Source: an uncultured virus (IMG/VR IMGVR_UViG_3300034095_001075) (lineage: Duplodnaviria > Heunggongvirae > Uroviricota > Caudoviricetes). From it: a DNA stretch of 61,849 bases. Within the stretch, counting starts at the first letter, position 1. The number at the start of each line of letters is the position of its first letter. The notes beneath the pieces are model-generated. The model searched no databases and was not told the origin of the DNA. It saw only the letters and a program-made list of their open reading frames with translations. A program made the translations under genes and the position numbers. The DNA is taken from IMG/VR virus record IMGVR_UViG_3300034095_001075; one strand, 5' to 3'. Positions 1 to 61,849 of this stretch are shown here, in pieces.

Positions 1-1
1 A

Positions 2-3000
2 CCAACTGGCATTTCTTTCAACTTTAATGTTGGAATTGCTCCAGCAGCATGGAATGAAGCCAATGTAGGAACTACTACTGAATGGCCTGCAACATGGAAA
101 TTGAAATTTTCAGAAAATACAGCAGGATTTTATAATTATACCCCCACATCTACAGACGGGGATGATGCTGTACTTACTATGCAGAAAATTGGATTGTTTG
201 ATAATATAGTAAATATAAATGGAAAAATTTATATTTCAGATATTCAAAATTCTAGTCAATTCGTAAGTGGACCAAATGGAACTGCTAACAGAGTCCCATT
301 AACAAATTCTTCTGGACTTCTTGACAAGAAATTTACAAATAGAATAAGGACTACAGATTTTGCAGTAACTCCGAGTGTTGGTGATCTTGTAGTAGTTTCT
401 ACACTAACGGATGGTGATGCTCAGTATTCTCTTGGTATTGCAAATGGAATAGGAAGTTCCGATGTAATTGGAATAGTAGAATCTATTAGTGCAGCCGAAG
501 TTACTTTAGTTCTTTCTGGTGAATTTGCATTTGTTGGTGAGGCTTCTCTGAATGCTGGTTCTAAGTATTATCTTTCGCAAACACTTCCTGGCAAATTTGT
601 GGAGGAAGGAACTTACTCTAGCGGAATTATACGACCAGTATTTGTTGCTCTTACCTCAAGCACCGGAATTATTCTTGCATCGTCTTCTTCTGTTACTACT
701 GGTATTGGCTCTGTTACTGTAAATTATGGAGAAGGATCAGAAGAGACAATAAACATAGATTCTATAAACTATCCTTTAAGATTTGTAGCTGGAACAAACA
801 TAGGATTCAATGTAACCACTGATAATGAAATTGAAATTCGTACCACTGGTTTGGCTGGTACTCAAGATTTGTTCAAGACGATAAATGTTCCTTCTGGTGG
901 TCCTGTTGTTGCAGACAGTCCAACAGATATTTTGAATCTGACAAGTTCCACATTAACGATAACGGGAAATGCCGGATCTGATACAATAAATTTCGAAATA
1001 CCAAACACATTCAAGACATTCAAATTTAGTAGACCTGGGGCTTCGGATCTTACATACAATCCAGAGTCCACTACAGATACTCTACAATTCATTGCTGGAA
1101 ATGGTATATCGTTTACACAAAATACAGACGATTCTGTAATCATAACTTCTTCTTTGACTGGTTCTGTTAATGTTGAGGATATAGTATTTCCATCTGGATC
1201 TGGTTATGATATATTTGTTTCTGATTCTATGGGTGTTGGCACGGCAGTCAGTCTGAAAGGTTCGGAGTATCCTGGAGGGTTTGATGCAAACTGGAGCACC
1301 GTTAGTAATATTCTTGTACCGGGAAGATTTCTTTCTATCGATACAATAACTTACAATGAAGGAAATTACACTTTTAGCGGTACTGGTGAAGAATATTCCC
1401 TCGATTCATCATATCATGATGCTTTGCTTACTGAATATTATTTGCCGGATGAATTGGCTGGATTTATGGTAGGAAGAATCACTCCTTCTGCACTGGGGAC
1501 TTCGACTAATCCAAGTAACAGTATAACAAGATTAACAAGAAGAGATGTTAGATTTTTCTTAGGAATGAATCCAGAAGGATATATTGATTCTGTTAATAAT
1601 GTATTCAAGTCTTTTAGTATTAATGGTGGGGGTACCGTAACAGCAGGATCTAAATCTGGTAATATAGCATTTCAAGCAGGAACTGGTATTGAATTATCAA
1701 ATCCAACTCCAGGTACCAGCGATAAACTACTCATAACAAACACAGGTGTTGCACAAAATGCATTTTCACATGTTGTATTAAAGAACAGCAGTGGAACTAC
1801 AATAGATTCATATGATGCAAACACATCTGCTGATACATTCACACTAAAAGCCGGTACATTTGTTAAACTAGACACAGACACGAATAACGACACAGTAACA
1901 TTCGATTTAGATGTACCATATGACTATGCGTTGCTCGGAAACTCAGGAACAACAGATGGTATGGGAATTATAGATCTTTCCGGATCTCCTTCTTGCCTTG
2001 TAGGAAGAATTGGTGGAAGTCAAATTCAAGCAATAGACAACGATGAGTTGCGTTGGATTTCTACAACTGCTCCAGTTATGCCATTACCTTATTTTGGATT
2101 AGTTCGTGCAACAGACAATAGCACAGGTTCCTCCACGATAAAAAACCTAAATGCAAACACTGCTGGAAAATTGAATATTGCGCCTGGTAATAATGTTGTA
2201 TTCACTGTAGACGATACAACAAACACCATATCTATAAGTTCTTCTGGTACTGGAGAAACAAGCTCAAATCCATTCATCGGAAAGATAATTGAAAACAACA
2301 ATGAGTGGCCAGTTTCGTTCGCTGGTACTGATTTAAAGTTCTTTAATGGAACTGGTATTGCTTTTAGTTCAAGTGCCAACGCTCGAACCACCCAGATCAG
2401 TGCAAGTCTTGCGGTAATTGAACCACGGGCTTTGCTTGCTAATGCTTCTACTACAACAGCCGTTCCGACTGGACTATTGTTAGCTTCTTCTTCTGTATTG
2501 TTCTCTGACAGTACGCTAGGTTTGATCAGTCTTTTAGTATCTCCCCGTACAGTACAAGATATAACCAACTTAAATAGTTTAAAATCTAAATTAAATATTG
2601 GTCACTATAATGGTATATCAGTTCGAGACTCTTCTAATACTGAGACAACTCGTTTAGCAACTACTAATATTTCTGGTGATAAACTAATAATCAAACCCGG
2701 CACAAATATGATTATTACTGCTGCTGGTGGTAGTGACACGATAATTAGTGCCACTGGTCAAATAATATTTGTTAACGGATCAGGATCCTCCTGGACCGGC
2801 ACAATAACAGGTATGACTACTAATGTTGGATTGAATGTTGGTTCCAAAATTAAAGTAACAGCTGATGTTGGTTCTATAGGAGATGGTAATCCTGCGTATG
2901 GAAGTGTGACTGTAACAAGTATTCTTTCAAGCGGCACACAAATAACCTTTAGTAGTACTGTACAGCCAGTTGCTGGCACTGTGACAAATATACGCACAGA

Positions 3001-4165
3001 GTCTAACACAAGTGAAACTGGTGCTTTAACATTTGTTTCTAATACCGTACTTTCTACTGATACACTTCCTACTTTTATTAGTAAAGAATATACTGGTATT
3101 AGTGCTACAGGCACAGAAGTATTTTATGGAACTACTGGAAATAACACTAATCGTGTAATATTAAATACAACTAAACTAAACATAACGGACGCGGCTACGA
3201 CACCTGTAACTTCCGGTGTTTTACATAAAGAAATGATATCTGTATCTCCACTTGGACCAACTATATCAACTGCAACAGTTACCGCGGCCAGTGGTAGAAC
3301 ATCACAGAAGTATCTGGCTGGAGTCAATTTTGTAGAATCAATTTATGGAAATTCTTATAAGTTAAGAGTGCAAGATTATAATGGTACTACTGCACAACTT
3401 GGTGATCTGTCTCTGGAGGCTGATGTTGTTAATATCACAGCAACAAATAATATAAACTTTGCTGGTGTTGGTCCTTTTATTAATTTAGGCAACAAAACTA
3501 TAAACACTGGTAGTATTCAATTCAAATTAGCGACCAGTTCTGGCACAGAAATGGAGATATTGTGTAATAATGGGGTAAACAGTGGACAGTTTGCCAACTT
3601 TACTATGACAAATGCTACCACATTTAAGATCAATCTGAGTTCTGGTGCAGGCACTTCAGTTCTCACAACAACTGCTAATGGAACTGGTCAAACATTAACA
3701 TCAACTGGCACAATAACAATAAATGCAACTACTACATTCACTCCTGGTACTACTATAAACTTTACTAGTTGTACTGTAAATGGATTGCCAGCGGGCGCAG
3801 ATCATGCACTTACTCATCAATCAGTAACATCAGAAATTGATGATGCAGTCCCAACAGAACCAACAGGATCTGATGCGATATCAGCATGGCAAGTTGGTGC
3901 TGTTGCAAGAGCAGAGCCAGTCCTCCTAAATAAGATTGCAATAGCAATTTCTAGTGGATTTTATGATCAGTCTGTTGCTTTTAACGACACTCAGTTATAT
4001 GGAGCATCTGGTGGTGTTGCTTCTGCATACAGTACATTGTTCACTGCTGGTAATACAAATGTTGGTCCAATGTATGTGGTTCTTGCAAATGGTCAAGAAA
4101 GTAATTTGACATCTATTGAAGCGAAAGGTCCTCCCGGACAAATCATAATGATAAGGAAAGTATAA
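2..4165 (+). CDS. Very large Ser/Thr/Gly-rich virion structural protein (tail-fibre-like), 5'-truncated by window edge
   Basis: Frame is open from position 2 (PTGISFNFNVG...) into the listed TTG start at 101, so the true start lies upstream. Repeated module F(K/S)xxxV..G..V.AD...DTL.F.AG.GI; region VIGIVE..VTLVLSGEF..LNAGSKYYLS..PG is typical of phage virion proteins; lies just upstream of the neck genes. Confidence 0.65.
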   Translation, partial: PTGISFNFNVGIAPAAWNEANVGTTTEWPATWKLKFSENTAGFYNYTPTSTDGDDAVLTMQKIGLFDNIVNINGKIYISDIQNSSQFVSGPNGTANRVPLTNSSGLLDKKFTNRIRTTDFAVTPSVGDLVVVSTLTDGDAQYSLGIANGIGSSDVIGIVESISAAEVTLVLSGEFAFVGEASLNAGSKYYLSQTLPGKFVEEGTYSSGIIRPVFVALTSSTGIILASSSSVTTGIGSVTVNYGEGSEETINIDSINYPLRFVAGTNIGFNVTTDNEIEIRTTGLAGTQDLFKTINVPSGGPVVADSPTDILNLTSSTLTITGNAGSDTINFEIPNTFKTFKFSRPGASDLTYNPESTTDTLQFIAGNGISFTQNTDDSVIITSSLTGSVNVEDIVFPSGSGYDIFVSDSMGVGTAVSLKGSEYPGGFDANWSTVSNILVPGRFLSIDTITYNEGNYTFSGTGEEYSLDSSYHDALLTEYYLPDELAGFMVGRITPSALGTSTNPSNSITRLTRRDVRFFLGMNPEGYIDSVNNVFKSFSINGGGTVTAGSKSGNIAFQAGTGIELSNPTPGTSDKLLITNTGVAQNAFSHVVLKNSSGTTIDSYDANTSADTFTLKAGTFVKLDTDTNNDTVTFDLDVPYDYALLGNSGTTDGMGIIDLSGSPSCLVGRIGGSQIQAIDNDELRWISTTAPVMPLPYFGLVRATDNSTGSSTIKNLNANTAGKLNIAPGNNVVFTVDDTTNTISISSSGTGETSSNPFIGKIIENNNEWPVSFAGTDLKFFNGTGIAFSSSANARTTQISASLAVIEPRALLANASTTTAVPTGLLLASSSVLFSDSTLGLISLLVSPRTVQDITNLNSLKSKLNIGHYNGISVRDSSNTETTRLATTNISGDKLIIKPGTNMIITAAGGSDTIISATGQIIFVNGSGSSWTGTITGMTTNVGLNVGSKIKVTADVGSIGDGNPAYGSVTVTSILSSGTQITFSSTVQPVAGTVTNIRTESNTSETGALTFVSNTVLSTDTLPTFISKEYTGISATGTEVFYGTTGNNTNRVILNTTKLNITDAATTPVTSGVLHKEMISVSPLGPTISTATVTAASGRTSQKYLAGVNFVESIYGNSYKLRVQDYNGTTAQLGDLSLEADVVNITATNNINFAGVGPFINLGNKTINTGSIQFKLATSSGTEMEILCNNGVNSGQFANFTMTNATTFKINLSSGAGTSVLTTTANGTGQTLTSTGTITINATTTFTPGTTINFTSCTVNGLPAGADHALTHQSVTSEIDDAVPTEPTGSDAISAWQVGAVARAEPVLLNKIAIAISSGFYDQSVAFNDTQLYGASGGVASAYSTLFTAGNTNVGPMYVVLANGQESNLTSIEAKGPPGQIIMIRKV

Positions 4166-4166
4166 T

Positions 4167-6443
4167 ATGTTTGTAAGAGATGGTAATAGCAATCCTAGAG
4201 AGATAGCAAAAATATTTGTAAGAGATGCTGCCGGCAACCCGCAAGAGATTAGTAAAATCTATGTGCGGGATGCTGCTGGCAATCCAAAATTAGTTTTTGA
4301 TAATACTGTGATCATTGTTGAAAATTTTTGCCCAACATGCGGAAATACAATTTTTAGAATTGAACCTGTTGCACAACCCACCACAGCCACGGCAGGATTT
4401 AATCGCATAAGATTAACGAACGAAGGAACCAGTACATTTGTGGAATCCTCTATATCAACTGGACCTGCATTTGTCAATTCATATACAGTAGATAAAAATT
4501 ATTGGTCAAAGGTTGCCATTTCTAGTGAACACACATTTACAACAGAATTTGCAGGGGGGACTGGTGGATTTGTAGTTAACAATACTGGACCTACAAATCC
4601 TCCAAACAATGTTAGACAATTTGAGTTCCGCGCACCATTTAGTTTTAGCATTACTGTTCCTACGGAAGCAGATTATGAGTTATTACCTAAAGGAACATGG
4701 TATTGGAATAATATTAAAACTGGATTCGATACACTGATAAATTATCCAATATTGCCTGGACATATTATAGTAGATTGGAACACTTATACAATAAGAGATA
4801 CTCTTTTAGTAGTAATGAAAGATCCTCAAAGAACATTTACTAGTCATTGTGGGTCTCCTGTTGCTCCTGATAATTCTCAACCCCCTCGTGTGAGCGGATG
4901 TCCAGAAACTGGTGTAAGATCTAGTAGCATATACCCGTTTCATAACAGGACTATTATAACTAAAGTACAAGAATTTGATTCATCTAACATATTCTCGGCT
5001 AAGTGTGGACAAAATTATTGTTTTGATGTTTTTAGCACAATATTTAGTAGTGCAGCTTCTGAATGTTTCAACCAACGCTTGATACAGTATGTGGATCCTG
5101 CAGGAACCATAGTAACTGGAAATTGCACAGGTGGAATTGATGGTGCTGGTAGCACTGGTATTGGTAAGGTAGGAACAGATATTACATGTGATAGTGCTGT
5201 TTTTATCAATTGGGATGAGGCAACTGAAAATATTATTAATCCATTTAGTTTCATAGTAAACAAAGAAAATCACGGAACAGGCAGAACACTACCAACACAG
5301 CTCGCAAATGCTGCGGTACAAGATTGTTGCCCGTCAACATGTTACGGTCCTGTTCCAATGAAATTAACAGAGTTTCTAAGTGGAACCGAAAGTATTACTG
5401 CATGTAGACAAGTTTATCAAATACCTCCAATCAATACAATAAACACTGATGGAACTGATCGTCTTGGGTTTTTTGAAAACATTTATACATCTTTGTTGAT
5501 GGGAGCTGAAAGTATTGTAGGAACGCCAGGAATTGGTTCTGCAGCAAATATTAGAATTGTTTTACCATGTTATGTAACTCTTCACAGCGATTATACTAAT
5601 TCTATTGCTTATGTATTTCCACAACAATATGATACTTTTGTAAGAGGTGGTGCAGGACCAGCTCAACCAAATCTTCCGACGCAAACTAGAGAAGTGTCTG
5701 TATGGAATGCAATAAAGTCATTCTTCCCGTTTATTCCAGGAACGACCGGCGACATCTCACCACCAGCGAATAGAAGTTGGTTATCTTCAGTTCATTTTCA
5801 TTACAACGAAGATCGAACGGATACAGGATCTGTTGCTCCATTTAACAGAGCGCCTACTGGTATCAGTGCTAGTACTCCTAATGGATTCCCCGCTCTGCTG
5901 TGGAATATATCAGGATATCCTACACAAACCTCTACGCATTATATTGTATTTGAATTGCGGTTCGATGCCGATTCGCCATGTGTGTCTAATGCATTCAATA
6001 TAAATCAATTAAAAATACTAGAAAATCAAAAATTCTTTATTCTTGGTATGAGATTTTATCCAATAAAAAGAGCAGGATATGTTCATCCAATTTTTCAAGA
6101 TCACATAATACCTGCAACCGTTCAAGCTTTTGCAAATAATCCTAATAATGGTGGATTTATTGACTATTATGCTGGTAGCCTCGATCAAAATGCACCTACA
6201 ACGGATCAGGGTGGGTCTGGCTTGAATATAGGAACATGGTTTACCACAGATACAATACAAAATAATAGAATATCCGATACTGTAAGAACTATTTCGTTTA
6301 CGAGCCCGGTGAACGATCAAGGAAATGCACCATGTACCCCGGCCGGTAGTCTATGTACCAGAAATCATGCAATATCGTATCCTGCTATCGGTACAATGAA
6401 AAAGTTCTTAGCTAAATACTACCAGTTACCCATCAACACTTAA
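4167..6443 (+). CDS. Cys/Pro-rich putative virion protein (fibre-tip/adhesin-like) with three N-terminal 15-aa repeats
   Basis: 758-aa ORF starting 1 nt after the previous stop; N-terminus FVRDGNSNPREIAKI-FVRDAAGNPQEISKI-YVRDAAGNPKLVF; many Cys. Confidence 0.5.
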   Translation: MFVRDGNSNPREIAKIFVRDAAGNPQEISKIYVRDAAGNPKLVFDNTVIIVENFCPTCGNTIFRIEPVAQPTTATAGFNRIRLTNEGTSTFVESSISTGPAFVNSYTVDKNYWSKVAISSEHTFTTEFAGGTGGFVVNNTGPTNPPNNVRQFEFRAPFSFSITVPTEADYELLPKGTWYWNNIKTGFDTLINYPILPGHIIVDWNTYTIRDTLLVVMKDPQRTFTSHCGSPVAPDNSQPPRVSGCPETGVRSSSIYPFHNRTIITKVQEFDSSNIFSAKCGQNYCFDVFSTIFSSAASECFNQRLIQYVDPAGTIVTGNCTGGIDGAGSTGIGKVGTDITCDSAVFINWDEATENIINPFSFIVNKENHGTGRTLPTQLANAAVQDCCPSTCYGPVPMKLTEFLSGTESITACRQVYQIPPINTINTDGTDRLGFFENIYTSLLMGAESIVGTPGIGSAANIRIVLPCYVTLHSDYTNSIAYVFPQQYDTFVRGGAGPAQPNLPTQTREVSVWNAIKSFFPFIPGTTGDISPPANRSWLSSVHFHYNEDRTDTGSVAPFNRAPTGISASTPNGFPALLWNISGYPTQTSTHYIVFELRFDADSPCVSNAFNINQLKILENQKFFILGMRFYPIKRAGYVHPIFQDHIIPATVQAFANNPNNGGFIDYYAGSLDQNAPTTDQGGSGLNIGTWFTTDTIQNNRISDTVRTISFTSPVNDQGNAPCTPAGSLCTRNHAISYPAIGTMKKFLAKYYQLPINT
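4170..4298 (+). repeat. Three imperfect 45-bp coding tandem repeats
   Basis: tttgtaagagatg(g/c)t... unit recurring every 45 nt; encodes [FY]VRDxxxNP repeats. Confidence 0.75.
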
Positions 6444-6459
6444 ATTATAAGGAGAAATT

Positions 6460-6807
6460 ATGAAGGTTAAATTGATTGAAGTTTATAGTTCTGTCGCAAC
6501 TCTAAACAAACTAATAGAAGAGCCTCTGCCAGCCAGAGTGTCTTTTAAACTCATGAAGCTACTGAATCAACTAAATGCAGAAGTTAAGTTGGTTGAAGAT
6601 CAAAGACTTAAATTGGTGAAACAATATTCTGAAGATGGTTCTACTGTCTCAGACACCAATAAAGACTCATTTATCCAAGAATTTACTGAATTCTTAAATG
6701 ATGAGATTGATCTTGCCTGGGAACCAATAGAAATAGATGCATTAGGTGAAAATATCAAACTATCTGTCACAGATTTGTCTAAAATGCAATATTTGTTCTC
6801 AGAATAA
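6460..6807 (+). CDS. Hypothetical helical protein, possible fibre assembly chaperone
   Basis: Strong SD (aaggag) upstream; LP.+VSFKL.KLL.QL.AE..E.QR.KLVKQY pattern is common after phage fibre genes. Confidence 0.5.
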   Translation: MKVKLIEVYSSVATLNKLIEEPLPARVSFKLMKLLNQLNAEVKLVEDQRLKLVKQYSEDGSTVSDTNKDSFIQEFTEFLNDEIDLAWEPIEIDALGENIKLSVTDLSKMQYLFSE

Positions 6808-6832
6808 CTTAAAACAATAATACAAATAAAGG

Positions 6833-6871
6833 ATCTCCTTGATTTTATAAATAATGTAGAATCAAGGAGAT
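6833..6871 (+). promoter_or_regulatory. RBS-sequestering hairpin upstream of gp13 with a late promoter in its loop
   Basis: Perfect 12-bp inverted repeat atctccttgatt (6833-6844) / aatcaaggagat (6860-6871); the right arm contains the AAGGAGA SD of gp13. Confidence 0.75.
6846..6853 (+). promoter_or_regulatory. T4-type late promoter TATAAATA (gp13)
   Basis: Exact gp55 consensus in the intergenic gap before gp13. Confidence 0.8.
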
Positions 6872-6877
6872 TTTTAA

Positions 6878-7696
6878 ATGGCAAGACCTAATTCACGGGA
6901 AAAACTCAAAGACTACTGCCTGCGAAGGTTAGGCTATCCTGTTGTTCAAATAAATGTCGATGATGCTCAATTAGAGGATCGTATGGACGATGCACTCCAA
7001 TTCTTTGCAGAATATCATTTTGATGGCGTAGAGAGAGTTTATTTCAAGAAACAAGTAACACAAGAAGATATGGACAGAGGGTACATTGATTTAACACAAC
7101 CTACTGTAGAAAATACGGCAGATTATATTGTTGCTGCTCCTGCAATCGATCCAGATGGACAATCTATAATTAGTGTAATTAGATGCTTTCAATTGTTCGA
7201 TACTCTTGGTGGTCTTGGTATGTTTGATGCAAAATATCAAATGGCATTGAACGACATGTATGGGTTAAGAACAAACACATACGGAGATTCTCTCATAAGC
7301 TACAACATCACTCGTAGTCATATGCAGATGCTTCAGGATATGTTAACTCCCGAAAAGATGATCGATTTCAGTAGAGTTACAAATAGAATATATGTTGAAA
7401 CAAATTGGAAAGAGAAAATGACCAAAAGTCAATATCTCGTGTTCGAAGCATATAGAATTCTTGATCCAGGATTATATCCAGAGATCTACAATGATCGTCT
7501 GTTGAAAATGTATTATACCGCTTTGATCAAAGAACAATGGGGAATGAATCTTTCCAAGTTTACCGGAATGAGTTTACCTGGCGGAGTTTCGTTCAATGGT
7601 GCGAATATGGCATCAGAAGCAAAAGCAGAAGTAGATAAGATAGAAGAAGAGATCCAAAGCAAGTACGAACTACCACCACAAGGATTCATAGGTTAA
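6878..7696 (+). CDS. gp13: Neck protein gp13
   Basis: MARPNSREKLKDYCLRRLGYPVVQINVDDAQLEDR...FFAEYHFDG...LIKEQWGMNLSKF.GM.LPGGV; first gene of the T4-like neck-tail cluster. Confidence 0.95.
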   Translation: MARPNSREKLKDYCLRRLGYPVVQINVDDAQLEDRMDDALQFFAEYHFDGVERVYFKKQVTQEDMDRGYIDLTQPTVENTADYIVAAPAIDPDGQSIISVIRCFQLFDTLGGLGMFDAKYQMALNDMYGLRTNTYGDSLISYNITRSHMQMLQDMLTPEKMIDFSRVTNRIYVETNWKEKMTKSQYLVFEAYRILDPGLYPEIYNDRLLKMYYTALIKEQWGMNLSKFTGMSLPGGVSFNGANMASEAKAEVDKIEEEIQSKYELPPQGFIG

Positions 7697-7697
7697 T

Positions 7698-8414
7698 ATG
7701 GCATTAAATCCGTATTTCAATAATCACGATTATAAACCAACGCAAGATCTCATGGAAGATCTTGTTGAGGAATCTATCAAGATAAATGGAATAAATGTAT
7801 ATTACATTCCAAGACGATTTGTTGATTTGGATCAGATCTTTGGTGAAGATTCTTCTTCATTTTTCAAAGATGCAATTCAAATAGAAATGTATATGGATAA
7901 TTACTCTGGGTTTGCAGGTGAAAGAGAAATCATCTCCAAATTTGGATTGGAAATAAGAGACACCCTAAGTTTAGTTGTTTCCAAAAGAAGATTTCAAAAA
8001 GAATCTGCTAAATTTCCTGTGATGTCTGATAGACCAGTTCAGATATCAAATCCAATGGAAGGCGATCTAATTTGGTATCCTTTCACCAAAGCTCTGTTTG
8101 AAATCAAATTCGTAGACACCAAAGAAGTATTTTTCCAATTTGGCAAACTGTACACATATAAATTAGAATGCGAACTGTTCAAATATTCACACGAATCTTT
8201 GGATACTGGTATATCGGATATAGACGCAATTGAAGACGATATTAGCAAGAGTGTAGTGGAGAATCTCGATTACAATCAAGATGGTGTTGTAGATGATGTT
8301 ATCACATCCGATCAAGATTCTAGAGAAAGAAGCGATAATACTAGAATAGAGACAACTACTCGTGATCTTATAGATTTTAGAGAAATTGATCCATTCTCGG
8401 AGAACAAATATTAA
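7698..8414 (+). CDS. gp14: Neck protein gp14
   Basis: MALNPYF..Q.L.EDL..ESIKING..VYYIPR...SKFGLEIRD...PMEGDLIW.P...LFEIKFV...DF.E.DPFSE. Confidence 0.95.
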   Translation: MALNPYFNNHDYKPTQDLMEDLVEESIKINGINVYYIPRRFVDLDQIFGEDSSSFFKDAIQIEMYMDNYSGFAGEREIISKFGLEIRDTLSLVVSKRRFQKESAKFPVMSDRPVQISNPMEGDLIWYPFTKALFEIKFVDTKEVFFQFGKLYTYKLECELFKYSHESLDTGISDIDAIEDDISKSVVENLDYNQDGVVDDVITSDQDSRERSDNTRIETTTRDLIDFREIDPFSENKY

Positions 8415-9082
8415 TGTTTACTACTTTCTATCATGGTATGACAAAGAAATTGACAGCCGGCTTTGGCACGCTGTTCAATAACATGTATATCGAACGCGGT
8501 GAAAATACCACATACAAGAAAATTAAAGTTCCATTATCATATGCACCAAAAGAAAAAATGATGGAAAGAATTGGTCTTGAATTGGACAATCCTTCTGCTG
8601 CAGCAGTGCAACTGACTTTACCAAGAATGTCGTTCATGTTGACTGGTCTGGAATATGACACAGAAAGAAAACGCAACAGTTCTGGAAAACGGATGTCGGA
8701 GAAAACCCTACAGAATAGTGATATCATAATCAACTATCACTATAACGAAGTGCCATATAAATTGAACTTTTCGTTGTTTGTATATGCCAGAACAATGGAT
8801 GATGGATTGAAGATAATAGAACAAATCTTCCCATTCTTTACACCGGATTTTACTTTAACAATTAAACCGGGTATTCTTGCAGATTATTATGAAAAGGTAG
8901 ATGTTCCTGTCACTCTTATAGAAACAACAACAGATCAGCAGTTCGATGGTTCTTTCAAGGACGAAGCATCTAGAATGATAATTTGGGAATTGAAATTTGT
9001 GGTTAGAACATATTACTACGGTCCAGTAAATCAAGCCGGACTAATCAAAACGATGGATATCAACCTGTTCAATCTGGATTAA
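8414..9082 (+). CDS. gp15: Tail sheath stabiliser/terminator gp15 (short, 222 aa)
   Basis: FYH....FGTLFNN...IKVPLSYAPKEK...LPRMSF..TGLEYD.ERK...VPY.LNF.L...DDGL.IIEQI.PFF.P. Confidence 0.93.
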   Translation: MFTTFYHGMTKKLTAGFGTLFNNMYIERGENTTYKKIKVPLSYAPKEKMMERIGLELDNPSAAAVQLTLPRMSFMLTGLEYDTERKRNSSGKRMSEKTLQNSDIIINYHYNEVPYKLNFSLFVYARTMDDGLKIIEQIFPFFTPDFTLTIKPGILADYYEKVDVPVTLIETTTDQQFDGSFKDEASRMIIWELKFVVRTYYYGPVNQAGLIKTMDINLFNLD

Positions 9083-9085
9083 TAT

Positions 9086-9253
9086 ATGTCAAAGAAATTA
9101 GCAACAGTTCATGTAGAAGCCATTGTATATTCTAAAGATACAGATGGTGAATATATCCTAGATACTAATGACGACAAGATAGTAGAAAAGACCGGACTTG
9201 ATGTAGTTCCTTCGGATGATTATGATTACATCATAACAATAACAGAATATTAA
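9086..9253 (+). CDS. 55-aa acidic ORF in frame with gp15 (resembles the missing gp15 C-terminus); not in ORF track
   Basis: Manual translation MSKKLATVHVEAIVYSKDTDGEYILDTNDDKIVEKTGLDVVPSDDYDYIITITEY*; fills the gp15-gp16 gap in the same frame as gp15. Confidence 0.65.
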   Translation: MSKKLATVHVEAIVYSKDTDGEYILDTNDDKIVEKTGLDVVPSDDYDYIITITEY

Positions 9254-9263
9254 TGGATAAATT

Positions 9264-9722
9264 ATGTCATTTGATGAACTTGAAAAACAATTTAATATGG
9301 AAGCCAAACCAGAAACTAAAATTGTGAAAACTGCAACTATTGCAGAAGAACACAAAAAGAATGATCTGGATAAGGACTACGGTATAGTTCGAGAGAATCT
9401 TAAAGAACTGATACAAAAGGGTTCTCTAGCAATAGATGGTATTCTCAATCTTGCAAACGAAACAGAACAACCAAGAGCATATGAAGTTCTTGCTCAGCTG
9501 ATTAAAACAGTTGCCGATACAAATAAAGATTTGCTTAATATGCATAATCAAATGAAGACAATTAAAGGAGATCAAGCAGTTGCTCCTTCTGTTGGACAGA
9601 TTACTACTAACAATTCTATATTTGTCGGAAGCACGACAGATTTACAGAAACTGTTAAAAGGTAAGTTGAAAGAAATTGAGAAGTTAGAACATGATGGTGA
9701 TATTATAGATGTCGAACAATAA
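9264..9722 (+). CDS. gp16: Terminase small subunit gp16
   Basis: DY..VRENL.ELI.KG..AIDGIL.LA.E.EQPRAYEV.AQLIKTVAD.N..L...NNSIFVGSTTDLQKLLK; immediately before gp17. Confidence 0.93.
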   Translation: MSFDELEKQFNMEAKPETKIVKTATIAEEHKKNDLDKDYGIVRENLKELIQKGSLAIDGILNLANETEQPRAYEVLAQLIKTVADTNKDLLNMHNQMKTIKGDQAVAPSVGQITTNNSIFVGSTTDLQKLLKGKLKEIEKLEHDGDIIDVEQ

Positions 9723-11334
9723 GACTCAAAATTATCTTGGTAACCCAAATCTTAAGAGAGCAAATGTTAATGTATCCTTCACTCCCGAACAGGTAGAGGA
9801 ATATATAAAATGCTCCAAAGATCCTGCCTATTTTATTAGAAAATATGTAAAGATTGTCAGTCTGGATAAAGGACTGATCAATTTTGACATGTTCGATTTT
9901 CAAGAAACTTTCGTAAACACCATTCACGATAATCGGTTTACAATTGGAAAGATGCCTCGTCAGTGCGGTAAATCTACTACGCTGGTTTCTTATATTATTT
10001 GGTATATTCTATTCAGTCCCAGCGTCAATGTTGCTATTCTTGCAAATAAGCAAACAGTAGCCAAATTGCACATGGATAGATTGAAAGTCGCATATGAGTA
10101 TTTGCCAAAATGGTTACAGCAGGGTGTGAAAGAATGGAACAAGATGAGTATAGAACTAGAGAATGGTTCTAAGGTCACCGCAGCGGCAACCTCCGGATCT
10201 GCTATCCGTGGAGGTTCTTTTAATCTTATCATGTTGGATGAGTTCGCCCATGTACCGGACAATATTGCAAATGATTTCTATAGTTCCGTGTTCCCTACAA
10301 TCACATCCGGTAAGACAACCAAACTTGTCATAATCTCAACTCCCAATGGATTGAATCTTTTCTATAAGATCTGGGTAGATTCTGTAGAAGAGAGAAACGA
10401 TTTCAAAAATGTAGAAATTCACTGGAGACAGGTTCCCGGTAGAGATGAAAAGTGGAAAGATCGTGAAATCAAGAACTTGGGTTCTGAAGAAGAGTTCCGA
10501 AAGGAACACGAGTGTGATTTCATTGGTTCTAGTAATACTTTAATTAGTTCAAATAAACTAAAGACGATGGTGTTCCGAAATCCAATATACAAAAATGATT
10601 TGGGACAGAGAGTATACGAGAAGCCACAACCAAAGCACAGTTACATTATGGTGGTAGATACCTCGCGTGGACAGGGGCTGGATTACAATGCTTTCTGTAT
10701 TTTTGATATAACCGAGATTCCATATAAGGTAGTTTCTATTTTTAGAAACAATGTGATGTCTCCTATGGTATATCCTAACATAATCTTTGCAGCAGCCAGA
10801 GAATATAACGATGCGTTCGTTTTAGTAGAAATAAATGACATTGGCGGACAAGTTGCAGATATTTTATATAAAGACATGGAATATGAGAACATTCTGGTTT
10901 CCTCTGTCCGGGGGAGAAAGGGACAGACTCTGGATGGGGGGTTTGGTAATGTCTCGACTCAGCTGGGAGTTCGCACCACAAAGGTTGTGAAGCGTCTAGG
11001 ATGCTCTGTGTTGAAGTCTATGATCGAATCGGACAAGCTGATACTGAATGACATAGATGTGATGAGAGAATTAGTTACTTTCGTATCCAAGCAGGCTTCC
11101 TATGAAGCAGACACCGGACACAACGACGATTTGGTTATGTGTCTGGTTCTATTTGGCTGGTTGAGTACCCAGAGTTATTTCAAAGATTTGACCGATCTAG
11201 ATATAAGAAAGACACTGTTTCAGAAACAGATTGACGCGATTGAGGAAGATGTGATGCCGTTTGGGTTCTTAAATATTGAAGATGCCTTCCAAAGAGATGA
11301 ATTTGGTGAAGTATTTGGTGATACTATTTTGTAA
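9709..11334 (+). CDS. gp17: Terminase large subunit gp17
   Basis: YLGNPNLK, Walker A MPRQCGKST, Walker B LIMLDEFAH, STPNGLN, nuclease motifs VDTSRGQGLDY and HNDDLVM. Confidence 0.97.
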   Translation: MSNNKTQNYLGNPNLKRANVNVSFTPEQVEEYIKCSKDPAYFIRKYVKIVSLDKGLINFDMFDFQETFVNTIHDNRFTIGKMPRQCGKSTTLVSYIIWYILFSPSVNVAILANKQTVAKLHMDRLKVAYEYLPKWLQQGVKEWNKMSIELENGSKVTAAATSGSAIRGGSFNLIMLDEFAHVPDNIANDFYSSVFPTITSGKTTKLVIISTPNGLNLFYKIWVDSVEERNDFKNVEIHWRQVPGRDEKWKDREIKNLGSEEEFRKEHECDFIGSSNTLISSNKLKTMVFRNPIYKNDLGQRVYEKPQPKHSYIMVVDTSRGQGLDYNAFCIFDITEIPYKVVSIFRNNVMSPMVYPNIIFAAAREYNDAFVLVEINDIGGQVADILYKDMEYENILVSSVRGRKGQTLDGGFGNVSTQLGVRTTKVVKRLGCSVLKSMIESDKLILNDIDVMRELVTFVSKQASYEADTGHNDDLVMCLVLFGWLSTQSYFKDLTDLDIRKTLFQKQIDAIEEDVMPFGFLNIEDAFQRDEFGEVFGDTIL

Positions 11335-11354
11335 AATATGAAATGACTTAAAAT

Positions 11355-11362
11355 TATACATA
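11355..11362 (+). promoter_or_regulatory. Probable late promoter variant TATACATA (gp18)
   Basis: One mismatch from TATAAATA, in the intergenic gap before the sheath gene. Confidence 0.55.
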
Positions 11363-11427
11363 ATCCTAGCAAATAATAGTATTTTCTAATCACAGGATAC
11401 TGATAATAGGCGTCCAAAGGAGAAAAA

Positions 11428-13263
11428 ATGGCATTTCAAATAAGCCCAGGCGTAAATATAACCGAAAAAGATGTGACCCTTCTAGTCCCAGCAATCGCAA
11501 CCACCCCAGCGGGTATGGTTGGATTGTTTCAATGGGGTCCGGGTAACGAACCAATAACAATTACAAGTGAAAAGGAACTGTCTCAGATTTATGGTCAACC
11601 CCTTAAATCCACAGGCGGTGTCGCAGATGCCACCAAATACAATAGATGGTGGTGGAGTGCTGCCAATTTTCTTTCTTATGGAAACAATATAAAAGTCATT
11701 AGATTCATCAATTCCGGTGGTGCTGCAAGAACTGCATGTTCCGGAACTGTTGCAATAACAGGAAGTCAACTTTCTGGCGCAACTAGTAAAGCGGCTTATA
11801 ACGCAACCGTGACTGATGGTTTCTGGGCAGCAAAATATCCAGGCACACTTGGTAACGGTTTAAAGGTAGTAGTACTCGATCACTATGGTGCTGAGACTGT
11901 TGGTGCAAATACAAATGGTGACGCAGAGCAATATGTAGATTACATTAGAAATTTTGATGGATTACCAGGCACATCTCCTTGGGCAACAAACCTTACTGGA
12001 GCTGCACTGAAGGATGAAATTCATGTTCTGGTAATAGATGCTGCTGGCAATTTCAGTGGAACTGCTGGTACAGTATTAGAGAAGTTCTCATACTTGTCCA
12101 AAGCATCAAATGCTGTAAATCAAAATGGAACATCGAATTATTACAGAGATGTAATAAATAATCAATCGCAATATGTTTGGGCATTGAATCATTTGGATGA
12201 TGGTGCAGTTACAATAAATAATCAAAACACAGCAACAGCTACGGTTTCACTTGATTCAGGAAGTACTATATGGGGAACTACCGTGGTTCCTTCGACATCT
12301 TCTGCATTTAAAGTGATGCAAGAGGGTGGCGGAGAAAATATAATAGTAAGTAATCTATATGGCGGAGCATTAGATACAACACCTTCAGACGATGATATCG
12401 CAGAAGCATTTAACACATACATGGGTGATCCAGAAATCATCGATGTTGCTCTGTTTATAACAGGACCTCTTGGCAAGACTGCTGCTTATCGCGTAATTGA
12501 AATTGCTGAAGCCAGAAAAGATGTGGTGGCATTCGTGTCTCCAATTCCAGCTGGTGGATTCAACCAAACCCCTTCTGCATATGTTGCAGACATTCTTACA
12601 TTCAGAGCAAACGGAGATTCTACTTCATATGGTGTAGCAGATACTGGATACAAACTTCAGTACGACAACTACAACGATGAATATGTTTATGTTCCGTTGA
12701 ATGCTGATATTGCTGGATTGTGCGTTCGTACAGATGAAAATAACGATCCTTGGTTTTCACCAGCTGGACTGAATCGTGGTAGTATCAACCGTGTTGTTAA
12801 ACTGCCATTCAACCCAAATCAAAGCAACCGCGATGATTTATATAAGGTTGGTATGAATCCAGTGGTTTCTTTCCCAGGAATTGGACCAGTGTTGTTTGGA
12901 GATAAAACTCTTCTCAGCAGACCGTCTGCATTCGATAGAATCAATGTACGCAGATTGTTCATCATTCTTGAAAAATCTATTGCAACTGCAGCTAAATTCC
13001 AATTGTTCGAATTCAATGATGCATTTACACGAGCACAATTTATTAACTTTGTTACTCCTTTCTTAAGAAATGTTCAAGGAAGAAGAGGTATTACAGATTT
13101 CAGAGTTGTATGCGATGAAACCAACAATACATCACAAGTAATTGATTCTAATAACTTTGTTGCTGACATTTATATTAAGCCGAACAAATCAATCAACTTC
13201 ATTCAACTCAACTTTATCGCAACGCCATCTGGTTTAAGTTTCGAAGAAGTGGTTGGAGCATAA
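11428..13263 (+). CDS. gp18: Tail sheath protein gp18
   Basis: MAFQISPGVNITEKD, FQWGP, AKYPGTLGN, PWFSPAGLNRG, FGDKT..SAFDRINVRRLF, FEFNDAFTR, KPNKSINFIQLNFIA. Confidence 0.97.
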   Translation: MAFQISPGVNITEKDVTLLVPAIATTPAGMVGLFQWGPGNEPITITSEKELSQIYGQPLKSTGGVADATKYNRWWWSAANFLSYGNNIKVIRFINSGGAARTACSGTVAITGSQLSGATSKAAYNATVTDGFWAAKYPGTLGNGLKVVVLDHYGAETVGANTNGDAEQYVDYIRNFDGLPGTSPWATNLTGAALKDEIHVLVIDAAGNFSGTAGTVLEKFSYLSKASNAVNQNGTSNYYRDVINNQSQYVWALNHLDDGAVTINNQNTATATVSLDSGSTIWGTTVVPSTSSAFKVMQEGGGENIIVSNLYGGALDTTPSDDDIAEAFNTYMGDPEIIDVALFITGPLGKTAAYRVIEIAEARKDVVAFVSPIPAGGFNQTPSAYVADILTFRANGDSTSYGVADTGYKLQYDNYNDEYVYVPLNADIAGLCVRTDENNDPWFSPAGLNRGSINRVVKLPFNPNQSNRDDLYKVGMNPVVSFPGIGPVLFGDKTLLSRPSAFDRINVRRLFIILEKSIATAAKFQLFEFNDAFTRAQFINFVTPFLRNVQGRRGITDFRVVCDETNNTSQVIDSNNFVADIYIKPNKSINFIQLNFIATPSGLSFEEVVGA

Positions 13264-13282
13264 TTAAAGGAGCATCAATCTA

Positions 13283-13837
13283 ATGGACATTACAAAATTT
13301 ACAAGTAAATTTGATGGTGGAGCAAGATCGAATCTATTTCAGATTCAAATATCTAATACACCACAAGGAGTTCCACTTCTTGGCCAAGACGATCAAATAG
13401 TTCACATCAAAGCAATTCAATTACCAGAAACTACAGTTGGTGAAATTCCTGTAAATCACATGGGAAGAATATATAAATTCCCAGGAGATAGATTATATAA
13501 TGATGTATCTCTGACTATTCTGAGTGATGGAACTAATATGAGAATTCGGCATTTCTTTGAGGCATGGAATCATGCTTGGAACAACCACATTAGCAATACA
13601 GGTCTATTACCAAATGATAACCAGCTGAATGCAGTTGTTAAATTGTCACAATTGGATCGTCTGCACAATCCAATTCGTACATATGTCTTGAATAAGGCTT
13701 GGTGCAGTGATGTTTCTGCTGTTGATCTTTCTCACGACAATAATGATGCTTTAGTAGAATTTACAGTAGCTATAAAGTACCATTATTTCACAGTAGACGG
13801 TGGTACTTCTGCCGGACCTGGTCAAGGATTGATTTAA
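13283..13837 (+). CDS. gp19: Tail tube protein gp19
   Basis: GGARSNLF, LPETTVGEIPV..MGR..KFPGDR, EFTV..Y.YF; follows gp18. Confidence 0.93.
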   Translation: MDITKFTSKFDGGARSNLFQIQISNTPQGVPLLGQDDQIVHIKAIQLPETTVGEIPVNHMGRIYKFPGDRLYNDVSLTILSDGTNMRIRHFFEAWNHAWNNHISNTGLLPNDNQLNAVVKLSQLDRLHNPIRTYVLNKAWCSDVSAVDLSHDNNDALVEFTVAIKYHYFTVDGGTSAGPGQGLI

Positions 13838-13867
13838 CTGACTATATACTTGTGAAGGAGCTTTATT

Positions 13868-15514
13868 ATGGCATTTGATTTATTCGGTTTTACATTTGGT
13901 AAAACCAAGTCTGACGAAATATCACCCTCTTTAGTACCGCCGGTTTTGGACGATGGCGCTGCCTTTGTTCAAGCCGGTGGTTTTCAAGGATGGTATGTTG
14001 ATCTTGATGGAACCATCAAGTCGGATGTTGACTTGGTTAGAAAATATCGTGAGATGAGTCTTCACGCAGAAGTAGAAATGGCTATCGATGATGTTATCAA
14101 TGAAATGATAACAGAAGATGCAACTGGTGAAATTGTTAAATTAAATATCGATAGAGTCGATAATTCAATTATACCAGAAGAAGTAAAGAAAGTAATGTAT
14201 GAAGAATTCCAAAAGATTATCTTCTTACTTGATTTTAATCACAAATGCTATGATATAAGCAGACGATGGTATATTGATGGTCGGCTCTATTATCACATGA
14301 TACTGGAAGATGATCCTAGACAGGGTATCAAAGAAATTCGTCAGATCGATCCTACTAGAATCAAAAAAGTAAGAGAAGTAAAACAAAAAGATAAAATTAA
14401 TGGTATTGATGTTATTGCTGGAATGGAAGAGTATTTCATATACACAGTATCAGATAGACCAAATTCATATGACACCGCGCAAGGTGTGAAGCTGTCTCCG
14501 GATTCTATTAATTATTGTCATTCTGGACTGTTTGATTATGGAACAAAACGAGTTGTAAGTTTCCTTCATAAAGCAATCAAACCACTGAATCAATTAAGAA
14601 TGGTAGAAGATGCTACTGTGATTTATCGTTGGTCTAGAGCACCAGAGCGTAGAGTATTCTACATCGATGTTGGTTCTTTACCAAAGAATAAAGCAGAATC
14701 ATATCTTCGTGATATCATGTTGCGGTATCGCAATAAGATCACATATGATGCCAACACTGGCGAAGTAAGAGATGATAGAAAACACATGAGCATGTTGGAA
14801 GATTATTGGCTTCCTCGTCGCGAAGGTGGTAAAGGTACAGAAATTACAACTCTGCCTGGTGGACAGAATCTTGGCGAAATGGAAGATGTCAAATACTTCC
14901 AAAAGAAACTTTTCCGTTGCTTGAATGTTCCATCATCTCGTATGGAATCCGAGAACGGATTTAACATGGGTCGTGCAGCAGATATCAGCAGAGATGAACT
15001 GAAGTTTGCTAAATTTATCAGCAGACTTCGTTTAAGATTCTCAGATCTGTTCATGAATTTTATGAGAGTGCAACTTGTTGCTAAGGGAATAATCGATTTA
15101 GATGAGTGGGCTAAAATAAGCCAACACATCAAGTTTGAATTCTCAACCGATTCTATGTTCTTGGAATCAAAGCAATCAGAAGTTCTTAAAGATCGTATGG
15201 CAGTTCTAAGAGAAGTGTCGGATTACTCTGGCAAATTCTTCTCCGATAGATGGATTCGTAAAAACATTCTTCGTCAAAGCGATGAAGATATTGATAATAT
15301 CGATACAGAAATTGAACAAGAGAAGATGATACAAGAGCAGAAGCAAATGGAAGAGCAGATGCGTGCAGAACAAATGGCAGCACAGACTACTGGTGTGCCA
15401 GCTGGTGGCGTGGGTTCTTCCCCACCAGCTGGGGCACCCCAAGGAGGTGGTGACGCAGCAACTGCAGCAACACAACAATCAGGAGTAGATTACGATGCCA
15501 GCAGCCTTTTATGA
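13868..15514 (+). CDS. gp20: Portal protein gp20
   Basis: RWYIDGRLYYH, LHKAIKPLNQLRMVEDA.VIYR.SRAPERRVFYIDVG.LPK.KAE, EDYWLPRREGGKGTEITTLPGGQNLGE; Q/A/G-rich C-terminal tail. Confidence 0.97.
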   Translation: MAFDLFGFTFGKTKSDEISPSLVPPVLDDGAAFVQAGGFQGWYVDLDGTIKSDVDLVRKYREMSLHAEVEMAIDDVINEMITEDATGEIVKLNIDRVDNSIIPEEVKKVMYEEFQKIIFLLDFNHKCYDISRRWYIDGRLYYHMILEDDPRQGIKEIRQIDPTRIKKVREVKQKDKINGIDVIAGMEEYFIYTVSDRPNSYDTAQGVKLSPDSINYCHSGLFDYGTKRVVSFLHKAIKPLNQLRMVEDATVIYRWSRAPERRVFYIDVGSLPKNKAESYLRDIMLRYRNKITYDANTGEVRDDRKHMSMLEDYWLPRREGGKGTEITTLPGGQNLGEMEDVKYFQKKLFRCLNVPSSRMESENGFNMGRAADISRDELKFAKFISRLRLRFSDLFMNFMRVQLVAKGIIDLDEWAKISQHIKFEFSTDSMFLESKQSEVLKDRMAVLREVSDYSGKFFSDRWIRKNILRQSDEDIDNIDTEIEQEKMIQEQKQMEEQMRAEQMAAQTTGVPAGGVGSSPPAGAPQGGGDAATAATQQSGVDYDASSLL

Positions 15515-16112
15515 GCTTAATATAGAACAATCTTCAGATTTCTTATCTGCTCTACGGATATTAAAACCGGAAGATGGTACTCTTTTTAAATTTCTTCCAA
15601 ATGTTGGAGAACGATTTTGGAAAAATGACAACTCTGCTGTTAATTTTGATATTCCAAATGAAATCAAACTACTGTATCCAAATCAAGCAAGTGCTTTTGG
15701 ATATTTGCAAAACACCGCTCTATTAACTTTTCTTACGGTTCGTATGAAAATAAAAGATAGTACTGGATCAGCAACAAACCTTAAAATAGAAGGACAGACT
15801 ATTTGTAAAAGACGAGGAGATGCGAATGCCGCGGCAGGAGATTATGTCCTAATAGACGAAAGTCCGACAATTGGTACTTCGAATCGTGCAATATTCAAAT
15901 TTGTAAATAGAACTTCTGTTGTAGCAGATAATAATATAACATTACACATACCAAATTCCGTTACTAATAATTTTAAAGGAAAATATCTATACGATATTGA
16001 ACTTGAATATAGACTAGGAGGAGTTGGGGCAACTACTGAGTCCAATACAACACCATTTGTTGTGAGATTGTTACAAGGAAGAGTTACATTCAATCCAAAT
16101 ATAACAACATAA
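15495..16112 (+). CDS. Hypothetical virion adaptor-like protein (paralogous ends with 39147-39530)
   Basis: Begins MPAAFYELNIEQSSDF and ends YLYDIEL...RLLQGRVTFNPNIT, an Ig-like phage adaptor pattern; overlaps portal stop by 20 nt. Confidence 0.5.
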   Translation: MPAAFYELNIEQSSDFLSALRILKPEDGTLFKFLPNVGERFWKNDNSAVNFDIPNEIKLLYPNQASAFGYLQNTALLTFLTVRMKIKDSTGSATNLKIEGQTICKRRGDANAAAGDYVLIDESPTIGTSNRAIFKFVNRTSVVADNNITLHIPNSVTNNFKGKYLYDIELEYRLGGVGATTESNTTPFVVRLLQGRVTFNPNITT

Positions 16113-17501
16113 ATGTCAATCAATGCAGCATCATTTAAGATTCTTGTCGGAAGTTTTACAGATAAAAATGTATTAGCTTCTGGTAATGCATTGACAATAT
16201 ATCAAATTGGTTCTATTGACTATAAATTAACTACAATACTTGAGAATGTAGATTCCATTAACGAATTCTATGAAGAAGGGGGTGATAGTTCAAATCCCTG
16301 TACTTCTAGTTTATTCGGCTGTACAGAATCTTTAGTAATTAATGTAGATCCTGAATGTCCAAATGGAACAGGAGGAACTGGTCCTCAAGGTCCTCAAGGT
16401 CCTGCAGGAGCTAGTGGAACTAGTGGAAGAACTACTGTAATTGCGATAGCACCGCCAATTGCTTTAAATTGTGGCGAAAATCCAACAGCCACAATTGGTC
16501 CACCAGTCCAGGATCCAAATGGAGCAACACAAACACAAACACTAACATTAGGAATACCAGTATCTTGTGCTGGTGGTGGTGGTGAAAATGTTTCAGTTAA
16601 GGTGACACATGGAGGTGGCACTCAATTTAATCCCGGATCTGTATCTGCTATTGATTTTAAATCTGGTGCAAATATGTCTTTTGGAGGAGGATTTGTTGGC
16701 AATACTTCGAACAGTATAAACATAAAAGCAACTTGTACTGCTGTTGGTTATTTTAAAATTCTTAGTATGTTTCTAGAAGACAACAGATGGATATATCGCG
16801 GTCTTCCACAAAAATTTATGAGGAATGATGTAGATCCGAATACTGGAGATGGTAATGCTGATGTAACTTTCGTCTCGGATGTAGATTTTATAGAAATTGT
16901 TAATCTTGCCGAAGATTCTTCTTCTACATCAATACCATTAGGTGCTGAAATTGGGGGAGATTATCAGACATTTCCATCCGGACTTATATATCCTACTCAA
17001 ACGCCACCAACTTCAGTATCACTAACAGTACAGCCAATAGTAGTTTTATACAAAGATGCAGTTGGTGGTGTGTTTATGAATACCAAAAATCCATTGAACG
17101 GAAATTTATTAAAAGCAACAATAGATTCCGTTGAGATATTCTCTCCAACTAATGGACCAAAATGGAGATATAAAATTAAATTCTGTAATGTTGATTATTC
17201 TATAGCAGGAACAACAGGTCCTACAACAACTGCTACAACCTTTAAAGGCAAATCTACAGCTTGGGCATATAATCAACTTGAAGTGGGCAATACTATATCG
17301 TCTGCATATGGATATACACTATCAACATCAAATTCATATACCGCAGCTACTGCCACCACTCCAGAAGGATTTAAATTAAATTCTTCTACTGGATTCCTAT
17401 TCAGTCATGTTCCAATTGGAAGTATTGTAGATATTGAAGTTGATAGTAAAGGAAACTTTTACTTCAAATCCCCAAATGCAGTAGTAGGAATTTGTACATG
17501 A
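16113..17501 (+). CDS. Hypothetical virion protein with short collagen stretch and duplicated C-terminal domain
   Basis: GPQGPQGPAGASG; two related blocks RWIY...NLAE...V.L...G.FM.TKNPLNG and KWRY...NQLE...VDI...G.FYFKSPNAVVG. Confidence 0.5.
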   Translation: MSINAASFKILVGSFTDKNVLASGNALTIYQIGSIDYKLTTILENVDSINEFYEEGGDSSNPCTSSLFGCTESLVINVDPECPNGTGGTGPQGPQGPAGASGTSGRTTVIAIAPPIALNCGENPTATIGPPVQDPNGATQTQTLTLGIPVSCAGGGGENVSVKVTHGGGTQFNPGSVSAIDFKSGANMSFGGGFVGNTSNSINIKATCTAVGYFKILSMFLEDNRWIYRGLPQKFMRNDVDPNTGDGNADVTFVSDVDFIEIVNLAEDSSSTSIPLGAEIGGDYQTFPSGLIYPTQTPPTSVSLTVQPIVVLYKDAVGGVFMNTKNPLNGNLLKATIDSVEIFSPTNGPKWRYKIKFCNVDYSIAGTTGPTTTATTFKGKSTAWAYNQLEVGNTISSAYGYTLSTSNSYTAATATTPEGFKLNSSTGFLFSHVPIGSIVDIEVDSKGNFYFKSPNAVVGICT

Positions 17502-19720
17502 TAGGTTCTCTAGTAACAACAAGTTGTTCTTGTCAGAAATGCTGTTCAGCAGATTATGCAACACCAACTCCAGATAATTTACCAGATCAAATTGCCGTAG
17601 AATATAGTGGAGTCCCTTCTTTTTTCGAACCTAATTGGTGTTCTCAATGGAAAACTACTGCCATGGACAGTACAGGCACAATTGATCTGTATTATAGTAG
17701 ATACAGAGAAGCGGATCACCTTCCATTAAATTGGTCTGGAACATTAGATAGACTTGTAATAGATGGTGTACCAACTGACGAATATTTTAAATTTTTTCCA
17801 GAAGGAAATAGACAAACATATGAATTGAATGGAATAGATGAATCTAGATGGCATGAAATAGAGCTTTTTGGTACAAGAATTACAAAAGTTAGAAAACATA
17901 CATTTACTAGCAAGTTTGAAATAGTTGGAGTATATGTTGCTAGAATGAAAGTAGCAACAACTATTGCGAGTTGTCGGAATAATATTGATGGAAGCCCGGA
18001 AGTAGTAGATTCTCCAGGATCTGCATGGTTTGCTGACATAATAATAGAAATAATACCAGGAACCGAAAGTGGTCCAAATACGACCATCCTTCAGCAACAG
18101 ACAACATTTTCTGGAGGTACTAATTATTCTCCGGAGACTCAGAGTGCGGGTCCGGGACTGCCCGTTCCTCCTATAGATGTTGTAGTATTTTCGTGGGAGG
18201 GCGGCTTTGGCATTACGCAAAAACAACCAGCTGGTATTACAATTGCGCTTCAGAATAAAAAACTGAATAGATATACTTCAGTTCGTAGATTAGCAGTTGC
18301 TGGCTCAGTTGCTGGCTCACAACAAGTCAATACTTTTCAAAATGTACTTCTATCTGCAGTTGCTGCAAACTTGCCCGGACCCCAGCCTACTTTATTGCCC
18401 CTTGAAGATTTTTTAACTTCTACTGCAGCTGATAGTCATAAAAGAAAACAATACTTAGTTCCAGTACAAATAGATCCAATTACATGTAGTGCTTCATCTG
18501 AAGAATTTGTAAGCGAGTATATTGATTATAGAAGTACATTAGATCCAGCAAATCCAGAAATAATACCATATATAGCCCCTTCATCGCTTATTCGTAACAA
18601 CACAGATCCTCTTAGCATTTCATTAACGAATAATGATATGTCTTTGCCATATGGGTTATATAAATTAAATGTTCTTGAAGAAGATAACACAAGATCTACT
18701 CCGTGTACATTAGGAGCTGATCAAAGATTATGTAATCCAGAAGATAGCTGTTGTGCGCCGTCAAATTTTTTGGGATGTCCAATAAATATTCCATGTCAGA
18801 CTGCTGTGTGTGCTGTACTACCTGAGTGTTGCAATGGGCAGTTTGGTTGGGATTCTATTTGTGTAAAAATGGCAAGACAAACTCCAGAATGTGGTTGTAG
18901 TGATATACCTTTTTGCGGAAATCCTACAGCTGGAGATTGCTTAACCGTCCATGCAACTCCATTCTGCAATGACCTTGGTTGTTGCCAAACCGTGTGTGCT
19001 TCTCAACCTTCTTGCTGTGCTAACAACGGGACGGGGTGGACCCAAGAATGTGTAAATACAGCATCTTTCTTTTGTGGTGGACTTGGTTCCGGATTTACAA
19101 ATAATTTATTAAAAAATTTGCCAGCGTTTTGTAACCGATCATATTATATTGGTCATGAAAATTTGTACAAAATACAATCACCGTTTGGTGGTTGTCATTT
19201 TTCTTATTCTACTTGTGGATTTAGATATATTTTTGGACAAGAATCATCTGATGTGTCAGACCCAGATTTGGGTGAAGAACCGTTTGGTCGGGTTGTTTTT
19301 GTTAAAACTCCTCTCGGTGATATAAATTACAATTGTGCATATGATTTTTTAAAGACACCGGCATGCATGTTAACAGAAAGACCCATAGAATCTGTATTTG
19401 GTAGTTCGTATCTTCCTGAAATAGCTAGAATAGAGTATTTTGATGGTACTGGAAATTGGAATCCAGACGCACAAGGAGCAGGGAATACATCTATGCCTAG
19501 GTGTTTGAATTTAAGTGAAGGCTTAACGACTGGTTTTATACCATTAGCTTCATGGTGTTTGATGCCACAGACTACTTTCCCAAAAATCAGAAATTTATCG
19601 TCGCAGGGAACAGCCAATGAGAATGGATTAGGACCAGGTGCAACAGTAAACAACAATGGATTATTTGCAACCAGCGCAGTAATAAGAATATCCCCAGTTT
19701 CAGTTCCTCCAGTTCCTTAA
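17498..19720 (+). CDS. Cys-rich protein carrying two copies of a CC-x2-VC-x3-P-x-CC-x(3-7)-W-x3-C repeat
   Basis: ATG at 17498 overlaps the previous TGA (ATGA); N-terminal SCSCQKCC; tandem Cys modules at ~18731-19075. Confidence 0.6.
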   Translation: MIGSLVTTSCSCQKCCSADYATPTPDNLPDQIAVEYSGVPSFFEPNWCSQWKTTAMDSTGTIDLYYSRYREADHLPLNWSGTLDRLVIDGVPTDEYFKFFPEGNRQTYELNGIDESRWHEIELFGTRITKVRKHTFTSKFEIVGVYVARMKVATTIASCRNNIDGSPEVVDSPGSAWFADIIIEIIPGTESGPNTTILQQQTTFSGGTNYSPETQSAGPGLPVPPIDVVVFSWEGGFGITQKQPAGITIALQNKKLNRYTSVRRLAVAGSVAGSQQVNTFQNVLLSAVAANLPGPQPTLLPLEDFLTSTAADSHKRKQYLVPVQIDPITCSASSEEFVSEYIDYRSTLDPANPEIIPYIAPSSLIRNNTDPLSISLTNNDMSLPYGLYKLNVLEEDNTRSTPCTLGADQRLCNPEDSCCAPSNFLGCPINIPCQTAVCAVLPECCNGQFGWDSICVKMARQTPECGCSDIPFCGNPTAGDCLTVHATPFCNDLGCCQTVCASQPSCCANNGTGWTQECVNTASFFCGGLGSGFTNNLLKNLPAFCNRSYYIGHENLYKIQSPFGGCHFSYSTCGFRYIFGQESSDVSDPDLGEEPFGRVVFVKTPLGDINYNCAYDFLKTPACMLTERPIESVFGSSYLPEIARIEYFDGTGNWNPDAQGAGNTSMPRCLNLSEGLTTGFIPLASWCLMPQTTFPKIRNLSSQGTANENGLGPGATVNNNGLFATSAVIRISPVSVPPVP

Positions 19721-19737
19721 TTAGCAATATTAGATAT

Positions 19738-19745
19738 TATAAATA
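19738..19745 (+). promoter_or_regulatory. Late promoter TATAAATA (prohead core genes)
   Basis: Exact consensus, intergenic. Confidence 0.8.
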
Positions 19746-19761
19746 GTAAAAAGAGGTATAT

Positions 19762-20016
19762 ATGTCTACAGAAAAAATAATTGATTCTTTATTTGATAAC
19801 AACTTAGAAGCATTCCGAAACCAAGTTCACACATCATTGTATGTAAAAGCTGGGGAATATATGAATTCTGCCAAACAAGTTGTTGCTGGTGGTATGTTCA
19901 ATCCTCCACAAGAAGTTCAAGAAGAACTCAAAGGCAATCAAAAGAAGCTAGATCTTGCTAAACCAAAAGGAAAACTTACCGCAGCCGATTTTGCTGCCTT
20001 AAGAAAGAAAGGGTAA
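19762..20016 (+). CDS. Small prohead core protein (gp67-like position)
   Basis: 84 aa directly before gp21; IIDSL..NN..AF...V...LY.KA...M...KQ.VA..MF pattern, plus C-terminal LKGNQKKLD...GKLTAADFAALRKK motif. Confidence 0.6.
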   Translation: MSTEKIIDSLFDNNLEAFRNQVHTSLYVKAGEYMNSAKQVVAGGMFNPPQEVQEELKGNQKKLDLAKPKGKLTAADFAALRKKG

Positions 20017-20021
20017 TATAC

Positions 20022-20666
20022 ATGAAACTGATTACCGAGACTAGACAACAAGATATTCAATATATCGTAGAAAACAACGAAGGTAAGAAATCTTACTTCA
20101 TTCGTGGTATTTTCGCAGAATCTAATGTCGTGAATAGAAATAACAGAATGTATGATGGCCCAATCCTTGAGGGAGCAGTCAGAACATATACCGAAAACTA
20201 TGTAAAAAATAGTCGTGCATTAGGTGAATTAGGACATCCAGAAGGACCAACAGTAAATCTGGAAAGAGTCTGTCACATGATCAAAGATCTTCATATGGAA
20301 GGTGCTCAAGTGATGGGTAATGCAAAGATCATGGATACCCCATATGGTAGAATCGTACAAAACTTAATAGACGAGGGAGCCAAACTTGGTGTATCTACTC
20401 GCGGTATGGGTTCTTTGGCTGAACGCAATGGTGTCAATATGGTTCAATCCGACTTCATGCTAGCCGCTGTCGATGTAGTTGCAGATCCGTCTGCGCCAAA
20501 TGCATTCGTGAATGGTATCATGGAAGGTAAAGAATGGGTGTGGGATAATGGCATATTTAAAACTTCCCTCATCGAAGACTACAAGAAACAAATAAATAAA
20601 GCTGGATCTAGAAACCTCGAAGAAACAAAACTTAAAGTTTTCCGAGATTTCTTATCTAAAATGTGA
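20022..20666 (+). CDS. gp21: Prohead protease gp21
   Basis: MKLITE, NRNNRMY, RALGELGHPEGPTVNLERV, LGVSTRGMGSL, DVVADPSAPNAFVNGIMEGKEW. Confidence 0.97.
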   Translation: MKLITETRQQDIQYIVENNEGKKSYFIRGIFAESNVVNRNNRMYDGPILEGAVRTYTENYVKNSRALGELGHPEGPTVNLERVCHMIKDLHMEGAQVMGNAKIMDTPYGRIVQNLIDEGAKLGVSTRGMGSLAERNGVNMVQSDFMLAAVDVVADPSAPNAFVNGIMEGKEWVWDNGIFKTSLIEDYKKQINKAGSRNLEETKLKVFRDFLSKM

Positions 20667-20670
20667 AATA

Positions 20671-20678
20671 TATAAATA
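20671..20678 (+). promoter_or_regulatory. Late promoter TATAAATA (gp22)
   Basis: Exact consensus, intergenic. Confidence 0.8.
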
Positions 20679-20707
20679 ACAGAGCGACAAATCAAGGAGA
20701 TTAACAT

Positions 20708-21904
20708 ATGGACCCTAAGAAAATAGCAGAAGAAATCGTAAAAGATTTATTCAATAAATACGAACTCGTCGAAGAAAAAGACGAAGATCAAGATGAAGAA
20801 GGCGAAGAAGAACAAGAAGAAGATGGCGAAGAAGAAGAACAAGAAGAAGACGGCGAAGAAGAAGAAACTTCTGCTCCAGTAAAGAAAGCTGTTGGTGACG
20901 CTATGAAGGGTTCTGCAACTACTTCTGCTGCTGCATCAATTTCTCTCAAGGGTCAACTTCCACAAGCCGCTCAAGGTGGTGGAGTTGCACATGATGCACT
21001 TGGTGGTGGTGTTAAAGATGCATTTGGTAAGGGTGAGCAAATCATTCAACCAACTGCAACAAATGCTGCTGCAAACGCCGCAACACTGCAAATGAAACCA
21101 TCGTACATCACCCCACAAGCTCCGCAAATGACAACAGAAGAACTCACAAACGATTTAGCTGCTATCTTCGGATCGCAAGATCTCTCTGAGGATTTCGTCA
21201 AGAATGCTGCTGAAATCTACGAAGCTGCTATAACAAGCAAAGTAGAAACAATCACAGAAGCTCTTATCGAACAATTCGAAGAGAAACTCGTAGAAGAAGT
21301 CGAAACAGTCAAATCTGCTCTGGTTGAGCAACTCGATGACTATCTTTCGTATGTAATTCAAGAGTGGGTAAAGGAAAATACCGTAGCAATAGAAAACGGA
21401 TTAAGAACTGAGATTGCCGAAGATTTCATCGGTGGACTCAAGAATCTGTTTAACGAATCGTATGTCGAAGTGCCACAAGAGAAAACAAATCTCTTTGATG
21501 AGCTTTCTGAAGCAGTTGTAACTTTAGAATCGCGAATCAATGAAGAAATCGAAAAGAATGTGAATCTTTACAGAGAGATCGGACTGCTAACAGCACAAAG
21601 AGTCTTTGCTGAAGAAACAAGAGGACTGTCAGTTCTTCAAGCTGAAAAAGCTAGAGAAATTGCAGAAAACCTTGAATATTCCGATGAAGATAGCTTCCGT
21701 TCCAAAGTGCAAACTCTGATCGAAGGCATCGTTTCTACAGGTAAAAAATCAACATCTGTTCCAGCTTCTAGCAAGCAAGACAGAATGAATGAGCAAGTAA
21801 CCTTATTAGAATCTACATTAGAAGATGTAAATGAAGATGATGTGGAACTCACCCCGCAAATGGAACTGTATTACAAAACAATCAACAGAACCCTGAATTC
21901 TTAA
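20708..21904 (+). CDS. gp22: Prohead core scaffolding protein gp22
   Basis: Acidic coiled coil; LSEDF...A..IYEAA, D.YL.YV..EW..EN..AIE.GLR.EIAEDFI.GLKNLF.E.YVEVP.EK. Confidence 0.93.
   Translation: MDPKKIAEEIVKDLFNKYELVEEKDEDQDEEGEEEQEEDGEEEEQEEDGEEEETSAPVKKAVGDAMKGSATTSAAASISLKGQLPQAAQGGGVAHDALGGGVKDAFGKGEQIIQPTATNAAANAATLQMKPSYITPQAPQMTTEELTNDLAAIFGSQDLSEDFVKNAAEIYEAAITSKVETITEALIEQFEEKLVEEVETVKSALVEQLDDYLSYVIQEWVKENTVAIENGLRTEIAEDFIGGLKNLFNESYVEVPQEKTNLFDELSEAVVTLESRINEEIEKNVNLYREIGLLTAQRVFAEETRGLSVLQAEKAREIAENLEYSDEDSFRSKVQTLIEGIVSTGKKSTSVPASSKQDRMNEQVTLLESTLEDVNEDDVELTPQMELYYKTINRTLNS
20795..20866 (+). repeat. GAA-rich ~30-bp coding tandem repeat (EEEQEEDG) in gp22
   Basis: ggcgaagaagaa(gaa)caagaagaaga(t/c) repeated. 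Confidence 0.6.
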
Positions 21905-21921
21905 TTCAAAAATCAGGAAAT

Positions 21922-21929
21922 TATAAATA
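21922..21929 (+). promoter_or_regulatory. Late promoter TATAAATA (gp23)
   Basis: Exact consensus upstream of the major capsid gene; SD aaggag follows. Confidence 0.85.
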
Positions 21930-21965
21930 AAGTCAGACAAATAAAGGTTTAAAGGAGAAAACAAG

Positions 21966-23453
21966 ATGGACCCGAATCGTCAAATGTTAACAGAGTCAGC
22001 CCGCAAGAAATGGTCACCAATCCTTGAGCACAAGGCATTGCCAACCATTACAGATAATTACAAGAAGACAGTCACCACAATTCTCTTGGAAAACCAAGAG
22101 CGCGCACTCCGCGAAAACTATCAAGGTATCTCGGGCACAGGCCTGGGCAACATTGGTGGTTTTGAATCTGGCGCATCAAGCACATCAGGAACAGGTATCG
22201 ATTCATTCGATCCTATCATGATCAGCTTGGTTCGCAGAGCTATGCCAAATCTTATGGCATACGACCTTGCTGGTGTTCAACCGATGAATGGTCCAACAGG
22301 ACTCATCTTCGCGATGAAGACCAAGTACGGCGCTAATAACTTCGGTGCAAGACCAACCAATGCTAATGAAGCTTTCATGAAGGAAGCTAACACCGGATTC
22401 TCTGGTGGTACCGGAGCTTCGCTCGGTGCTGGCGCTGGAACTAGCTACGCTGCTGGTGGCGATATGGGCGACATCTTCGCCGATGACGGTGGTGCTGGTA
22501 CCGACGGCCGCTTCGAAGCTGGTCGTGGTATGACAACTGCCTATGGTGAAAACCTCGGTGGTAGCGGTGGTAATGCTTTCGGTGAAATGTCGTTCACCAT
22601 CGAAAAGACAGCCGTAACAGCTAAGACTCGCGCCCTCAAGGCAGAGTACACAACTGAACTCGCTCAAGATCTCAAGGCCGTTCACGGACTTGATGCTGAG
22701 ACCGAGTTAGCTAACATTCTCTCCACCGAAATCATGTTTGAAATCAACCGCGAGTTGGTCAGACAAATCTACGATGTTGCTAAGTTGGGTTGCCAACAAA
22801 ACGACCTCGCAGGTAAGGGTGCCGGAGCAGGACTGAATGGTAATGGTGGTGGTGGCAACTATGATCTGGAACTTGACTCCGACGGTCGTTGGAGTGCAGA
22901 AAAGTTCCGTGGTTTAACCTTCCAAATCGAGCGCGAATGCAATGTAGTTGGTGCAGAAACTCGCCGTGGTAAGGGTAACTTCATCATCGTCAGCCCAGAT
23001 GTCGCCGCTGCTCTCAGTATGAGCGGATTGCTCGACTTCTCACCAGCTTTCAGTGGTGCTCTCAATACCGATGTAAATGGTAACAGCTTTGCTGGTACTC
23101 TGCACGGTGGTAGAGTCAAGGTTTATATCGATCCATATTCGATGCCAACCCACACAGAGTCGTTCTCCCCAGTTAACTTCGTATGCGTAGGTTACAAGGG
23201 AACAAGTCCGTACGATGCAGGACTCTTCTACTGCCCGTATGTACCGCTCCAAATGGTAAGAGCCGTTGATACTGGTAACTTCCAACCAAAGATCGGGTTC
23301 AAGACCCGTTACGGTATGGTAAGTAATCCATATGTTCTCAACAGCAACAGTCTGCCAGATGCAGAAGTATTGTCACGCAGACGCAATCAATACTACCGTA
23401 TCTTCAGAGTAACAAACCTGCATGGTAACGATGCTTCTTACGGTGGTGCATAA
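21966..23453 (+). CDS. gp23: Major capsid protein gp23
   Basis: KWSPILEH, LLENQE, ISLVRRAMPNLMAYD..GVQPMNGPTGLIFAM, EMSFTIEK..VTAKTRALKAEYT.ELAQDLKAVHGLDAE.ELANIL, YDAGLFYCPYVPL, FQPKIGFKTRYG. Confidence 0.98.
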   Translation: MDPNRQMLTESARKKWSPILEHKALPTITDNYKKTVTTILLENQERALRENYQGISGTGLGNIGGFESGASSTSGTGIDSFDPIMISLVRRAMPNLMAYDLAGVQPMNGPTGLIFAMKTKYGANNFGARPTNANEAFMKEANTGFSGGTGASLGAGAGTSYAAGGDMGDIFADDGGAGTDGRFEAGRGMTTAYGENLGGSGGNAFGEMSFTIEKTAVTAKTRALKAEYTTELAQDLKAVHGLDAETELANILSTEIMFEINRELVRQIYDVAKLGCQQNDLAGKGAGAGLNGNGGGGNYDLELDSDGRWSAEKFRGLTFQIERECNVVGAETRRGKGNFIIVSPDVAAALSMSGLLDFSPAFSGALNTDVNGNSFAGTLHGGRVKVYIDPYSMPTHTESFSPVNFVCVGYKGTSPYDAGLFYCPYVPLQMVRAVDTGNFQPKIGFKTRYGMVSNPYVLNSNSLPDAEVLSRRRNQYYRIFRVTNLHGNDASYGGA

Positions 23454-23480
23454 TAAGTAGGACACAGATTTGATTAAATG

Positions 23481-23511
23481 GGGGGTTCCGCAAGGAACCC
23501 CCTATTCTTTT
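23481..23511 (+). terminator. Rho-independent terminator after gp23
   Basis: gggggttcc-GCAA-ggaaccccc 9-bp stem with GNRA loop, followed by tattctttt. Confidence 0.9.
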
Positions 23512-23518
23512 ATAAATA
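23511..23518 (+). promoter_or_regulatory. Late promoter TATAAATA (gp3)
   Basis: Exact consensus right after the terminator, 6 nt before the gp3 ATG. Confidence 0.8.
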
Positions 23519-23524
23519 CCCTAT

Positions 23525-24055
23525 ATGTCTACATTCATAACTAATGCAATAGCCAGACAACCAAAGTCAATCAACCCTATGCAGTTGAATGAATATAAGA
23601 TGGTTTTGCATAGAACGCCTCACTTAGTTTACTTCTGTCAAGCAATTACCCTACCCGGTATACAGGGCACTGCCATAAGTCAGCCTAGTCCCTTTGCTAC
23701 CGATATTAAACGCACCCCTGGCAAGACTGTGCATGATGATCTAACAGTAAACTTCATAGTTAATGAGGATATGAGTAATTGGATGGAATTGTATGAATGG
23801 TCTAGGATCATTATGCCAATTGATACATTCAAAAATCAAGTCAAAAAAGAGGATGACAGATTTTCTGATATTTCATTGATCGTAATGAATAGTAAATCGA
23901 ATGCCATTTTACATTTTACATATATTATGTGTTTTCCTCTCGTTATATCCGGACTAAAACTAGACAGTACTATTAGCGACATTAATCCAGCAGTAGCCAG
24001 TGTTACATTTGCTTATAGCGGATTTACAGTCCAGACACTTAAATCAAACTTTTAA
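23525..24055 (+). CDS. gp3: Tail tube terminator / tail completion protein gp3
   Basis: P.LVYFCQ...LPGI, PG.....DL.V.FIVNEDMSNW.E.YEW, SD.SL.V.NS, FP..ISGL..D....A.VTF.Y; usual position after gp23. Confidence 0.85.
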   Translation: MSTFITNAIARQPKSINPMQLNEYKMVLHRTPHLVYFCQAITLPGIQGTAISQPSPFATDIKRTPGKTVHDDLTVNFIVNEDMSNWMELYEWSRIIMPIDTFKNQVKKEDDRFSDISLIVMNSKSNAILHFTYIMCFPLVISGLKLDSTISDINPAVASVTFAYSGFTVQTLKSNF

Positions 24056-24100
24056 TTAGAGTATTCAATTATTTGAAGTATACTCCATGTTGGAGAATTT

Positions 24101-24538
24101 ATGCTATTTGAAGATATCAAACAATTAGTCGAAAAAGATATGAAATTGGACGATTCTCGTTTAGATACAGAATCGTTGGTTATCCCGCAACTACACGGAA
24201 AGTATTTAAACATATTGTATGATGAGAAAATGGTTCTGAGAAAGCACCAGAAAGATCTGGCACTGATGCTCAAACAGAAGTGGGAATACTATACTGGCAA
24301 AATGTCTCAGGAAGATTTGAAAGCAATGAACTGGGAACCGTTTGATTTGCGTATCCTGAAACAAGATGTCGATCTGTATATGGATTCTGATCCAGACTTA
24401 CAGAGCAAAAAAGATAAAGTATTTGTACAGCAGGAAAAGATTGCATATCTTGAGTCTATTCTAAAGATGATTATGAACAGACAATACCACATTAGGGATG
24501 CTATTATGTGGCGCAAGTTCATTAATGGGGAGTCTTGA
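24101..24538 (+). CDS. uvsY: Recombination mediator UvsY
   Basis: D.KLD...LD.ESL.IPQLH.KYL, KWEYYTGK, PFDL.ILK.D...Y.DSD, R.Y.I+DAI.WRKF..G. Confidence 0.92.
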   Translation: MLFEDIKQLVEKDMKLDDSRLDTESLVIPQLHGKYLNILYDEKMVLRKHQKDLALMLKQKWEYYTGKMSQEDLKAMNWEPFDLRILKQDVDLYMDSDPDLQSKKDKVFVQQEKIAYLESILKMIMNRQYHIRDAIMWRKFINGES

Positions 24539-24557
24539 TTGTCCTAAATACTGGGAC

Positions 24558-26033
24558 ATGAGTGATTTAATAATTGAACCAATCGATTCTGTTTACATAA
24601 AGGTAAAGTGCGAAAGAAGCTATGCTAAAGAACTTTCCGATTTTTTCACATTTAAAGTTCCTGGGCATACATTTATGCCCACCTTTCGTAACAAGATGTG
24701 GGATGGACAGATCAAACTCTATAACATATACAAGCAAGAGATCTACGCAGGACTCGAAGACTATGTTGTTCAATTTGCCAAAGATAGATCGTATAGCGTT
24801 GAGAAGTCAGAACAACCAAAAACAAATTCAATCACTCCGGATGAAGTCGTAGAGTTTGCTAAAGCACTGAATATTCCATATAAACTTCACGAACACCAAA
24901 TCGAAGGTATCTGTCATTCAATTAACAATGATAGATGCCTTCTTTTATCTCCCACAGGATCTGGTAAGAGTTTAATCATCTACACACTCATTCGTTATTA
25001 TCTAAACAAAATCGATGCGAATAAAAAAATCCTGATCATCGTTCCTACAATATCCCTAGTTACACAAATGTATTCAGATTTCTTTGAGTATTCAAAGTCT
25101 TCCCCTTGGAAGCTAAGAAACTATTGCCACAAAATACATGGTGGACAAGAAAAAGAAACAGATAAACAAATAGTAATTTCAACTTGGCAAAGCATTTATA
25201 AAATGTCTGCTGAGTTCTTTAAAGACTTTCATGTAGTTATTGGCGATGAATGCCATCAGTTCAAATCAAAATCACTGACAACCATAATGACAAAGCTGAA
25301 AGAATGTCCATATAGAATCGGAACCACTGGCACTCTAGATGGTACATTTACACATAAACTTGTGATCGAAGGATTGTTTGGCAGAGTACATAGAGTTACA
25401 AGTACAAAAGAATTGATGGATCAAGATCTTTTATCCAAACTCAGTATAGACTGTGTTGTGTTGGGCTATCCACAAGAAGTAAGAAAAGATTGTAAGAAAT
25501 TTTCATACGCAGAAGAACTTGATTGGTTAGTACAAAATGAAAAACGAAACGAGTTCATTTCCAACCTTACTATAAGCTTAAAAGGAAATACTCTCGTGTT
25601 GTTCCAATTCGTGGAGAAACACGGCAAAGTCTTGTATGACATGTTGACTAAGATGGACAAAAAGAAAATATTCTTTGTTCATGGTGGTACTGAAGCCGAT
25701 GATAGAGAAATTATCCGAAAGATAATGGAGAAAGAATCTAATGCTGTTATTGTAGCATCCTATGGTACTTTCAGCACAGGTATCTCTATCAAAAGACTAC
25801 ATAATATTGTATTCTCTTCGCCTTCCAAAAGCAGGATAAGAGTATTACAGAGTATTGGTAGACAATTAAGAAAATCCGAGTTCAAAGATAAAGCCAAGCT
25901 TTACGATATAGCAGATGATCTTTCTTGGAAGTCGTATAAAAACCATACACTTCGCCATTTTGTAGAAAGATTAAAAATCTACGAGCACGAAAAGTTTGAT
26001 TATCGTAAGTTGATAATTCAATTAGAGGAGTAA
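24558..26033 (+). CDS. uvsW: DNA helicase UvsW (SF2)
   Basis: FTF.VPG..FMP...WDG.IKL, SPTGSGKS, IGDECH, GTTGTL, ASYGTFSTGI, QSIGR.LR. Start placed at ATG 24558 (MSDLII) rather than 24498, which overlaps uvsY. Confidence 0.95.
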   Translation: MSDLIIEPIDSVYIKVKCERSYAKELSDFFTFKVPGHTFMPTFRNKMWDGQIKLYNIYKQEIYAGLEDYVVQFAKDRSYSVEKSEQPKTNSITPDEVVEFAKALNIPYKLHEHQIEGICHSINNDRCLLLSPTGSGKSLIIYTLIRYYLNKIDANKKILIIVPTISLVTQMYSDFFEYSKSSPWKLRNYCHKIHGGQEKETDKQIVISTWQSIYKMSAEFFKDFHVVIGDECHQFKSKSLTTIMTKLKECPYRIGTTGTLDGTFTHKLVIEGLFGRVHRVTSTKELMDQDLLSKLSIDCVVLGYPQEVRKDCKKFSYAEELDWLVQNEKRNEFISNLTISLKGNTLVLFQFVEKHGKVLYDMLTKMDKKKIFFVHGGTEADDREIIRKIMEKESNAVIVASYGTFSTGISIKRLHNIVFSSPSKSRIRVLQSIGRQLRKSEFKDKAKLYDIADDLSWKSYKNHTLRHFVERLKIYEHEKFDYRKLIIQLEE

Positions 26034-26034
26034 A

Positions 26035-26679
26035 ATGGAAGAATACAAGATTTTAAAATTAAAGACCGGAGACAACATTATTGCTGCAGTCGCAAACACC
26101 TCGACACATAATGTTGTTTCTTTGCATCATCCCATGATTTTCAAAACAGTAATCATGATGGATGAAAATATGAATCAAGCCGAAGTTCTTTTACTTAAAA
26201 ACTGGGCAGAATATAACATTGAAAAAGATATAGAAATTTCTTCTGATATCATTGCGGCTTCTTGGAAGCCAGATGTTGTAATGATCAATTGCTATGAGAT
26301 GGAAAAAATCAAACAGGATATGCCAGAACTATACAAAGATTTGAAAAAAGCAGATCAAACGGAAGGTCTTCCTACAGTCAATCCATTGATTCTTCCTATG
26401 TCTGGTATGCCACCTCATATGATGCAACCAAAATCACTGGCTCCCCCAGCTGGAATGGCTAATTTCAATCTAAATCTTCCAATTGATATAATCAAAAATA
26501 TGATTGATTTTTTAGAAGAACAGGGTGTGAACTTGGTCGGACCTGGTATAGAAAATTCAGAGTTCGATGGGGACGATATGTTAGACGAAGAAGACATGAT
26601 GGATGATGACGAGCCACTTGGTGACTTTGGTAATGAATATGATGATTGGTCACCAGATCCTAATGATTACCTTAAATAG
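26035..26679 (+). CDS. Hypothetical protein (Sm-like N-terminus, acidic C-terminus) conserved between uvsW and gp55
   Basis: ILKLKTGDNIIA...L.HPM.F...LKNW pattern; D/E-rich tail. Confidence 0.6.
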   Translation: MEEYKILKLKTGDNIIAAVANTSTHNVVSLHHPMIFKTVIMMDENMNQAEVLLLKNWAEYNIEKDIEISSDIIAASWKPDVVMINCYEMEKIKQDMPELYKDLKKADQTEGLPTVNPLILPMSGMPPHMMQPKSLAPPAGMANFNLNLPIDIIKNMIDFLEEQGVNLVGPGIENSEFDGDDMLDEEDMMDDDEPLGDFGNEYDDWSPDPNDYLK

Positions 26680-26714
26680 GTCTATATTGCACCTTTCCAC
26701 ACTGTACACAGTGG

Positions 26715-26742
26715 ATTGTATCGTAGAAGCAACACCTGTCAA
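26715..26742 (-). promoter_or_regulatory. Sigma70-like promoter pointing leftwards (antisense)
   Basis: Minus strand TTGACA (26742-26737)-N16-TACAAT (26720-26715). Confidence 0.65.
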
Positions 26743-26761
26743 GAAAAATCTTAGTAATACC

Positions 26762-26789
26762 TTGCAAACACATGCAGATGTAGTATCAT
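26762..26789 (+). promoter_or_regulatory. Possible sigma70-like promoter for gp55
   Basis: TTGCAA-N16-TATCAT upstream of the gp55 ATG. Confidence 0.4.
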
Positions 26790-26820
26790 ACTAAACATAT
26801 GTCATGACAAGAGATTTATT

Positions 26821-27420
26821 ATGAGTAAAAAGAAAAAGAAAAAGAAAAGTAACAGCATTGATTCCTATGTCGAAACATTACCGATACCAGTGGTAAAAGA
26901 CGAAGAAAACAAATCACATTACATCAACAATAAAAAGTTTTTTGATGAAATGGTTTTGTGGAAAGACAAGGTAAATGAAGCAAGAGAGGTGGGAGAACCA
27001 ATCCCACCTGTAACTGTATACATTGGCCAGTGCTTCATGGAAATTGCTCATAACTTAGCCAAAAAACCAAATTTCATGAACTATCAATTCAAAGATGACA
27101 TGATAGGAGATGGAATAGAGAACTGTTTAATGTATTGCTCTAATTTCGATCCAAACAAATCAAACAATCCTTTCTCGTATTTTACACAAATAATATACTA
27201 TGCATTCTTACGAAGAATTCAAAAAGAAAAGAAACAGACATTAATCAAATACAAGTATCTGAAGTCTCTTGATACTAAAGGAGATCTGTCTGATTATTTG
27301 AAAGTGTTAGGTATTTCAGAAGAGGAAGAAGTACATCTAAAGAATATGGAAGAGAGCACAGAACCAAAGAAGAAAGTAAAAGTAAAGAAGAAGAAAGTTA
27401 ATTTCTTGGAGGAAGAATGA
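26821..27420 (+). CDS. gp55: Late transcription sigma factor gp55
   Basis: HYINNKKF, YIGQCFM.IA.NLA.KPNF.NY..KDDMIGDGIENC..Y..NFDP.KS.NPFSYFTQIIYYAFLRRIQKEKKQ. Confidence 0.96.
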   Translation: MSKKKKKKKSNSIDSYVETLPIPVVKDEENKSHYINNKKFFDEMVLWKDKVNEAREVGEPIPPVTVYIGQCFMEIAHNLAKKPNFMNYQFKDDMIGDGIENCLMYCSNFDPNKSNNPFSYFTQIIYYAFLRRIQKEKKQTLIKYKYLKSLDTKGDLSDYLKVLGISEEEEVHLKNMEESTEPKKKVKVKKKKVNFLEEE

Positions 27421-28460
27421 AAATTGCTTTTTTAGCAGATACCCATTTCGGGGCTAGAAATGATGCTCCTCTTTTCTTGGATCATTTTCTAGATTTCTTT
27501 GAGAATCAGTTCTTCCCATACTTAAAGAAGAACAACATTGATAAAATTATACACTTGGGTGATTTTATGGATCGCCGTAAATTTGTCAATTTCCATACTC
27601 TCAATCAAGTAAGAACAAGATTTATACAGCAATTGAAAGATGCTAACATTTCGATGGATTGTATTGCTGGCAATCACGACACATATTTTCGTAATACAAA
27701 TGAAATAAATTCTTTGCGAGAACTGTTCAAAGATGATTTTACTATTTTTGATAGTATTCCGGTAAAGAAAAAAATAGATTCCGTTGAGTTCATATTTGTT
27801 CCGTGGATCAATAAAAACAATTACGAAGCATCCGTTGACTTCATCAAAAACAATTCAGCTGAATTTGTAATTGGTCATTTTGAATTTGCAGGATATCAAG
27901 TTCTTCGTGGGATAAAGCACGAAGAGGGAACAGATCCTTCGCTGTTTGCCAAGTTTGAACATGTATATTCTGGACATTTTCATTGCAAACAAACAGAAAA
28001 GAATATTTCATATCTTGGAACTCCATATGAAATAACCTTTGCAGATGTTAATGAAAAGAAAGGGTTTCATGTATTCGATACAGAAACGCGAGTCATGGAA
28101 TTTGTTCCTAATGAAAATAAACTATTTTATGTAATTCGGTACAATGACACCGAAAGCGATCCCCTTAAATGTAATTTTACACAATATAAGAATAAATTTG
28201 TTAAAATAATTGTAGAAAACAAAACTAAGCCATATGTGTTTGATAGATTCTTGGATAGTTTTTATTCTGCACAAGTTGCAAATTTAACTATTGTAGAAGA
28301 TCAAGTCACTGATATAATATCCGTAGATAAGGTTGATGCTTCTTTAGATACTGTTTCCTTGATCAACAATGAAATAGATAACATGAGCGAAATTCAAAAT
28401 AAAGAAAAGCTAAAGAAAATCATTCACGAACTTTATATTGAAAGTATTTCGGCAGAATAA
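27417..28460 (+). CDS. gp47: Recombination endonuclease gp47 (Mre11/SbcD-like)
   Basis: DTHFG, HLGD.MDRRK, GNHD, GHFE, SGHFH metallophosphoesterase motifs. Confidence 0.96.
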   Translation: MKIAFLADTHFGARNDAPLFLDHFLDFFENQFFPYLKKNNIDKIIHLGDFMDRRKFVNFHTLNQVRTRFIQQLKDANISMDCIAGNHDTYFRNTNEINSLRELFKDDFTIFDSIPVKKKIDSVEFIFVPWINKNNYEASVDFIKNNSAEFVIGHFEFAGYQVLRGIKHEEGTDPSLFAKFEHVYSGHFHCKQTEKNISYLGTPYEITFADVNEKKGFHVFDTETRVMEFVPNENKLFYVIRYNDTESDPLKCNFTQYKNKFVKIIVENKTKPYVFDRFLDSFYSAQVANLTIVEDQVTDIISVDKVDASLDTVSLINNEIDNMSEIQNKEKLKKIIHELYIESISAE

Positions 28461-29047
28461 TGAGCACATTTGACAAAAAAATGAAATTGTTTTATAAAAC
28501 TCCCACCACAACCGGGTATCCAAATACGCAAAAAAGATTTGAATTGATTAACAAACTAGAAGAGTGTTCTAGTGTTTTTGATTATGGTTCTGGTGCATGT
28601 GGTTTACATAATTGGCTGTTAGCTAATAACAAGAATTGTAAATACGAAGCATATGACATTCGAGAAAATGCACTAAATGCATGTAATCCCCATCCCGATT
28701 GCAAGATACATTATCAAGTCCCAATCGGAAATAAATATGATCTTGTATGTCTTCTAGGTGTTGGTGGCCTAAATCTAGAAGGAAATACTAAAATTAGCAA
28801 AGATAGATTTTGTGATATCTTTAAAGAAACTTCCTTATTAGTTAACAAATACTTGTTATTTAATTTATCATTTGAAAACAAATATCCAAATCATATTGTG
28901 TATTATGATATGAAAGAAATAGAGAAACTGATAAAATCCATAAAATTTGAAGTACTCTACCACGAGATTGATGATACAATGAAAGAGAACATATTCATGT
29001 GCGTACCTTCCAAAAAGAAATCTAAAAAGAGTATTAAATCACAATGA
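28460..29047 (+). CDS. Class I SAM-dependent methyltransferase
   Basis: SVFDYGSGACG (motif I), YEAYDI (acidic motif II), KYDLV; inserted between gp47 and gp46. Confidence 0.7.
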   Translation: MSTFDKKMKLFYKTPTTTGYPNTQKRFELINKLEECSSVFDYGSGACGLHNWLLANNKNCKYEAYDIRENALNACNPHPDCKIHYQVPIGNKYDLVCLLGVGGLNLEGNTKISKDRFCDIFKETSLLVNKYLLFNLSFENKYPNHIVYYDMKEIEKLIKSIKFEVLYHEIDDTMKENIFMCVPSKKKSKKSIKSQ

Positions 29048-29613
29048 ACATTTTTGTATTAGATAAAGATCCTTATGTTTCTGCAACTATGATGTGCGAC
29101 AAGCATGTAGTTAAGATGATTCTAGAAAGTTGTCAATTACTTTCTACAGCCCACCATGTATTGGATGGCAGACAACTTATCAAAATCTCAAAAAATGGTA
29201 GAACTCTACACACATACGAAAAGAGTGTATTTCACAAATCCACTACCTATTTAAAGTGTACAATGATCAATCACCCGTGCAATGTTTGGGTAAGAAAAAC
29301 TTCAGGAAATTATCGATGGTTGTGGAACCATCTTGACGGTCTGCAGCAGGAGTACACCAAACGGTATTTCAAAACTCATGCTCTTATGCCATTAATCTAT
29401 CACTTATTGTGGTATAAGCCAGCAACTATTAAAGACGACCTTACAGTTACTGATTTTGTTCAAGCGATGCCAGATCAATACAAAGATCCGGATCCAGTCT
29501 ATGCGTATCAACAATACTACATCAACGAAAAGTCCCGGTTTGCCAAATGGAAAACTGAAATTCCTGCTTGGTATACCGAGGGTATAAATAACCTAAATAC
29601 AGTACAAACATGA
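29044..29613 (+). CDS. Pyrimidine-dimer DNA glycosylase / DenV-related protein
   Basis: MNIFVLD.DP...A...CDKHVVKMILESCQLLSTAH...NHPC.VWVR....NY.WL......EYT.RY.K.H...QAMPDQYK....AY..YY...K..FAKW. Confidence 0.75.
   Translation: MNIFVLDKDPYVSATMMCDKHVVKMILESCQLLSTAHHVLDGRQLIKISKNGRTLHTYEKSVFHKSTTYLKCTMINHPCNVWVRKTSGNYRWLWNHLDGLQQEYTKRYFKTHALMPLIYHLLWYKPATIKDDLTVTDFVQAMPDQYKDPDPVYAYQQYYINEKSRFAKWKTEIPAWYTEGINNLNTVQT
29583..29590 (+). promoter_or_regulatory. Late promoter TATAAATA (for the gp68-like gene)
   Basis: Exact consensus 19 nt before ATG 29610; second variant CCTAAATA at 29592-29599. Confidence 0.65.
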
Positions 29614-30038
29614 TTACTGTAAAAGAAAATATCATAACCGTCGAAACCGAGCAAGAAGGTTTGATGATGGAAATCTTCTTGGAAGAGAATTTTTTCGATT
29701 TTGATATGGATCTTATGACATTTACAGTATATGATGATGTGGAAGAGTTATTTGAAGAGTTGTTGGATCATGATTTAGTCATATTGCTGGACGAAGGGGT
29801 TGCTCAGCGTAAGATTGTAATTCGTGGTGGCAAAAGGAAGATTATATTTAGATGCAAGCCAGGTGAAAAGAAGATAAATCGAAGATGTGTTCGTAGAAAG
29901 TCTTCAGATCTTGCAAAAATGAAAAGACGCGCAGTGCGCTCTGCAAGAAAATCAAAATCCAAGCGCGGAAGAACATTGAGAAAGCGGAGAATTTCTATGA
30001 AAAGAAGAAAAAGCTTCCCGCATCCCAAGAAACACTAA
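29610..30038 (+). CDS. Prohead core protein gp68-like (acidic N-half, very basic C-half)
   Basis: 142 aa; D/E-rich N-terminus then RRAVRSARKSKSKRGRTLRKRRISMKRRK; size and charge bipartition match T4 gp68. Confidence 0.6.
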   Translation: MITVKENIITVETEQEGLMMEIFLEENFFDFDMDLMTFTVYDDVEELFEELLDHDLVILLDEGVAQRKIVIRGGKRKIIFRCKPGEKKINRRCVRRKSSDLAKMKRRAVRSARKSKSKRGRTLRKRRISMKRRKSFPHPKKH

Positions 30039-30041
30039 ATT

Positions 30042-31745
30042 ATGATTACATTTACTAAAATTCGGTGGAAGAATTTCATCTCAACAGGAAATACTTTCAC
30101 GGAACTTGATTTGATAAAAACCAAATCAACCTTAATAAGCGGAGAAAATGGATCAGGAAAGACAACTTTTCTTGATGCTATTGCATTTGCTGTATTTGGC
30201 AAACCATATAGAAATATCAACATACCGCAACTGGTAAACAGCATCAATCAAAAGGATTGTGTAGTTGAAGTGGAATTCACTTCTTCTGGCTCTGAATATA
30301 CAGTTCGCAGAGGACTTGCTCCAAAGTTGTTTGAAATTTTCAAAGATGGTCAATTGATAAACCAAGACTCGAAATCAAAAGATTACCAGAAGATGCTAGA
30401 AGAACAAGTTCTGAAAATGAACTACAAAACCTTCTGCCAGGTTGTTATTCTTGGTAGTACTAATTATGTGCCATTTATGCGTCTGTCTGCAGCCGAACGA
30501 AGATCTATAGTAGAATATCTTTTGGATATTGATGTATTTTCAATAATGAATGTATTACTTAAATCCAAAGTTGCGACTGCAAAGGACGATATTGCTACTA
30601 TTGAGCACAAAGTTGAGATTCTCATGGAACGAGCAAAGGCTCAAAAGAATCACATCAAAGTTCTTCAAGAAAAGAGTAAAGAGTCTAAAGACAAATTTAT
30701 TGTAGAAATTGAACAAAATCAGAAAAACATTCAAGATCTTCAATCAGAAATCAAGACACTTCTAGCAAAAGTAGAAGAACATTCAGAGAACTTACACGAT
30801 CACGATTCTGAAGAATTCAACAATACCTCTTATAGCATTAAACAGATCAATGATAAGATCAAATCTATAAACAAAGAGATATTGTACTATGAACAGAACG
30901 ATACTTGTACTCTATGCAAACAGGATCTGTGTGATACTCACAAGAAGTCTATAACTTCGGTACTTGTAGATTTGAAAACAGAACATTCAAGTGATCTGCT
31001 CAAATTGAATTCTGCAATTGATACATTAAAAACAGAAATACAACATAACAGCAATGTAAATAAAAATATACATGCAATAGAAAAAGAAATAAACGACAAG
31101 AACAATACGATATCAGCATGTAATCAATACATTACTCGTATGCAAAAAGAAATCAATAAAGAAAATACAATAGATATTGATTCTGAAAATACTAAATTAG
31201 AAGAGATTTTGAATCAAGGTAAATTGGGAGTAGAGCATCGTCAAGAATTGTCTGACGATATGTACCACTATTCAATTGCTTCTGTCTTATTGAAAGATAC
31301 TGGTATTAAAAGTAAGATAATCAAACACTATTTGCCAATCATGAACAAAGTGATCAATGGCTATCTTGGACGAATGGATTTCTTTGTTCAATTTGAATTG
31401 AGCGAATCATTTGAAGAAACCATCAAAAGCAGACATCGTGACATATTCAGTTATGATAGTTTCAGCGAAGGTGAAAAAAGAAAGATCGACTTGGCTCTTT
31501 TGTTCGCATGGAGATATGTGGCACAACTAAAGAATTCATTGAATTGTAACCTACTCATATTCGATGAAGTTCTTGATGGTAGTTTGGATGATTCTGCTAC
31601 CGATGCGTTTTTGAATATTTTAAAGAGTGTTGACAAAAATACAAATGTATATGTTATTTCTCATAAATCAAAAGAAATACTACAAGACAAATTCCAAGAT
31701 CACATTGTGTTCTCAAAAAGAAACAATTTCAGCAAGACTGTATAA
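30042..31745 (+). CDS. gp46: Recombination ATPase gp46 (Rad50/SbcC-like)
   Basis: WKNFISTGN, Walker A GENGSGKTT, zinc hook CTLCKQ, FSEGEK..IDLALLF, LIFDEV.D, ISH. Confidence 0.96.
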   Translation: MITFTKIRWKNFISTGNTFTELDLIKTKSTLISGENGSGKTTFLDAIAFAVFGKPYRNINIPQLVNSINQKDCVVEVEFTSSGSEYTVRRGLAPKLFEIFKDGQLINQDSKSKDYQKMLEEQVLKMNYKTFCQVVILGSTNYVPFMRLSAAERRSIVEYLLDIDVFSIMNVLLKSKVATAKDDIATIEHKVEILMERAKAQKNHIKVLQEKSKESKDKFIVEIEQNQKNIQDLQSEIKTLLAKVEEHSENLHDHDSEEFNNTSYSIKQINDKIKSINKEILYYEQNDTCTLCKQDLCDTHKKSITSVLVDLKTEHSSDLLKLNSAIDTLKTEIQHNSNVNKNIHAIEKEINDKNNTISACNQYITRMQKEINKENTIDIDSENTKLEEILNQGKLGVEHRQELSDDMYHYSIASVLLKDTGIKSKIIKHYLPIMNKVINGYLGRMDFFVQFELSESFEETIKSRHRDIFSYDSFSEGEKRKIDLALLFAWRYVAQLKNSLNCNLLIFDEVLDGSLDDSATDAFLNILKSVDKNTNVYVISHKSKEILQDKFQDHIVFSKRNNFSKTV

Positions 31746-32191
31746 TGAATCTGGCAACTGAATCCAATTTAAAAGAAGTCATGCGGTTGTTTCAACAACA
31801 CAAGACATTCTTTCCTCATATTCGTCAAGATTATGTTAAACGGAAAATCCTTGCAAATAACTTGATTTTAGAGGATAATGTTGTAATAGCGTTTAGCCTA
31901 TATAAAAAGGAAGTCAAGTTGGGCAATCTGTCCGTGCCAAAAGGACAGATCATGCTACATCAGATTGCAGCAGGTACCCAAGGAGATGGTAGTGCGTCCA
32001 GAGTGCTTAATAAATTTTTACAATATACAGGAAATGATGTATGGCTATCAGTGAGAGCGAACAACGAAAGAGCAAAAAGATTTTACGAGAAACACCAGTT
32101 TCAAGTAGTAGGACATATATCATGGATGAGCAACACACTACCGGGACTAATATACAGACACACCCGTTTTACGAACGAAATGATTATGTAA
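31745..32191 (+). CDS. GNAT-family acetyltransferase
   Basis: LHQIA...QG.G.AS..L...VWLSVRANNERAKRFYEKH.F acetyl-CoA-binding motifs. Confidence 0.8.
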   Translation: MNLATESNLKEVMRLFQQHKTFFPHIRQDYVKRKILANNLILEDNVVIAFSLYKKEVKLGNLSVPKGQIMLHQIAAGTQGDGSASRVLNKFLQYTGNDVWLSVRANNERAKRFYEKHQFQVVGHISWMSNTLPGLIYRHTRFTNEMIM

Positions 32192-33735
32192 TCAATTCTA
32201 AAATCAATGTAAACTTCGAAGACTTGTTGGCAATGACACCAAAACTCTTCGAACAATGGGTCATTGATATGCGAAAAGAAATATTGCATTCATGGGACAC
32301 AAATGGCTGTCCTCCTAGAACTGGCAAAACACAACAAGATATTGTTGATAAATTTAACGAATTGGGCGAATATCCTGTTCATGAATTTACCCATTCCGAT
32401 GCTCTCTCCGGAATTCCTGATGATGTCATTGTAAACAAATCCAGAATTGGAGTAGAAGTAGATCAATGGTTTTCTAATATGTTTAAAACCAGAATCAATT
32501 ATTCTGCCAAAGATACAGGACATTCCATTTACGATCTGTTTGCAGATGATAAGTATTTGCCACGAGTTGTGAAGGGTGCAACTAGACATCTTCGCAGAGA
32601 TTCGTTTTACAAGCACGCACTATCTGCTATAAAGAACGATATAAAGTATTCTATTGTGAATGTCAATACCGGAGAAGAATGGATGGAAGCATTCTTCAAC
32701 AGTCCTTCTTTGTTTTCCGGATATGATTTTCTATTAGAGGAAACGATCCTGAAGAACGGACCTTCTAGCAGTTACTTCCAGATTGAACACTCTGATATAT
32801 TGCAGCTGACCAAGGATCAGTTTATTAAGTGGAAGCCCAAAATGTCTTATCGACATTTTTCCACTTTCGATTCAGAAAATCCACAAGACGATAGAGTATA
32901 TTCTATTCGTATTTACAAGCAGGGAGAAAAGGTATTTCCAGCCGGATTTGCCAGTTTTCGTATTGGATACATTCAACCCGCCGTAAACTACCCTCCAATG
33001 ACAGCCAAATATCTGTATGAAAGATTCACAGAACATGTGAAGACTCAGGATCGTATTGTAATATACGATCCTTCTAGTGGTTGGGGCGGTAGAATCCTTG
33101 GAGCAATGTCAGTGAAGGATGACAGGAACATCCACTATGTTGGAACTGATCCAAACCCTGAAAATTGGCAATGCAACGGCTACCCTTCTAAGTACCACGC
33201 TATTGCAGATTTCTATAATACAAGAACATATAGAGCAAACCCGTTCTTTTCTACTACAAATACTTACGATCTCTATTGTCTTGGCTCTGAAGTTATTCAC
33301 GAAGATAAGTCTTTTCAGCAATACGAAGGTCAAGTAGATCTTGTTTTCACTTCTCCGCCATATTTCAACAGAGAAGCATACTCAGAAGATGAGAACCAGT
33401 CTTACAAGAAATTCTCTTCATATGATTCGTGGCGAGATGGCTTTCTTCAACCAACATTAGAAACCGCCGTTCGTTATCTAAGAAAGGATCGTTTCTTATT
33501 GTGGAACATTGCAGATCTTCTTGTGGGTGGAGACTATCTGCCATTAGAAGAAGATTCTCGTAAGATTCTTGAATCGTTGGGTATGGAATATAAATATACA
33601 ATGAAAATGGCTCTAGAGAATATGCCTGGACAGAATAGAGTTGGTGAGGATGGATTGCCAAAGTGTAAGAATTACTGTAAAGTCAATGGACGATTTCACA
33701 AATACGAACCAGTATTCGTATTCTATAAACCTTGA
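32122..33735 (+). CDS. DNA amino-methyltransferase (N4-C/N6-A) with long N-terminal region
   Basis: Motif I YDPSSGWGGR, YVGTDPN, motif IV FTSPPYF..E.Y. Start uncertain: ATG 32122 has an agga SD; ORF track uses 32041. Confidence 0.8.
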   Translation: MDEQHTTGTNIQTHPFYERNDYVINSKINVNFEDLLAMTPKLFEQWVIDMRKEILHSWDTNGCPPRTGKTQQDIVDKFNELGEYPVHEFTHSDALSGIPDDVIVNKSRIGVEVDQWFSNMFKTRINYSAKDTGHSIYDLFADDKYLPRVVKGATRHLRRDSFYKHALSAIKNDIKYSIVNVNTGEEWMEAFFNSPSLFSGYDFLLEETILKNGPSSSYFQIEHSDILQLTKDQFIKWKPKMSYRHFSTFDSENPQDDRVYSIRIYKQGEKVFPAGFASFRIGYIQPAVNYPPMTAKYLYERFTEHVKTQDRIVIYDPSSGWGGRILGAMSVKDDRNIHYVGTDPNPENWQCNGYPSKYHAIADFYNTRTYRANPFFSTTNTYDLYCLGSEVIHEDKSFQQYEGQVDLVFTSPPYFNREAYSEDENQSYKKFSSYDSWRDGFLQPTLETAVRYLRKDRFLLWNIADLLVGGDYLPLEEDSRKILESLGMEYKYTMKMALENMPGQNRVGEDGLPKCKNYCKVNGRFHKYEPVFVFYKP

Positions 33736-33759
33736 CAAACATAACATGTCCCGTATAAT
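33732..33759 (+). promoter_or_regulatory. Consensus sigma70 promoter
   Basis: TTGACA-N16-TATAAT; ATG lies 6 nt after the -10 box. Confidence 0.85.
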
Positions 33760-33765
33760 GACATC

Positions 33766-34923
33766 ATGAACAAAAAGAAACGATATAAGTCGATTGGTAG
33801 AGGAGATACCATAGAGTCTGTCCTTTTAGGAGGAGAGCCAAATATTGTTGCTATGGATATCAAAGACGCAGACGAACTTATCTGGCAGATCCAGAAAGCA
33901 TTGAATTGGTATAATTACAATTGGTCGGAAAAGGAATACAGAAAGTATACTTTAGAATACTTAAAGAAAACTAAGTATTCAAAAGCAGATCAAGAAGCAG
34001 CGAACAATGCTCCCACTCACAATTTTGACTTTCGTTGTATTGGCGCATATTGCAGAATTGCAAACAATGGCGTAACTCTACCGGATTTCAAATTGGTTAT
34101 GATTGGCAAGCACATTGCTAATATAATCCAAGCCGGATATACTAATCCTGTACAAACTGTCAATACTACAGAGAAGCCAAAATCGTCTATTCAGGATAGA
34201 ATTCACGATCAGGTGTCTGACTATATCGCAGAGTTAGAAAACAAAATTGACGATTTCTTGGAGAGTCAGAATTCAAAATCTGATAAATTTGTCTTTGATG
34301 TTGCTGCATGGACAAAGCAAAAAGAAATAAAGTCTGTTCAGTCACAAATGATTGCAGATTCTTTTAAGTCAAGAATCGAAGAACTTTCAGAAGCACTGGC
34401 TGGAAAAGATCCAGATCTAAAGCAAGCATATTCTTGGCTATCAAAACCAAAATTGAAGAAATTTTTAGAATTTCATCAAGACATTGTTAGCAATTTCCAA
34501 GCACAAGCAGAGTTTGCAAAAACTATGCGAAAGCCTAGAAAGAAGAAAAAGAAGAAGCCAGAACAAATTGTTGCCAAGTTGAAGTATCAAAAAGAATATC
34601 CGCAGTGCAATATTAGTTCTGTGGATCCGAGAGATATAATTGGAGCAAAAAAACTAGTGACATTCAACACCAAATACCGTACACTAACGGTATATGAGAG
34701 TTCTCAGTTAGTTGATGGATTTACTTTCAAGGGAACCACCCTTCTTGGATTTGATGAGAACTTATCGAACAGCAAGAAATTGCGGGATCCGTTTGGTGTG
34801 TTGCCAAAGATGATTGGTGGTGTTCGTGCTATCAATAATGCGTGGGAATCTGTGAAAACTAAACAAACAAAACCAAACGGTAGAATCAATTCAAATACCG
34901 TTCTAGTACAGGTAATTAAATGA
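33766..34923 (+). CDS. Conserved T4-like hypothetical protein
   Basis: ALNWYNY...SIQDRI...D.DLKQAYS.L.K..LKK...RKPRKKK....V.KLKY....SVDP..IIGA..L.TFNTKYR.L..Y...GF..KGTTL.GFD...S..KKLR.P...PNGRIN; pattern typical of environmental T4-likes next to rnh. Confidence 0.65.
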   Translation: MNKKKRYKSIGRGDTIESVLLGGEPNIVAMDIKDADELIWQIQKALNWYNYNWSEKEYRKYTLEYLKKTKYSKADQEAANNAPTHNFDFRCIGAYCRIANNGVTLPDFKLVMIGKHIANIIQAGYTNPVQTVNTTEKPKSSIQDRIHDQVSDYIAELENKIDDFLESQNSKSDKFVFDVAAWTKQKEIKSVQSQMIADSFKSRIEELSEALAGKDPDLKQAYSWLSKPKLKKFLEFHQDIVSNFQAQAEFAKTMRKPRKKKKKKPEQIVAKLKYQKEYPQCNISSVDPRDIIGAKKLVTFNTKYRTLTVYESSQLVDGFTFKGTTLLGFDENLSNSKKLRDPFGVLPKMIGGVRAINNAWESVKTKQTKPNGRINSNTVLVQVIK

Positions 34924-35756
34924 TATTAATCGACAATACACAGATTATTCTTGCATCCATCTTTGCACAATATGCTGGACCAGATGAAGTAGACGAAAAT
35001 ATGATTCGTCACATCACTCTGAACACATATCGCTATTATCGCAATCGATTTCATGAAGAATATGGCGAGCTTATTATTTGTCAAGATGCTGGCAACTACT
35101 GGCGCAAGGATCTCTTTCCTTTGTACAAGCACAATCGAAAGAAAGCACAAAAGAAAGACGAATTCTATTGGAAGCAAGTATTCGAAACCTTAGGCATGAT
35201 TCGCAATGAAGTTGCGGAGTATATGCCATACAAAACTCTGAAGGTTGATCGATGCGAAGCAGATGACATCATTGCCACTGTGTGCAAGCATTACCACAAT
35301 GATGAGAAAATTCTTATTGTTTCTGGTGATAAAGATTTTAAACAATTATTCAGATATCCAAATATCAAACAATATAGTCCCAATCAAAAGGGATTCATCA
35401 CTTGCGAATCTCCGGAAAAGTTTCTGTTTGAGCATATTGTCCGTGGAGATTCTAGTGATGGTATTCCTAATATTCTTTCAGATGATGATGTGTTTGCAAT
35501 AGAAGGTAAGCGGCAAAAAGCATTGACTGCCAAAAAGATTGATAGTTGGGCAAATAGTCAACAAATTCCAGAAGAACATAAAAGTAATTGGAATCGTAAT
35601 CAATTATTGGTGGATCTATCCTATATACCTGAAGAGTATGAAACTGCAATAGTTTCAGAATACAAAAAACCAATAACCGCAGATCGAACAAAAATGTTTA
35701 ATTATTTCGTTGAAAAGGGATTGAAACTCTTGATGAACGATATTCAGGATTTTTAA
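34920..35756 (+). CDS. rnh: RNase H (T4-type 5'-3' exonuclease)
   Basis: MILID..Q, NYWRKD.FP.YK.NRK, EADDIIA, ILIVSGDKDF.QL, GDSSDGIPNILS. Confidence 0.94.
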   Translation: MILIDNTQIILASIFAQYAGPDEVDENMIRHITLNTYRYYRNRFHEEYGELIICQDAGNYWRKDLFPLYKHNRKKAQKKDEFYWKQVFETLGMIRNEVAEYMPYKTLKVDRCEADDIIATVCKHYHNDEKILIVSGDKDFKQLFRYPNIKQYSPNQKGFITCESPEKFLFEHIVRGDSSDGIPNILSDDDVFAIEGKRQKALTAKKIDSWANSQQIPEEHKSNWNRNQLLVDLSYIPEEYETAIVSEYKKPITADRTKMFNYFVEKGLKLLMNDIQDF

Positions 35757-35759
35757 ATT

Positions 35760-36179
35760 ATGCAAAAAATTACAAGATATATTCCAGAAATAATTCAAGA
35801 TGTTGTTGATGCAAAAACAACTGATGAAAAAGTTCAAATACTAAAATCAAATGACTCCAAAGGACTACGGATGTTGTTGCATTTTGCAGTATGTCCAAAG
35901 TATTCTAAGGCATTTCAAATCATGCCAAACTATGAGCCAGACGATGCTCCATTTGGTATGACCATGTCTAATTTGACTTTGGTTGGTAAGAAATTGCCAT
36001 ACCTGTTCAAAGAACATGAAATGTATGTTGCATCGGACAAACGAAGATTATCAATCGCATTGTCTATGCTGACCGCTGTACATTTTACAGAATCAGCCCT
36101 GTTGGAACAAATATTCCAACGAGAATTTAATTCAATATCCGCAGACATCGTAAAGAAAGCATTTCCAGATTTATTTTGA
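35760..36179 (+). CDS. Conserved T4-like hypothetical protein
   Basis: EI...V..AKT..EKV.IL...D...LR.LL...P.Y.P.DAP.G....L.....LP.LF...RRL...ML..VH..E..LL...V.KAFPDL; family usually found after rnh. Confidence 0.6.
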   Translation: MQKITRYIPEIIQDVVDAKTTDEKVQILKSNDSKGLRMLLHFAVCPKYSKAFQIMPNYEPDDAPFGMTMSNLTLVGKKLPYLFKEHEMYVASDKRRLSIALSMLTAVHFTESALLEQIFQREFNSISADIVKKAFPDLF

Positions 36180-36191
36180 GGATACTATATT

Positions 36192-36671
36192 ATGGAACAG
36201 CCAGATATAAATGAATTGCGTCAGAAAAATATGATAGAACAGAAAAATATGATGCAAAAAGCAGCATCAATGGCAACATCAGTTGCATCTCGTGGTCTAT
36301 CGAATACCAAAACTAACGAAGAAACCAAACACCTAAGAAAGCTTAGTTGTCATGGCGATGGTACTATTCCCCCTTGCTCACAAAGAAAGTCTAGTGAAAA
36401 GTTCAAAGAATCTTTCTATTGTGGGGCATGTGGATGTGGGGACAAGCAAGGAACACAACTTATAGATTTGACCATAGCAGGTAAAGAGAATTATGGCAAG
36501 TTAGATTATCCAAAGGTTTGGTGTCCAATGAATATGCCTGGATTCCAACCATACAAGTCAACAGCAGAAGATCCAATCGAGTTGCAAAATCCTCGAAAGA
36601 AAGATATTGAAAATCTTTTCAGTATAGAGTATATTACGGATAAGTCCAAAACCGGAGAACCTACAAAATGA
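36192..36671 (+). CDS. Cys-motif (probable metal-binding) hypothetical protein
   Basis: R..SC-x8-C ... YCGACGC ... CP spacing. Confidence 0.55.
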   Translation: MEQPDINELRQKNMIEQKNMMQKAASMATSVASRGLSNTKTNEETKHLRKLSCHGDGTIPPCSQRKSSEKFKESFYCGACGCGDKQGTQLIDLTIAGKENYGKLDYPKVWCPMNMPGFQPYKSTAEDPIELQNPRKKDIENLFSIEYITDKSKTGEPTK

Positions 36672-37357
36672 GCACAGCGACAACAACTAAATTATCGAAG
36701 AAGACCTTGGAAATCCTTAAGAATTTTGCTTCGATCAATTCGAACATTCTAGTAAATCCAGGCAATGTAATTACTACAATATCCCCTGTCAAGAATGTTT
36801 TATCAGAAGCGACTATTGATGAAACCTTTGATGTGCAGTTTGGAATTTGGGATTTGAATAAGTTTCTGGGAACCGTCAGTCTTTTCAGTGATCCTGAATT
36901 TGAATTCCATGAGAAGTATGTTGTAATTTCTAATACAAACGGATCATCTGTTCGTTATTTCTATTGCGAGCCAAAGCTGCTGACAACTCCAACAAAGAAG
37001 ATTCAGATGCCAACTAGTGTTGTTAGTTTCAAGCTGACACACAAGATCTTCAGCGAACTTCAAAAAGCAGCATCGGTTCTTCAGCTTTCTGATATTGCAG
37101 TTCGTTCTAATGATGGACGAATGGAACTTGTTGCCTTGGATAAGGCTGATACTACTAGTAATAATTATTCAGTAGATCTTGGCGAATTGGCAACAGATGC
37201 GGACTTTGAATTCTACTTCAAAGTAGAGAATCTCAAGATCCTTCCCGGTGATTATAAGGTAGAGATTACCGAAAAGATTGTCAGTAAGTTTACTCACGAT
37301 AATATGGATCTTTCGTACTGGATTGCTCTTGAGCCAGATTCCTCTTACAAGGCATAA
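36668..37357 (+). CDS. gp45: Sliding clamp gp45
   Basis: LSKKTLEILKNFASINSNIL, FGIWDLN.FL, FKVENLKILPGDY.V, YWIALE.DS. Confidence 0.95.
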   Translation: MSTATTTKLSKKTLEILKNFASINSNILVNPGNVITTISPVKNVLSEATIDETFDVQFGIWDLNKFLGTVSLFSDPEFEFHEKYVVISNTNGSSVRYFYCEPKLLTTPTKKIQMPTSVVSFKLTHKIFSELQKAASVLQLSDIAVRSNDGRMELVALDKADTTSNNYSVDLGELATDADFEFYFKVENLKILPGDYKVEITEKIVSKFTHDNMDLSYWIALEPDSSYKA

Positions 37358-37363
37358 TATACA

Positions 37364-38311
37364 ATGCAAGTTACAGATGACAACTTTCTGTGGGTGGAGA
37401 AGTACCGCCCACAGACGATAGATGATTGTATTTTACCTGATAACTTGAGACACACCTTTAAGGAAATGATTGGTTCTGGAGAACTCCAGAACCTTCTCCT
37501 TTCTGGTGGACCGGGTTGTGGCAAGACTACAGTAGCAAAGGCTCTGTGCAACGAATTGGATACTGAGTGGATAATCATCAATGCATCCGAAGATGGAAAC
37601 ATTGATACTGTTCGCACAAAGATTCGTAATTTTGCCAGCACGGTGTCCCTAAGTGGTAATCGCAAAGCGGTTATATTGGACGAATTTGATTATTCAAATC
37701 CACAATCTACACAACCGGCATTGCGTGGATTCATTGAAGAGTTTTCAAACAATTGCAGATTCATTCTTACTTGCAATTTTAAAAACAGAATCATAGAGCC
37801 ATTGCATTCTCGTTGTACTTGTATTGATTTCAAATACACTCCGAAGGACAAGATGAAACTTGGTCCGTTTATTCTTGAGCGAGTTAAGTTTATTCTCGAC
37901 AAGGAAAAGACGAAGTATGATGAGAAGGTGTTAGTGAAACTCATTATGAGACATTCACCAGATCTTCGTAGGCTGCTGAATGAGATGCAGAGATATTCTG
38001 TTGGTGGAATCATTGATGTTGGAATTCTCAAAGAAATTGGCGATATCAACATCGATGAGTTGTCTGATGCCATGAAAACCAAGAATTTTGCAGCAGTCAA
38101 GAAGTGGGTTGTGGCAAATCTAGACAATGATCAGTCGCAGATTTTCAGAAAAATCTATGATGGATTACAGGAAAAGGTAGTTGCAGATAGTATTCCTAGT
38201 CTTGTCCTGATCATCTCTGAGTACCAATACAAAGCCGCATTTGTTGCAGATCAAGAGATCAATATGACTGCTTGCATCGTTCAACTTATGATGGAGTGTA
38301 ATTTCAAATGA
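37364..38311 (+). CDS. gp44: Clamp loader large subunit gp44
   Basis: LWVEKYRP, GGPGCGKTT, ILDEFD, Q.ALRGFIEEFS.NCRFILTCN, PLHSRC. Confidence 0.97.
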   Translation: MQVTDDNFLWVEKYRPQTIDDCILPDNLRHTFKEMIGSGELQNLLLSGGPGCGKTTVAKALCNELDTEWIIINASEDGNIDTVRTKIRNFASTVSLSGNRKAVILDEFDYSNPQSTQPALRGFIEEFSNNCRFILTCNFKNRIIEPLHSRCTCIDFKYTPKDKMKLGPFILERVKFILDKEKTKYDEKVLVKLIMRHSPDLRRLLNEMQRYSVGGIIDVGILKEIGDINIDELSDAMKTKNFAAVKKWVVANLDNDQSQIFRKIYDGLQEKVVADSIPSLVLIISEYQYKAAFVADQEINMTACIVQLMMECNFK

Positions 38312-38691
38312 ACATTGGCGATTGGTTGAATTCTATCAATTATACAAAACAGGATCTACTTCTAGATAATCCTGTCTTGGAAAAGGAATATGTTCCTTTT
38401 ATTGTAAATCGCTCGTTGTCTTATTTTCCAGATACTTTATTTCACTGTAACGAGATGAATTTTAAACATTTTCTAACAAAGAAAATGCAATACGATTATC
38501 TTCGTCATGCAGTCCGAAAGAGAAAGCGATTTTCTAAGTGGGATAAGAAAACCTCTCATTCGGACATGGAATTTGTCAAAAAATTCTATGGATATTCCAA
38601 CAAAAAAGCATTAGAAGTTTTGCCTCTGTTGTCAAAAGAGCAGATAAACGCAATCAAATCTCACCTCAATACTGGCGGAGTTAATAAGTGA
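38308..38691 (+). CDS. gp62: Clamp loader small subunit gp62
   Basis: DWLNSINYTK, Y.PFIVNR.LSYFPDT...NEMN, QYDYL...VRKRKRFSKW, YGYSN.KA. Confidence 0.94.
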   Translation: MNIGDWLNSINYTKQDLLLDNPVLEKEYVPFIVNRSLSYFPDTLFHCNEMNFKHFLTKKMQYDYLRHAVRKRKRFSKWDKKTSHSDMEFVKKFYGYSNKKALEVLPLLSKEQINAIKSHLNTGGVNK

Positions 38692-38695
38692 TTTT

Positions 38696-38703
38696 TATAC
38701 ATA
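38696..38703 (+). promoter_or_regulatory. Possible late promoter variant TATACATA upstream of regA
   Basis: Same variant as before gp18; intergenic. Confidence 0.4.
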
Positions 38704-38736
38704 TTAGTAGTATTTTCACTATTATGGATAATTATC

Positions 38737-39147
38737 ATGGAAAGACAGAATATTGACATATCAGAGTTGCTCGAAGTGCAATTAAAAGATGAAGAGTCTT
38801 TTCTAAAAATAAAAGAAACTTTGACACGAATTGGTGTTTCTTCTAAAAAAGAGAAGAAATTATACCAATCGTGTCATATTTTACATAAAAGAGGCAAGTA
38901 CTATATTGTACATTTTAAAGAATTGTTTCTTCTTGACGGTCTTACCTCAGACATAGATGAGAACGATCTGGGCAGAAGAAATACAATTGGGAAATTACTA
39001 GACGAATGGAATTTGTTGACCGTTGTTGACAAAGACAAAATGAATAGTATGTTGGCGCCAATTAATCAAATTAAAATAATACCATTCAAAGAAAAGACTG
39101 AATGGGAACTTTGTCCTAAATACCACATTGGAAAGGATAAGAAGTAA
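38737..39147 (+). CDS. regA: Translational repressor RegA
   Basis: FLKIKETLTRIGVSS....LYQSCHILHKRG.YYIVHFKELF.LDG, RRNTI..LL.EW, W.L.PKY.IG. Confidence 0.97.
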   Translation: MERQNIDISELLEVQLKDEESFLKIKETLTRIGVSSKKEKKLYQSCHILHKRGKYYIVHFKELFLLDGLTSDIDENDLGRRNTIGKLLDEWNLLTVVDKDKMNSMLAPINQIKIIPFKEKTEWELCPKYHIGKDKK

Positions 39148-39530
39148 TGGATGCAGGTATATTCGATCTTTATGCAGATTTCGGAACCACCTATACGGTG
39201 AATTTTGAATACAATAATGCAGACAATACTTCTATCGATTTAGGAGATGGTGTCTTATCTTTTTATGTTAAAAGATCTATTCTTCCATATGATGTATATT
39301 TTTCCGTACATTCTAATGGAACTATCATGGAAGGTGCTATGCCATTTCCCAATTCAGACACCGGATATGGTGAATTGAATATAGAGACAGATGGTACAGC
39401 CAACATGGAGATCTATTCAAGTACTTTGGCTGAGCTGCAACCTGTTAATTATTTTTACACTCTGGTATATGTTGCAAATGGAATAGAAACTATGCTTCTC
39501 AAAGGAAAATTTTCTGTGGAGGCAGCATGA
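39147..39530 (+). CDS. Hypothetical virion adaptor-like protein
   Basis: AG.FDL.AD.GTTY...F.Y...D...IDL...YFYTL.......LLKGKFSV; resembles the ends of 15495-16112. Confidence 0.5.
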   Translation: MDAGIFDLYADFGTTYTVNFEYNNADNTSIDLGDGVLSFYVKRSILPYDVYFSVHSNGTIMEGAMPFPNSDTGYGELNIETDGTANMEIYSSTLAELQPVNYFYTLVYVANGIETMLLKGKFSVEAA

Positions 39531-39646
39531 GAAAGTTAAAAATAACAGAAAATCAAAGAAGCAAAGTTTACCACAAAAGAGGGACTATAAATACAATAGT
39601 AATCAAAAGGAATTCTCAAAAAACCACTATTGTTCTAGTTCCCTAA
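39527..39646 (+). CDS. 39-aa basic small protein (not in ORF track)
   Basis: GGAGG SD, ATGA overlap, MRKLKITENQRSKVYHKRGTINTIVIKRNSQKTTIVLVP*; fills the gap exactly. Confidence 0.55.
   Translation: MRKLKITENQRSKVYHKRGTINTIVIKRNSQKTTIVLVP
39586..39593 (+). promoter_or_regulatory. Late promoter TATAAATA at head of the fibre cassette
   Basis: Exact consensus ~55 nt before ATG 39648. Confidence 0.55.
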
Positions 39647-39647
39647 A

Positions 39648-39890
39648 ATGGCAAAACAACTCTACTATTACGATAACAGGACGAAATCAGTATTGGCAGT
39701 TGCACCAAATACTGTAGAAGCATATCCTACATTAGAAAATATTAAAGCGTTTTTGCAGAGTGATATGGGTATTCTTTCTCCTCTTTCTATAGTTACAGTG
39801 GATAGCAATTCGTTTTTGGATAAATTGAATGTTGGTGAGATTGATGTTTCTACAATAACCAGTGCAGAACTTGATGGTGGTGAATTTTAA
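39648..39890 (+). CDS. Small protein ending in LDGGEF
   Basis: 80 aa; C-terminal DGGxF motif; abuts the next gene. Confidence 0.6.
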   Translation: MAKQLYYYDNRTKSVLAVAPNTVEAYPTLENIKAFLQSDMGILSPLSIVTVDSNSFLDKLNVGEIDVSTITSAELDGGEF

Positions 39891-41540
39891 ATGTCTGATG
39901 TAAAAATTAAAATAAAACGATCTCTAGTCCCCGGTACAATACCGGGAATTTTATCTCTTGGTGAATTGGCAATAAACATACCCGATAAGAAAATCTATAT
40001 TGGTGATGATAGCACAGACGGTAACACACTTATATTTAATGGAGTTTCTGGATCCGGTTCTTCTATAGATGTTTATGGTAAGAATGGAATATCTGTAGAT
40101 ACTGATGGGGGGATTTCTCTGGATCTGAAATCTGGATCTTTTTCTACACAGAATATATCAAAATCAGATAAAGTCCCATATTTAGATTTTGAAACGAATA
40201 CCACTAAATTTACAAATGCCAGACTTTTATTTACACAAACATTTGCTAATAGCATGTCTGACGGCGCATTTGGTACGGTAGGAGATCAGAGAATAGCATT
40301 TGCGATACAAGATGGAAATCCAGATTCATTCGAGATAAAAACTTTACAGAATGGAACTGGTGCAAAATCGGCGATTATAAAAATTGATACAAGTCCAGTC
40401 GATGGATCACGAATGGATTTTGGATCTTCTACACTTACAATAGCACCATCAGAAGAATTGGCGTTGCAATGCTTGGGTGGTCAAATGACTGTTAACACCC
40501 CAACTGTTCAGTTTCAGACAAATGATTTAAATTTCACATCAGAAGATACTACTGTATATGGAATTAATACACTACAAGCAGGACCGAGCGGGAATATATT
40601 TGTAACCGGCAATCTCACTATTTCTGGTTACATTGAAACTGGTACTATAGGGGCGCAATTTTCAGAACAAATACGAGACTTGTTTGCTGCTACTTTGGTA
40701 GCAGGCGATAACATTGATATAGATTACAGCGACACAAATAATTCAATATCAATAAGTACACTTGGTAGTGTTTGGGATAGAAATGATGCTACTTTAGCAA
40801 CTGATATTTTTGGAATTCCTGCTGGAACGACAATAGCAGCAGGAACAGATGCAATTACAGTATTAGAAAGAATATTATATCCGTTTCAGCCGGCAACTGT
40901 TTCGACATTTACTATGTCTGGTTCTACAACAGTTGAATTGGGACAAAGTGTTTCAAGTCCGTCTTTTACATGGGTTATTGGGAATCTAACAAATGCCAAT
41001 ATTGCAACTCTAGCTTGGTCGGGAGTAGCATCAGGAAGTTCTGTGTTCAATCCTGCATCCAATCAAACTGCATACGATCCGGCAATTGGTACAGTCAGCA
41101 GCACAACTGCTGGAGCAACTTTATCATTTAGTCTGACGGTTACTCAGGATGATGTTGCATATTCTAATGCAACTAGTAGCAGAACAGTCACTTGGCGTCC
41201 AAAGATATATGTCGGTCGCTCCACCCAGTCTGATTATACAAACATTACAAATGTAACTGATATAACAGGAGGAACTGATTATTTCGTATCTGGTACATCT
41301 CCTGCTACATCAAGTGGAGGAGCATCAATATCTTCCGGTTCTGGATTTATTTACATTTTAGTGCATAGTAGTATAAATGATTTATCTACTTTGAGCATAG
41401 ACCAGACACCCGGACAATTATCTGCGTTTAGTAAGGTATCGAGTTCTCATAGTATAAATAATGGTTATACAAATTCAACCTATAAAGTTTATAAATCAGC
41501 GAATGAATTAACTGGATCTATAAGATTGGATTTTACATAA
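39891..41540 (+). CDS. Fibre-like virion protein with Mtd-N-like N-terminus
   Basis: IKIKRS..PG.IP..L.LGELAIN..DKKIYIG; S/T-rich body. Confidence 0.65.
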   Translation: MSDVKIKIKRSLVPGTIPGILSLGELAINIPDKKIYIGDDSTDGNTLIFNGVSGSGSSIDVYGKNGISVDTDGGISLDLKSGSFSTQNISKSDKVPYLDFETNTTKFTNARLLFTQTFANSMSDGAFGTVGDQRIAFAIQDGNPDSFEIKTLQNGTGAKSAIIKIDTSPVDGSRMDFGSSTLTIAPSEELALQCLGGQMTVNTPTVQFQTNDLNFTSEDTTVYGINTLQAGPSGNIFVTGNLTISGYIETGTIGAQFSEQIRDLFAATLVAGDNIDIDYSDTNNSISISTLGSVWDRNDATLATDIFGIPAGTTIAAGTDAITVLERILYPFQPATVSTFTMSGSTTVELGQSVSSPSFTWVIGNLTNANIATLAWSGVASGSSVFNPASNQTAYDPAIGTVSSTTAGATLSFSLTVTQDDVAYSNATSSRTVTWRPKIYVGRSTQSDYTNITNVTDITGGTDYFVSGTSPATSSGGASISSGSGFIYILVHSSINDLSTLSIDQTPGQLSAFSKVSSSHSINNGYTNSTYKVYKSANELTGSIRLDFT

Positions 41541-41541
41541 T

Positions 41542-41949
41542 ATGGCAATTACAGGAACAGTAACCGTAGGAGCAGCAATCGCTCCTACAGCAGAAACGGA
41601 TACATATCCGGTAACTAATCCAAAATATGGATTGGGTTCTTTGCGTACTGTACAGGCTCTAACAGATAGAAATGATATTTCTTCTGCTCGTAGAGAAGCT
41701 GGAATGATTGTATATGTGATCGATGTAGATAAATATTTCAAATTAAGTGAACCAAATAATGCTGTAGAGAACGAAAAATGGACAGAATTGGTGTTTCTAC
41801 CAGCTACTATTGACTCTGGTGGTAATATACATATAGCAGGCAATCTAATTGTTTCTGGTTATATTGAAACCGATACAGGTATTCGTGGAAACACGGACAA
41901 CGAACTGGAATATATTGTTGGTATGGATATGGATGGCGGAACCTATTAA
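41542..41949 (+). CDS. Virion accessory protein ending in MDGGTY
   Basis: DTYP......G.LR.V....DRN.I...RR..GM.VYV....KY.KL module; shares GNI...GNL.(I/V)SGYIET with the upstream gene. Confidence 0.6.
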   Translation: MAITGTVTVGAAIAPTAETDTYPVTNPKYGLGSLRTVQALTDRNDISSARREAGMIVYVIDVDKYFKLSEPNNAVENEKWTELVFLPATIDSGGNIHIAGNLIVSGYIETDTGIRGNTDNELEYIVGMDMDGGTY

Positions 41950-41965
41950 TAGAGGAATATGAACA

Positions 41966-44737
41966 ATGTCGGTAATTAAGATCAAACGCGGAACAACCGA
42001 TCCAACTGCATCAAATGTAACAAATGCGGGAGAGCTGGCAGCAAATACAAGCACTCCCAAGGTGTTCCTTAAGACTGCTGACGATAGTATCACAACTCCA
42101 ATCTGGGTTGGTGCTCAAATCGAAGCAACTCCTGGCGATTGGACAAGCGCAACCAAGCTGGCAACTCAAAGTGGTATTAATACCACCTTTATGCCAAAAG
42201 CTGGTGGTACTTTTACCGGAGTAACTTCTTTCAGTCAAGGTAGCACCGCAGCTGGTGAAATTCGTTTATTAGAAGATACTGATGACGGTTCGAACTATTC
42301 AGCATTCCGTGGTTCTGCTAGAGCCGCAAATATTACTTATGTACTTCCTACAACAGATCCTACTGCTGGTCAAGTATTAGCATCTACTGCTCCTTCTTCT
42401 AATGTTGCTACTTTAAGTTGGGCAGATGCATCTTCGGCAACTACAGTATCGACTACCTCAGATGACACAAATACTACAAGATATTTGGTATTCAGTACAA
42501 CTGCAGGATCCGGTAAGACTTTATATGTTGATGATACTACTACACCTTTAACATACAATCCCTCTACGGCAAGTTTGACACTTGGTGGAGATCTTGCTGT
42601 TAATGGTGCAGACATTACTACTACTGGTGCAACTGCTACTGTATTTAATACAGGTGCTACAACAGTAAGTGCGTTTGGTGCTGCAACAACAGCAACTCTT
42701 GGTTATAATAGTACTGGATCGTCTACTACAAATATTTCAACTGGTGCTGTTGCAACAGAGAATACCAAATCAATCAACATTGGTACTGGTGGTGACGGAG
42801 GATCTACAACGGAGATAACACTGGGCGCAACAACTGGTTCTTCTGAAATCATCATAAATGTTGGAAACGGACCCCGATTTTACTATCAACCAGGATCTTA
42901 TGAATCGAGTTTAGGTAATGTTAATACTATTTCTTCGTTTACAAGAAGTACAAATTATCCATTCTTAAGAATATCTAACGGAGCACATGTAAGTGCTACA
43001 GGCGGTGATAGTGGAGTAATTGACCTTTACGGATCTGATACGGGAATATCACAACCAAAAATATGTAATATTCTTCCAACAGTAGCTACTGCTGTTGCAA
43101 GTACAGTAAATATCGGAAGTGCATATACTGGTAATACTGTAAAAATTCTTGGCACAGCAGCTGGTACAACTACACTCAGTAGTGATGTAACATCTGGAAC
43201 TGTTAATTTGTTTTCTGGAGTTACAACTGGTACTGTAAATTTTGCAAATGGTGGTTCATCCGTTGTAGAAATTGGTTCAACGATAAGATCTAGTCAAACA
43301 ACTGCAAATGTATTTAATACTACTGCAACTACTGTTAACTTGGCAGGCGCCGGTACAACAGTAGCAATAGGTGCTGCTACTGGTACTACGACAATCAATA
43401 ATGCTAATACAGTTGTTACTGGTGACTTGGCAGTAAATGGTGGAGACATCACTACATCATCAACAACTGCAACAGTATTCAACGCAACTGCAACTACTGT
43501 TAACTTGGCAGGTGCTGGCACAACAGTAGCAATAGGTGCTGCTACTGGTACAGCAACCATCAACAATGCTACAGTAACTCTTGCAAATGCAACTACCATG
43601 AATGTAAATGGTGCAAGTCCAACTCTTGCTTCAAGTTCAACTGGTACACTTACATTATTCAACACCAACTTGGCTACAGTAAATGCGTTTGGTGCTGGCA
43701 CAACAGTAGCAATAGGTGCTGCTACTGGTACTACGACAATCAATAATGCTACAGTAACTCTTGCAAATGCCACAACATTGAATGTAAATGGTGCAAGTCC
43801 AACTCTTGCTTCAAGTTCAACTGGTACACTTACATTATTCAACACCAACTTGGCTACAGTAAATGCGTTTGGTGCTGCAACAACAGCAACTCTTGGTTAT
43901 AATAGTACTGGAACATCCACTACAAATATTTCAACTGGTGTTGCTGCAAGTACTTTCACTAAAACAGTCAACATTGGTACAGGAAGTGCAGCAGGATCTA
44001 CAACGAATGTGACAATTGGTTCGTCCAGTGGCACATCTACTGTAACAATTAATGGTAACTTGACAGTCGCTGGCACAACCACAACTGTCAATACAACCAA
44101 TCTTGATGTTCAAGATAAGAATATTACATTAGGAAAGGGAAATACATCAGACGCAGGCGCTGATACTGCTGGTATTACCGCAGATGCAACCAGTCCAAAG
44201 ACTTTGCAATATGATAATACAAATACTGCTTGGACAAGTTCAGAAAACATGAATGTTGCTACCGGCAAAGCATATAAAGTCGCTGGTACAAATGTATTGA
44301 CTGCAACTGGACTTGGCTCAGGTGTAGTCGGATCATCGCTTACATCAGTTGGTACAATTAGTTCAGGTACATGGCAAGGAACTGCAATCGGTATGGCATA
44401 TGGTGGTAGTGGTAAAAATCTTACCGCTGTAAACGGTGGTATAGTTTATTCAGATGCTGATAGTTTCGAAATTCTTGGTGCCGGCACAAGCGGATATATT
44501 CTAACCTCTGGTGGTGCTGGTGCTCCTGCTTGGACAAACACGATAACAGCAACATTGACCGGAACTGCATCGAATGCTTCAGCAGTGACTATGGCAAGTT
44601 CTACCGATACTACTTCTTACCTTGCATTCGTAAGTGATGCATCAGCAACAAGTCAAGGATTGAAATACAACTCTTCGTTACTATATAATGCTACTACTAA
44701 TTACCTTGATGCGAACATTGACGGTGGAACTTATTAA
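41966..44737 (+). CDS. Long Thr/Ala/Gly-rich repetitive tail fibre protein
   Basis: N-terminal IKIKRG...GELA.N; internal repeats; GNLTVAGTTTTVNTTNLDVQDKNITL fibre motif; C-terminal IDGGTY. Confidence 0.75.
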   Translation: MSVIKIKRGTTDPTASNVTNAGELAANTSTPKVFLKTADDSITTPIWVGAQIEATPGDWTSATKLATQSGINTTFMPKAGGTFTGVTSFSQGSTAAGEIRLLEDTDDGSNYSAFRGSARAANITYVLPTTDPTAGQVLASTAPSSNVATLSWADASSATTVSTTSDDTNTTRYLVFSTTAGSGKTLYVDDTTTPLTYNPSTASLTLGGDLAVNGADITTTGATATVFNTGATTVSAFGAATTATLGYNSTGSSTTNISTGAVATENTKSINIGTGGDGGSTTEITLGATTGSSEIIINVGNGPRFYYQPGSYESSLGNVNTISSFTRSTNYPFLRISNGAHVSATGGDSGVIDLYGSDTGISQPKICNILPTVATAVASTVNIGSAYTGNTVKILGTAAGTTTLSSDVTSGTVNLFSGVTTGTVNFANGGSSVVEIGSTIRSSQTTANVFNTTATTVNLAGAGTTVAIGAATGTTTINNANTVVTGDLAVNGGDITTSSTTATVFNATATTVNLAGAGTTVAIGAATGTATINNATVTLANATTMNVNGASPTLASSSTGTLTLFNTNLATVNAFGAGTTVAIGAATGTTTINNATVTLANATTLNVNGASPTLASSSTGTLTLFNTNLATVNAFGAATTATLGYNSTGTSTTNISTGVAASTFTKTVNIGTGSAAGSTTNVTIGSSSGTSTVTINGNLTVAGTTTTVNTTNLDVQDKNITLGKGNTSDAGADTAGITADATSPKTLQYDNTNTAWTSSENMNVATGKAYKVAGTNVLTATGLGSGVVGSSLTSVGTISSGTWQGTAIGMAYGGSGKNLTAVNGGIVYSDADSFEILGAGTSGYILTSGGAGAPAWTNTITATLTGTASNASAVTMASSTDTTSYLAFVSDASATSQGLKYNSSLLYNATTNYLDANIDGGTY
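42670..43912 (+). repeat. 49-bp identical direct repeats (42670-42718 and 43864-43912)
   Basis: tgcgtttggtgctgcaacaacagcaactcttggttataatagtactgga occurs twice in frame; similarity continues with actacaaatatttcaactggtg. Confidence 0.85.
43511..43877 (+). repeat. Near-identical 180-bp (60-aa) tandem duplication within the fibre gene
   Basis: 43511-43697 matches 43691-43877 with few mismatches; a partial earlier copy at ~43322-43400. Confidence 0.9.
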
Positions 44738-44756
44738 TAATTAAAGGAAATATATT

Positions 44757-44978
44757 ATGAATGAAGTGAATTATAATGAAACGGTAATTTTACCTTATTT
44801 GCAAAGAAAATATCAAGAAGCAGCCAATTCTAATTTAGTGTTAGAGGCTACTTTATTGGTAGAACAAGCAAAAAATCGTGATTTACTAGAGAAATTACAA
44901 AAAATGACAGAACTCCAAGTTGCTTCTCCCAAAAAGAAGAAGTCAGCGGAGTCTGTATTGGATGCTGATACTTACTAA
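44757..44978 (+). CDS. Small coiled-coil protein ending in LDADTY
   Basis: SD aaagga; YLQRK.QE...NL.LEA.L heptads; typical fibre-associated chaperone-like gene. Confidence 0.6.
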   Translation: MNEVNYNETVILPYLQRKYQEAANSNLVLEATLLVEQAKNRDLLEKLQKMTELQVASPKKKKSAESVLDADTY

Positions 44979-44984
44979 ATATTG

Positions 44985-45012
44985 TTGACTTCATTGATCA
45001 TGTTGATATAAT
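44985..45012 (+). promoter_or_regulatory. Sigma70-like promoter inside the fibre cassette
   Basis: TTGACT-N16-TATAAT in the intergenic gap; ggag SD follows; ACTAAATA late-like box at 44974-44981. Confidence 0.7.
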
Positions 45013-45032
45013 GAAATTATCTGGAGTGATTT

Positions 45033-46073
45033 ATGGCATCAAAAATATTAGTTAAACGCGGAACCGCCGCACCTGCAGCAGCAGCATTGACGCAGTATGA
45101 ATTAGCAGTAGATACTACCAATAAGCGCACATATATTGGAGCAGCTGATGGTTCTGGTATTCTTGTAGGATTTGGTACTGCTACTTCGGCTGAAATAGCA
45201 AGTATTGTAACTGATGAAACAGGTAGTGGTAAATTAGTATTTGGTACTTCTCCAGAAATCTTAACTAGTTTAACTACAACAAGCGCATCATTTAATTTAC
45301 TGAACGAAACAGTTCGTACCTTGAATATTGGTGGAGTAGCTACTACCATAAACATACTGGGAACAACAGATGCTGCTGCTCTTGCCACTTATACTATAAA
45401 CATAGGAAATGCAATACTCACCCCTACTACTGGGTCAACTACTAAAAATATAAACATTGGTGGAGATGCCGCAACCCCTTCTAATACTAATATAGTTATA
45501 GGTGGTAAATACTCAGTCGCCCCAATAACTTCACCCGGCACTATTGCCGTTACTATATTTGGATCTTTAGATATATCACAAACAACTGGTCTTTTTATGC
45601 CAAACGATTTCTTCGTTGGCTCTTCACCATTACAAATTAGTGGCACTCCTATTAGCATGGCAAGTCCCGGCGAAAGTTTCATACGAGACACCGCAGGAAA
45701 TGGATTGAATATAGGAGACAATCCGGATGGTGCTCCAATAAAAATAGGTGATTATGCTGGCACAGCCCTAACTAATACTGTATTGACAATAGATGCTAGT
45801 CTTGAAACCATTTATTTAGCAGCAGCAAATGGTACTAGTGTTGATGGGTTACTTGGTTTGATTGCTCAAGCAGAACTCAGATTCTATGATTCTGATAGTT
45901 CGAATTATGTTGGATTTAAATCACCAGCAACCGTCACTGCAAATAAAATGTGGACTCTACCATCTGTGGATGGAAGTGGTGGACAAATGTTGTCTACAAA
46001 CGGTTCAGGCACACTGAGTTGGGCAACTCCTCCGGGTGCAGAATTAGTACTTTTTACTCTAGGAATTATTTAA
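45033..46073 (+). CDS. Fibre-like virion protein with Mtd-N-like N-terminus
   Basis: ILVKRGTAAP.....YELAVDTTNKRTYIG; C-terminal LRFYD.DSSNYVGFKSP......WTLP..DG..GQ.LSTNGSGTLSW module. Confidence 0.65.
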   Translation: MASKILVKRGTAAPAAAALTQYELAVDTTNKRTYIGAADGSGILVGFGTATSAEIASIVTDETGSGKLVFGTSPEILTSLTTTSASFNLLNETVRTLNIGGVATTINILGTTDAAALATYTINIGNAILTPTTGSTTKNINIGGDAATPSNTNIVIGGKYSVAPITSPGTIAVTIFGSLDISQTTGLFMPNDFFVGSSPLQISGTPISMASPGESFIRDTAGNGLNIGDNPDGAPIKIGDYAGTALTNTVLTIDASLETIYLAAANGTSVDGLLGLIAQAELRFYDSDSSNYVGFKSPATVTANKMWTLPSVDGSGGQMLSTNGSGTLSWATPPGAELVLFTLGII

Positions 46074-46083
46074 AGGAAATTAT

Positions 46084-46467
46084 ATGGCAACAACAGCACA
46101 ATACACATCACAACCACTCGTTGAAGGAACTACTACAGCAACCACAGCATCTTCTACTGTCGCAGCAGCATTAGCCACAACTGCAGCAGCAGGAGTTGGT
46201 AAAAGAATTATTCGAGTATATTCAACTGTCCCAACAACAAATACAGCAGGTAAACTTAGTTTATATGTTGTAATCAGTGCAACTGATTATTTGATTGCAG
46301 AACGAGCAGTTGCAGCAAATACAGTCGGTACGACTACCGCCGCACTGAGAGTTGAATTTCCGGAAGCCGTTGGTATGGTGCTTCCCGGTGGTACTACAAC
46401 TTCATTGAAAATTACTAATGGATTAAATGTTACAATCCACAATACTGTGGAGAGCGGCTTATTATGA
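46084..46467 (+). CDS. Hypothetical virion protein
   Basis: 127 aa, T/A-rich, SD aaagga; between the fibre gene and the Gly-rich gene. Confidence 0.55.
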   Translation: MATTAQYTSQPLVEGTTTATTASSTVAAALATTAAAGVGKRIIRVYSTVPTTNTAGKLSLYVVISATDYLIAERAVAANTVGTTTAALRVEFPEAVGMVLPGGTTTSLKITNGLNVTIHNTVESGLL

Positions 46468-47552
46468 ATAATGGTTTTTTTGGTTTTCCTTCTTCTTTAG
46501 ATTCAAGTGTAATAGATATCAAAGAATTTGATATTAGTGGTGTATATGTTGTGCCACAAAATACAAAAACACTTATTATATTTGCTGTGGGTGGTGGTGG
46601 TGGTGGCGCCGGTGGCGTGCGCTTGGTTGGAAACGGTGGTTCTGGTGGTTCTGGTGGTAATTCTGGAAATTTTGTACTGTCTCAAATAGATAAAAAATCA
46701 TTAAATGGAATAACTACATTAAATATTATAATAGGAGCCGGTGGCTCTGGTGGTGCGGGATCAGCATCAAATGGTGCAACAGCCTCTAATGGGGGTGGTG
46801 GTGGTGCAACAACCATTGGGGTTTCTGGTAAAAAAAATCCATTTATATCCGCTGCTGGAAATCAATATGGTCTTGCCGGATCGGCTGCATTTGGTCCAAC
46901 ATCACAGGCAGCTTCTGGAGTTAGTGCGGGAATATCGTTAATGTTTGGTTCTGTTGTATTTGGTGAATACGGACTCACTCCCGGCGGGAATGGCGCGCCA
47001 TTTCACGCAGGCACAAACACAACACATCCTATTTTAACGCGTCCGTTTGACGGAATTGGTGGAAGAGCAGGAAGAGGTTCAACTGACTCTGTTGCCGGAA
47101 CAGTGCATGTTTTTTCTCCTTACAGTTGTGGTGGTGGTGGCGGTGGGGGAGTATCTTATACCACAGTCCCTGGCACCGCACAAACTGGAGGTGGTATAAA
47201 ATTTATGAATGCTTCTAGTGCCGATTTCGACGCACATGCTACCATATATAAATCTATATTTTCTTACTGTCTGTCCGGTGATTATTCTCCAGGCGATGTT
47301 GTTTATTCTGGTGGTGCAATAAATACGGCAACTGCTACTATAAACTCAAATCAGATGATTTGTCCAGATTGTATGTTTAGTGCAGGATTTGGAGGAGCCG
47401 GTGGTGGTGGAGGTGCATCAACTTCTGCAAACAATGGAGCAAATGGATATCGTGGAGGTGGTGGAGGTGGTGGAGGTGGCTCTAAGAATGTTGCCGCCGG
47501 TACGGGTGGTACTGGCGGAAACGGTTATGTAAAAATAATTGCAATCGGATAA
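46464..47552 (+). CDS. Glycine-rich adhesin-like protein (receptor-binding tip candidate)
   Basis: EF..SG.Y.VP.......AVGGGGGG ... I.IGAGG.GG ... GGGGGGG...G.GG.GG.GYV.I polyglycine domain. Confidence 0.7.
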   Translation: MNNGFFGFPSSLDSSVIDIKEFDISGVYVVPQNTKTLIIFAVGGGGGGAGGVRLVGNGGSGGSGGNSGNFVLSQIDKKSLNGITTLNIIIGAGGSGGAGSASNGATASNGGGGGATTIGVSGKKNPFISAAGNQYGLAGSAAFGPTSQAASGVSAGISLMFGSVVFGEYGLTPGGNGAPFHAGTNTTHPILTRPFDGIGGRAGRGSTDSVAGTVHVFSPYSCGGGGGGGVSYTTVPGTAQTGGGIKFMNASSADFDAHATIYKSIFSYCLSGDYSPGDVVYSGGAINTATATINSNQMICPDCMFSAGFGGAGGGGGASTSANNGANGYRGGGGGGGGGSKNVAAGTGGTGGNGYVKIIAIG

Positions 47553-47556
47553 CAAA

Positions 47557-47757
47557 ATGAAATATGCATTAGTAGAAAAAAATACAAATATTGTAAATAA
47601 TATCATAATCTGGGACGGTATAGGGGGTATAATAAATTTAGAAGTATACACTCCTATATTATTAAATGAAAATGAAGATTGTGCTGTTGGTTATGTTTAT
47701 GATCTAAATTTACTACCTAGATTTTTTGCTATAGATTTTTTCTCTATAGCATTTTGA
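47557..47757 (+). CDS. Small tail-fibre-assembly-like protein
   Basis: MKYALVE....V.N.I.WDG...CAVG..YD...F pattern that commonly follows Gly-rich genes; ATG 47557 preferred. Confidence 0.55.
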   Translation: MKYALVEKNTNIVNNIIIWDGIGGIINLEVYTPILLNENEDCAVGYVYDLNLLPRFFAIDFFSIAF

Positions 47758-47779
47758 TATATTTTAATATGGAGATACA

Positions 47780-48586
47780 ATGAAATTTTATATGTCATAT
47801 TGGTCAAATGGCTATTATGGTGAATTGGATGAATATATGTTGGACATACATCGGTTGAGTGTCCATTTAGTTAATAAACATTATGGTGAGTGTCATTTAA
47901 TAACAGATAGCAATTCAAAGAAATATTTTTCGGAATTGCCTTTTGCTTCAATTTCTACCCACTTGGATACTGTCCCGGTGCAAAAAAACAATTGGGCATT
48001 AGGTAAATTATATGCTTATAATTTTTTAAGCAAAAATAATATTCCTTTTTGTCATATAGATTATGATGTGTTTTTATGGAAAAGTTTACCAGAAACATTA
48101 TTAAAAAGTGAAGTTTTTTGTCAACATAAAGAAGAAAAAGTATACGATTTATATAGCTTTTATATGTTAAAAAAATATAATATCAATACTCATTTAATAG
48201 GTAGAATACCAGATAGAAACGAAAAGACAATTGCATTTAATGTTGGTATTTTTGGTGGAAATAACTTAGAATTTATTGAAAAATATTCTTCTAGTGCTAT
48301 TGATTTTGCTATAGACAAACACAATCAAGAATGCTATAATGAAATTTCAAAGGTGCAAAAGCATCCAATACCTTGTATTACTGAACAGTATTATCTGTAT
48401 GTTTGTTCTCAAAAATTTAATCAAAATGTCCAGTTTTTATTAAATGGAAAAATGCAAGATTATGAGAATGAAGCATCTGAATTGGGATATACACATTTGA
48501 TAGGATACAAATCTCATCCCAAAACAAAAGAAGCAGTTTATTTGAAATTATATGAACACGGATTAAAGGAGCTAAAATATTCATGA
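47780..48586 (+). CDS. Glycosyltransferase-like protein (DUF6734-like), paralog 1
   Basis: LITDS, WALGKL.AY, PFCHIDYDVF (DxD), FNVGIFGGN, EQYYL, GYTHL.G. Confidence 0.6.
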   Translation: MKFYMSYWSNGYYGELDEYMLDIHRLSVHLVNKHYGECHLITDSNSKKYFSELPFASISTHLDTVPVQKNNWALGKLYAYNFLSKNNIPFCHIDYDVFLWKSLPETLLKSEVFCQHKEEKVYDLYSFYMLKKYNINTHLIGRIPDRNEKTIAFNVGIFGGNNLEFIEKYSSSAIDFAIDKHNQECYNEISKVQKHPIPCITEQYYLYVCSQKFNQNVQFLLNGKMQDYENEASELGYTHLIGYKSHPKTKEAVYLKLYEHGLKELKYS

Positions 48587-49410
48587 AATTTTATATGTCA
48601 TATTGGTCTGGTGGATACCAACAAATACCACAATCATACATCATTGACTACCATAGACTATCTGCACATTATTTAAAAAAACACTATGGAGAAGTTCATT
48701 TAATAACAGATAGTGTTGGAAAGGATTCTTTAGAAGATGTTGGATATACAACAATAAGCACAGAATTAGATTCTTTGCCAGCAAATTTAAATTGGGCTTT
48801 AGGTAAACTATACTCATATCGAAAATTAGCTCAAATCGGTGATCCTTTTTTGCATGTTGATTATGATGTTTTTGTTGCAAAACCATTTCCTGAAACTAAA
48901 TTAATGTCTACAGTTTTAGTGCAAAGTGTGGAAAAAATACTTCCACCAGATAGATGGTATGATTTAGATGCATTTTATAATTTATGTCCTAATATTGGTT
49001 ATTGCAATAGAGATGATACAAATGATCATTCATACAATACTGGCATTTTTGGTGGAAATGATTTAGATTTTATTTACAAATATGCAAATTCTGCATACGA
49101 ATTGTCAGTAGATCCTGCGAATCAAATTGGTTATCAAAATATGAACAATAATGCAATTGGTCTATGTTTTTATCTTCCAACAATATTTTTAGAACAATAT
49201 TATTTGTATCAGTGTTCAAAACATTTTAATGTTTCGATAACGACATTGTTGAATGGCGGCGACTACGACAAACGATGGTTCGAAAGTAGTAGACGAGAAT
49301 TAGAATATTTTCATGTAACAGATATTGATGGAGGTATACCAAAAAACAATCAAAAACTACTTGAAATGATCCAAAGAAAATTAGTTTATGAGGGTGTAAT
49401 TGGTGCTTAA
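48583..49410 (+). CDS. Glycosyltransferase-like protein (DUF6734-like), paralog 2
   Basis: Same motifs: LITDS, WALGKL.SY, PFLHVDYDVF, YNTGIFGGN, EQYYL, YFH. Confidence 0.6.
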   Translation: MKFYMSYWSGGYQQIPQSYIIDYHRLSAHYLKKHYGEVHLITDSVGKDSLEDVGYTTISTELDSLPANLNWALGKLYSYRKLAQIGDPFLHVDYDVFVAKPFPETKLMSTVLVQSVEKILPPDRWYDLDAFYNLCPNIGYCNRDDTNDHSYNTGIFGGNDLDFIYKYANSAYELSVDPANQIGYQNMNNNAIGLCFYLPTIFLEQYYLYQCSKHFNVSITTLLNGGDYDKRWFESSRRELEYFHVTDIDGGIPKNNQKLLEMIQRKLVYEGVIGA

Positions 49411-49840
49411 AGTTTATAAATCAAATGAAGAAGCAATTCTTCCCAAGTTTGCAACAGAACAATCTGCGTGTTTTGATATTTCTTTCTGTGGTAGAATTTT
49501 CAAGATATTTGCCGGGAAAAGAGCAGTAATTCCTACAGGATTGATTCTTGATATTCCAAAAGGATATTCTGTTCGCATTCATGCCAGATCAGGATTGGCA
49601 TACAAAAATGGCATAACCCTCTTAAACGCAGAGGGTATTATAGATTCTGATTATGTCGATGAACTTAAAATTATTCTGTACAATACTTCAAATGAAGATT
49701 TTGTAATCCATCATGGTGATCGTATTGCCCAAGGAGAATTGGTAAAAACTCTTGACTATACAGTAGAAGAATGTTATACTGCACCGGAACAGAAAACCAA
49801 CCGTGTCGGTGGGTTTGGATCTACAGGAATCTCATCATGA
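49400..49840 (+). CDS. dut: Trimeric dUTPase
   Basis: SACFDI, ARSGLA, GIIDSDY, GDRIAQ, RVGGFGSTG (motifs 1-5). Confidence 0.93.
   Translation: MVLKVYKSNEEAILPKFATEQSACFDISFCGRIFKIFAGKRAVIPTGLILDIPKGYSVRIHARSGLAYKNGITLLNAEGIIDSDYVDELKIILYNTSNEDFVIHHGDRIAQGELVKTLDYTVEECYTAPEQKTNRVGGFGSTGISS
49752..49780 (+). promoter_or_regulatory. Sigma70-like promoter upstream of the Nmad/gp43 genes
   Basis: TTGACT-N17-TATACT with extended -10 TG, in the 3' end of dut. Confidence 0.55.
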
Positions 49841-50217
49841 ACGAACCATACAAAGTAACAAGAGAAGATCTTTTAACATTTCATCAAGGTCTTTGCCAAG
49901 ATGCACTAGAACTAATGAAAGCCAAAAATCATGACTATGCTGGAAAAGGTGGCCAAGAGCCATTTGCTAACTTCACTCGCGTAGAATCGATGGGAATTAC
50001 TACAACTGAGAAGGGTATGATGGTTCGTCTTACAGATAAGATGAGCCGTTTATCTTCTTTCACAGAATCTGGAAAGTTTGCAGTATCGGATGAGAAATTA
50101 ACTGATACAATAATGGATATCATTAACTACTCTGTTCTTTTCTATGCATATATGATGGAAAAGCAAGAGAACAGAGAGCGTCAGACGAGTTCTACTAAAA
50201 TTCTTATTCAGGATTAA
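49837..50217 (+). CDS. Nucleotide-modification-associated domain protein (Nmad1/DUF1599-like)
   Basis: KNHDYA.....PFANF......G...R..DKMSRL......DE...DT..D..NY; ATG 49837 overlaps the dut stop. Confidence 0.7.
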   Translation: MNEPYKVTREDLLTFHQGLCQDALELMKAKNHDYAGKGGQEPFANFTRVESMGITTTEKGMMVRLTDKMSRLSSFTESGKFAVSDEKLTDTIMDIINYSVLFYAYMMEKQENRERQTSSTKILIQD

Positions 50218-52773
50218 ATGAGTTCTACTTTTTATACAAATGTTGCGGTTCGCGGAAACCGCATATTATATCGTGGGTATCAGAATGGCAAACGGATACA
50301 TTCCGCTGAACCATTTCAGCCCACGATGTTTGTTACATCAAACAAAAAGACGGAGTGGACTACACTTGATGGTAAGTATGTCGAACCAATTAATCCCGGT
50401 AGCATAGATGACACCAAGAAATTCATAGAAGATTATAAAGATGTTTCTGGATTTGAAATATATGGAAACAATGATTTTGTTTATCAATACATCGGATACA
50501 AGTATCCCAAAGATGTAGTATATGATACAAATCAATTGCGAATTGCCTATCTTGATATTGAAACAGAATGTGAGAGCGGATTTCCTTCGATTGAACAAGC
50601 AGATCAGAAAATCAATGTAATCACTTTTCGTATTGGTGATCAAACATATACATTCTGTGTAGGAAAAGCAACTCCTGTAGATGCTGATCACCATGTGTAT
50701 TGCTACACAAAAGAAGAAGTAATGCTTGAGCAGTTCTTGGAGATGTGGCAAGACAAAGACATTGATATTGTTACCGGATGGAATGTTAGATTTTTCGACA
50801 TTCCATATATGGTGAACAGAATATCTCGTGTTCTTGACGAGAAGTCTGCAAAGAAACTGTCTCCTTGGGGACAACTGAAGTCTCGCACAGTAGTTGTTCG
50901 CAATCAAGATCTTGCAGTATATGATCTTGTTGGAATTTCTATAATGGACTATTTTGATCTGTACAGAAAATTCACATTCGTTACTCGCGAAAGTTACAAA
51001 CTAGATCATATTGCTTATGTGGAACTTGGCGAACGCAAGGCATCTTTTGAAGAGTTTGAGAGTCTGCAAGACTTTTATACAGGGAACTTTGATAAATTTG
51101 TTGCATACAACCACAAAGATGTGCAGCTAGTCCTGAAACTAGAAGAAAAATTGAAATTGTTGGAATTGGGAATTGCTCTTGCGTATTCAGCAAAGGTAAA
51201 CCTTCTCGATGTCTTTTCTCAAGTTCGAACTTGGGATGCTATCATTTATCATTACTTGATTGAAAGAAATATAGTAATTCCTAAAAAAGAAATAGAAGAG
51301 AAGGATCGTCAGTTCGAAGGTGCATATGTCAAAGAGCCATTAATTGGTGAACACAAGTGGATTGTGTCGTTCGATTTGGACAGTCTCTATCCACATTTGA
51401 TCATGCAGTACAACATCTCACCTGAAACCAAGACTGAGTGGGGTGAGCGAGGAATATTGAATCCCGATATGATCTTTGACAGAGAAGATGATAAACCCAT
51501 AACATCTTTCATGGACTGTCTTGAAATTTTCCGTAATGCTAAACTAAGAAACGAATCTGTTGCTGCAAATGGTATCACATTTCGCAGAGATGTTCGTGGA
51601 TTTCTCCCTGCTTTGATGGAGACAATGTACGAAGAACGGAAAATGTACAAGAACAAAATGTTGCAGTGCAAAGCAGAGTTGAAGAATCTAGATTCTTCTG
51701 CTAGTAAAGAACAAATCAAAACTCTTAAGAACAACATCTCCAAGTTTCACAATTTTCAATTGGTTCGTAAGATTCAATTGAACAGCGCGTTCGGTGCTAT
51801 TGGAAATCAATATTTCCGTTACTATGATCTTGATCTAGCAGAAGCCATTACCGTGTCCGGTCAACTGGCAATCCGTTGGATTGAGAGATCGCTCAACACA
51901 TTCCTAAACACCACCATTGGTACAACCGGATGTGATTTTGTTATAGCATCCGATACCGATTCTGTTTATATCTGTTTGGATAAACTCGTTCAGAAGGTTA
52001 TGCCAAATGCAGACAATCACAAGATTGTAAAGTTCTTGGACAAATCTTGCAAGGATATAATCGATCCATTCATTGAATCGAAGTACAAGGAACTTGCCAC
52101 CTTGATGAATGCATATTCCCAAAAGATGCACATGAAGAGAGAATCCATATCCAACAAGGGAATATGGACTGCTAAGAAACGCTATATGCTTAATGTGTAT
52201 ATGGCAGAAGACGATGTTCTTCTTGACAAGCCAGAAATGAAGATAATGGGAATTGAAACCAGTAGATCTTCCACTCCTCAGATTGTAAGAGAAGCACTGA
52301 CTAAAGCCATTTACATAATCATGAATGGTAACGAAGCATCTCTTAGAGAATTTGTTGATACTTTTCGCAAAGAGTTCTTTAGTAAAGATCCGGAAGTGAT
52401 TGCATTTCCCCGTGGATGTAATGGGATGTTAGAGTATGCAGATTCTTCCAATATATACCGAAAATCTACTCCTATTCATGTGAGGGGTGCTTTGCTCTAT
52501 AATCATTATGTGAAGAAGAAGAAATTGACAAAGAAATATCAATTGATCAAAGCAGGAGAAAAGGTGAAGTATGTGTATCTAAAAGAACCAAATCCTCTTG
52601 GGGAGAATGTCGTTTCTTTTATCAGTACTTTACCTAAAGAACTTGACTTACACAGGTTTATAGATTACAATTCACAGTTCGAAAAGAGTTTTGTAGAACC
52701 ACTAACAATCATTCTACATACCATGAAATGGAAAATCAAAGAGACAAGTAGTTTAGAAAGTTTATTCATATGA
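50218..52773 (+). CDS. gp43: Family B DNA polymerase gp43
   Basis: Exo YLDIET, TGWN..FFDIPY, SYKLD; Pol SFDLDSLYP, KIQLNSAFG, ASDTDS, KKRY; unsplit, no intein. Confidence 0.97.
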   Translation: MSSTFYTNVAVRGNRILYRGYQNGKRIHSAEPFQPTMFVTSNKKTEWTTLDGKYVEPINPGSIDDTKKFIEDYKDVSGFEIYGNNDFVYQYIGYKYPKDVVYDTNQLRIAYLDIETECESGFPSIEQADQKINVITFRIGDQTYTFCVGKATPVDADHHVYCYTKEEVMLEQFLEMWQDKDIDIVTGWNVRFFDIPYMVNRISRVLDEKSAKKLSPWGQLKSRTVVVRNQDLAVYDLVGISIMDYFDLYRKFTFVTRESYKLDHIAYVELGERKASFEEFESLQDFYTGNFDKFVAYNHKDVQLVLKLEEKLKLLELGIALAYSAKVNLLDVFSQVRTWDAIIYHYLIERNIVIPKKEIEEKDRQFEGAYVKEPLIGEHKWIVSFDLDSLYPHLIMQYNISPETKTEWGERGILNPDMIFDREDDKPITSFMDCLEIFRNAKLRNESVAANGITFRRDVRGFLPALMETMYEERKMYKNKMLQCKAELKNLDSSASKEQIKTLKNNISKFHNFQLVRKIQLNSAFGAIGNQYFRYYDLDLAEAITVSGQLAIRWIERSLNTFLNTTIGTTGCDFVIASDTDSVYICLDKLVQKVMPNADNHKIVKFLDKSCKDIIDPFIESKYKELATLMNAYSQKMHMKRESISNKGIWTAKKRYMLNVYMAEDDVLLDKPEMKIMGIETSRSSTPQIVREALTKAIYIIMNGNEASLREFVDTFRKEFFSKDPEVIAFPRGCNGMLEYADSSNIYRKSTPIHVRGALLYNHYVKKKKLTKKYQLIKAGEKVKYVYLKEPNPLGENVVSFISTLPKELDLHRFIDYNSQFEKSFVEPLTIILHTMKWKIKETSSLESLFI

Positions 52774-52877
52774 TAGATTCTGTAATAATTGCTACTTTGT
52801 TTTTTACTTTCATTGGTGCCACTTTCGGTTTATTAAGTTTTGAAATGGTAAAAATATTATGCAGAAAAAAGAATTAA
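52770..52877 (+). CDS. 35-aa single-TM small membrane protein (not in ORF track)
   Basis: ATGA overlap with the gp43 stop; [35 protein letters not shown]. Confidence 0.5.
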   Translation: MIDSVIIATLFFTFIGATFGLLSFEMVKILCRKKN

Positions 52878-53047
52878 GTCAGCTTGCAAAAGACACCATT
52901 GATACTTGTCTTAGAACAAAACACAAAGATCTCAAGTTTCAAATAAAGGGTGATTTGAAATATATTGATTTGACTACATTGGAAAAGATAACAAATCAAA
53001 TCGCTGACATAGAAACGACATTGAAAGAAATAAAGGAGATATTATGA
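52859..53047 (+). CDS. Hypothetical coiled-coil protein
   Basis: 62 aa; stop overlaps the uvsX ATG. Confidence 0.5.
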
Positions 53048-54111
53048 GTTTTCTAAAAAACATTATAAAAGAGTCTAAAAATGAATTCGCAAGCATCGTT
53101 GAAGACGGCATTGAAGGTAGTGACATCAAGGGATTCGTGGATACAGGGAGCTATTCTTTTAATGCTCTTCTTTCTGGCTCTTTGTATGGTGGGATGCCTG
53201 ATAATAAGATCATGGCTATTGCTGGCGAAAGTGCAACTGGCAAAACTTATTTCACATTAGGAATTGTTGGACAGTTTCTCAAGGACTTCCCAGATGGTGC
53301 GGTGCTATACTTCGACACAGAACAAGCAGTTACTAGTTCTATGTTTAAGGATCGAGGCATTGATCCTAACCGCATCGCAGTATTTCCAGTAAACACAGTA
53401 GAAGAATTCAGACACCAAGCAGTTACTATCTTGGATTCGTATTTGGCTCTTTCTCAAAAGGAAAAGAAACCAATGATGATTGTCTTGGATAGTCTTGGTA
53501 TGTTATCTACTAATAAGGAAATGGCAGATACTGCTGAAGGTAAGACAACCAAGGACATGACTCGCGCACAGGTAATTAAAGCCACCTTTAGAGTATTGAC
53601 TCTCAAACTTGGCAAAGCAAATGTGCCATTGATCATGACAAACCACACATACGATATCATCGGTTCCATGTATCCAACGAAAGAGATGGGTGGTGGATCT
53701 GGTCTTAAGTATGCTGCATCCACGATTGTATATCTTTCCAAGAGAAAAGAGAAAGATAGTGATGGTAGTGTAGTAGGAAATGTGATACACTGCAAACTGT
53801 ATAAGGGTAGAATTACCAAAGAAAACAAGATGGTTGATGTCATGTTACGATATGACAGTGGATTGGATCGTTATTACGGGTTGGTTGATTTGGCTATCAA
53901 GTATGGTATTTTCAAGAAAGTCTCCACTCGCATTGAATTGCCTGATGGAAAGACTGCGTTTGAGAAGAACATACGAGAAAATCCAGAAAAGTATTTCACA
54001 GATGCGGTAATGGTTCGACTTGAAGACGCTGCGAGTCAAGAATTCAAGTACGGTATGCAGTCTGCCGGTGATGAGACTGTTTCGGATGACCTCGATGAGC
54101 CAACTGAATGA
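53044..54111 (+). CDS. uvsX: RecA-like recombinase UvsX
   Basis: [59 protein letters not shown]. Confidence 0.96.
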
Positions 54112-55526
54112 GTATAGAAAAAATCATATTGGAGAACTTACTAACAAATGAAATATATGTTAGACGAGTTCTACCATTCATAAAAGAAGAATACTTTCAA
54201 GAAAGAAACGATAAAGCAATTTTTCGTTCCATTCAGGACTTCTTTATTACATACAATGGATTGCCTAGTCAAGATGCAATCAAGATTGCTATCTCTAATC
54301 GCACAGATTTGACTCAAACCGAATTTGAAACAATTAGTAACAATATTGGTGCATTTGATGTAACAACGAAACAAGATGATGCTTGGTTGTTGCACGAAAC
54401 TGAAAAGTTTTGTAAAGACAAAGCAGTTTACAATGCCATTTTGGAATCCATTCATATCATCGAAGGTAAGTCTAGTAACAAGACTACCACATCTTTACCT
54501 TCTATTCTATCAGATGCTTTAGCAGTTTCTTTTGATAGTAATGTTGGACATGATTATCTGAAAGATGCTGAAAAGCGATATGATTTCTACCATACAGTAG
54601 AGAAGAAGATTCCATTTGATCTTGAGTATATGAATCAGATCACAAATAATGGTACTCCACAAAAAACATTGAATATTGTTATTGCAGGAACCGGAGTAGG
54701 TAAGTCTCTGTTCTTGTGTCATCATGCAGCTAATTGTATGATGCAGAATAAGAATGTGTTGTATATCACATGTGAAATGGCAGAAGAGCGTATCGCTGAA
54801 CGGATTGATGCAAACATCATGGATACAACTCTTGATGATTTGAAATTGTTTACTAAAGATATGTACGCCAAGAAGTTGTTCAATGCAACTAGAGGTGTGT
54901 TGGGTAAGTTGATTATCAAGGAATATCCAACTGGCACAGCAAATGTGAATCACTTTAGACATCTACTAGATGAACTGAAACTAAAGCGAAAGTTTATTCC
55001 AGATATCATCTTTATTGATTATCTGAACATATGCTCGTCTAGTCGATTCAAAGCAGCAGTAGTGAATTCATACACTTACATCAAGGGTATTGCAGAAGAA
55101 TTGCGGGGACTTGCAGTAGAACAGAATGTTCCAATTTTCTCTGCTACACAAACGAACCGAGATGGATATACTAATACAGATCTTGGATTGGAAAATACAT
55201 CAGAGTCGTTTGGATTGCCACAAACTGCAGATTTCATGTTTGCTTTGATTCGAACAGAAGAACTAGATCAGATGAATCAGGTAATGGTAAAGCAGTTGAA
55301 GAATCGATACAACGATTTGGCATCCAATCGAAAGTTCATGATAGGAATCAATCGATCAAAGATGAAACTGTTCAATGTTGACGAATCTGCTCAGGTAGGA
55401 TTGATTGGTGCAGGAGCAGAAAATGAAGTGGTAAAGAAAGAACAGGGATTTGGTAATAAGTTTAAGCGTAAGGGTTATGGAGATAAGGTAAAGTCTTGGC
55501 AATTTGAGGATAAAACAAATGAATGA
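54108..55526 (+). CDS. gp41: Replicative helicase gp41
   Basis: [69 protein letters not shown]. Confidence 0.96.
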
Positions 55527-55662
55527 ATATAAGCAACTACAATTTATTAAAGAAGATGATGTCCGCACATTCGAACAGCGCATGGCTGCTTTGCCGGCAA
55601 TACGCGATGAAGATTTCCCAGAGTGGAAAGAATGGGCAGAACAAGCTTTACTAAGTAACTAA
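55519..55662 (+). CDS. 47-aa hypothetical protein (not in ORF track)
   Basis: gagga [49 protein letters not shown]; fills the gp41-gp61 gap. Confidence 0.55.
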   Translation: MNEYKQLQFIKEDDVRTFEQRMAALPAIRDEDFPEWKEWAEQALLSN

Positions 55663-55664
55663 AC

Positions 55665-56660
55665 ATGTCATTAATCATTGATAAAAAATACATCAATCTT
55701 GTTTCTTCTTCTCTTGATATGTTCAAGTGGAAGGGTGAGACACTAGCTAATTGCCGTTGTCCTATCTGTGGAGATTCTGAAAGGAATAAAACTAGAGCAA
55801 GAGGGTATTTTTATTCAAAGAACAATGATATGTTCTATAGATGCCACAACTGTAGTGCTTCTACCAACATCTATAGGTTCTTGGAGACAGTATCCCCTGC
55901 ACTCTGCAGGGAGTATTCTCTTGAACGGTGGAAGTCCGGTGAAAACGGACATTCCAACTATAAGAAGCCTGAGATAAAGATTGAAGCCCCTAAGTTTGCG
56001 AAAAGAATAAATCTACCAACTGTTAGCAGTTTGGATACAGAGCATCTGTGCAAGCAGTATGTCATAAAAAGAAAAATTCCACAACAATTATGGAATACTT
56101 TATATTATGCAGAAAACTTCTCAGAATTTGTTAAGAAGTTGGTAGATAAAGATGTTGGAGAAGAGCCTAGACTCATAATTCCAATTTTAAATCGCAACAA
56201 GGAACTCATAGGGTTTCAGGGTAGAGCATTGGATAATAACGCACTTCGGTATGTTACTATCAAATTTGATGAAAATGAGAAGTTGTGTTTTGGTGTTGAT
56301 CAGGTGGATCTGAATTCTATTGTATATGTTCTAGAAGGACCATTAGATTCGTTGTTTATACCAAATGGAATAGCAATCCTTGGTATGAATCATGAAATAG
56401 ATACCAGTCTGTTTGCAAAAACCAAATTGATTTATGTGCTAGATAATGAACCACGAAACAAACATGTGGTTCAGCAATATCACAAATTAATAAATACTGG
56501 TAAGACTGTGTGTATCTGGCCAGATAGTATAACTGGTAAAGATGTGAATGATATGATTTTGCGTGGAAGAACTTCAAACGAAATCAAGAAACTTATAGAT
56601 CATAACACATATTCTGGTCCGGAAGCAATGTTCAGACTCACCAAATGGAAGAAGGTCTAA
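55665..56660 (+). CDS. gp61: DNA primase gp61
   Basis: Zn finger CRCPICGDS..NK..ARGY...CHNC; RLIIP, GFQGR, EGPLDS, DNEPRN, KDVNDM TOPRIM motifs. Confidence 0.96.
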   Translation: MSLIIDKKYINLVSSSLDMFKWKGETLANCRCPICGDSERNKTRARGYFYSKNNDMFYRCHNCSASTNIYRFLETVSPALCREYSLERWKSGENGHSNYKKPEIKIEAPKFAKRINLPTVSSLDTEHLCKQYVIKRKIPQQLWNTLYYAENFSEFVKKLVDKDVGEEPRLIIPILNRNKELIGFQGRALDNNALRYVTIKFDENEKLCFGVDQVDLNSIVYVLEGPLDSLFIPNGIAILGMNHEIDTSLFAKTKLIYVLDNEPRNKHVVQQYHKLINTGKTVCIWPDSITGKDVNDMILRGRTSNEIKKLIDHNTYSGPEAMFRLTKWKKV

Positions 56661-56661
56661 T

Positions 56662-57027
56662 ATGTCAGATTACAAAGACGAACACGAGGATGAATATTAT
56701 GAAGACGAAGACGAGATTGAATCAGATGATTCGGAAGAAACTTCACAGTTCCCAACAAGCTACATCGAAGAATCAAACGAAGATTCAGAAGTTGTTGACT
56801 TGGGAGACATTGAAATCGAATTCGACGGCTTAAGTGAAGAGCAACAAGCATGGATCATAACAACAGAAGCCATTGCTGAATTTGGTATAAGATTTGCAGA
56901 ATATATTAAAGAAATAGATCCCGAAATGTGGAAACGCGCTAGAGATTATGCAATGGATTATGTGCAAATTGATGGTGTGGAATTTAAATTTGGTGATGAG
57001 GAACAAAATGGAAAAGACAAAGATTGA
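56662..57027 (+). CDS. Highly acidic hypothetical protein
   Basis: N-half almost entirely D/E; C-half F..RFAEYIKE.DPEMWKRARDYA.DY. Confidence 0.55.
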   Translation: MSDYKDEHEDEYYEDEDEIESDDSEETSQFPTSYIEESNEDSEVVDLGDIEIEFDGLSEEQQAWIITTEAIAEFGIRFAEYIKEIDPEMWKRARDYAMDYVQIDGVEFKFGDEEQNGKDKD

Positions 57028-57679
57028 TGTTCTTGATAAGGGGTTTGTTCAATATGTCATGCACATGGGAAGCGATCTTACTGTAGTAAATGCAGCAAGA
57101 GTGTCTTTCAATTCTGAAAGCACAGCGTTTGACGAGAGAGATGGCAAATTAATAAATTATTTGGCAAAGCATAAGCATTGGACTCCATTTGCTCATCCCC
57201 AAATAACATTAAGAATCAAAGCCCCAATATTCATTCGCACTCAACTTTTCAAACACAAGGTTGGGTTTGTTGAGAATGAAATTTCTCGTCGTTATGTTGC
57301 AGATATGCCAGAAATTTATGTACCTCGTTGGCGTGGAAAACCAACAAACGGAGCAAAGCAAGGATCTGAGGATTTTATGCCAATTGACGATTCATACAAT
57401 ACGGTGAATCGTAATTATGAAATGACCGCTAAAGATGCTCTTCAGACTTACGAAGAACTGCTTAAAAGGGGTGTTGCACCAGAACAGGCTCGTTCTGTTC
57501 TTCCGCAGGGTACATATACTCAATGGTGGTGGACTGGCTCTCTTTCTGCATATGCTAGAGTGTACTCACAGCGTATAGATCCCCATGCACAATGGGAAGT
57601 GCGCCAATATGCACAAGCAATTTATGACACGATTCAGCCCCTATACCCAGTTTCTTGGTTAGCATTAACTACTAAATAA
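57008..57679 (+). CDS. thyX: Flavin-dependent thymidylate synthase ThyX
   Basis: MGSDLTVVNAARVSF, LINYLAKHKHWTPF, APIF.R.Q.FKH..G...NEISRRY, APEQAR.VLPQ, HAQWEVR; ATG 57008 has a gagg SD. Confidence 0.94.
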   Translation: MEKTKIDVLDKGFVQYVMHMGSDLTVVNAARVSFNSESTAFDERDGKLINYLAKHKHWTPFAHPQITLRIKAPIFIRTQLFKHKVGFVENEISRRYVADMPEIYVPRWRGKPTNGAKQGSEDFMPIDDSYNTVNRNYEMTAKDALQTYEELLKRGVAPEQARSVLPQGTYTQWWWTGSLSAYARVYSQRIDPHAQWEVRQYAQAIYDTIQPLYPVSWLALTTK

Positions 57680-57685
57680 CCATAC

Positions 57686-59671
57686 ATGATCCCTACCTTC
57701 TCTTCATACAGTGCTCCAGAACCGTCTAGGAAGCTAGCCATGCTATCCCTAAACGAAGCAAGCAATGGAGAGCATTTACGATTAACTATCGATCTGGGTG
57801 ATGTTAAAGCAGGATCTGTATATAAGCCAATTGCTGAGAATCTATATAAAATCTTATTAGATGAAGGCTTTCCTGAATATAAAATAAAATTGAAAGGAAT
57901 TGGCGAATTTTGTTTCGTAGATGAATCCAATACCACTCTGTTACAGATAATTGGTGGTCTTGGAAAAGAAAAACAAATTGATAAGTTATTTGAATTTGTA
58001 AATATAAATACTTCTTTAGATTCTGAACATAATGTCATTGTAGTTCCACCCGTAGTGGAACAAATCGTTTCTGTTCCGATAAAGGGAGATACTGGCACCA
58101 CTGGTGATGTCGGTTCTAAGGGAGACAGAGGTGATCGTGGGTTTATAGGTGCGCGTGGAGAAACAGGCGATACCGGACCACAAGGACCGCAAGGACCCCA
58201 AGGCATACCCGGAGAAAGGGGAACCGATGGATTACAAGGACAGACAGGCCCTAAAGGCGATCAAGGAGATCGTGGCGATAAGGGAGATGTTGGCAATATT
58301 GGGCCGCAAGGAGAAAAAGGTGAAAAGGGAGATCCTGGCATCCAAGGACTTGTGGGATCGATTGGTCCGACCGGTAATGTGGGTTCTAGCGGTGCTAAAG
58401 GAGAACGAGGAGAAAAGGGAGATACAGGATCAGATGGTACGATTGGTCCGAAGGGAGAGACAGGTCCTCAAGGAATACCGGGAACTCAAGGAAAGAATGG
58501 CAAGCAAGGAAAAGCAGGCGTAAAAGGTGATGTTGGTGAGCGGGGTGAAAAAGGTGACAAGGGCGATAAAGGTGATCCGGGTGAAGTTGGTGTTGCTACC
58601 GCAAAATATCCTCTAAAACTAAACGAAAAAATATTAAGTATTGAACAACAATTCTTACAGGATATTGTAACTAACGCAACATCTAAACATAGCGCACAGG
58701 GTGGTGGTGGTGGAAATTTAATAGTAAAGCATGAAGGAAGAAGACTTACTTCTGCTGCTAAAAGTATTAACTTTACCGGAAGTGCAATTTCCTCCGTTTC
58801 TACAGACGGTAAAAACATAAACATAAATGTTGTTGGTGGAGAAGGTGGATCACCAACATCAAATAGATTTTCATACACAGACGAACCACCAGAAAATCCA
58901 ATAAATGGTGACAGATGGTTTGAAAGTGATACTGGTAAATATTTTGTATACATTGATGACGAAGATTCTTCGCAGTGGGTACAAATTGTTACTAGCACAG
59001 GTTCCTCAACACCATCACCGATAACTCTACCTTTTGTAGTATCAGCAGAAATAAACACAGATAATGAACTAATATTAATTTACAACAACGAAAGTACTTT
59101 AAATGTAGGAGTCGTAGAAGGAACACCCGGTCCAATTGGTCTAACTGGTGCTAAAGGCGATACTGGTTCTACTGGTGCAACAGGTGCTACTGGTGTAACT
59201 GGAACTTCTGTTTCAAATGCAGATGTTAATACTAATGGCGATTTAATTCTTACACTTACAGACGCAACTGTAATTAATGTTGGAAATGTTGTTGGTGCAG
59301 ATGGTGCAACAGGACCAACTGAGGATTTGATTTCAGTATTCATAGATTCTACGCCTGATGATATATCAATAGGCAAAAAAGCACATCGTCTCATTCCTTA
59401 TGATTGTCAGGCGTTAGAGTGGTATATTGTTGCGGGTCAAACGGGTTCGATCCAGTTCGATGTGAAGAAATCTACATTTGCAAACTACCCATCAACCACT
59501 TCTATAGTTGGATCAGACTACCCAAGCCTTAGCGGTCAATTCAAGAATTCAAATACAGGCATCACCGCATGGTCGGGAATGAGTGCAGGTGACATGATTG
59601 ATTTCGTAATAAATAGTAATACAGATATACAAAGCGTAGGATTGTTCATAAAGATCAGGAGAATCACATGA
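57686..59671 (+). CDS. Collagen-like fibre protein
   Basis: 57 uninterrupted Gly-X-Y triplets (58085-58597), a second short collagen run, P.NP..GDRWF..DTGK...Y motif and a C-terminal beta domain; ACTAAATA box at 57671-57678. Confidence 0.85.
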   Translation: MIPTFSSYSAPEPSRKLAMLSLNEASNGEHLRLTIDLGDVKAGSVYKPIAENLYKILLDEGFPEYKIKLKGIGEFCFVDESNTTLLQIIGGLGKEKQIDKLFEFVNINTSLDSEHNVIVVPPVVEQIVSVPIKGDTGTTGDVGSKGDRGDRGFIGARGETGDTGPQGPQGPQGIPGERGTDGLQGQTGPKGDQGDRGDKGDVGNIGPQGEKGEKGDPGIQGLVGSIGPTGNVGSSGAKGERGEKGDTGSDGTIGPKGETGPQGIPGTQGKNGKQGKAGVKGDVGERGEKGDKGDKGDPGEVGVATAKYPLKLNEKILSIEQQFLQDIVTNATSKHSAQGGGGGNLIVKHEGRRLTSAAKSINFTGSAISSVSTDGKNININVVGGEGGSPTSNRFSYTDEPPENPINGDRWFESDTGKYFVYIDDEDSSQWVQIVTSTGSSTPSPITLPFVVSAEINTDNELILIYNNESTLNVGVVEGTPGPIGLTGAKGDTGSTGATGATGVTGTSVSNADVNTNGDLILTLTDATVINVGNVVGADGATGPTEDLISVFIDSTPDDISIGKKAHRLIPYDCQALEWYIVAGQTGSIQFDVKKSTFANYPSTTSIVGSDYPSLSGQFKNSNTGITAWSGMSAGDMIDFVINSNTDIQSVGLFIKIRRIT

Positions 59672-61849
59672 AAGCAGCAGTAGATCATTTTTTTACGGGG
59701 GACACTATAGGATTTACAGGAGGAATTCCTGCCGTTGGTTCAACTGCGGGTGGTTATGATTCCACCAAGACCATGCTTTCCTCGCTCATTCGCCAAGCCA
59801 CGGGAGCAAACACAGAAGACAAATATATTTCTTCAAAGCCATCAGCCATTGTGAACATTCCTGAAGTGTTTTCTTCGGGTACGCAGTTTATGCCATATGT
59901 ATACAAATGGTCGAACAATATTTACTGGATTTTTGCAGCATCTAATGCTACTGCCGCAGCAACAAGAACTATTTCTCTTACAGAATTTAATTCAAGTACA
60001 TTTGCCTTGACCTACAAGGGATTCATAACGCTATCAGGAACCACGGTATCAGGAAGCAAAACCATTCGTTCCCTACGAGCAATGGTATATAAACACACAA
60101 CGGGAACAGTCTCCACAAGTGGGTCTTCTACAACAATTTCTGGTTCTGGAACAGGATTTACAGACGAACGCATTTCTGTTGGTGCAAGGATTGGATTTGG
60201 AACAACCGATCCCACGGCAGTCACCACATGGTATGAAATCACAGGAATAACAAACAACACAACCCTAACGATCAATGCTCCCGTTACTCTATCTGCTGGA
60301 ACTTCGTATGTTATTGAAGAAATACAAATTGCAGTTGCCTGTACGCAATCGGGTACTGGTACTATCGTTGTGAATAGCGGCGTTCATCTCATCAAGGGAC
60401 TGAACTACAGCACATTCTCTCAAGGCGGAACCACAATTACAGAAGCAACGACTGTTGATAACATTCGTGCTTCATACCTGTTGACCGATGCAAGAATAAA
60501 CTCTGCACCAATCCAAACCTTCACAGTCACCATTGCTTCGCCAGGAGTCTTTACCTGCAATAGTAACGGACTGAGGAACGGTGATGTTGTTGTTTTGACA
60601 AGTACAGGTGCTTTGCCAACTGGACTTACGACATCACCGACAACTGCTGCAACGCAGTATTTTGTGGTGAATGCGGCAACAAACACCTTCAACCTGTCAA
60701 CCACTCTCAACGGAACTGCGATCAATACCTCTGGTTCTCAGAGCGGAACACATACCATACACTCTCATGCAAAGAATGTTGCTGCTACCTTGGCTTTGGA
60801 TGATGAAGTAAGCAAGACAGACCACAGCATCTACTTGGTGTCAACATATGCAACCTCTTGTTCAATAACCGAGTACAACCTCCGAGCGGCATTGACTGTT
60901 GGTGCGATGGGTTCATTCATCACCGCAGGAACAAGCCCAAGTGCCTATGTGCTATCCACAACGACACAGGCAGTCACGGGAACACCATCACAGGTAAATT
61001 CTGGAAGAATATTTACAGTAAATCATGGTTCCGCATCTGGAATAAAAAGTCTTTACTTTACAACAACCACAAGAATTTACCGTTGTCCAGATGCCAATCT
61101 TACGAGTGGATCTATAAACTGGTTGGAAGACGCAATGATTGAAGTCCCACCAGGCGGTAGTGTCACATATACCGCTACGACAACCATGTCACAGGTTGAC
61201 TATTCGGCAATAATCGACCGATTGTTCGTGACAACTACAAGTGGACGATTTGGAACCTATGTGACCCCGTATGTCACGGATGGATCGCAGTTTGAAAGGT
61301 TCATCGGTGCCAACTTGAACAGATTGAAGTTGACCACAACCGCTTCGGGCGCAAGTGATGGACTGTTTCCAACAGCCACACTTACAATTTGGACTGAAGA
61401 TGGATGGATGTTCGCCATACCCGCATCCGTGACATCGGGATCGAATTGGCTGTATGTATTCCCGTTCGGTGCAGATGCGTACTACGAGTCAACGACCCGT
61501 CAGGGGGTCATCACTCCTAAACTTGCAACCACGAACGCAAGCAAACTTTATCATGCCTATGTTGACCATATGGAATATGCAGGAGAATACGGACTCGGAT
61601 TTCCTGTTGAGTCCTACAAGATGTGGTATCGCACAAGTGGCATAGACGATAATAGTGGTGCATGGACAGAAATTGCTATAGGAGCGGATTTGGAAGCCGC
61701 TGCTGTATCTGATTATATTCAATTCAAGATTGCGTTTGACATTATGGGCGAACTCTGCGTTCCCACTCGCATATACTCTATTGCTTGTTTGTATGAGGAC
61801 TCCAATCAGGATTCACATTATCAGCCGTCTCTGTCAAAATCTTCTACCG
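59668..61849 (+). CDS. Large virion/fibre-associated protein, 3'-truncated (missing from ORF track)
   Basis: aggaga SD and ATGA overlap; manual translation MKAAVDHFFTGD... has no stop to the window end (>720 codons); contains the TIASPGVFT...GL.NGD.V.LT.TGALPTGL...YFVV...NTF.LSTT..G.AINTSGSQSGTHT phage tail module. Confidence 0.8.
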   Translation, partial: MKAAVDHFFTGDTIGFTGGIPAVGSTAGGYDSTKTMLSSLIRQATGANTEDKYISSKPSAIVNIPEVFSSGTQFMPYVYKWSNNIYWIFAASNATAAATRTISLTEFNSSTFALTYKGFITLSGTTVSGSKTIRSLRAMVYKHTTGTVSTSGSSTTISGSGTGFTDERISVGARIGFGTTDPTAVTTWYEITGITNNTTLTINAPVTLSAGTSYVIEEIQIAVACTQSGTGTIVVNSGVHLIKGLNYSTFSQGGTTITEATTVDNIRASYLLTDARINSAPIQTFTVTIASPGVFTCNSNGLRNGDVVVLTSTGALPTGLTTSPTTAATQYFVVNAATNTFNLSTTLNGTAINTSGSQSGTHTIHSHAKNVAATLALDDEVSKTDHSIYLVSTYATSCSITEYNLRAALTVGAMGSFITAGTSPSAYVLSTTTQAVTGTPSQVNSGRIFTVNHGSASGIKSLYFTTTTRIYRCPDANLTSGSINWLEDAMIEVPPGGSVTYTATTTMSQVDYSAIIDRLFVTTTSGRFGTYVTPYVTDGSQFERFIGANLNRLKLTTTASGASDGLFPTATLTIWTEDGWMFAIPASVTSGSNWLYVFPFGADAYYESTTRQGVITPKLATTNASKLYHAYVDHMEYAGEYGLGFPVESYKMWYRTSGIDDNSGAWTEIAIGADLEAAAVSDYIQFKIAFDIMGELCVPTRIYSIACLYEDSNQDSHYQPSLSKSST

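What the first reader, a model, noticed from the sequence alone, without database searches (positions are those of the whole stretch)
1..61849. The palindrome ACGT appears to be completely absent from 62 kb
I looked at the base before each CGT I could find across the window: it was always T, C or G, never A (Asp-Val is consistently written gat-gt, not gac-gt, even in the C-rich gp23 gene). Other 4-bp palindromes (GATC, TCGA, TGCA, GTAC, CATG, CCGG, AGCT, CTAG, GCGC, CGCG, GGCC) are all present. Base composition alone would predict on the order of a hundred or more sites. The avoidance also holds in compositionally foreign segments (47.8-49.4 kb and 59.7-61.8 kb), so gene donors probably faced the same pressure. 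Inference: long-term selection by an ACGT-specific host defence (restriction enzymes such as MaeII/HpyCH4IV/TaiI recognise ACGT) or by a phage-encoded ACGT-targeting nuclease used against host DNA. It could act as a host-lineage fingerprint.
Basis: partly seen in the sequence, partly recalled or inferred. Interest (0 to 1): 0.78.

Follow-up and report, generated by a model that had tools for sequence, protein, structure and literature searches.

The report
ACGT-free lake phage: restriction-site avoidance
An uncultured T4-like phage from lake water has removed every copy of the four-letter word ACGT from its genes by silent codon changes, the known footprint of escaping a bacterial DNA-cutting enzyme, and its relatives have purged different words.

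Summary
ACGT occurs 0 times in 61,849 bases. Base and word composition models predict 85-210 copies; synonymous-codon shuffles predict 116 +/- 8. The purge is silent and present in all three reading frames, and it is not general CpG loss. An IMG/VR contig identical to the window's first 9,151 bases extends the stretch to 102,443 bases with a single ACGT, in an accessory sugar epimerase gene.

Relatives are a mosaic. On a capsid-protein tree, one clade of 55 rows has 33 with no ACGT, and the trait changes state at least 5 times. The window's 13 nearest other rows keep ACGT and purge AGCT instead. Other relatives lack CCGG, GGCC, CATG, AATT or 6-base palindromes.

The best explanation (about 0.78) is avoidance of a host type II enzyme of the MaeII/Hpy99XI kind. 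I tested six phage genes as possible causes and all failed. The host and its enzyme were not found. The 'host fingerprint' idea holds only for a changeable set of restriction enzymes, not for a deep host lineage.

This is a new example of a known phenomenon. This scan has noted similar word purges in other phages.

The parts
1..61849 (.). ACGT-free stretch of a T4-like myovirus genome. All called genes lie on the + strand: connector, terminase, sheath, tube, portal gp20, prohead protease, scaffold, capsid gp23, UvsY, helicase, gp55, gp47/gp46, RNase H, clamp and loader, RegA, tail-fibre genes, dUTPase, DNA polymerase, UvsX, gp41, primase, ThyX.
   Evidence: ACGT counts. Gene assignments: PHROGs and Pfam.
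21966..23453 (+). Major capsid protein gp23 (49% G+C). It has 0 ACGT where 3-6 are expected, and all 6 NAY-GTN codon pairs are written NAT-GTN. It was used as the marker for the family tree.
32041..33735 (+). Conserved 564-aa protein whose C-terminal half is an N4/N6-type DNA methyltransferase (motif I DPSSGWGG, motif IV SPPY). It was tested as a possible ACGT-linked factor and rejected.
   Evidence: Pfam PF01555 1.1e-5 (below the curated cut-off), PHROG 498/67, PADLOC MTase_II 7e-11. Orthologues of 67-81% identity occur in contigs with and without ACGT, and no variable recognition segment is visible.
28460..29047 (+). 195-aa class I SAM-dependent methyltransferase-like protein (FDYGSGACG). 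It lacks DNA-methylase motif IV. It is found only in this phage population, plus a 32% match in contig G003. It is not linked to the purge.
12001..24000 (+). Structural block where AGCT is at about its expected level (47 observed against 46 by the trinucleotide model). In the rest of the window AGCT is at about 0.3-0.6 of expectation.
47780..49410 (+). It is too AT-rich for the missing ACGT to mean anything (1.9 expected).
59668..61849 (+). Open-ended gene, about 810 aa in relatives, that follows a collagen-like tail-fibre gene and is probably a distal fibre or receptor-binding protein. It has 0 ACGT where 5.7-8.1 are expected. Homologues of 61-99% identity lie in T4-like contigs of 32-51% G+C, and 12 of those 26 contigs have no ACGT.

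Best explanation
This is restriction-site avoidance. The phage is a virulent T4-like myovirus of lake water. It replicates in bacteria that carry an orthodox type II restriction-modification system recognising ACGT, an isoschizomer of MaeII or the Hpy99XI system, whose methylase makes A(m5C)GT.

Inferred steps: unmethylated phage DNA is cut at every ACGT on entry, so each site lowers the chance of a productive infection. Mutations that remove a site without changing the protein are therefore fixed, and mutations that create one are removed.

Shown here: the site is absent, it was removed through synonymous choices, the absence was maintained during divergence, and relatives have purged other palindromes.

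Not shown: the enzyme, the host, and sensitivity of the phage DNA to cutting.
For: (1) ACGT is 0 against 116 +/- 8 under synonymous-codon shuffles, and 0 against 85-210 under composition models.

(2) The purge is silent in all three frames. NAT-GTN 231, NAC-GTN 0. Thr ACG is used 0 times among 282 Thr codons before a T-starting codon, and 113 times elsewhere. Arg CGT is used 0 times among 209 Arg codons after an A-ending codon, and 121 times elsewhere, while Arg itself is not depleted there (209 of 672 Arg codons follow an A-ending codon, and 33% of all codons end in A).

(3) The absence extends beyond the window. The window merged with the identical contig G007 gives 102,443 bases with 1 ACGT (126-197 expected). 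G008 has 0 of 51 expected, G009 0 of 36, and L134, which runs past the window end, 0 of 12.

(4) The constraint was maintained during divergence. Against G009 (92% nucleotide identity), 87 of 87 shared NAY codons before GT are T in both genomes. In contrast, 14% of 355 NAY codons before other G-starting codons differ.

(5) The avoided words are all type II-style palindromes and differ between relatives. G002 (118 kb): ACGT 0/141, AGCT 39/252. G003 (78 kb): ACGT 0/145, AGCT 0/168, CATG 72/271, CCGG 17/102, AATT 199/404, and no ATCGAT, CTGCAG or GGTACC. G004 (95 kb): ACGT 106/159, AGCT 15/189, and no CTGCAG or GGATCC.

(6) The trait is patchy on the capsid tree. There are at least 5 state changes, and the window's 16-row clade has 13 rows with ACGT. 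This matches the patchy distribution of restriction systems among hosts.

(7) ACGT is a known type II target. MaeII cuts A^CGT and its methylase makes m5C (PMC10113651, passages read). ACGT is the m5C motif of M.Hpy99XI and one of the most under-represented motifs in H. pylori (PMC10423294, passages read).

(8) Rusinov et al. 2018 (PMC6286503, abstract and passages read) report that avoidance concerns orthodox type II sites, is more pronounced in non-temperate than in temperate phages, and reaches complete or almost complete elimination in about a tenth of viral genomes.

(9) Independent assemblies give the same result, which rules out an assembly artefact: L001, L002, L100-L102, L133, L134 and G007.
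Against: No host and no ACGT-specific endonuclease or methylase was identified. Two scans of 185,579 species genomes, with the capsid protein and with the epimerase, found no relative.

Only about 102 kb of the genome was seen. CheckV's figures for relatives (for example 118 kb = 65%) suggest roughly 170-180 kb in total, so a phage gene that explains the purge could lie in the unseen part.

One ACGT survives, at G007:1430 in the epimerase gene, so a single site is tolerated at least transiently.

Whether the phage DNA carries base modifications is unknown. A DUF1599 'nucleotide modification associated' domain sits next to the dUTPase gene.

The tree was built with FastTree on one protein, so the count of state changes is approximate.
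Confidence: 0.78

Rival explanations
1. The phage encodes its own ACGT-specific nuclease to shred host DNA, and a site-free genome is its self-protection in place of a methylase or modified bases.
For: T4-type phages degrade host DNA, and this clade shows no cytosine-replacing pathway in the parts seen. The window has a ThyX-type thymidylate synthase and a dUTPase but no recognised dCMP hydroxymethylase. The purge is complete, as self-protection would require. An earlier unchecked note of this scan proposed the same logic for an AATT-free cyanophage (e1-6078520).
Against: NCBIfam and PADLOC found no restriction endonuclease among 29 unassigned window proteins.

Every candidate fails the presence/absence test:
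- The TnsA-like (restriction-fold) nuclease has 85.5% homologues in contigs with ACGT at 18/13 and 5/5.
- DUF6433 occurs in ACGT-bearing contigs and is missing from ACGT-free ones.
- The SPPY methylase and the 385-aa protein next to it occur in both kinds of contig.
- The 385-aa protein, modelled at pLDDT 83.5, has no PDB fold match at E <= 0.001 and is mostly helical.

Relatives avoid up to five 4-mers plus several 6-mers at once, which would need a whole set of phage nucleases.
Confidence: 0.06
2. The purge is driven by methylation rather than cutting. ACGT in phage DNA is methylated to m5C by host or phage methylases. The methylated sites are then lost by deamination to ATGT/ACAT, or are attacked by methylation-dependent (type IV) enzymes in other hosts.
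For: Where sister contigs G004 and G006 have ACGT, the window has ATGT in 32 of 63 aligned cases and ACAT in 3. These are the deamination products described for H. pylori ACGT (PMC10423294). m5C methylase genes exist in relatives G002 and G004.
Against: A mutational bias cannot give 0 of 116, nor hold 87 of 87 sites fixed while control sites vary by 14%. The ATGT excess follows from coding constraint, because NAC-GTN can only be silenced as NAT-GTN. ATGT and ACAT are not in excess in the window (377/332 and 348/331). Orthologues of the G004-type m5C methylase occur in 21 contigs with ACGT and 8 without, plus 2 with a single site. Deamination may speed the purge, but it is not an alternative to selection.
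Confidence: 0.06
3. ACGT is reserved as a rare functional signal of the phage itself (packaging, replication or regulation) and is therefore excluded everywhere else.
For: A single ACGT remains in 102 kb.
Against: The one survivor is a Tyr-Val codon pair inside an accessory epimerase gene, not in an intergenic or repeated element. Its G002 orthologue reads TAT-ATC. G008, G009, G002 and G003 have no ACGT at all. Close relatives with the same core genes carry 84-106 sites.
Confidence: 0.02
4. The absence is a sequencing or assembly artefact, for example systematic miscalling at a modified motif.
For: None found.
Against: Miscalls would change amino acids: ACG-T to ATG-T gives Thr to Met, and A-CGT to A-TGT gives Arg to Cys. 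Instead Arg after A-ending codons is at its expected share and the missing codons are replaced by synonymous ones. The same absence is seen in independent IMG/VR contigs bearing other sample numbers.
Confidence: 0.01

Closest known systems
Restriction-site (short palindrome) avoidance in virulent dsDNA phages, surveyed by Rusinov et al. 2018, BMC Genomics (PMC6286503; abstract and passages read)
   Same: The avoided word is a palindromic orthodox type II site. The phage is non-temperate. Elimination is complete, which the paper reports for about a tenth of viral genomes.
   Different: That survey used cultured phage-host pairs with known enzymes. Here the host is unknown. The evidence is a clade-wide mosaic in uncultured lake phages, in which sister lineages avoid ACGT or AGCT.
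ACGT as the m5C motif of the Hpy99XI system in Helicobacter pylori (PMC10423294, passages read), and MaeII of Methanococcus aeolicus (PMC10113651, passages read)
   Same: The same 4-base word is a type II target with m5C protection. In H. pylori it is strongly under-represented, turns over quickly between lineages, and changes mainly through silent ATGT/ACAT variants in the second codon frame. That pattern matches the differences between the window and its sisters.
   Different: Those are cellular genomes that carry the methylase and keep tens to hundreds of sites per Mb. The phage has none and no recognised ACGT methylase. Nothing links those organisms to a lake phage.
Total absence of AGCT from clade-A pandoravirus genomes, with five large enterobacterial phages that all lack GCGC (Poirot et al., bioRxiv 10.1101/712018, passages read)
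   Same: A single 4-base palindrome drops to zero in a large viral genome while words of the same composition stay normal. The state differs between sister clades.
   Different: For the pandoraviruses, the restriction models those authors tested were rejected and the cause is open. Here the host is bacterial and the ordinary explanation is available.
Staphylococcus phage K and relatives lacking GATC (Sau3AI sites).
   Same: A large virulent myovirus with zero copies of a 4-base restriction site.
   Different: A different word and host, and there the enzyme is known.
Virus-encoded restriction-modification systems of chloroviruses (mentioned in the passages of 10.1101/712018)
   Same: This is the known precedent for the rival reading, a virus-borne site-specific nuclease used against host DNA.
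   Different: Chloroviruses protect themselves with a cognate methylase rather than by losing the sites. No such gene pair was found here.

Membership tests
Restriction-site avoidance (orthodox type II) | The avoided word is a short palindrome known as a type II recognition site. | tested here: met
   ACGT is its own reverse complement. MaeII cuts A^CGT and M.Hpy99XI methylates ACGT. HpyCH4IV and TaiI are recalled, not checked.
Restriction-site avoidance (orthodox type II) | The count lies far below composition-, Markov- and codon-aware expectations, and the word is the outlier among all words. | tested here: met
   0 against 85-210 and against 116 +/- 8.4. ACGT has the lowest observed/expected ratio of all 256 4-mers.
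Restriction-site avoidance (orthodox type II) | Sites are removed without cost to proteins (synonymous changes), in every reading frame. | tested here: met
   231 NAT-GTN against 0 NAC-GTN; ACG 0 of 282 Thr codons before T; CGT 0 of 209 Arg codons after A; Arg usage unchanged.
Restriction-site avoidance (orthodox type II) | The depletion is not explained by general dinucleotide (CpG) depletion. | tested here: met
   TCGA, CCGG, GCGC and CGCG are at 0.86-1.29 of expectation, and the neighbouring words ACGA and TCGT are in excess.
Restriction-site avoidance (orthodox type II) | The carrier is a dsDNA phage with a virulent lifestyle. | tested here: met
   The window has a T4-type structural and replication gene set, and no integrase or repressor was found among 58 ORFs. 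Lifestyle is inferred from the family.
Restriction-site avoidance (orthodox type II) | Relatives exposed to other hosts avoid other sites or none, so the trait is labile. | tested here: met
   At least 5 state changes on the capsid tree. Different relatives purge AGCT, CCGG, GGCC, CATG, AATT or 6-base palindromes.
Restriction-site avoidance (orthodox type II) | The host encodes the cognate endonuclease and methylase. | not testable with these tools
   The host is unknown. Genome-collection scans with the capsid and epimerase proteins found no relative. The 20 runs that hold the stretch are labelled lake water or freshwater metagenome.
Restriction-site avoidance (orthodox type II) | Phage DNA with the site is cut, and DNA without it escapes. 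| not testable with these tools
   This needs a digestion or plating experiment.
Virus-encoded nuclease with site-free self-protection | A nuclease gene is present in site-free genomes and absent or altered in site-bearing sisters. | tested here: not met
   No such gene was found in 102 kb. The TnsA-like nuclease, DUF6433, the SPPY methylase, the 385-aa neighbour and the m5C methylase all fail the correlation. The rest of the genome was not seen.

The most novel reading that the evidence does not exclude
The zero count is self-protection rather than defence. The unseen third of the genome would encode a 4-base cutter for ACGT that the phage uses to destroy the host chromosome. Sister lineages would carry cutters for AGCT, CCGG and other words. 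The 'avoidance barcode' of this clade would then record the phages' own weapons, and would explain how T4-like phages without modified cytosine tell their own DNA from the host's.
Probability: 0.05. Interest if true: 0.8.

Novelty: new member of a known kind. Interest (0 to 1): 0.35.

Why it matters
On its own this is a clean example of a known phenomenon. The useful part is comparative. In one abundant clade of uncultured lake T4-like phages, complete loss of ACGT is common (33 of 55 tree rows), and sister lineages differ in which palindromes they have purged.

This predicts that their unknown hosts often carry an ACGT-specific system with m5C protection. Single-molecule (SMRT) methylome surveys do not detect that modification directly (PMC10113651).

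Each phage's set of purged words can be compared with the restriction genes and methylomes of lake genome bins to propose hosts at strain level. It also offers a simple bench handle: viral DNA from such lakes cut with an ACGT enzyme should leave these genomes intact.

Tried and rejected
I made the counts on the window and on fetched loci instead.

2. SPPY methyltransferase 32041-33735 as a cause or protector. It is present at 75-81% identity in both ACGT-free and ACGT-bearing contigs and has no variable recognition block. It has no PDB sequence match.

3. DUF6433 gene 35760-36179. It looked specific at first (present in the window, G002 and G003; absent in G004 and G006). Among 34 loci it also occurs in ACGT-bearing L103 and L115-L119 and is absent from ACGT-free L106, L107 and L110-L112.

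4. The 385-aa protein next to the methylase. The AlphaFold model has pLDDT 83.5. Foldseek against PDB gives no match at E <= 0.001. It is not recognisable as a nuclease.

5. The 195-aa protein 28460-29047 is a generic class I SAM methyltransferase by the Atlas search, with no Pfam, NCBIfam or PADLOC hit.

6. The G004-type m5C methylase as an ACGT protector. Its orthologues occur in 21 contigs with ACGT, 8 without and 2 with a single site, of 31. The G002 and G004 enzymes share the catalytic core but differ in the recognition region. Their specificities are unknown.

7. The TnsA-like nuclease was rejected.

8. Host search. Genome-collection scans with the capsid protein and the epimerase found nothing. 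Atlas taxa for DUF6734 are viral. The nearest cultured phages are cyanophages at only 52% capsid identity. No photosynthesis genes were seen in the 97 ORFs of G002 and G004 that I scanned. The host remains unknown.

9. Literature. A search for ACGT + 'restriction site avoidance' + phage found 0 papers. Searches found no report of an ACGT-free phage. These cover open-access full texts only.

10. Earlier notes of this scan: none exist for this genome or for look-alike stretches. One unrelated note shares words with the capsid gene.

11. Read laying was not used. The comparison with G009 already tests maintenance of the constraint.

Full report
**What the window is**

PHROGs and Pfam assign most of the 58 ORFs, all on the + strand, to a T4-type myovirus. 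They include head-tail connector proteins, small and large terminase, tail sheath and tube, portal (gp20), prohead protease, scaffold, major capsid (gp23), UvsY, a helicase, the late sigma factor, gp47/gp46, RNase H, sliding clamp and clamp loader, RegA, tail-fibre proteins, dUTPase, DNA polymerase, UvsX, gp41 helicase, primase and ThyX.

The nearest cultured phages are Synechococcus and Prochlorococcus myoviruses, at only 52% capsid identity. Megablast finds only a 345-base portal match. The 20 public runs that hold a 10-kb stretch are labelled lake water or freshwater metagenome, from 2020-2025. Seven of them may be sources of the sequence. So this is an uncultured, recurrent lake phage with an unknown host.

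**The observation**

ACGT does not occur in the 61,849 bases on either strand. Expected numbers:
- 210 from base composition, 131 from dinucleotides and 85 from trinucleotides
- 130 +/- 10 in dinucleotide shuffles
- 120 from independent codons
- 116 +/- 8.4 (minimum 93) when synonymous codons are shuffled within each gene

ACGT has the lowest observed/expected ratio of all 256 4-mers. The other 15 palindromic 4-mers are all present.

CpG-containing words in general are not depleted: TCGA 157/183, CCGG 116/90, GCGC 45/48, CGCG 35/35.

AGCT (101 against 196) and GGCC (15 against 44) are also clearly depleted.

**How the word is avoided**

In frame 2, all 231 Asp/Asn/His/Tyr codons that precede a GTN valine codon end in T. 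Elsewhere 22-40% of such codons end in C.

In frame 1, threonine ACG is never used among the 282 Thr codons followed by a T-starting codon, but is used 113 times elsewhere.

In frame 3, arginine CGT never follows an A-ending codon (0 of 209 Arg codons there) but is used 121 times elsewhere. Arginine itself is as frequent after A-ending codons as expected, and CGA and AGA make up the difference.

In the C-rich gp23 gene, 6 of 6 NAY-GTN pairs use T, although 44 of 77 other NAY codons use C.

Proteins are therefore untouched. This excludes miscalling artefacts and points to selection on the DNA word itself.

**Beyond the window**

No assembly is held for the window. IMG/VR contig G007 (49,745 bases) is identical to window bases 1-9,151 and continues 40.6 kb upstream through gp32, baseplate genes and giant fibre genes.

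The merged 102,443 bases contain one ACGT, against 126-197 expected. That site is a Tyr-Val pair (TAC-GTT) in an NAD-dependent epimerase/dehydratase gene near the contig edge. The G002 orthologue reads TAT-ATC.

Contigs at 91-92% nucleotide identity have none: G008 (54.8 kb) 0 against 51 expected, G009 (30.2 kb) 0 against 36. L134, which extends about 5 kb past the window end, has 0 against 12.

Between the window and G009, 87 of 87 shared NAY codons before GT are T in both genomes. In contrast, 14% of 355 NAY codons before other G-starting codons differ, and 18% are C in both. The constraint has therefore been held throughout that divergence.

**Relatives**

I fetched 80 IMG/VR loci through the capsid protein and placed them with the window on a FastTree tree. 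In total 33 rows have no ACGT where at least 7 are expected, 1 row is nearly free, and 47 have the word. All ACGT-free rows fall in one well-supported clade of 55 rows. Rows outside it, at 52-59% capsid identity to the window, have ACGT near expectation, for example 79/81 and 86/82.

The state needs at least 5 changes on the tree, and 4-5 are forced by well-supported branches.

The window groups with L001 and L002 (98-100% identity, ACGT-free) inside a 16-row clade with 99% support. The other 13 rows of that clade carry ACGT at 0.4-0.9 of expectation but have almost no AGCT, for example 3/40.

Whole contigs show the same mosaic:

| Contig | Length | ACGT | AGCT | Other depleted words |
|---|---|---|---|---|
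| G002 | 118 kb | 0/141 | 39/252 | GGCC 9/46 |
| G003 | 78 kb | 0/145 | 0/168 | CATG 72/271, CCGG 17/102, AATT 199/404 |
| G004 | 95 kb | 106/159 | 15/189 | see 6-base words below |
| G006 | 63 kb | 84/105 | 18/111 | see 6-base words below |

Six-base palindromes are also missing. G003 lacks ATCGAT, CTGCAG and GGTACC. G004 and G006 lack CTGCAG and GGATCC. G002 lacks GGTACC.

Another set of T4-like contigs lacks CCGG. Contigs that share the window's last gene, a probable receptor-binding fibre protein, span 32-51% G+C. Twelve of those 26 have no ACGT, and several also lack AGCT, CCGG and GGCC.

**Interpretation**

All avoided words are palindromes of the kind cut by orthodox type II enzymes. 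They differ between close relatives, several are avoided at once, and the avoidance is silent and maintained.

This is the pattern of restriction-site avoidance described for cultured phages (PMC6286503, abstract and passages). ACGT-specific systems with m5C protection are known: MaeII (PMC10113651) and Hpy99XI (PMC10423294).

Where the sisters G004 and G006 have ACGT, the window has ATGT in 32 of 63 aligned cases. This is the same silent second-frame variant that dominates ACGT turnover in H. pylori. Deamination of host-methylated sites may speed the purge, but it cannot by itself give a count of zero.

I put the host-enzyme reading at about 0.78. The enzyme and the host remain inferred.

**Test of the phage-nuclease alternative**

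NCBIfam and PADLOC found no restriction endonuclease among 29 unassigned window proteins. I then looked for genes that track the ACGT-free state.
- The conserved SPPY methyltransferase (32041-33735) is present and nearly invariant in both kinds of genome.
- The DUF6433 gene looked promising in five genomes but failed in 34 further loci.
- The 385-aa neighbour of the methylase is mostly helical and has no PDB fold match.
- A TnsA-like nuclease has 85.5% homologues in ACGT-bearing contigs.
- Among 31 contigs with an orthologue of the G004-type m5C methylase, 21 have ACGT, 8 have none and 2 have a single site.
- The small methyltransferase at 28460-29047 is a generic class I enzyme.

The alternative keeps about 0.05-0.06, only because roughly a third of the genome is unseen.

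The 'foreign segment' argument has power only for 59,668-61,849 (5.7-8.1 sites expected). It has none for the AT-rich 47,780-49,410 (1.9 expected). For the first segment, homologues do circulate among phages that often lack ACGT, so the donor may well have been under the same pressure.

A 'host-lineage fingerprint' is not supported as stated. The trait flips between close relatives, so at best it reflects the current restriction repertoire of host strains. Phycisphaerales could not be tested.

**Verdict**

The feature is real and statistically overwhelming, and it belongs to a known kind. This scan has recorded similar purges of other words in other phages.

New here are the word itself, for which my five literature searches found no phage report (open-access texts only), and the clade-wide mosaic in lake T4-like phages.

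Noticed in passing
window 1-61849; block 12001-24000: AGCT is at about half its expected count overall (101 against 196 under codon shuffles), but unevenly. It is near expectation in the structural block 12-24 kb (47 against 46) and at 0.3-0.6 elsewhere. This may be relaxation after an AGCT-avoiding ancestry, faster regain in highly expressed genes that favour GCT, or recombination.
   Followed up: partly
window 32041-33735: A 564-aa protein, strongly conserved across the clade (67-81% identity). It has a roughly 320-aa N-terminal part of unknown function and a C-terminal N4/N6-type DNA methyltransferase domain (DPSSGWGG ... SPPY). Its target is unknown. Its start overlaps the GNAT acetyltransferase ORF 31745-32191, so the true start is uncertain.
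   Followed up: partly
window 47780-50217: Two adjacent DUF6734 genes (29% G+C, with mostly viral relatives) are followed by a dUTPase-family gene (with a weak sub-threshold match to dCTP deaminase) and a DUF1599 'nucleotide modification associated domain 1' gene, directly upstream of the DNA polymerase. This may be a nucleotide or base-modification module.
   Followed up: no
G007:1430 (L281:793-1701): The only ACGT in 102 kb of this phage lies in an accessory NAD-dependent sugar epimerase/dehydratase gene (TAC-GTT). It is either a recent mutation or a recently acquired gene not yet purged.
   Followed up: partly
G003 (L087-L090), whole 77,759-base contig: An extreme multi-word purge: ACGT 0/145, AGCT 0/168, CATG 72/271, CCGG 17/102, AATT 199/404, and no ATCGAT, CTGCAG or GGTACC. 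This relative has an unusually broad restriction-avoidance profile.
   Followed up: partly
L259-L277 (contigs with a TnsA-like nuclease homologue): A group of T4-like contigs has no CCGG (0 against 3-12 expected in 16 of 19 loci). Several also show GATC at less than half of expectation, for example 35/93 and 44/104.
   Followed up: no
G002: L081:15246-16139 and L081:16942-17934: The ACGT-free relative carries a GMP reductase/IMPDH-family gene and a short (330-aa) adenylosuccinate synthetase homologue. Short PurA homologues include the PurZ enzymes of 2-aminoadenine phages (recalled). I did not examine which kind this is.
   Followed up: no
window 59668-61848 and L134-L159: The open-ended last gene (about 810 aa in relatives, always just after a collagen-like fibre gene) is shared at 61-99% identity by T4-like contigs of 32-51% G+C and at different genome positions. 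It looks like a fibre or receptor-binding module exchanged between phages.
   Followed up: partly
window 33766-34923: A 385-aa lysine-rich protein conserved next to the methylase. The confident model (pLDDT 83.5) is a long helical part plus a small C-terminal beta domain. It has no PDB fold match at E <= 0.001 and no family assignment.
   Followed up: partly
L082:1899-2993 (G002) and L091:2526-3473 (G004): The m5C DNA methylases of two relatives share the catalytic core but have unrelated segments between motifs VIII and IX (the recognition region), which suggests different targets.
   Followed up: partly
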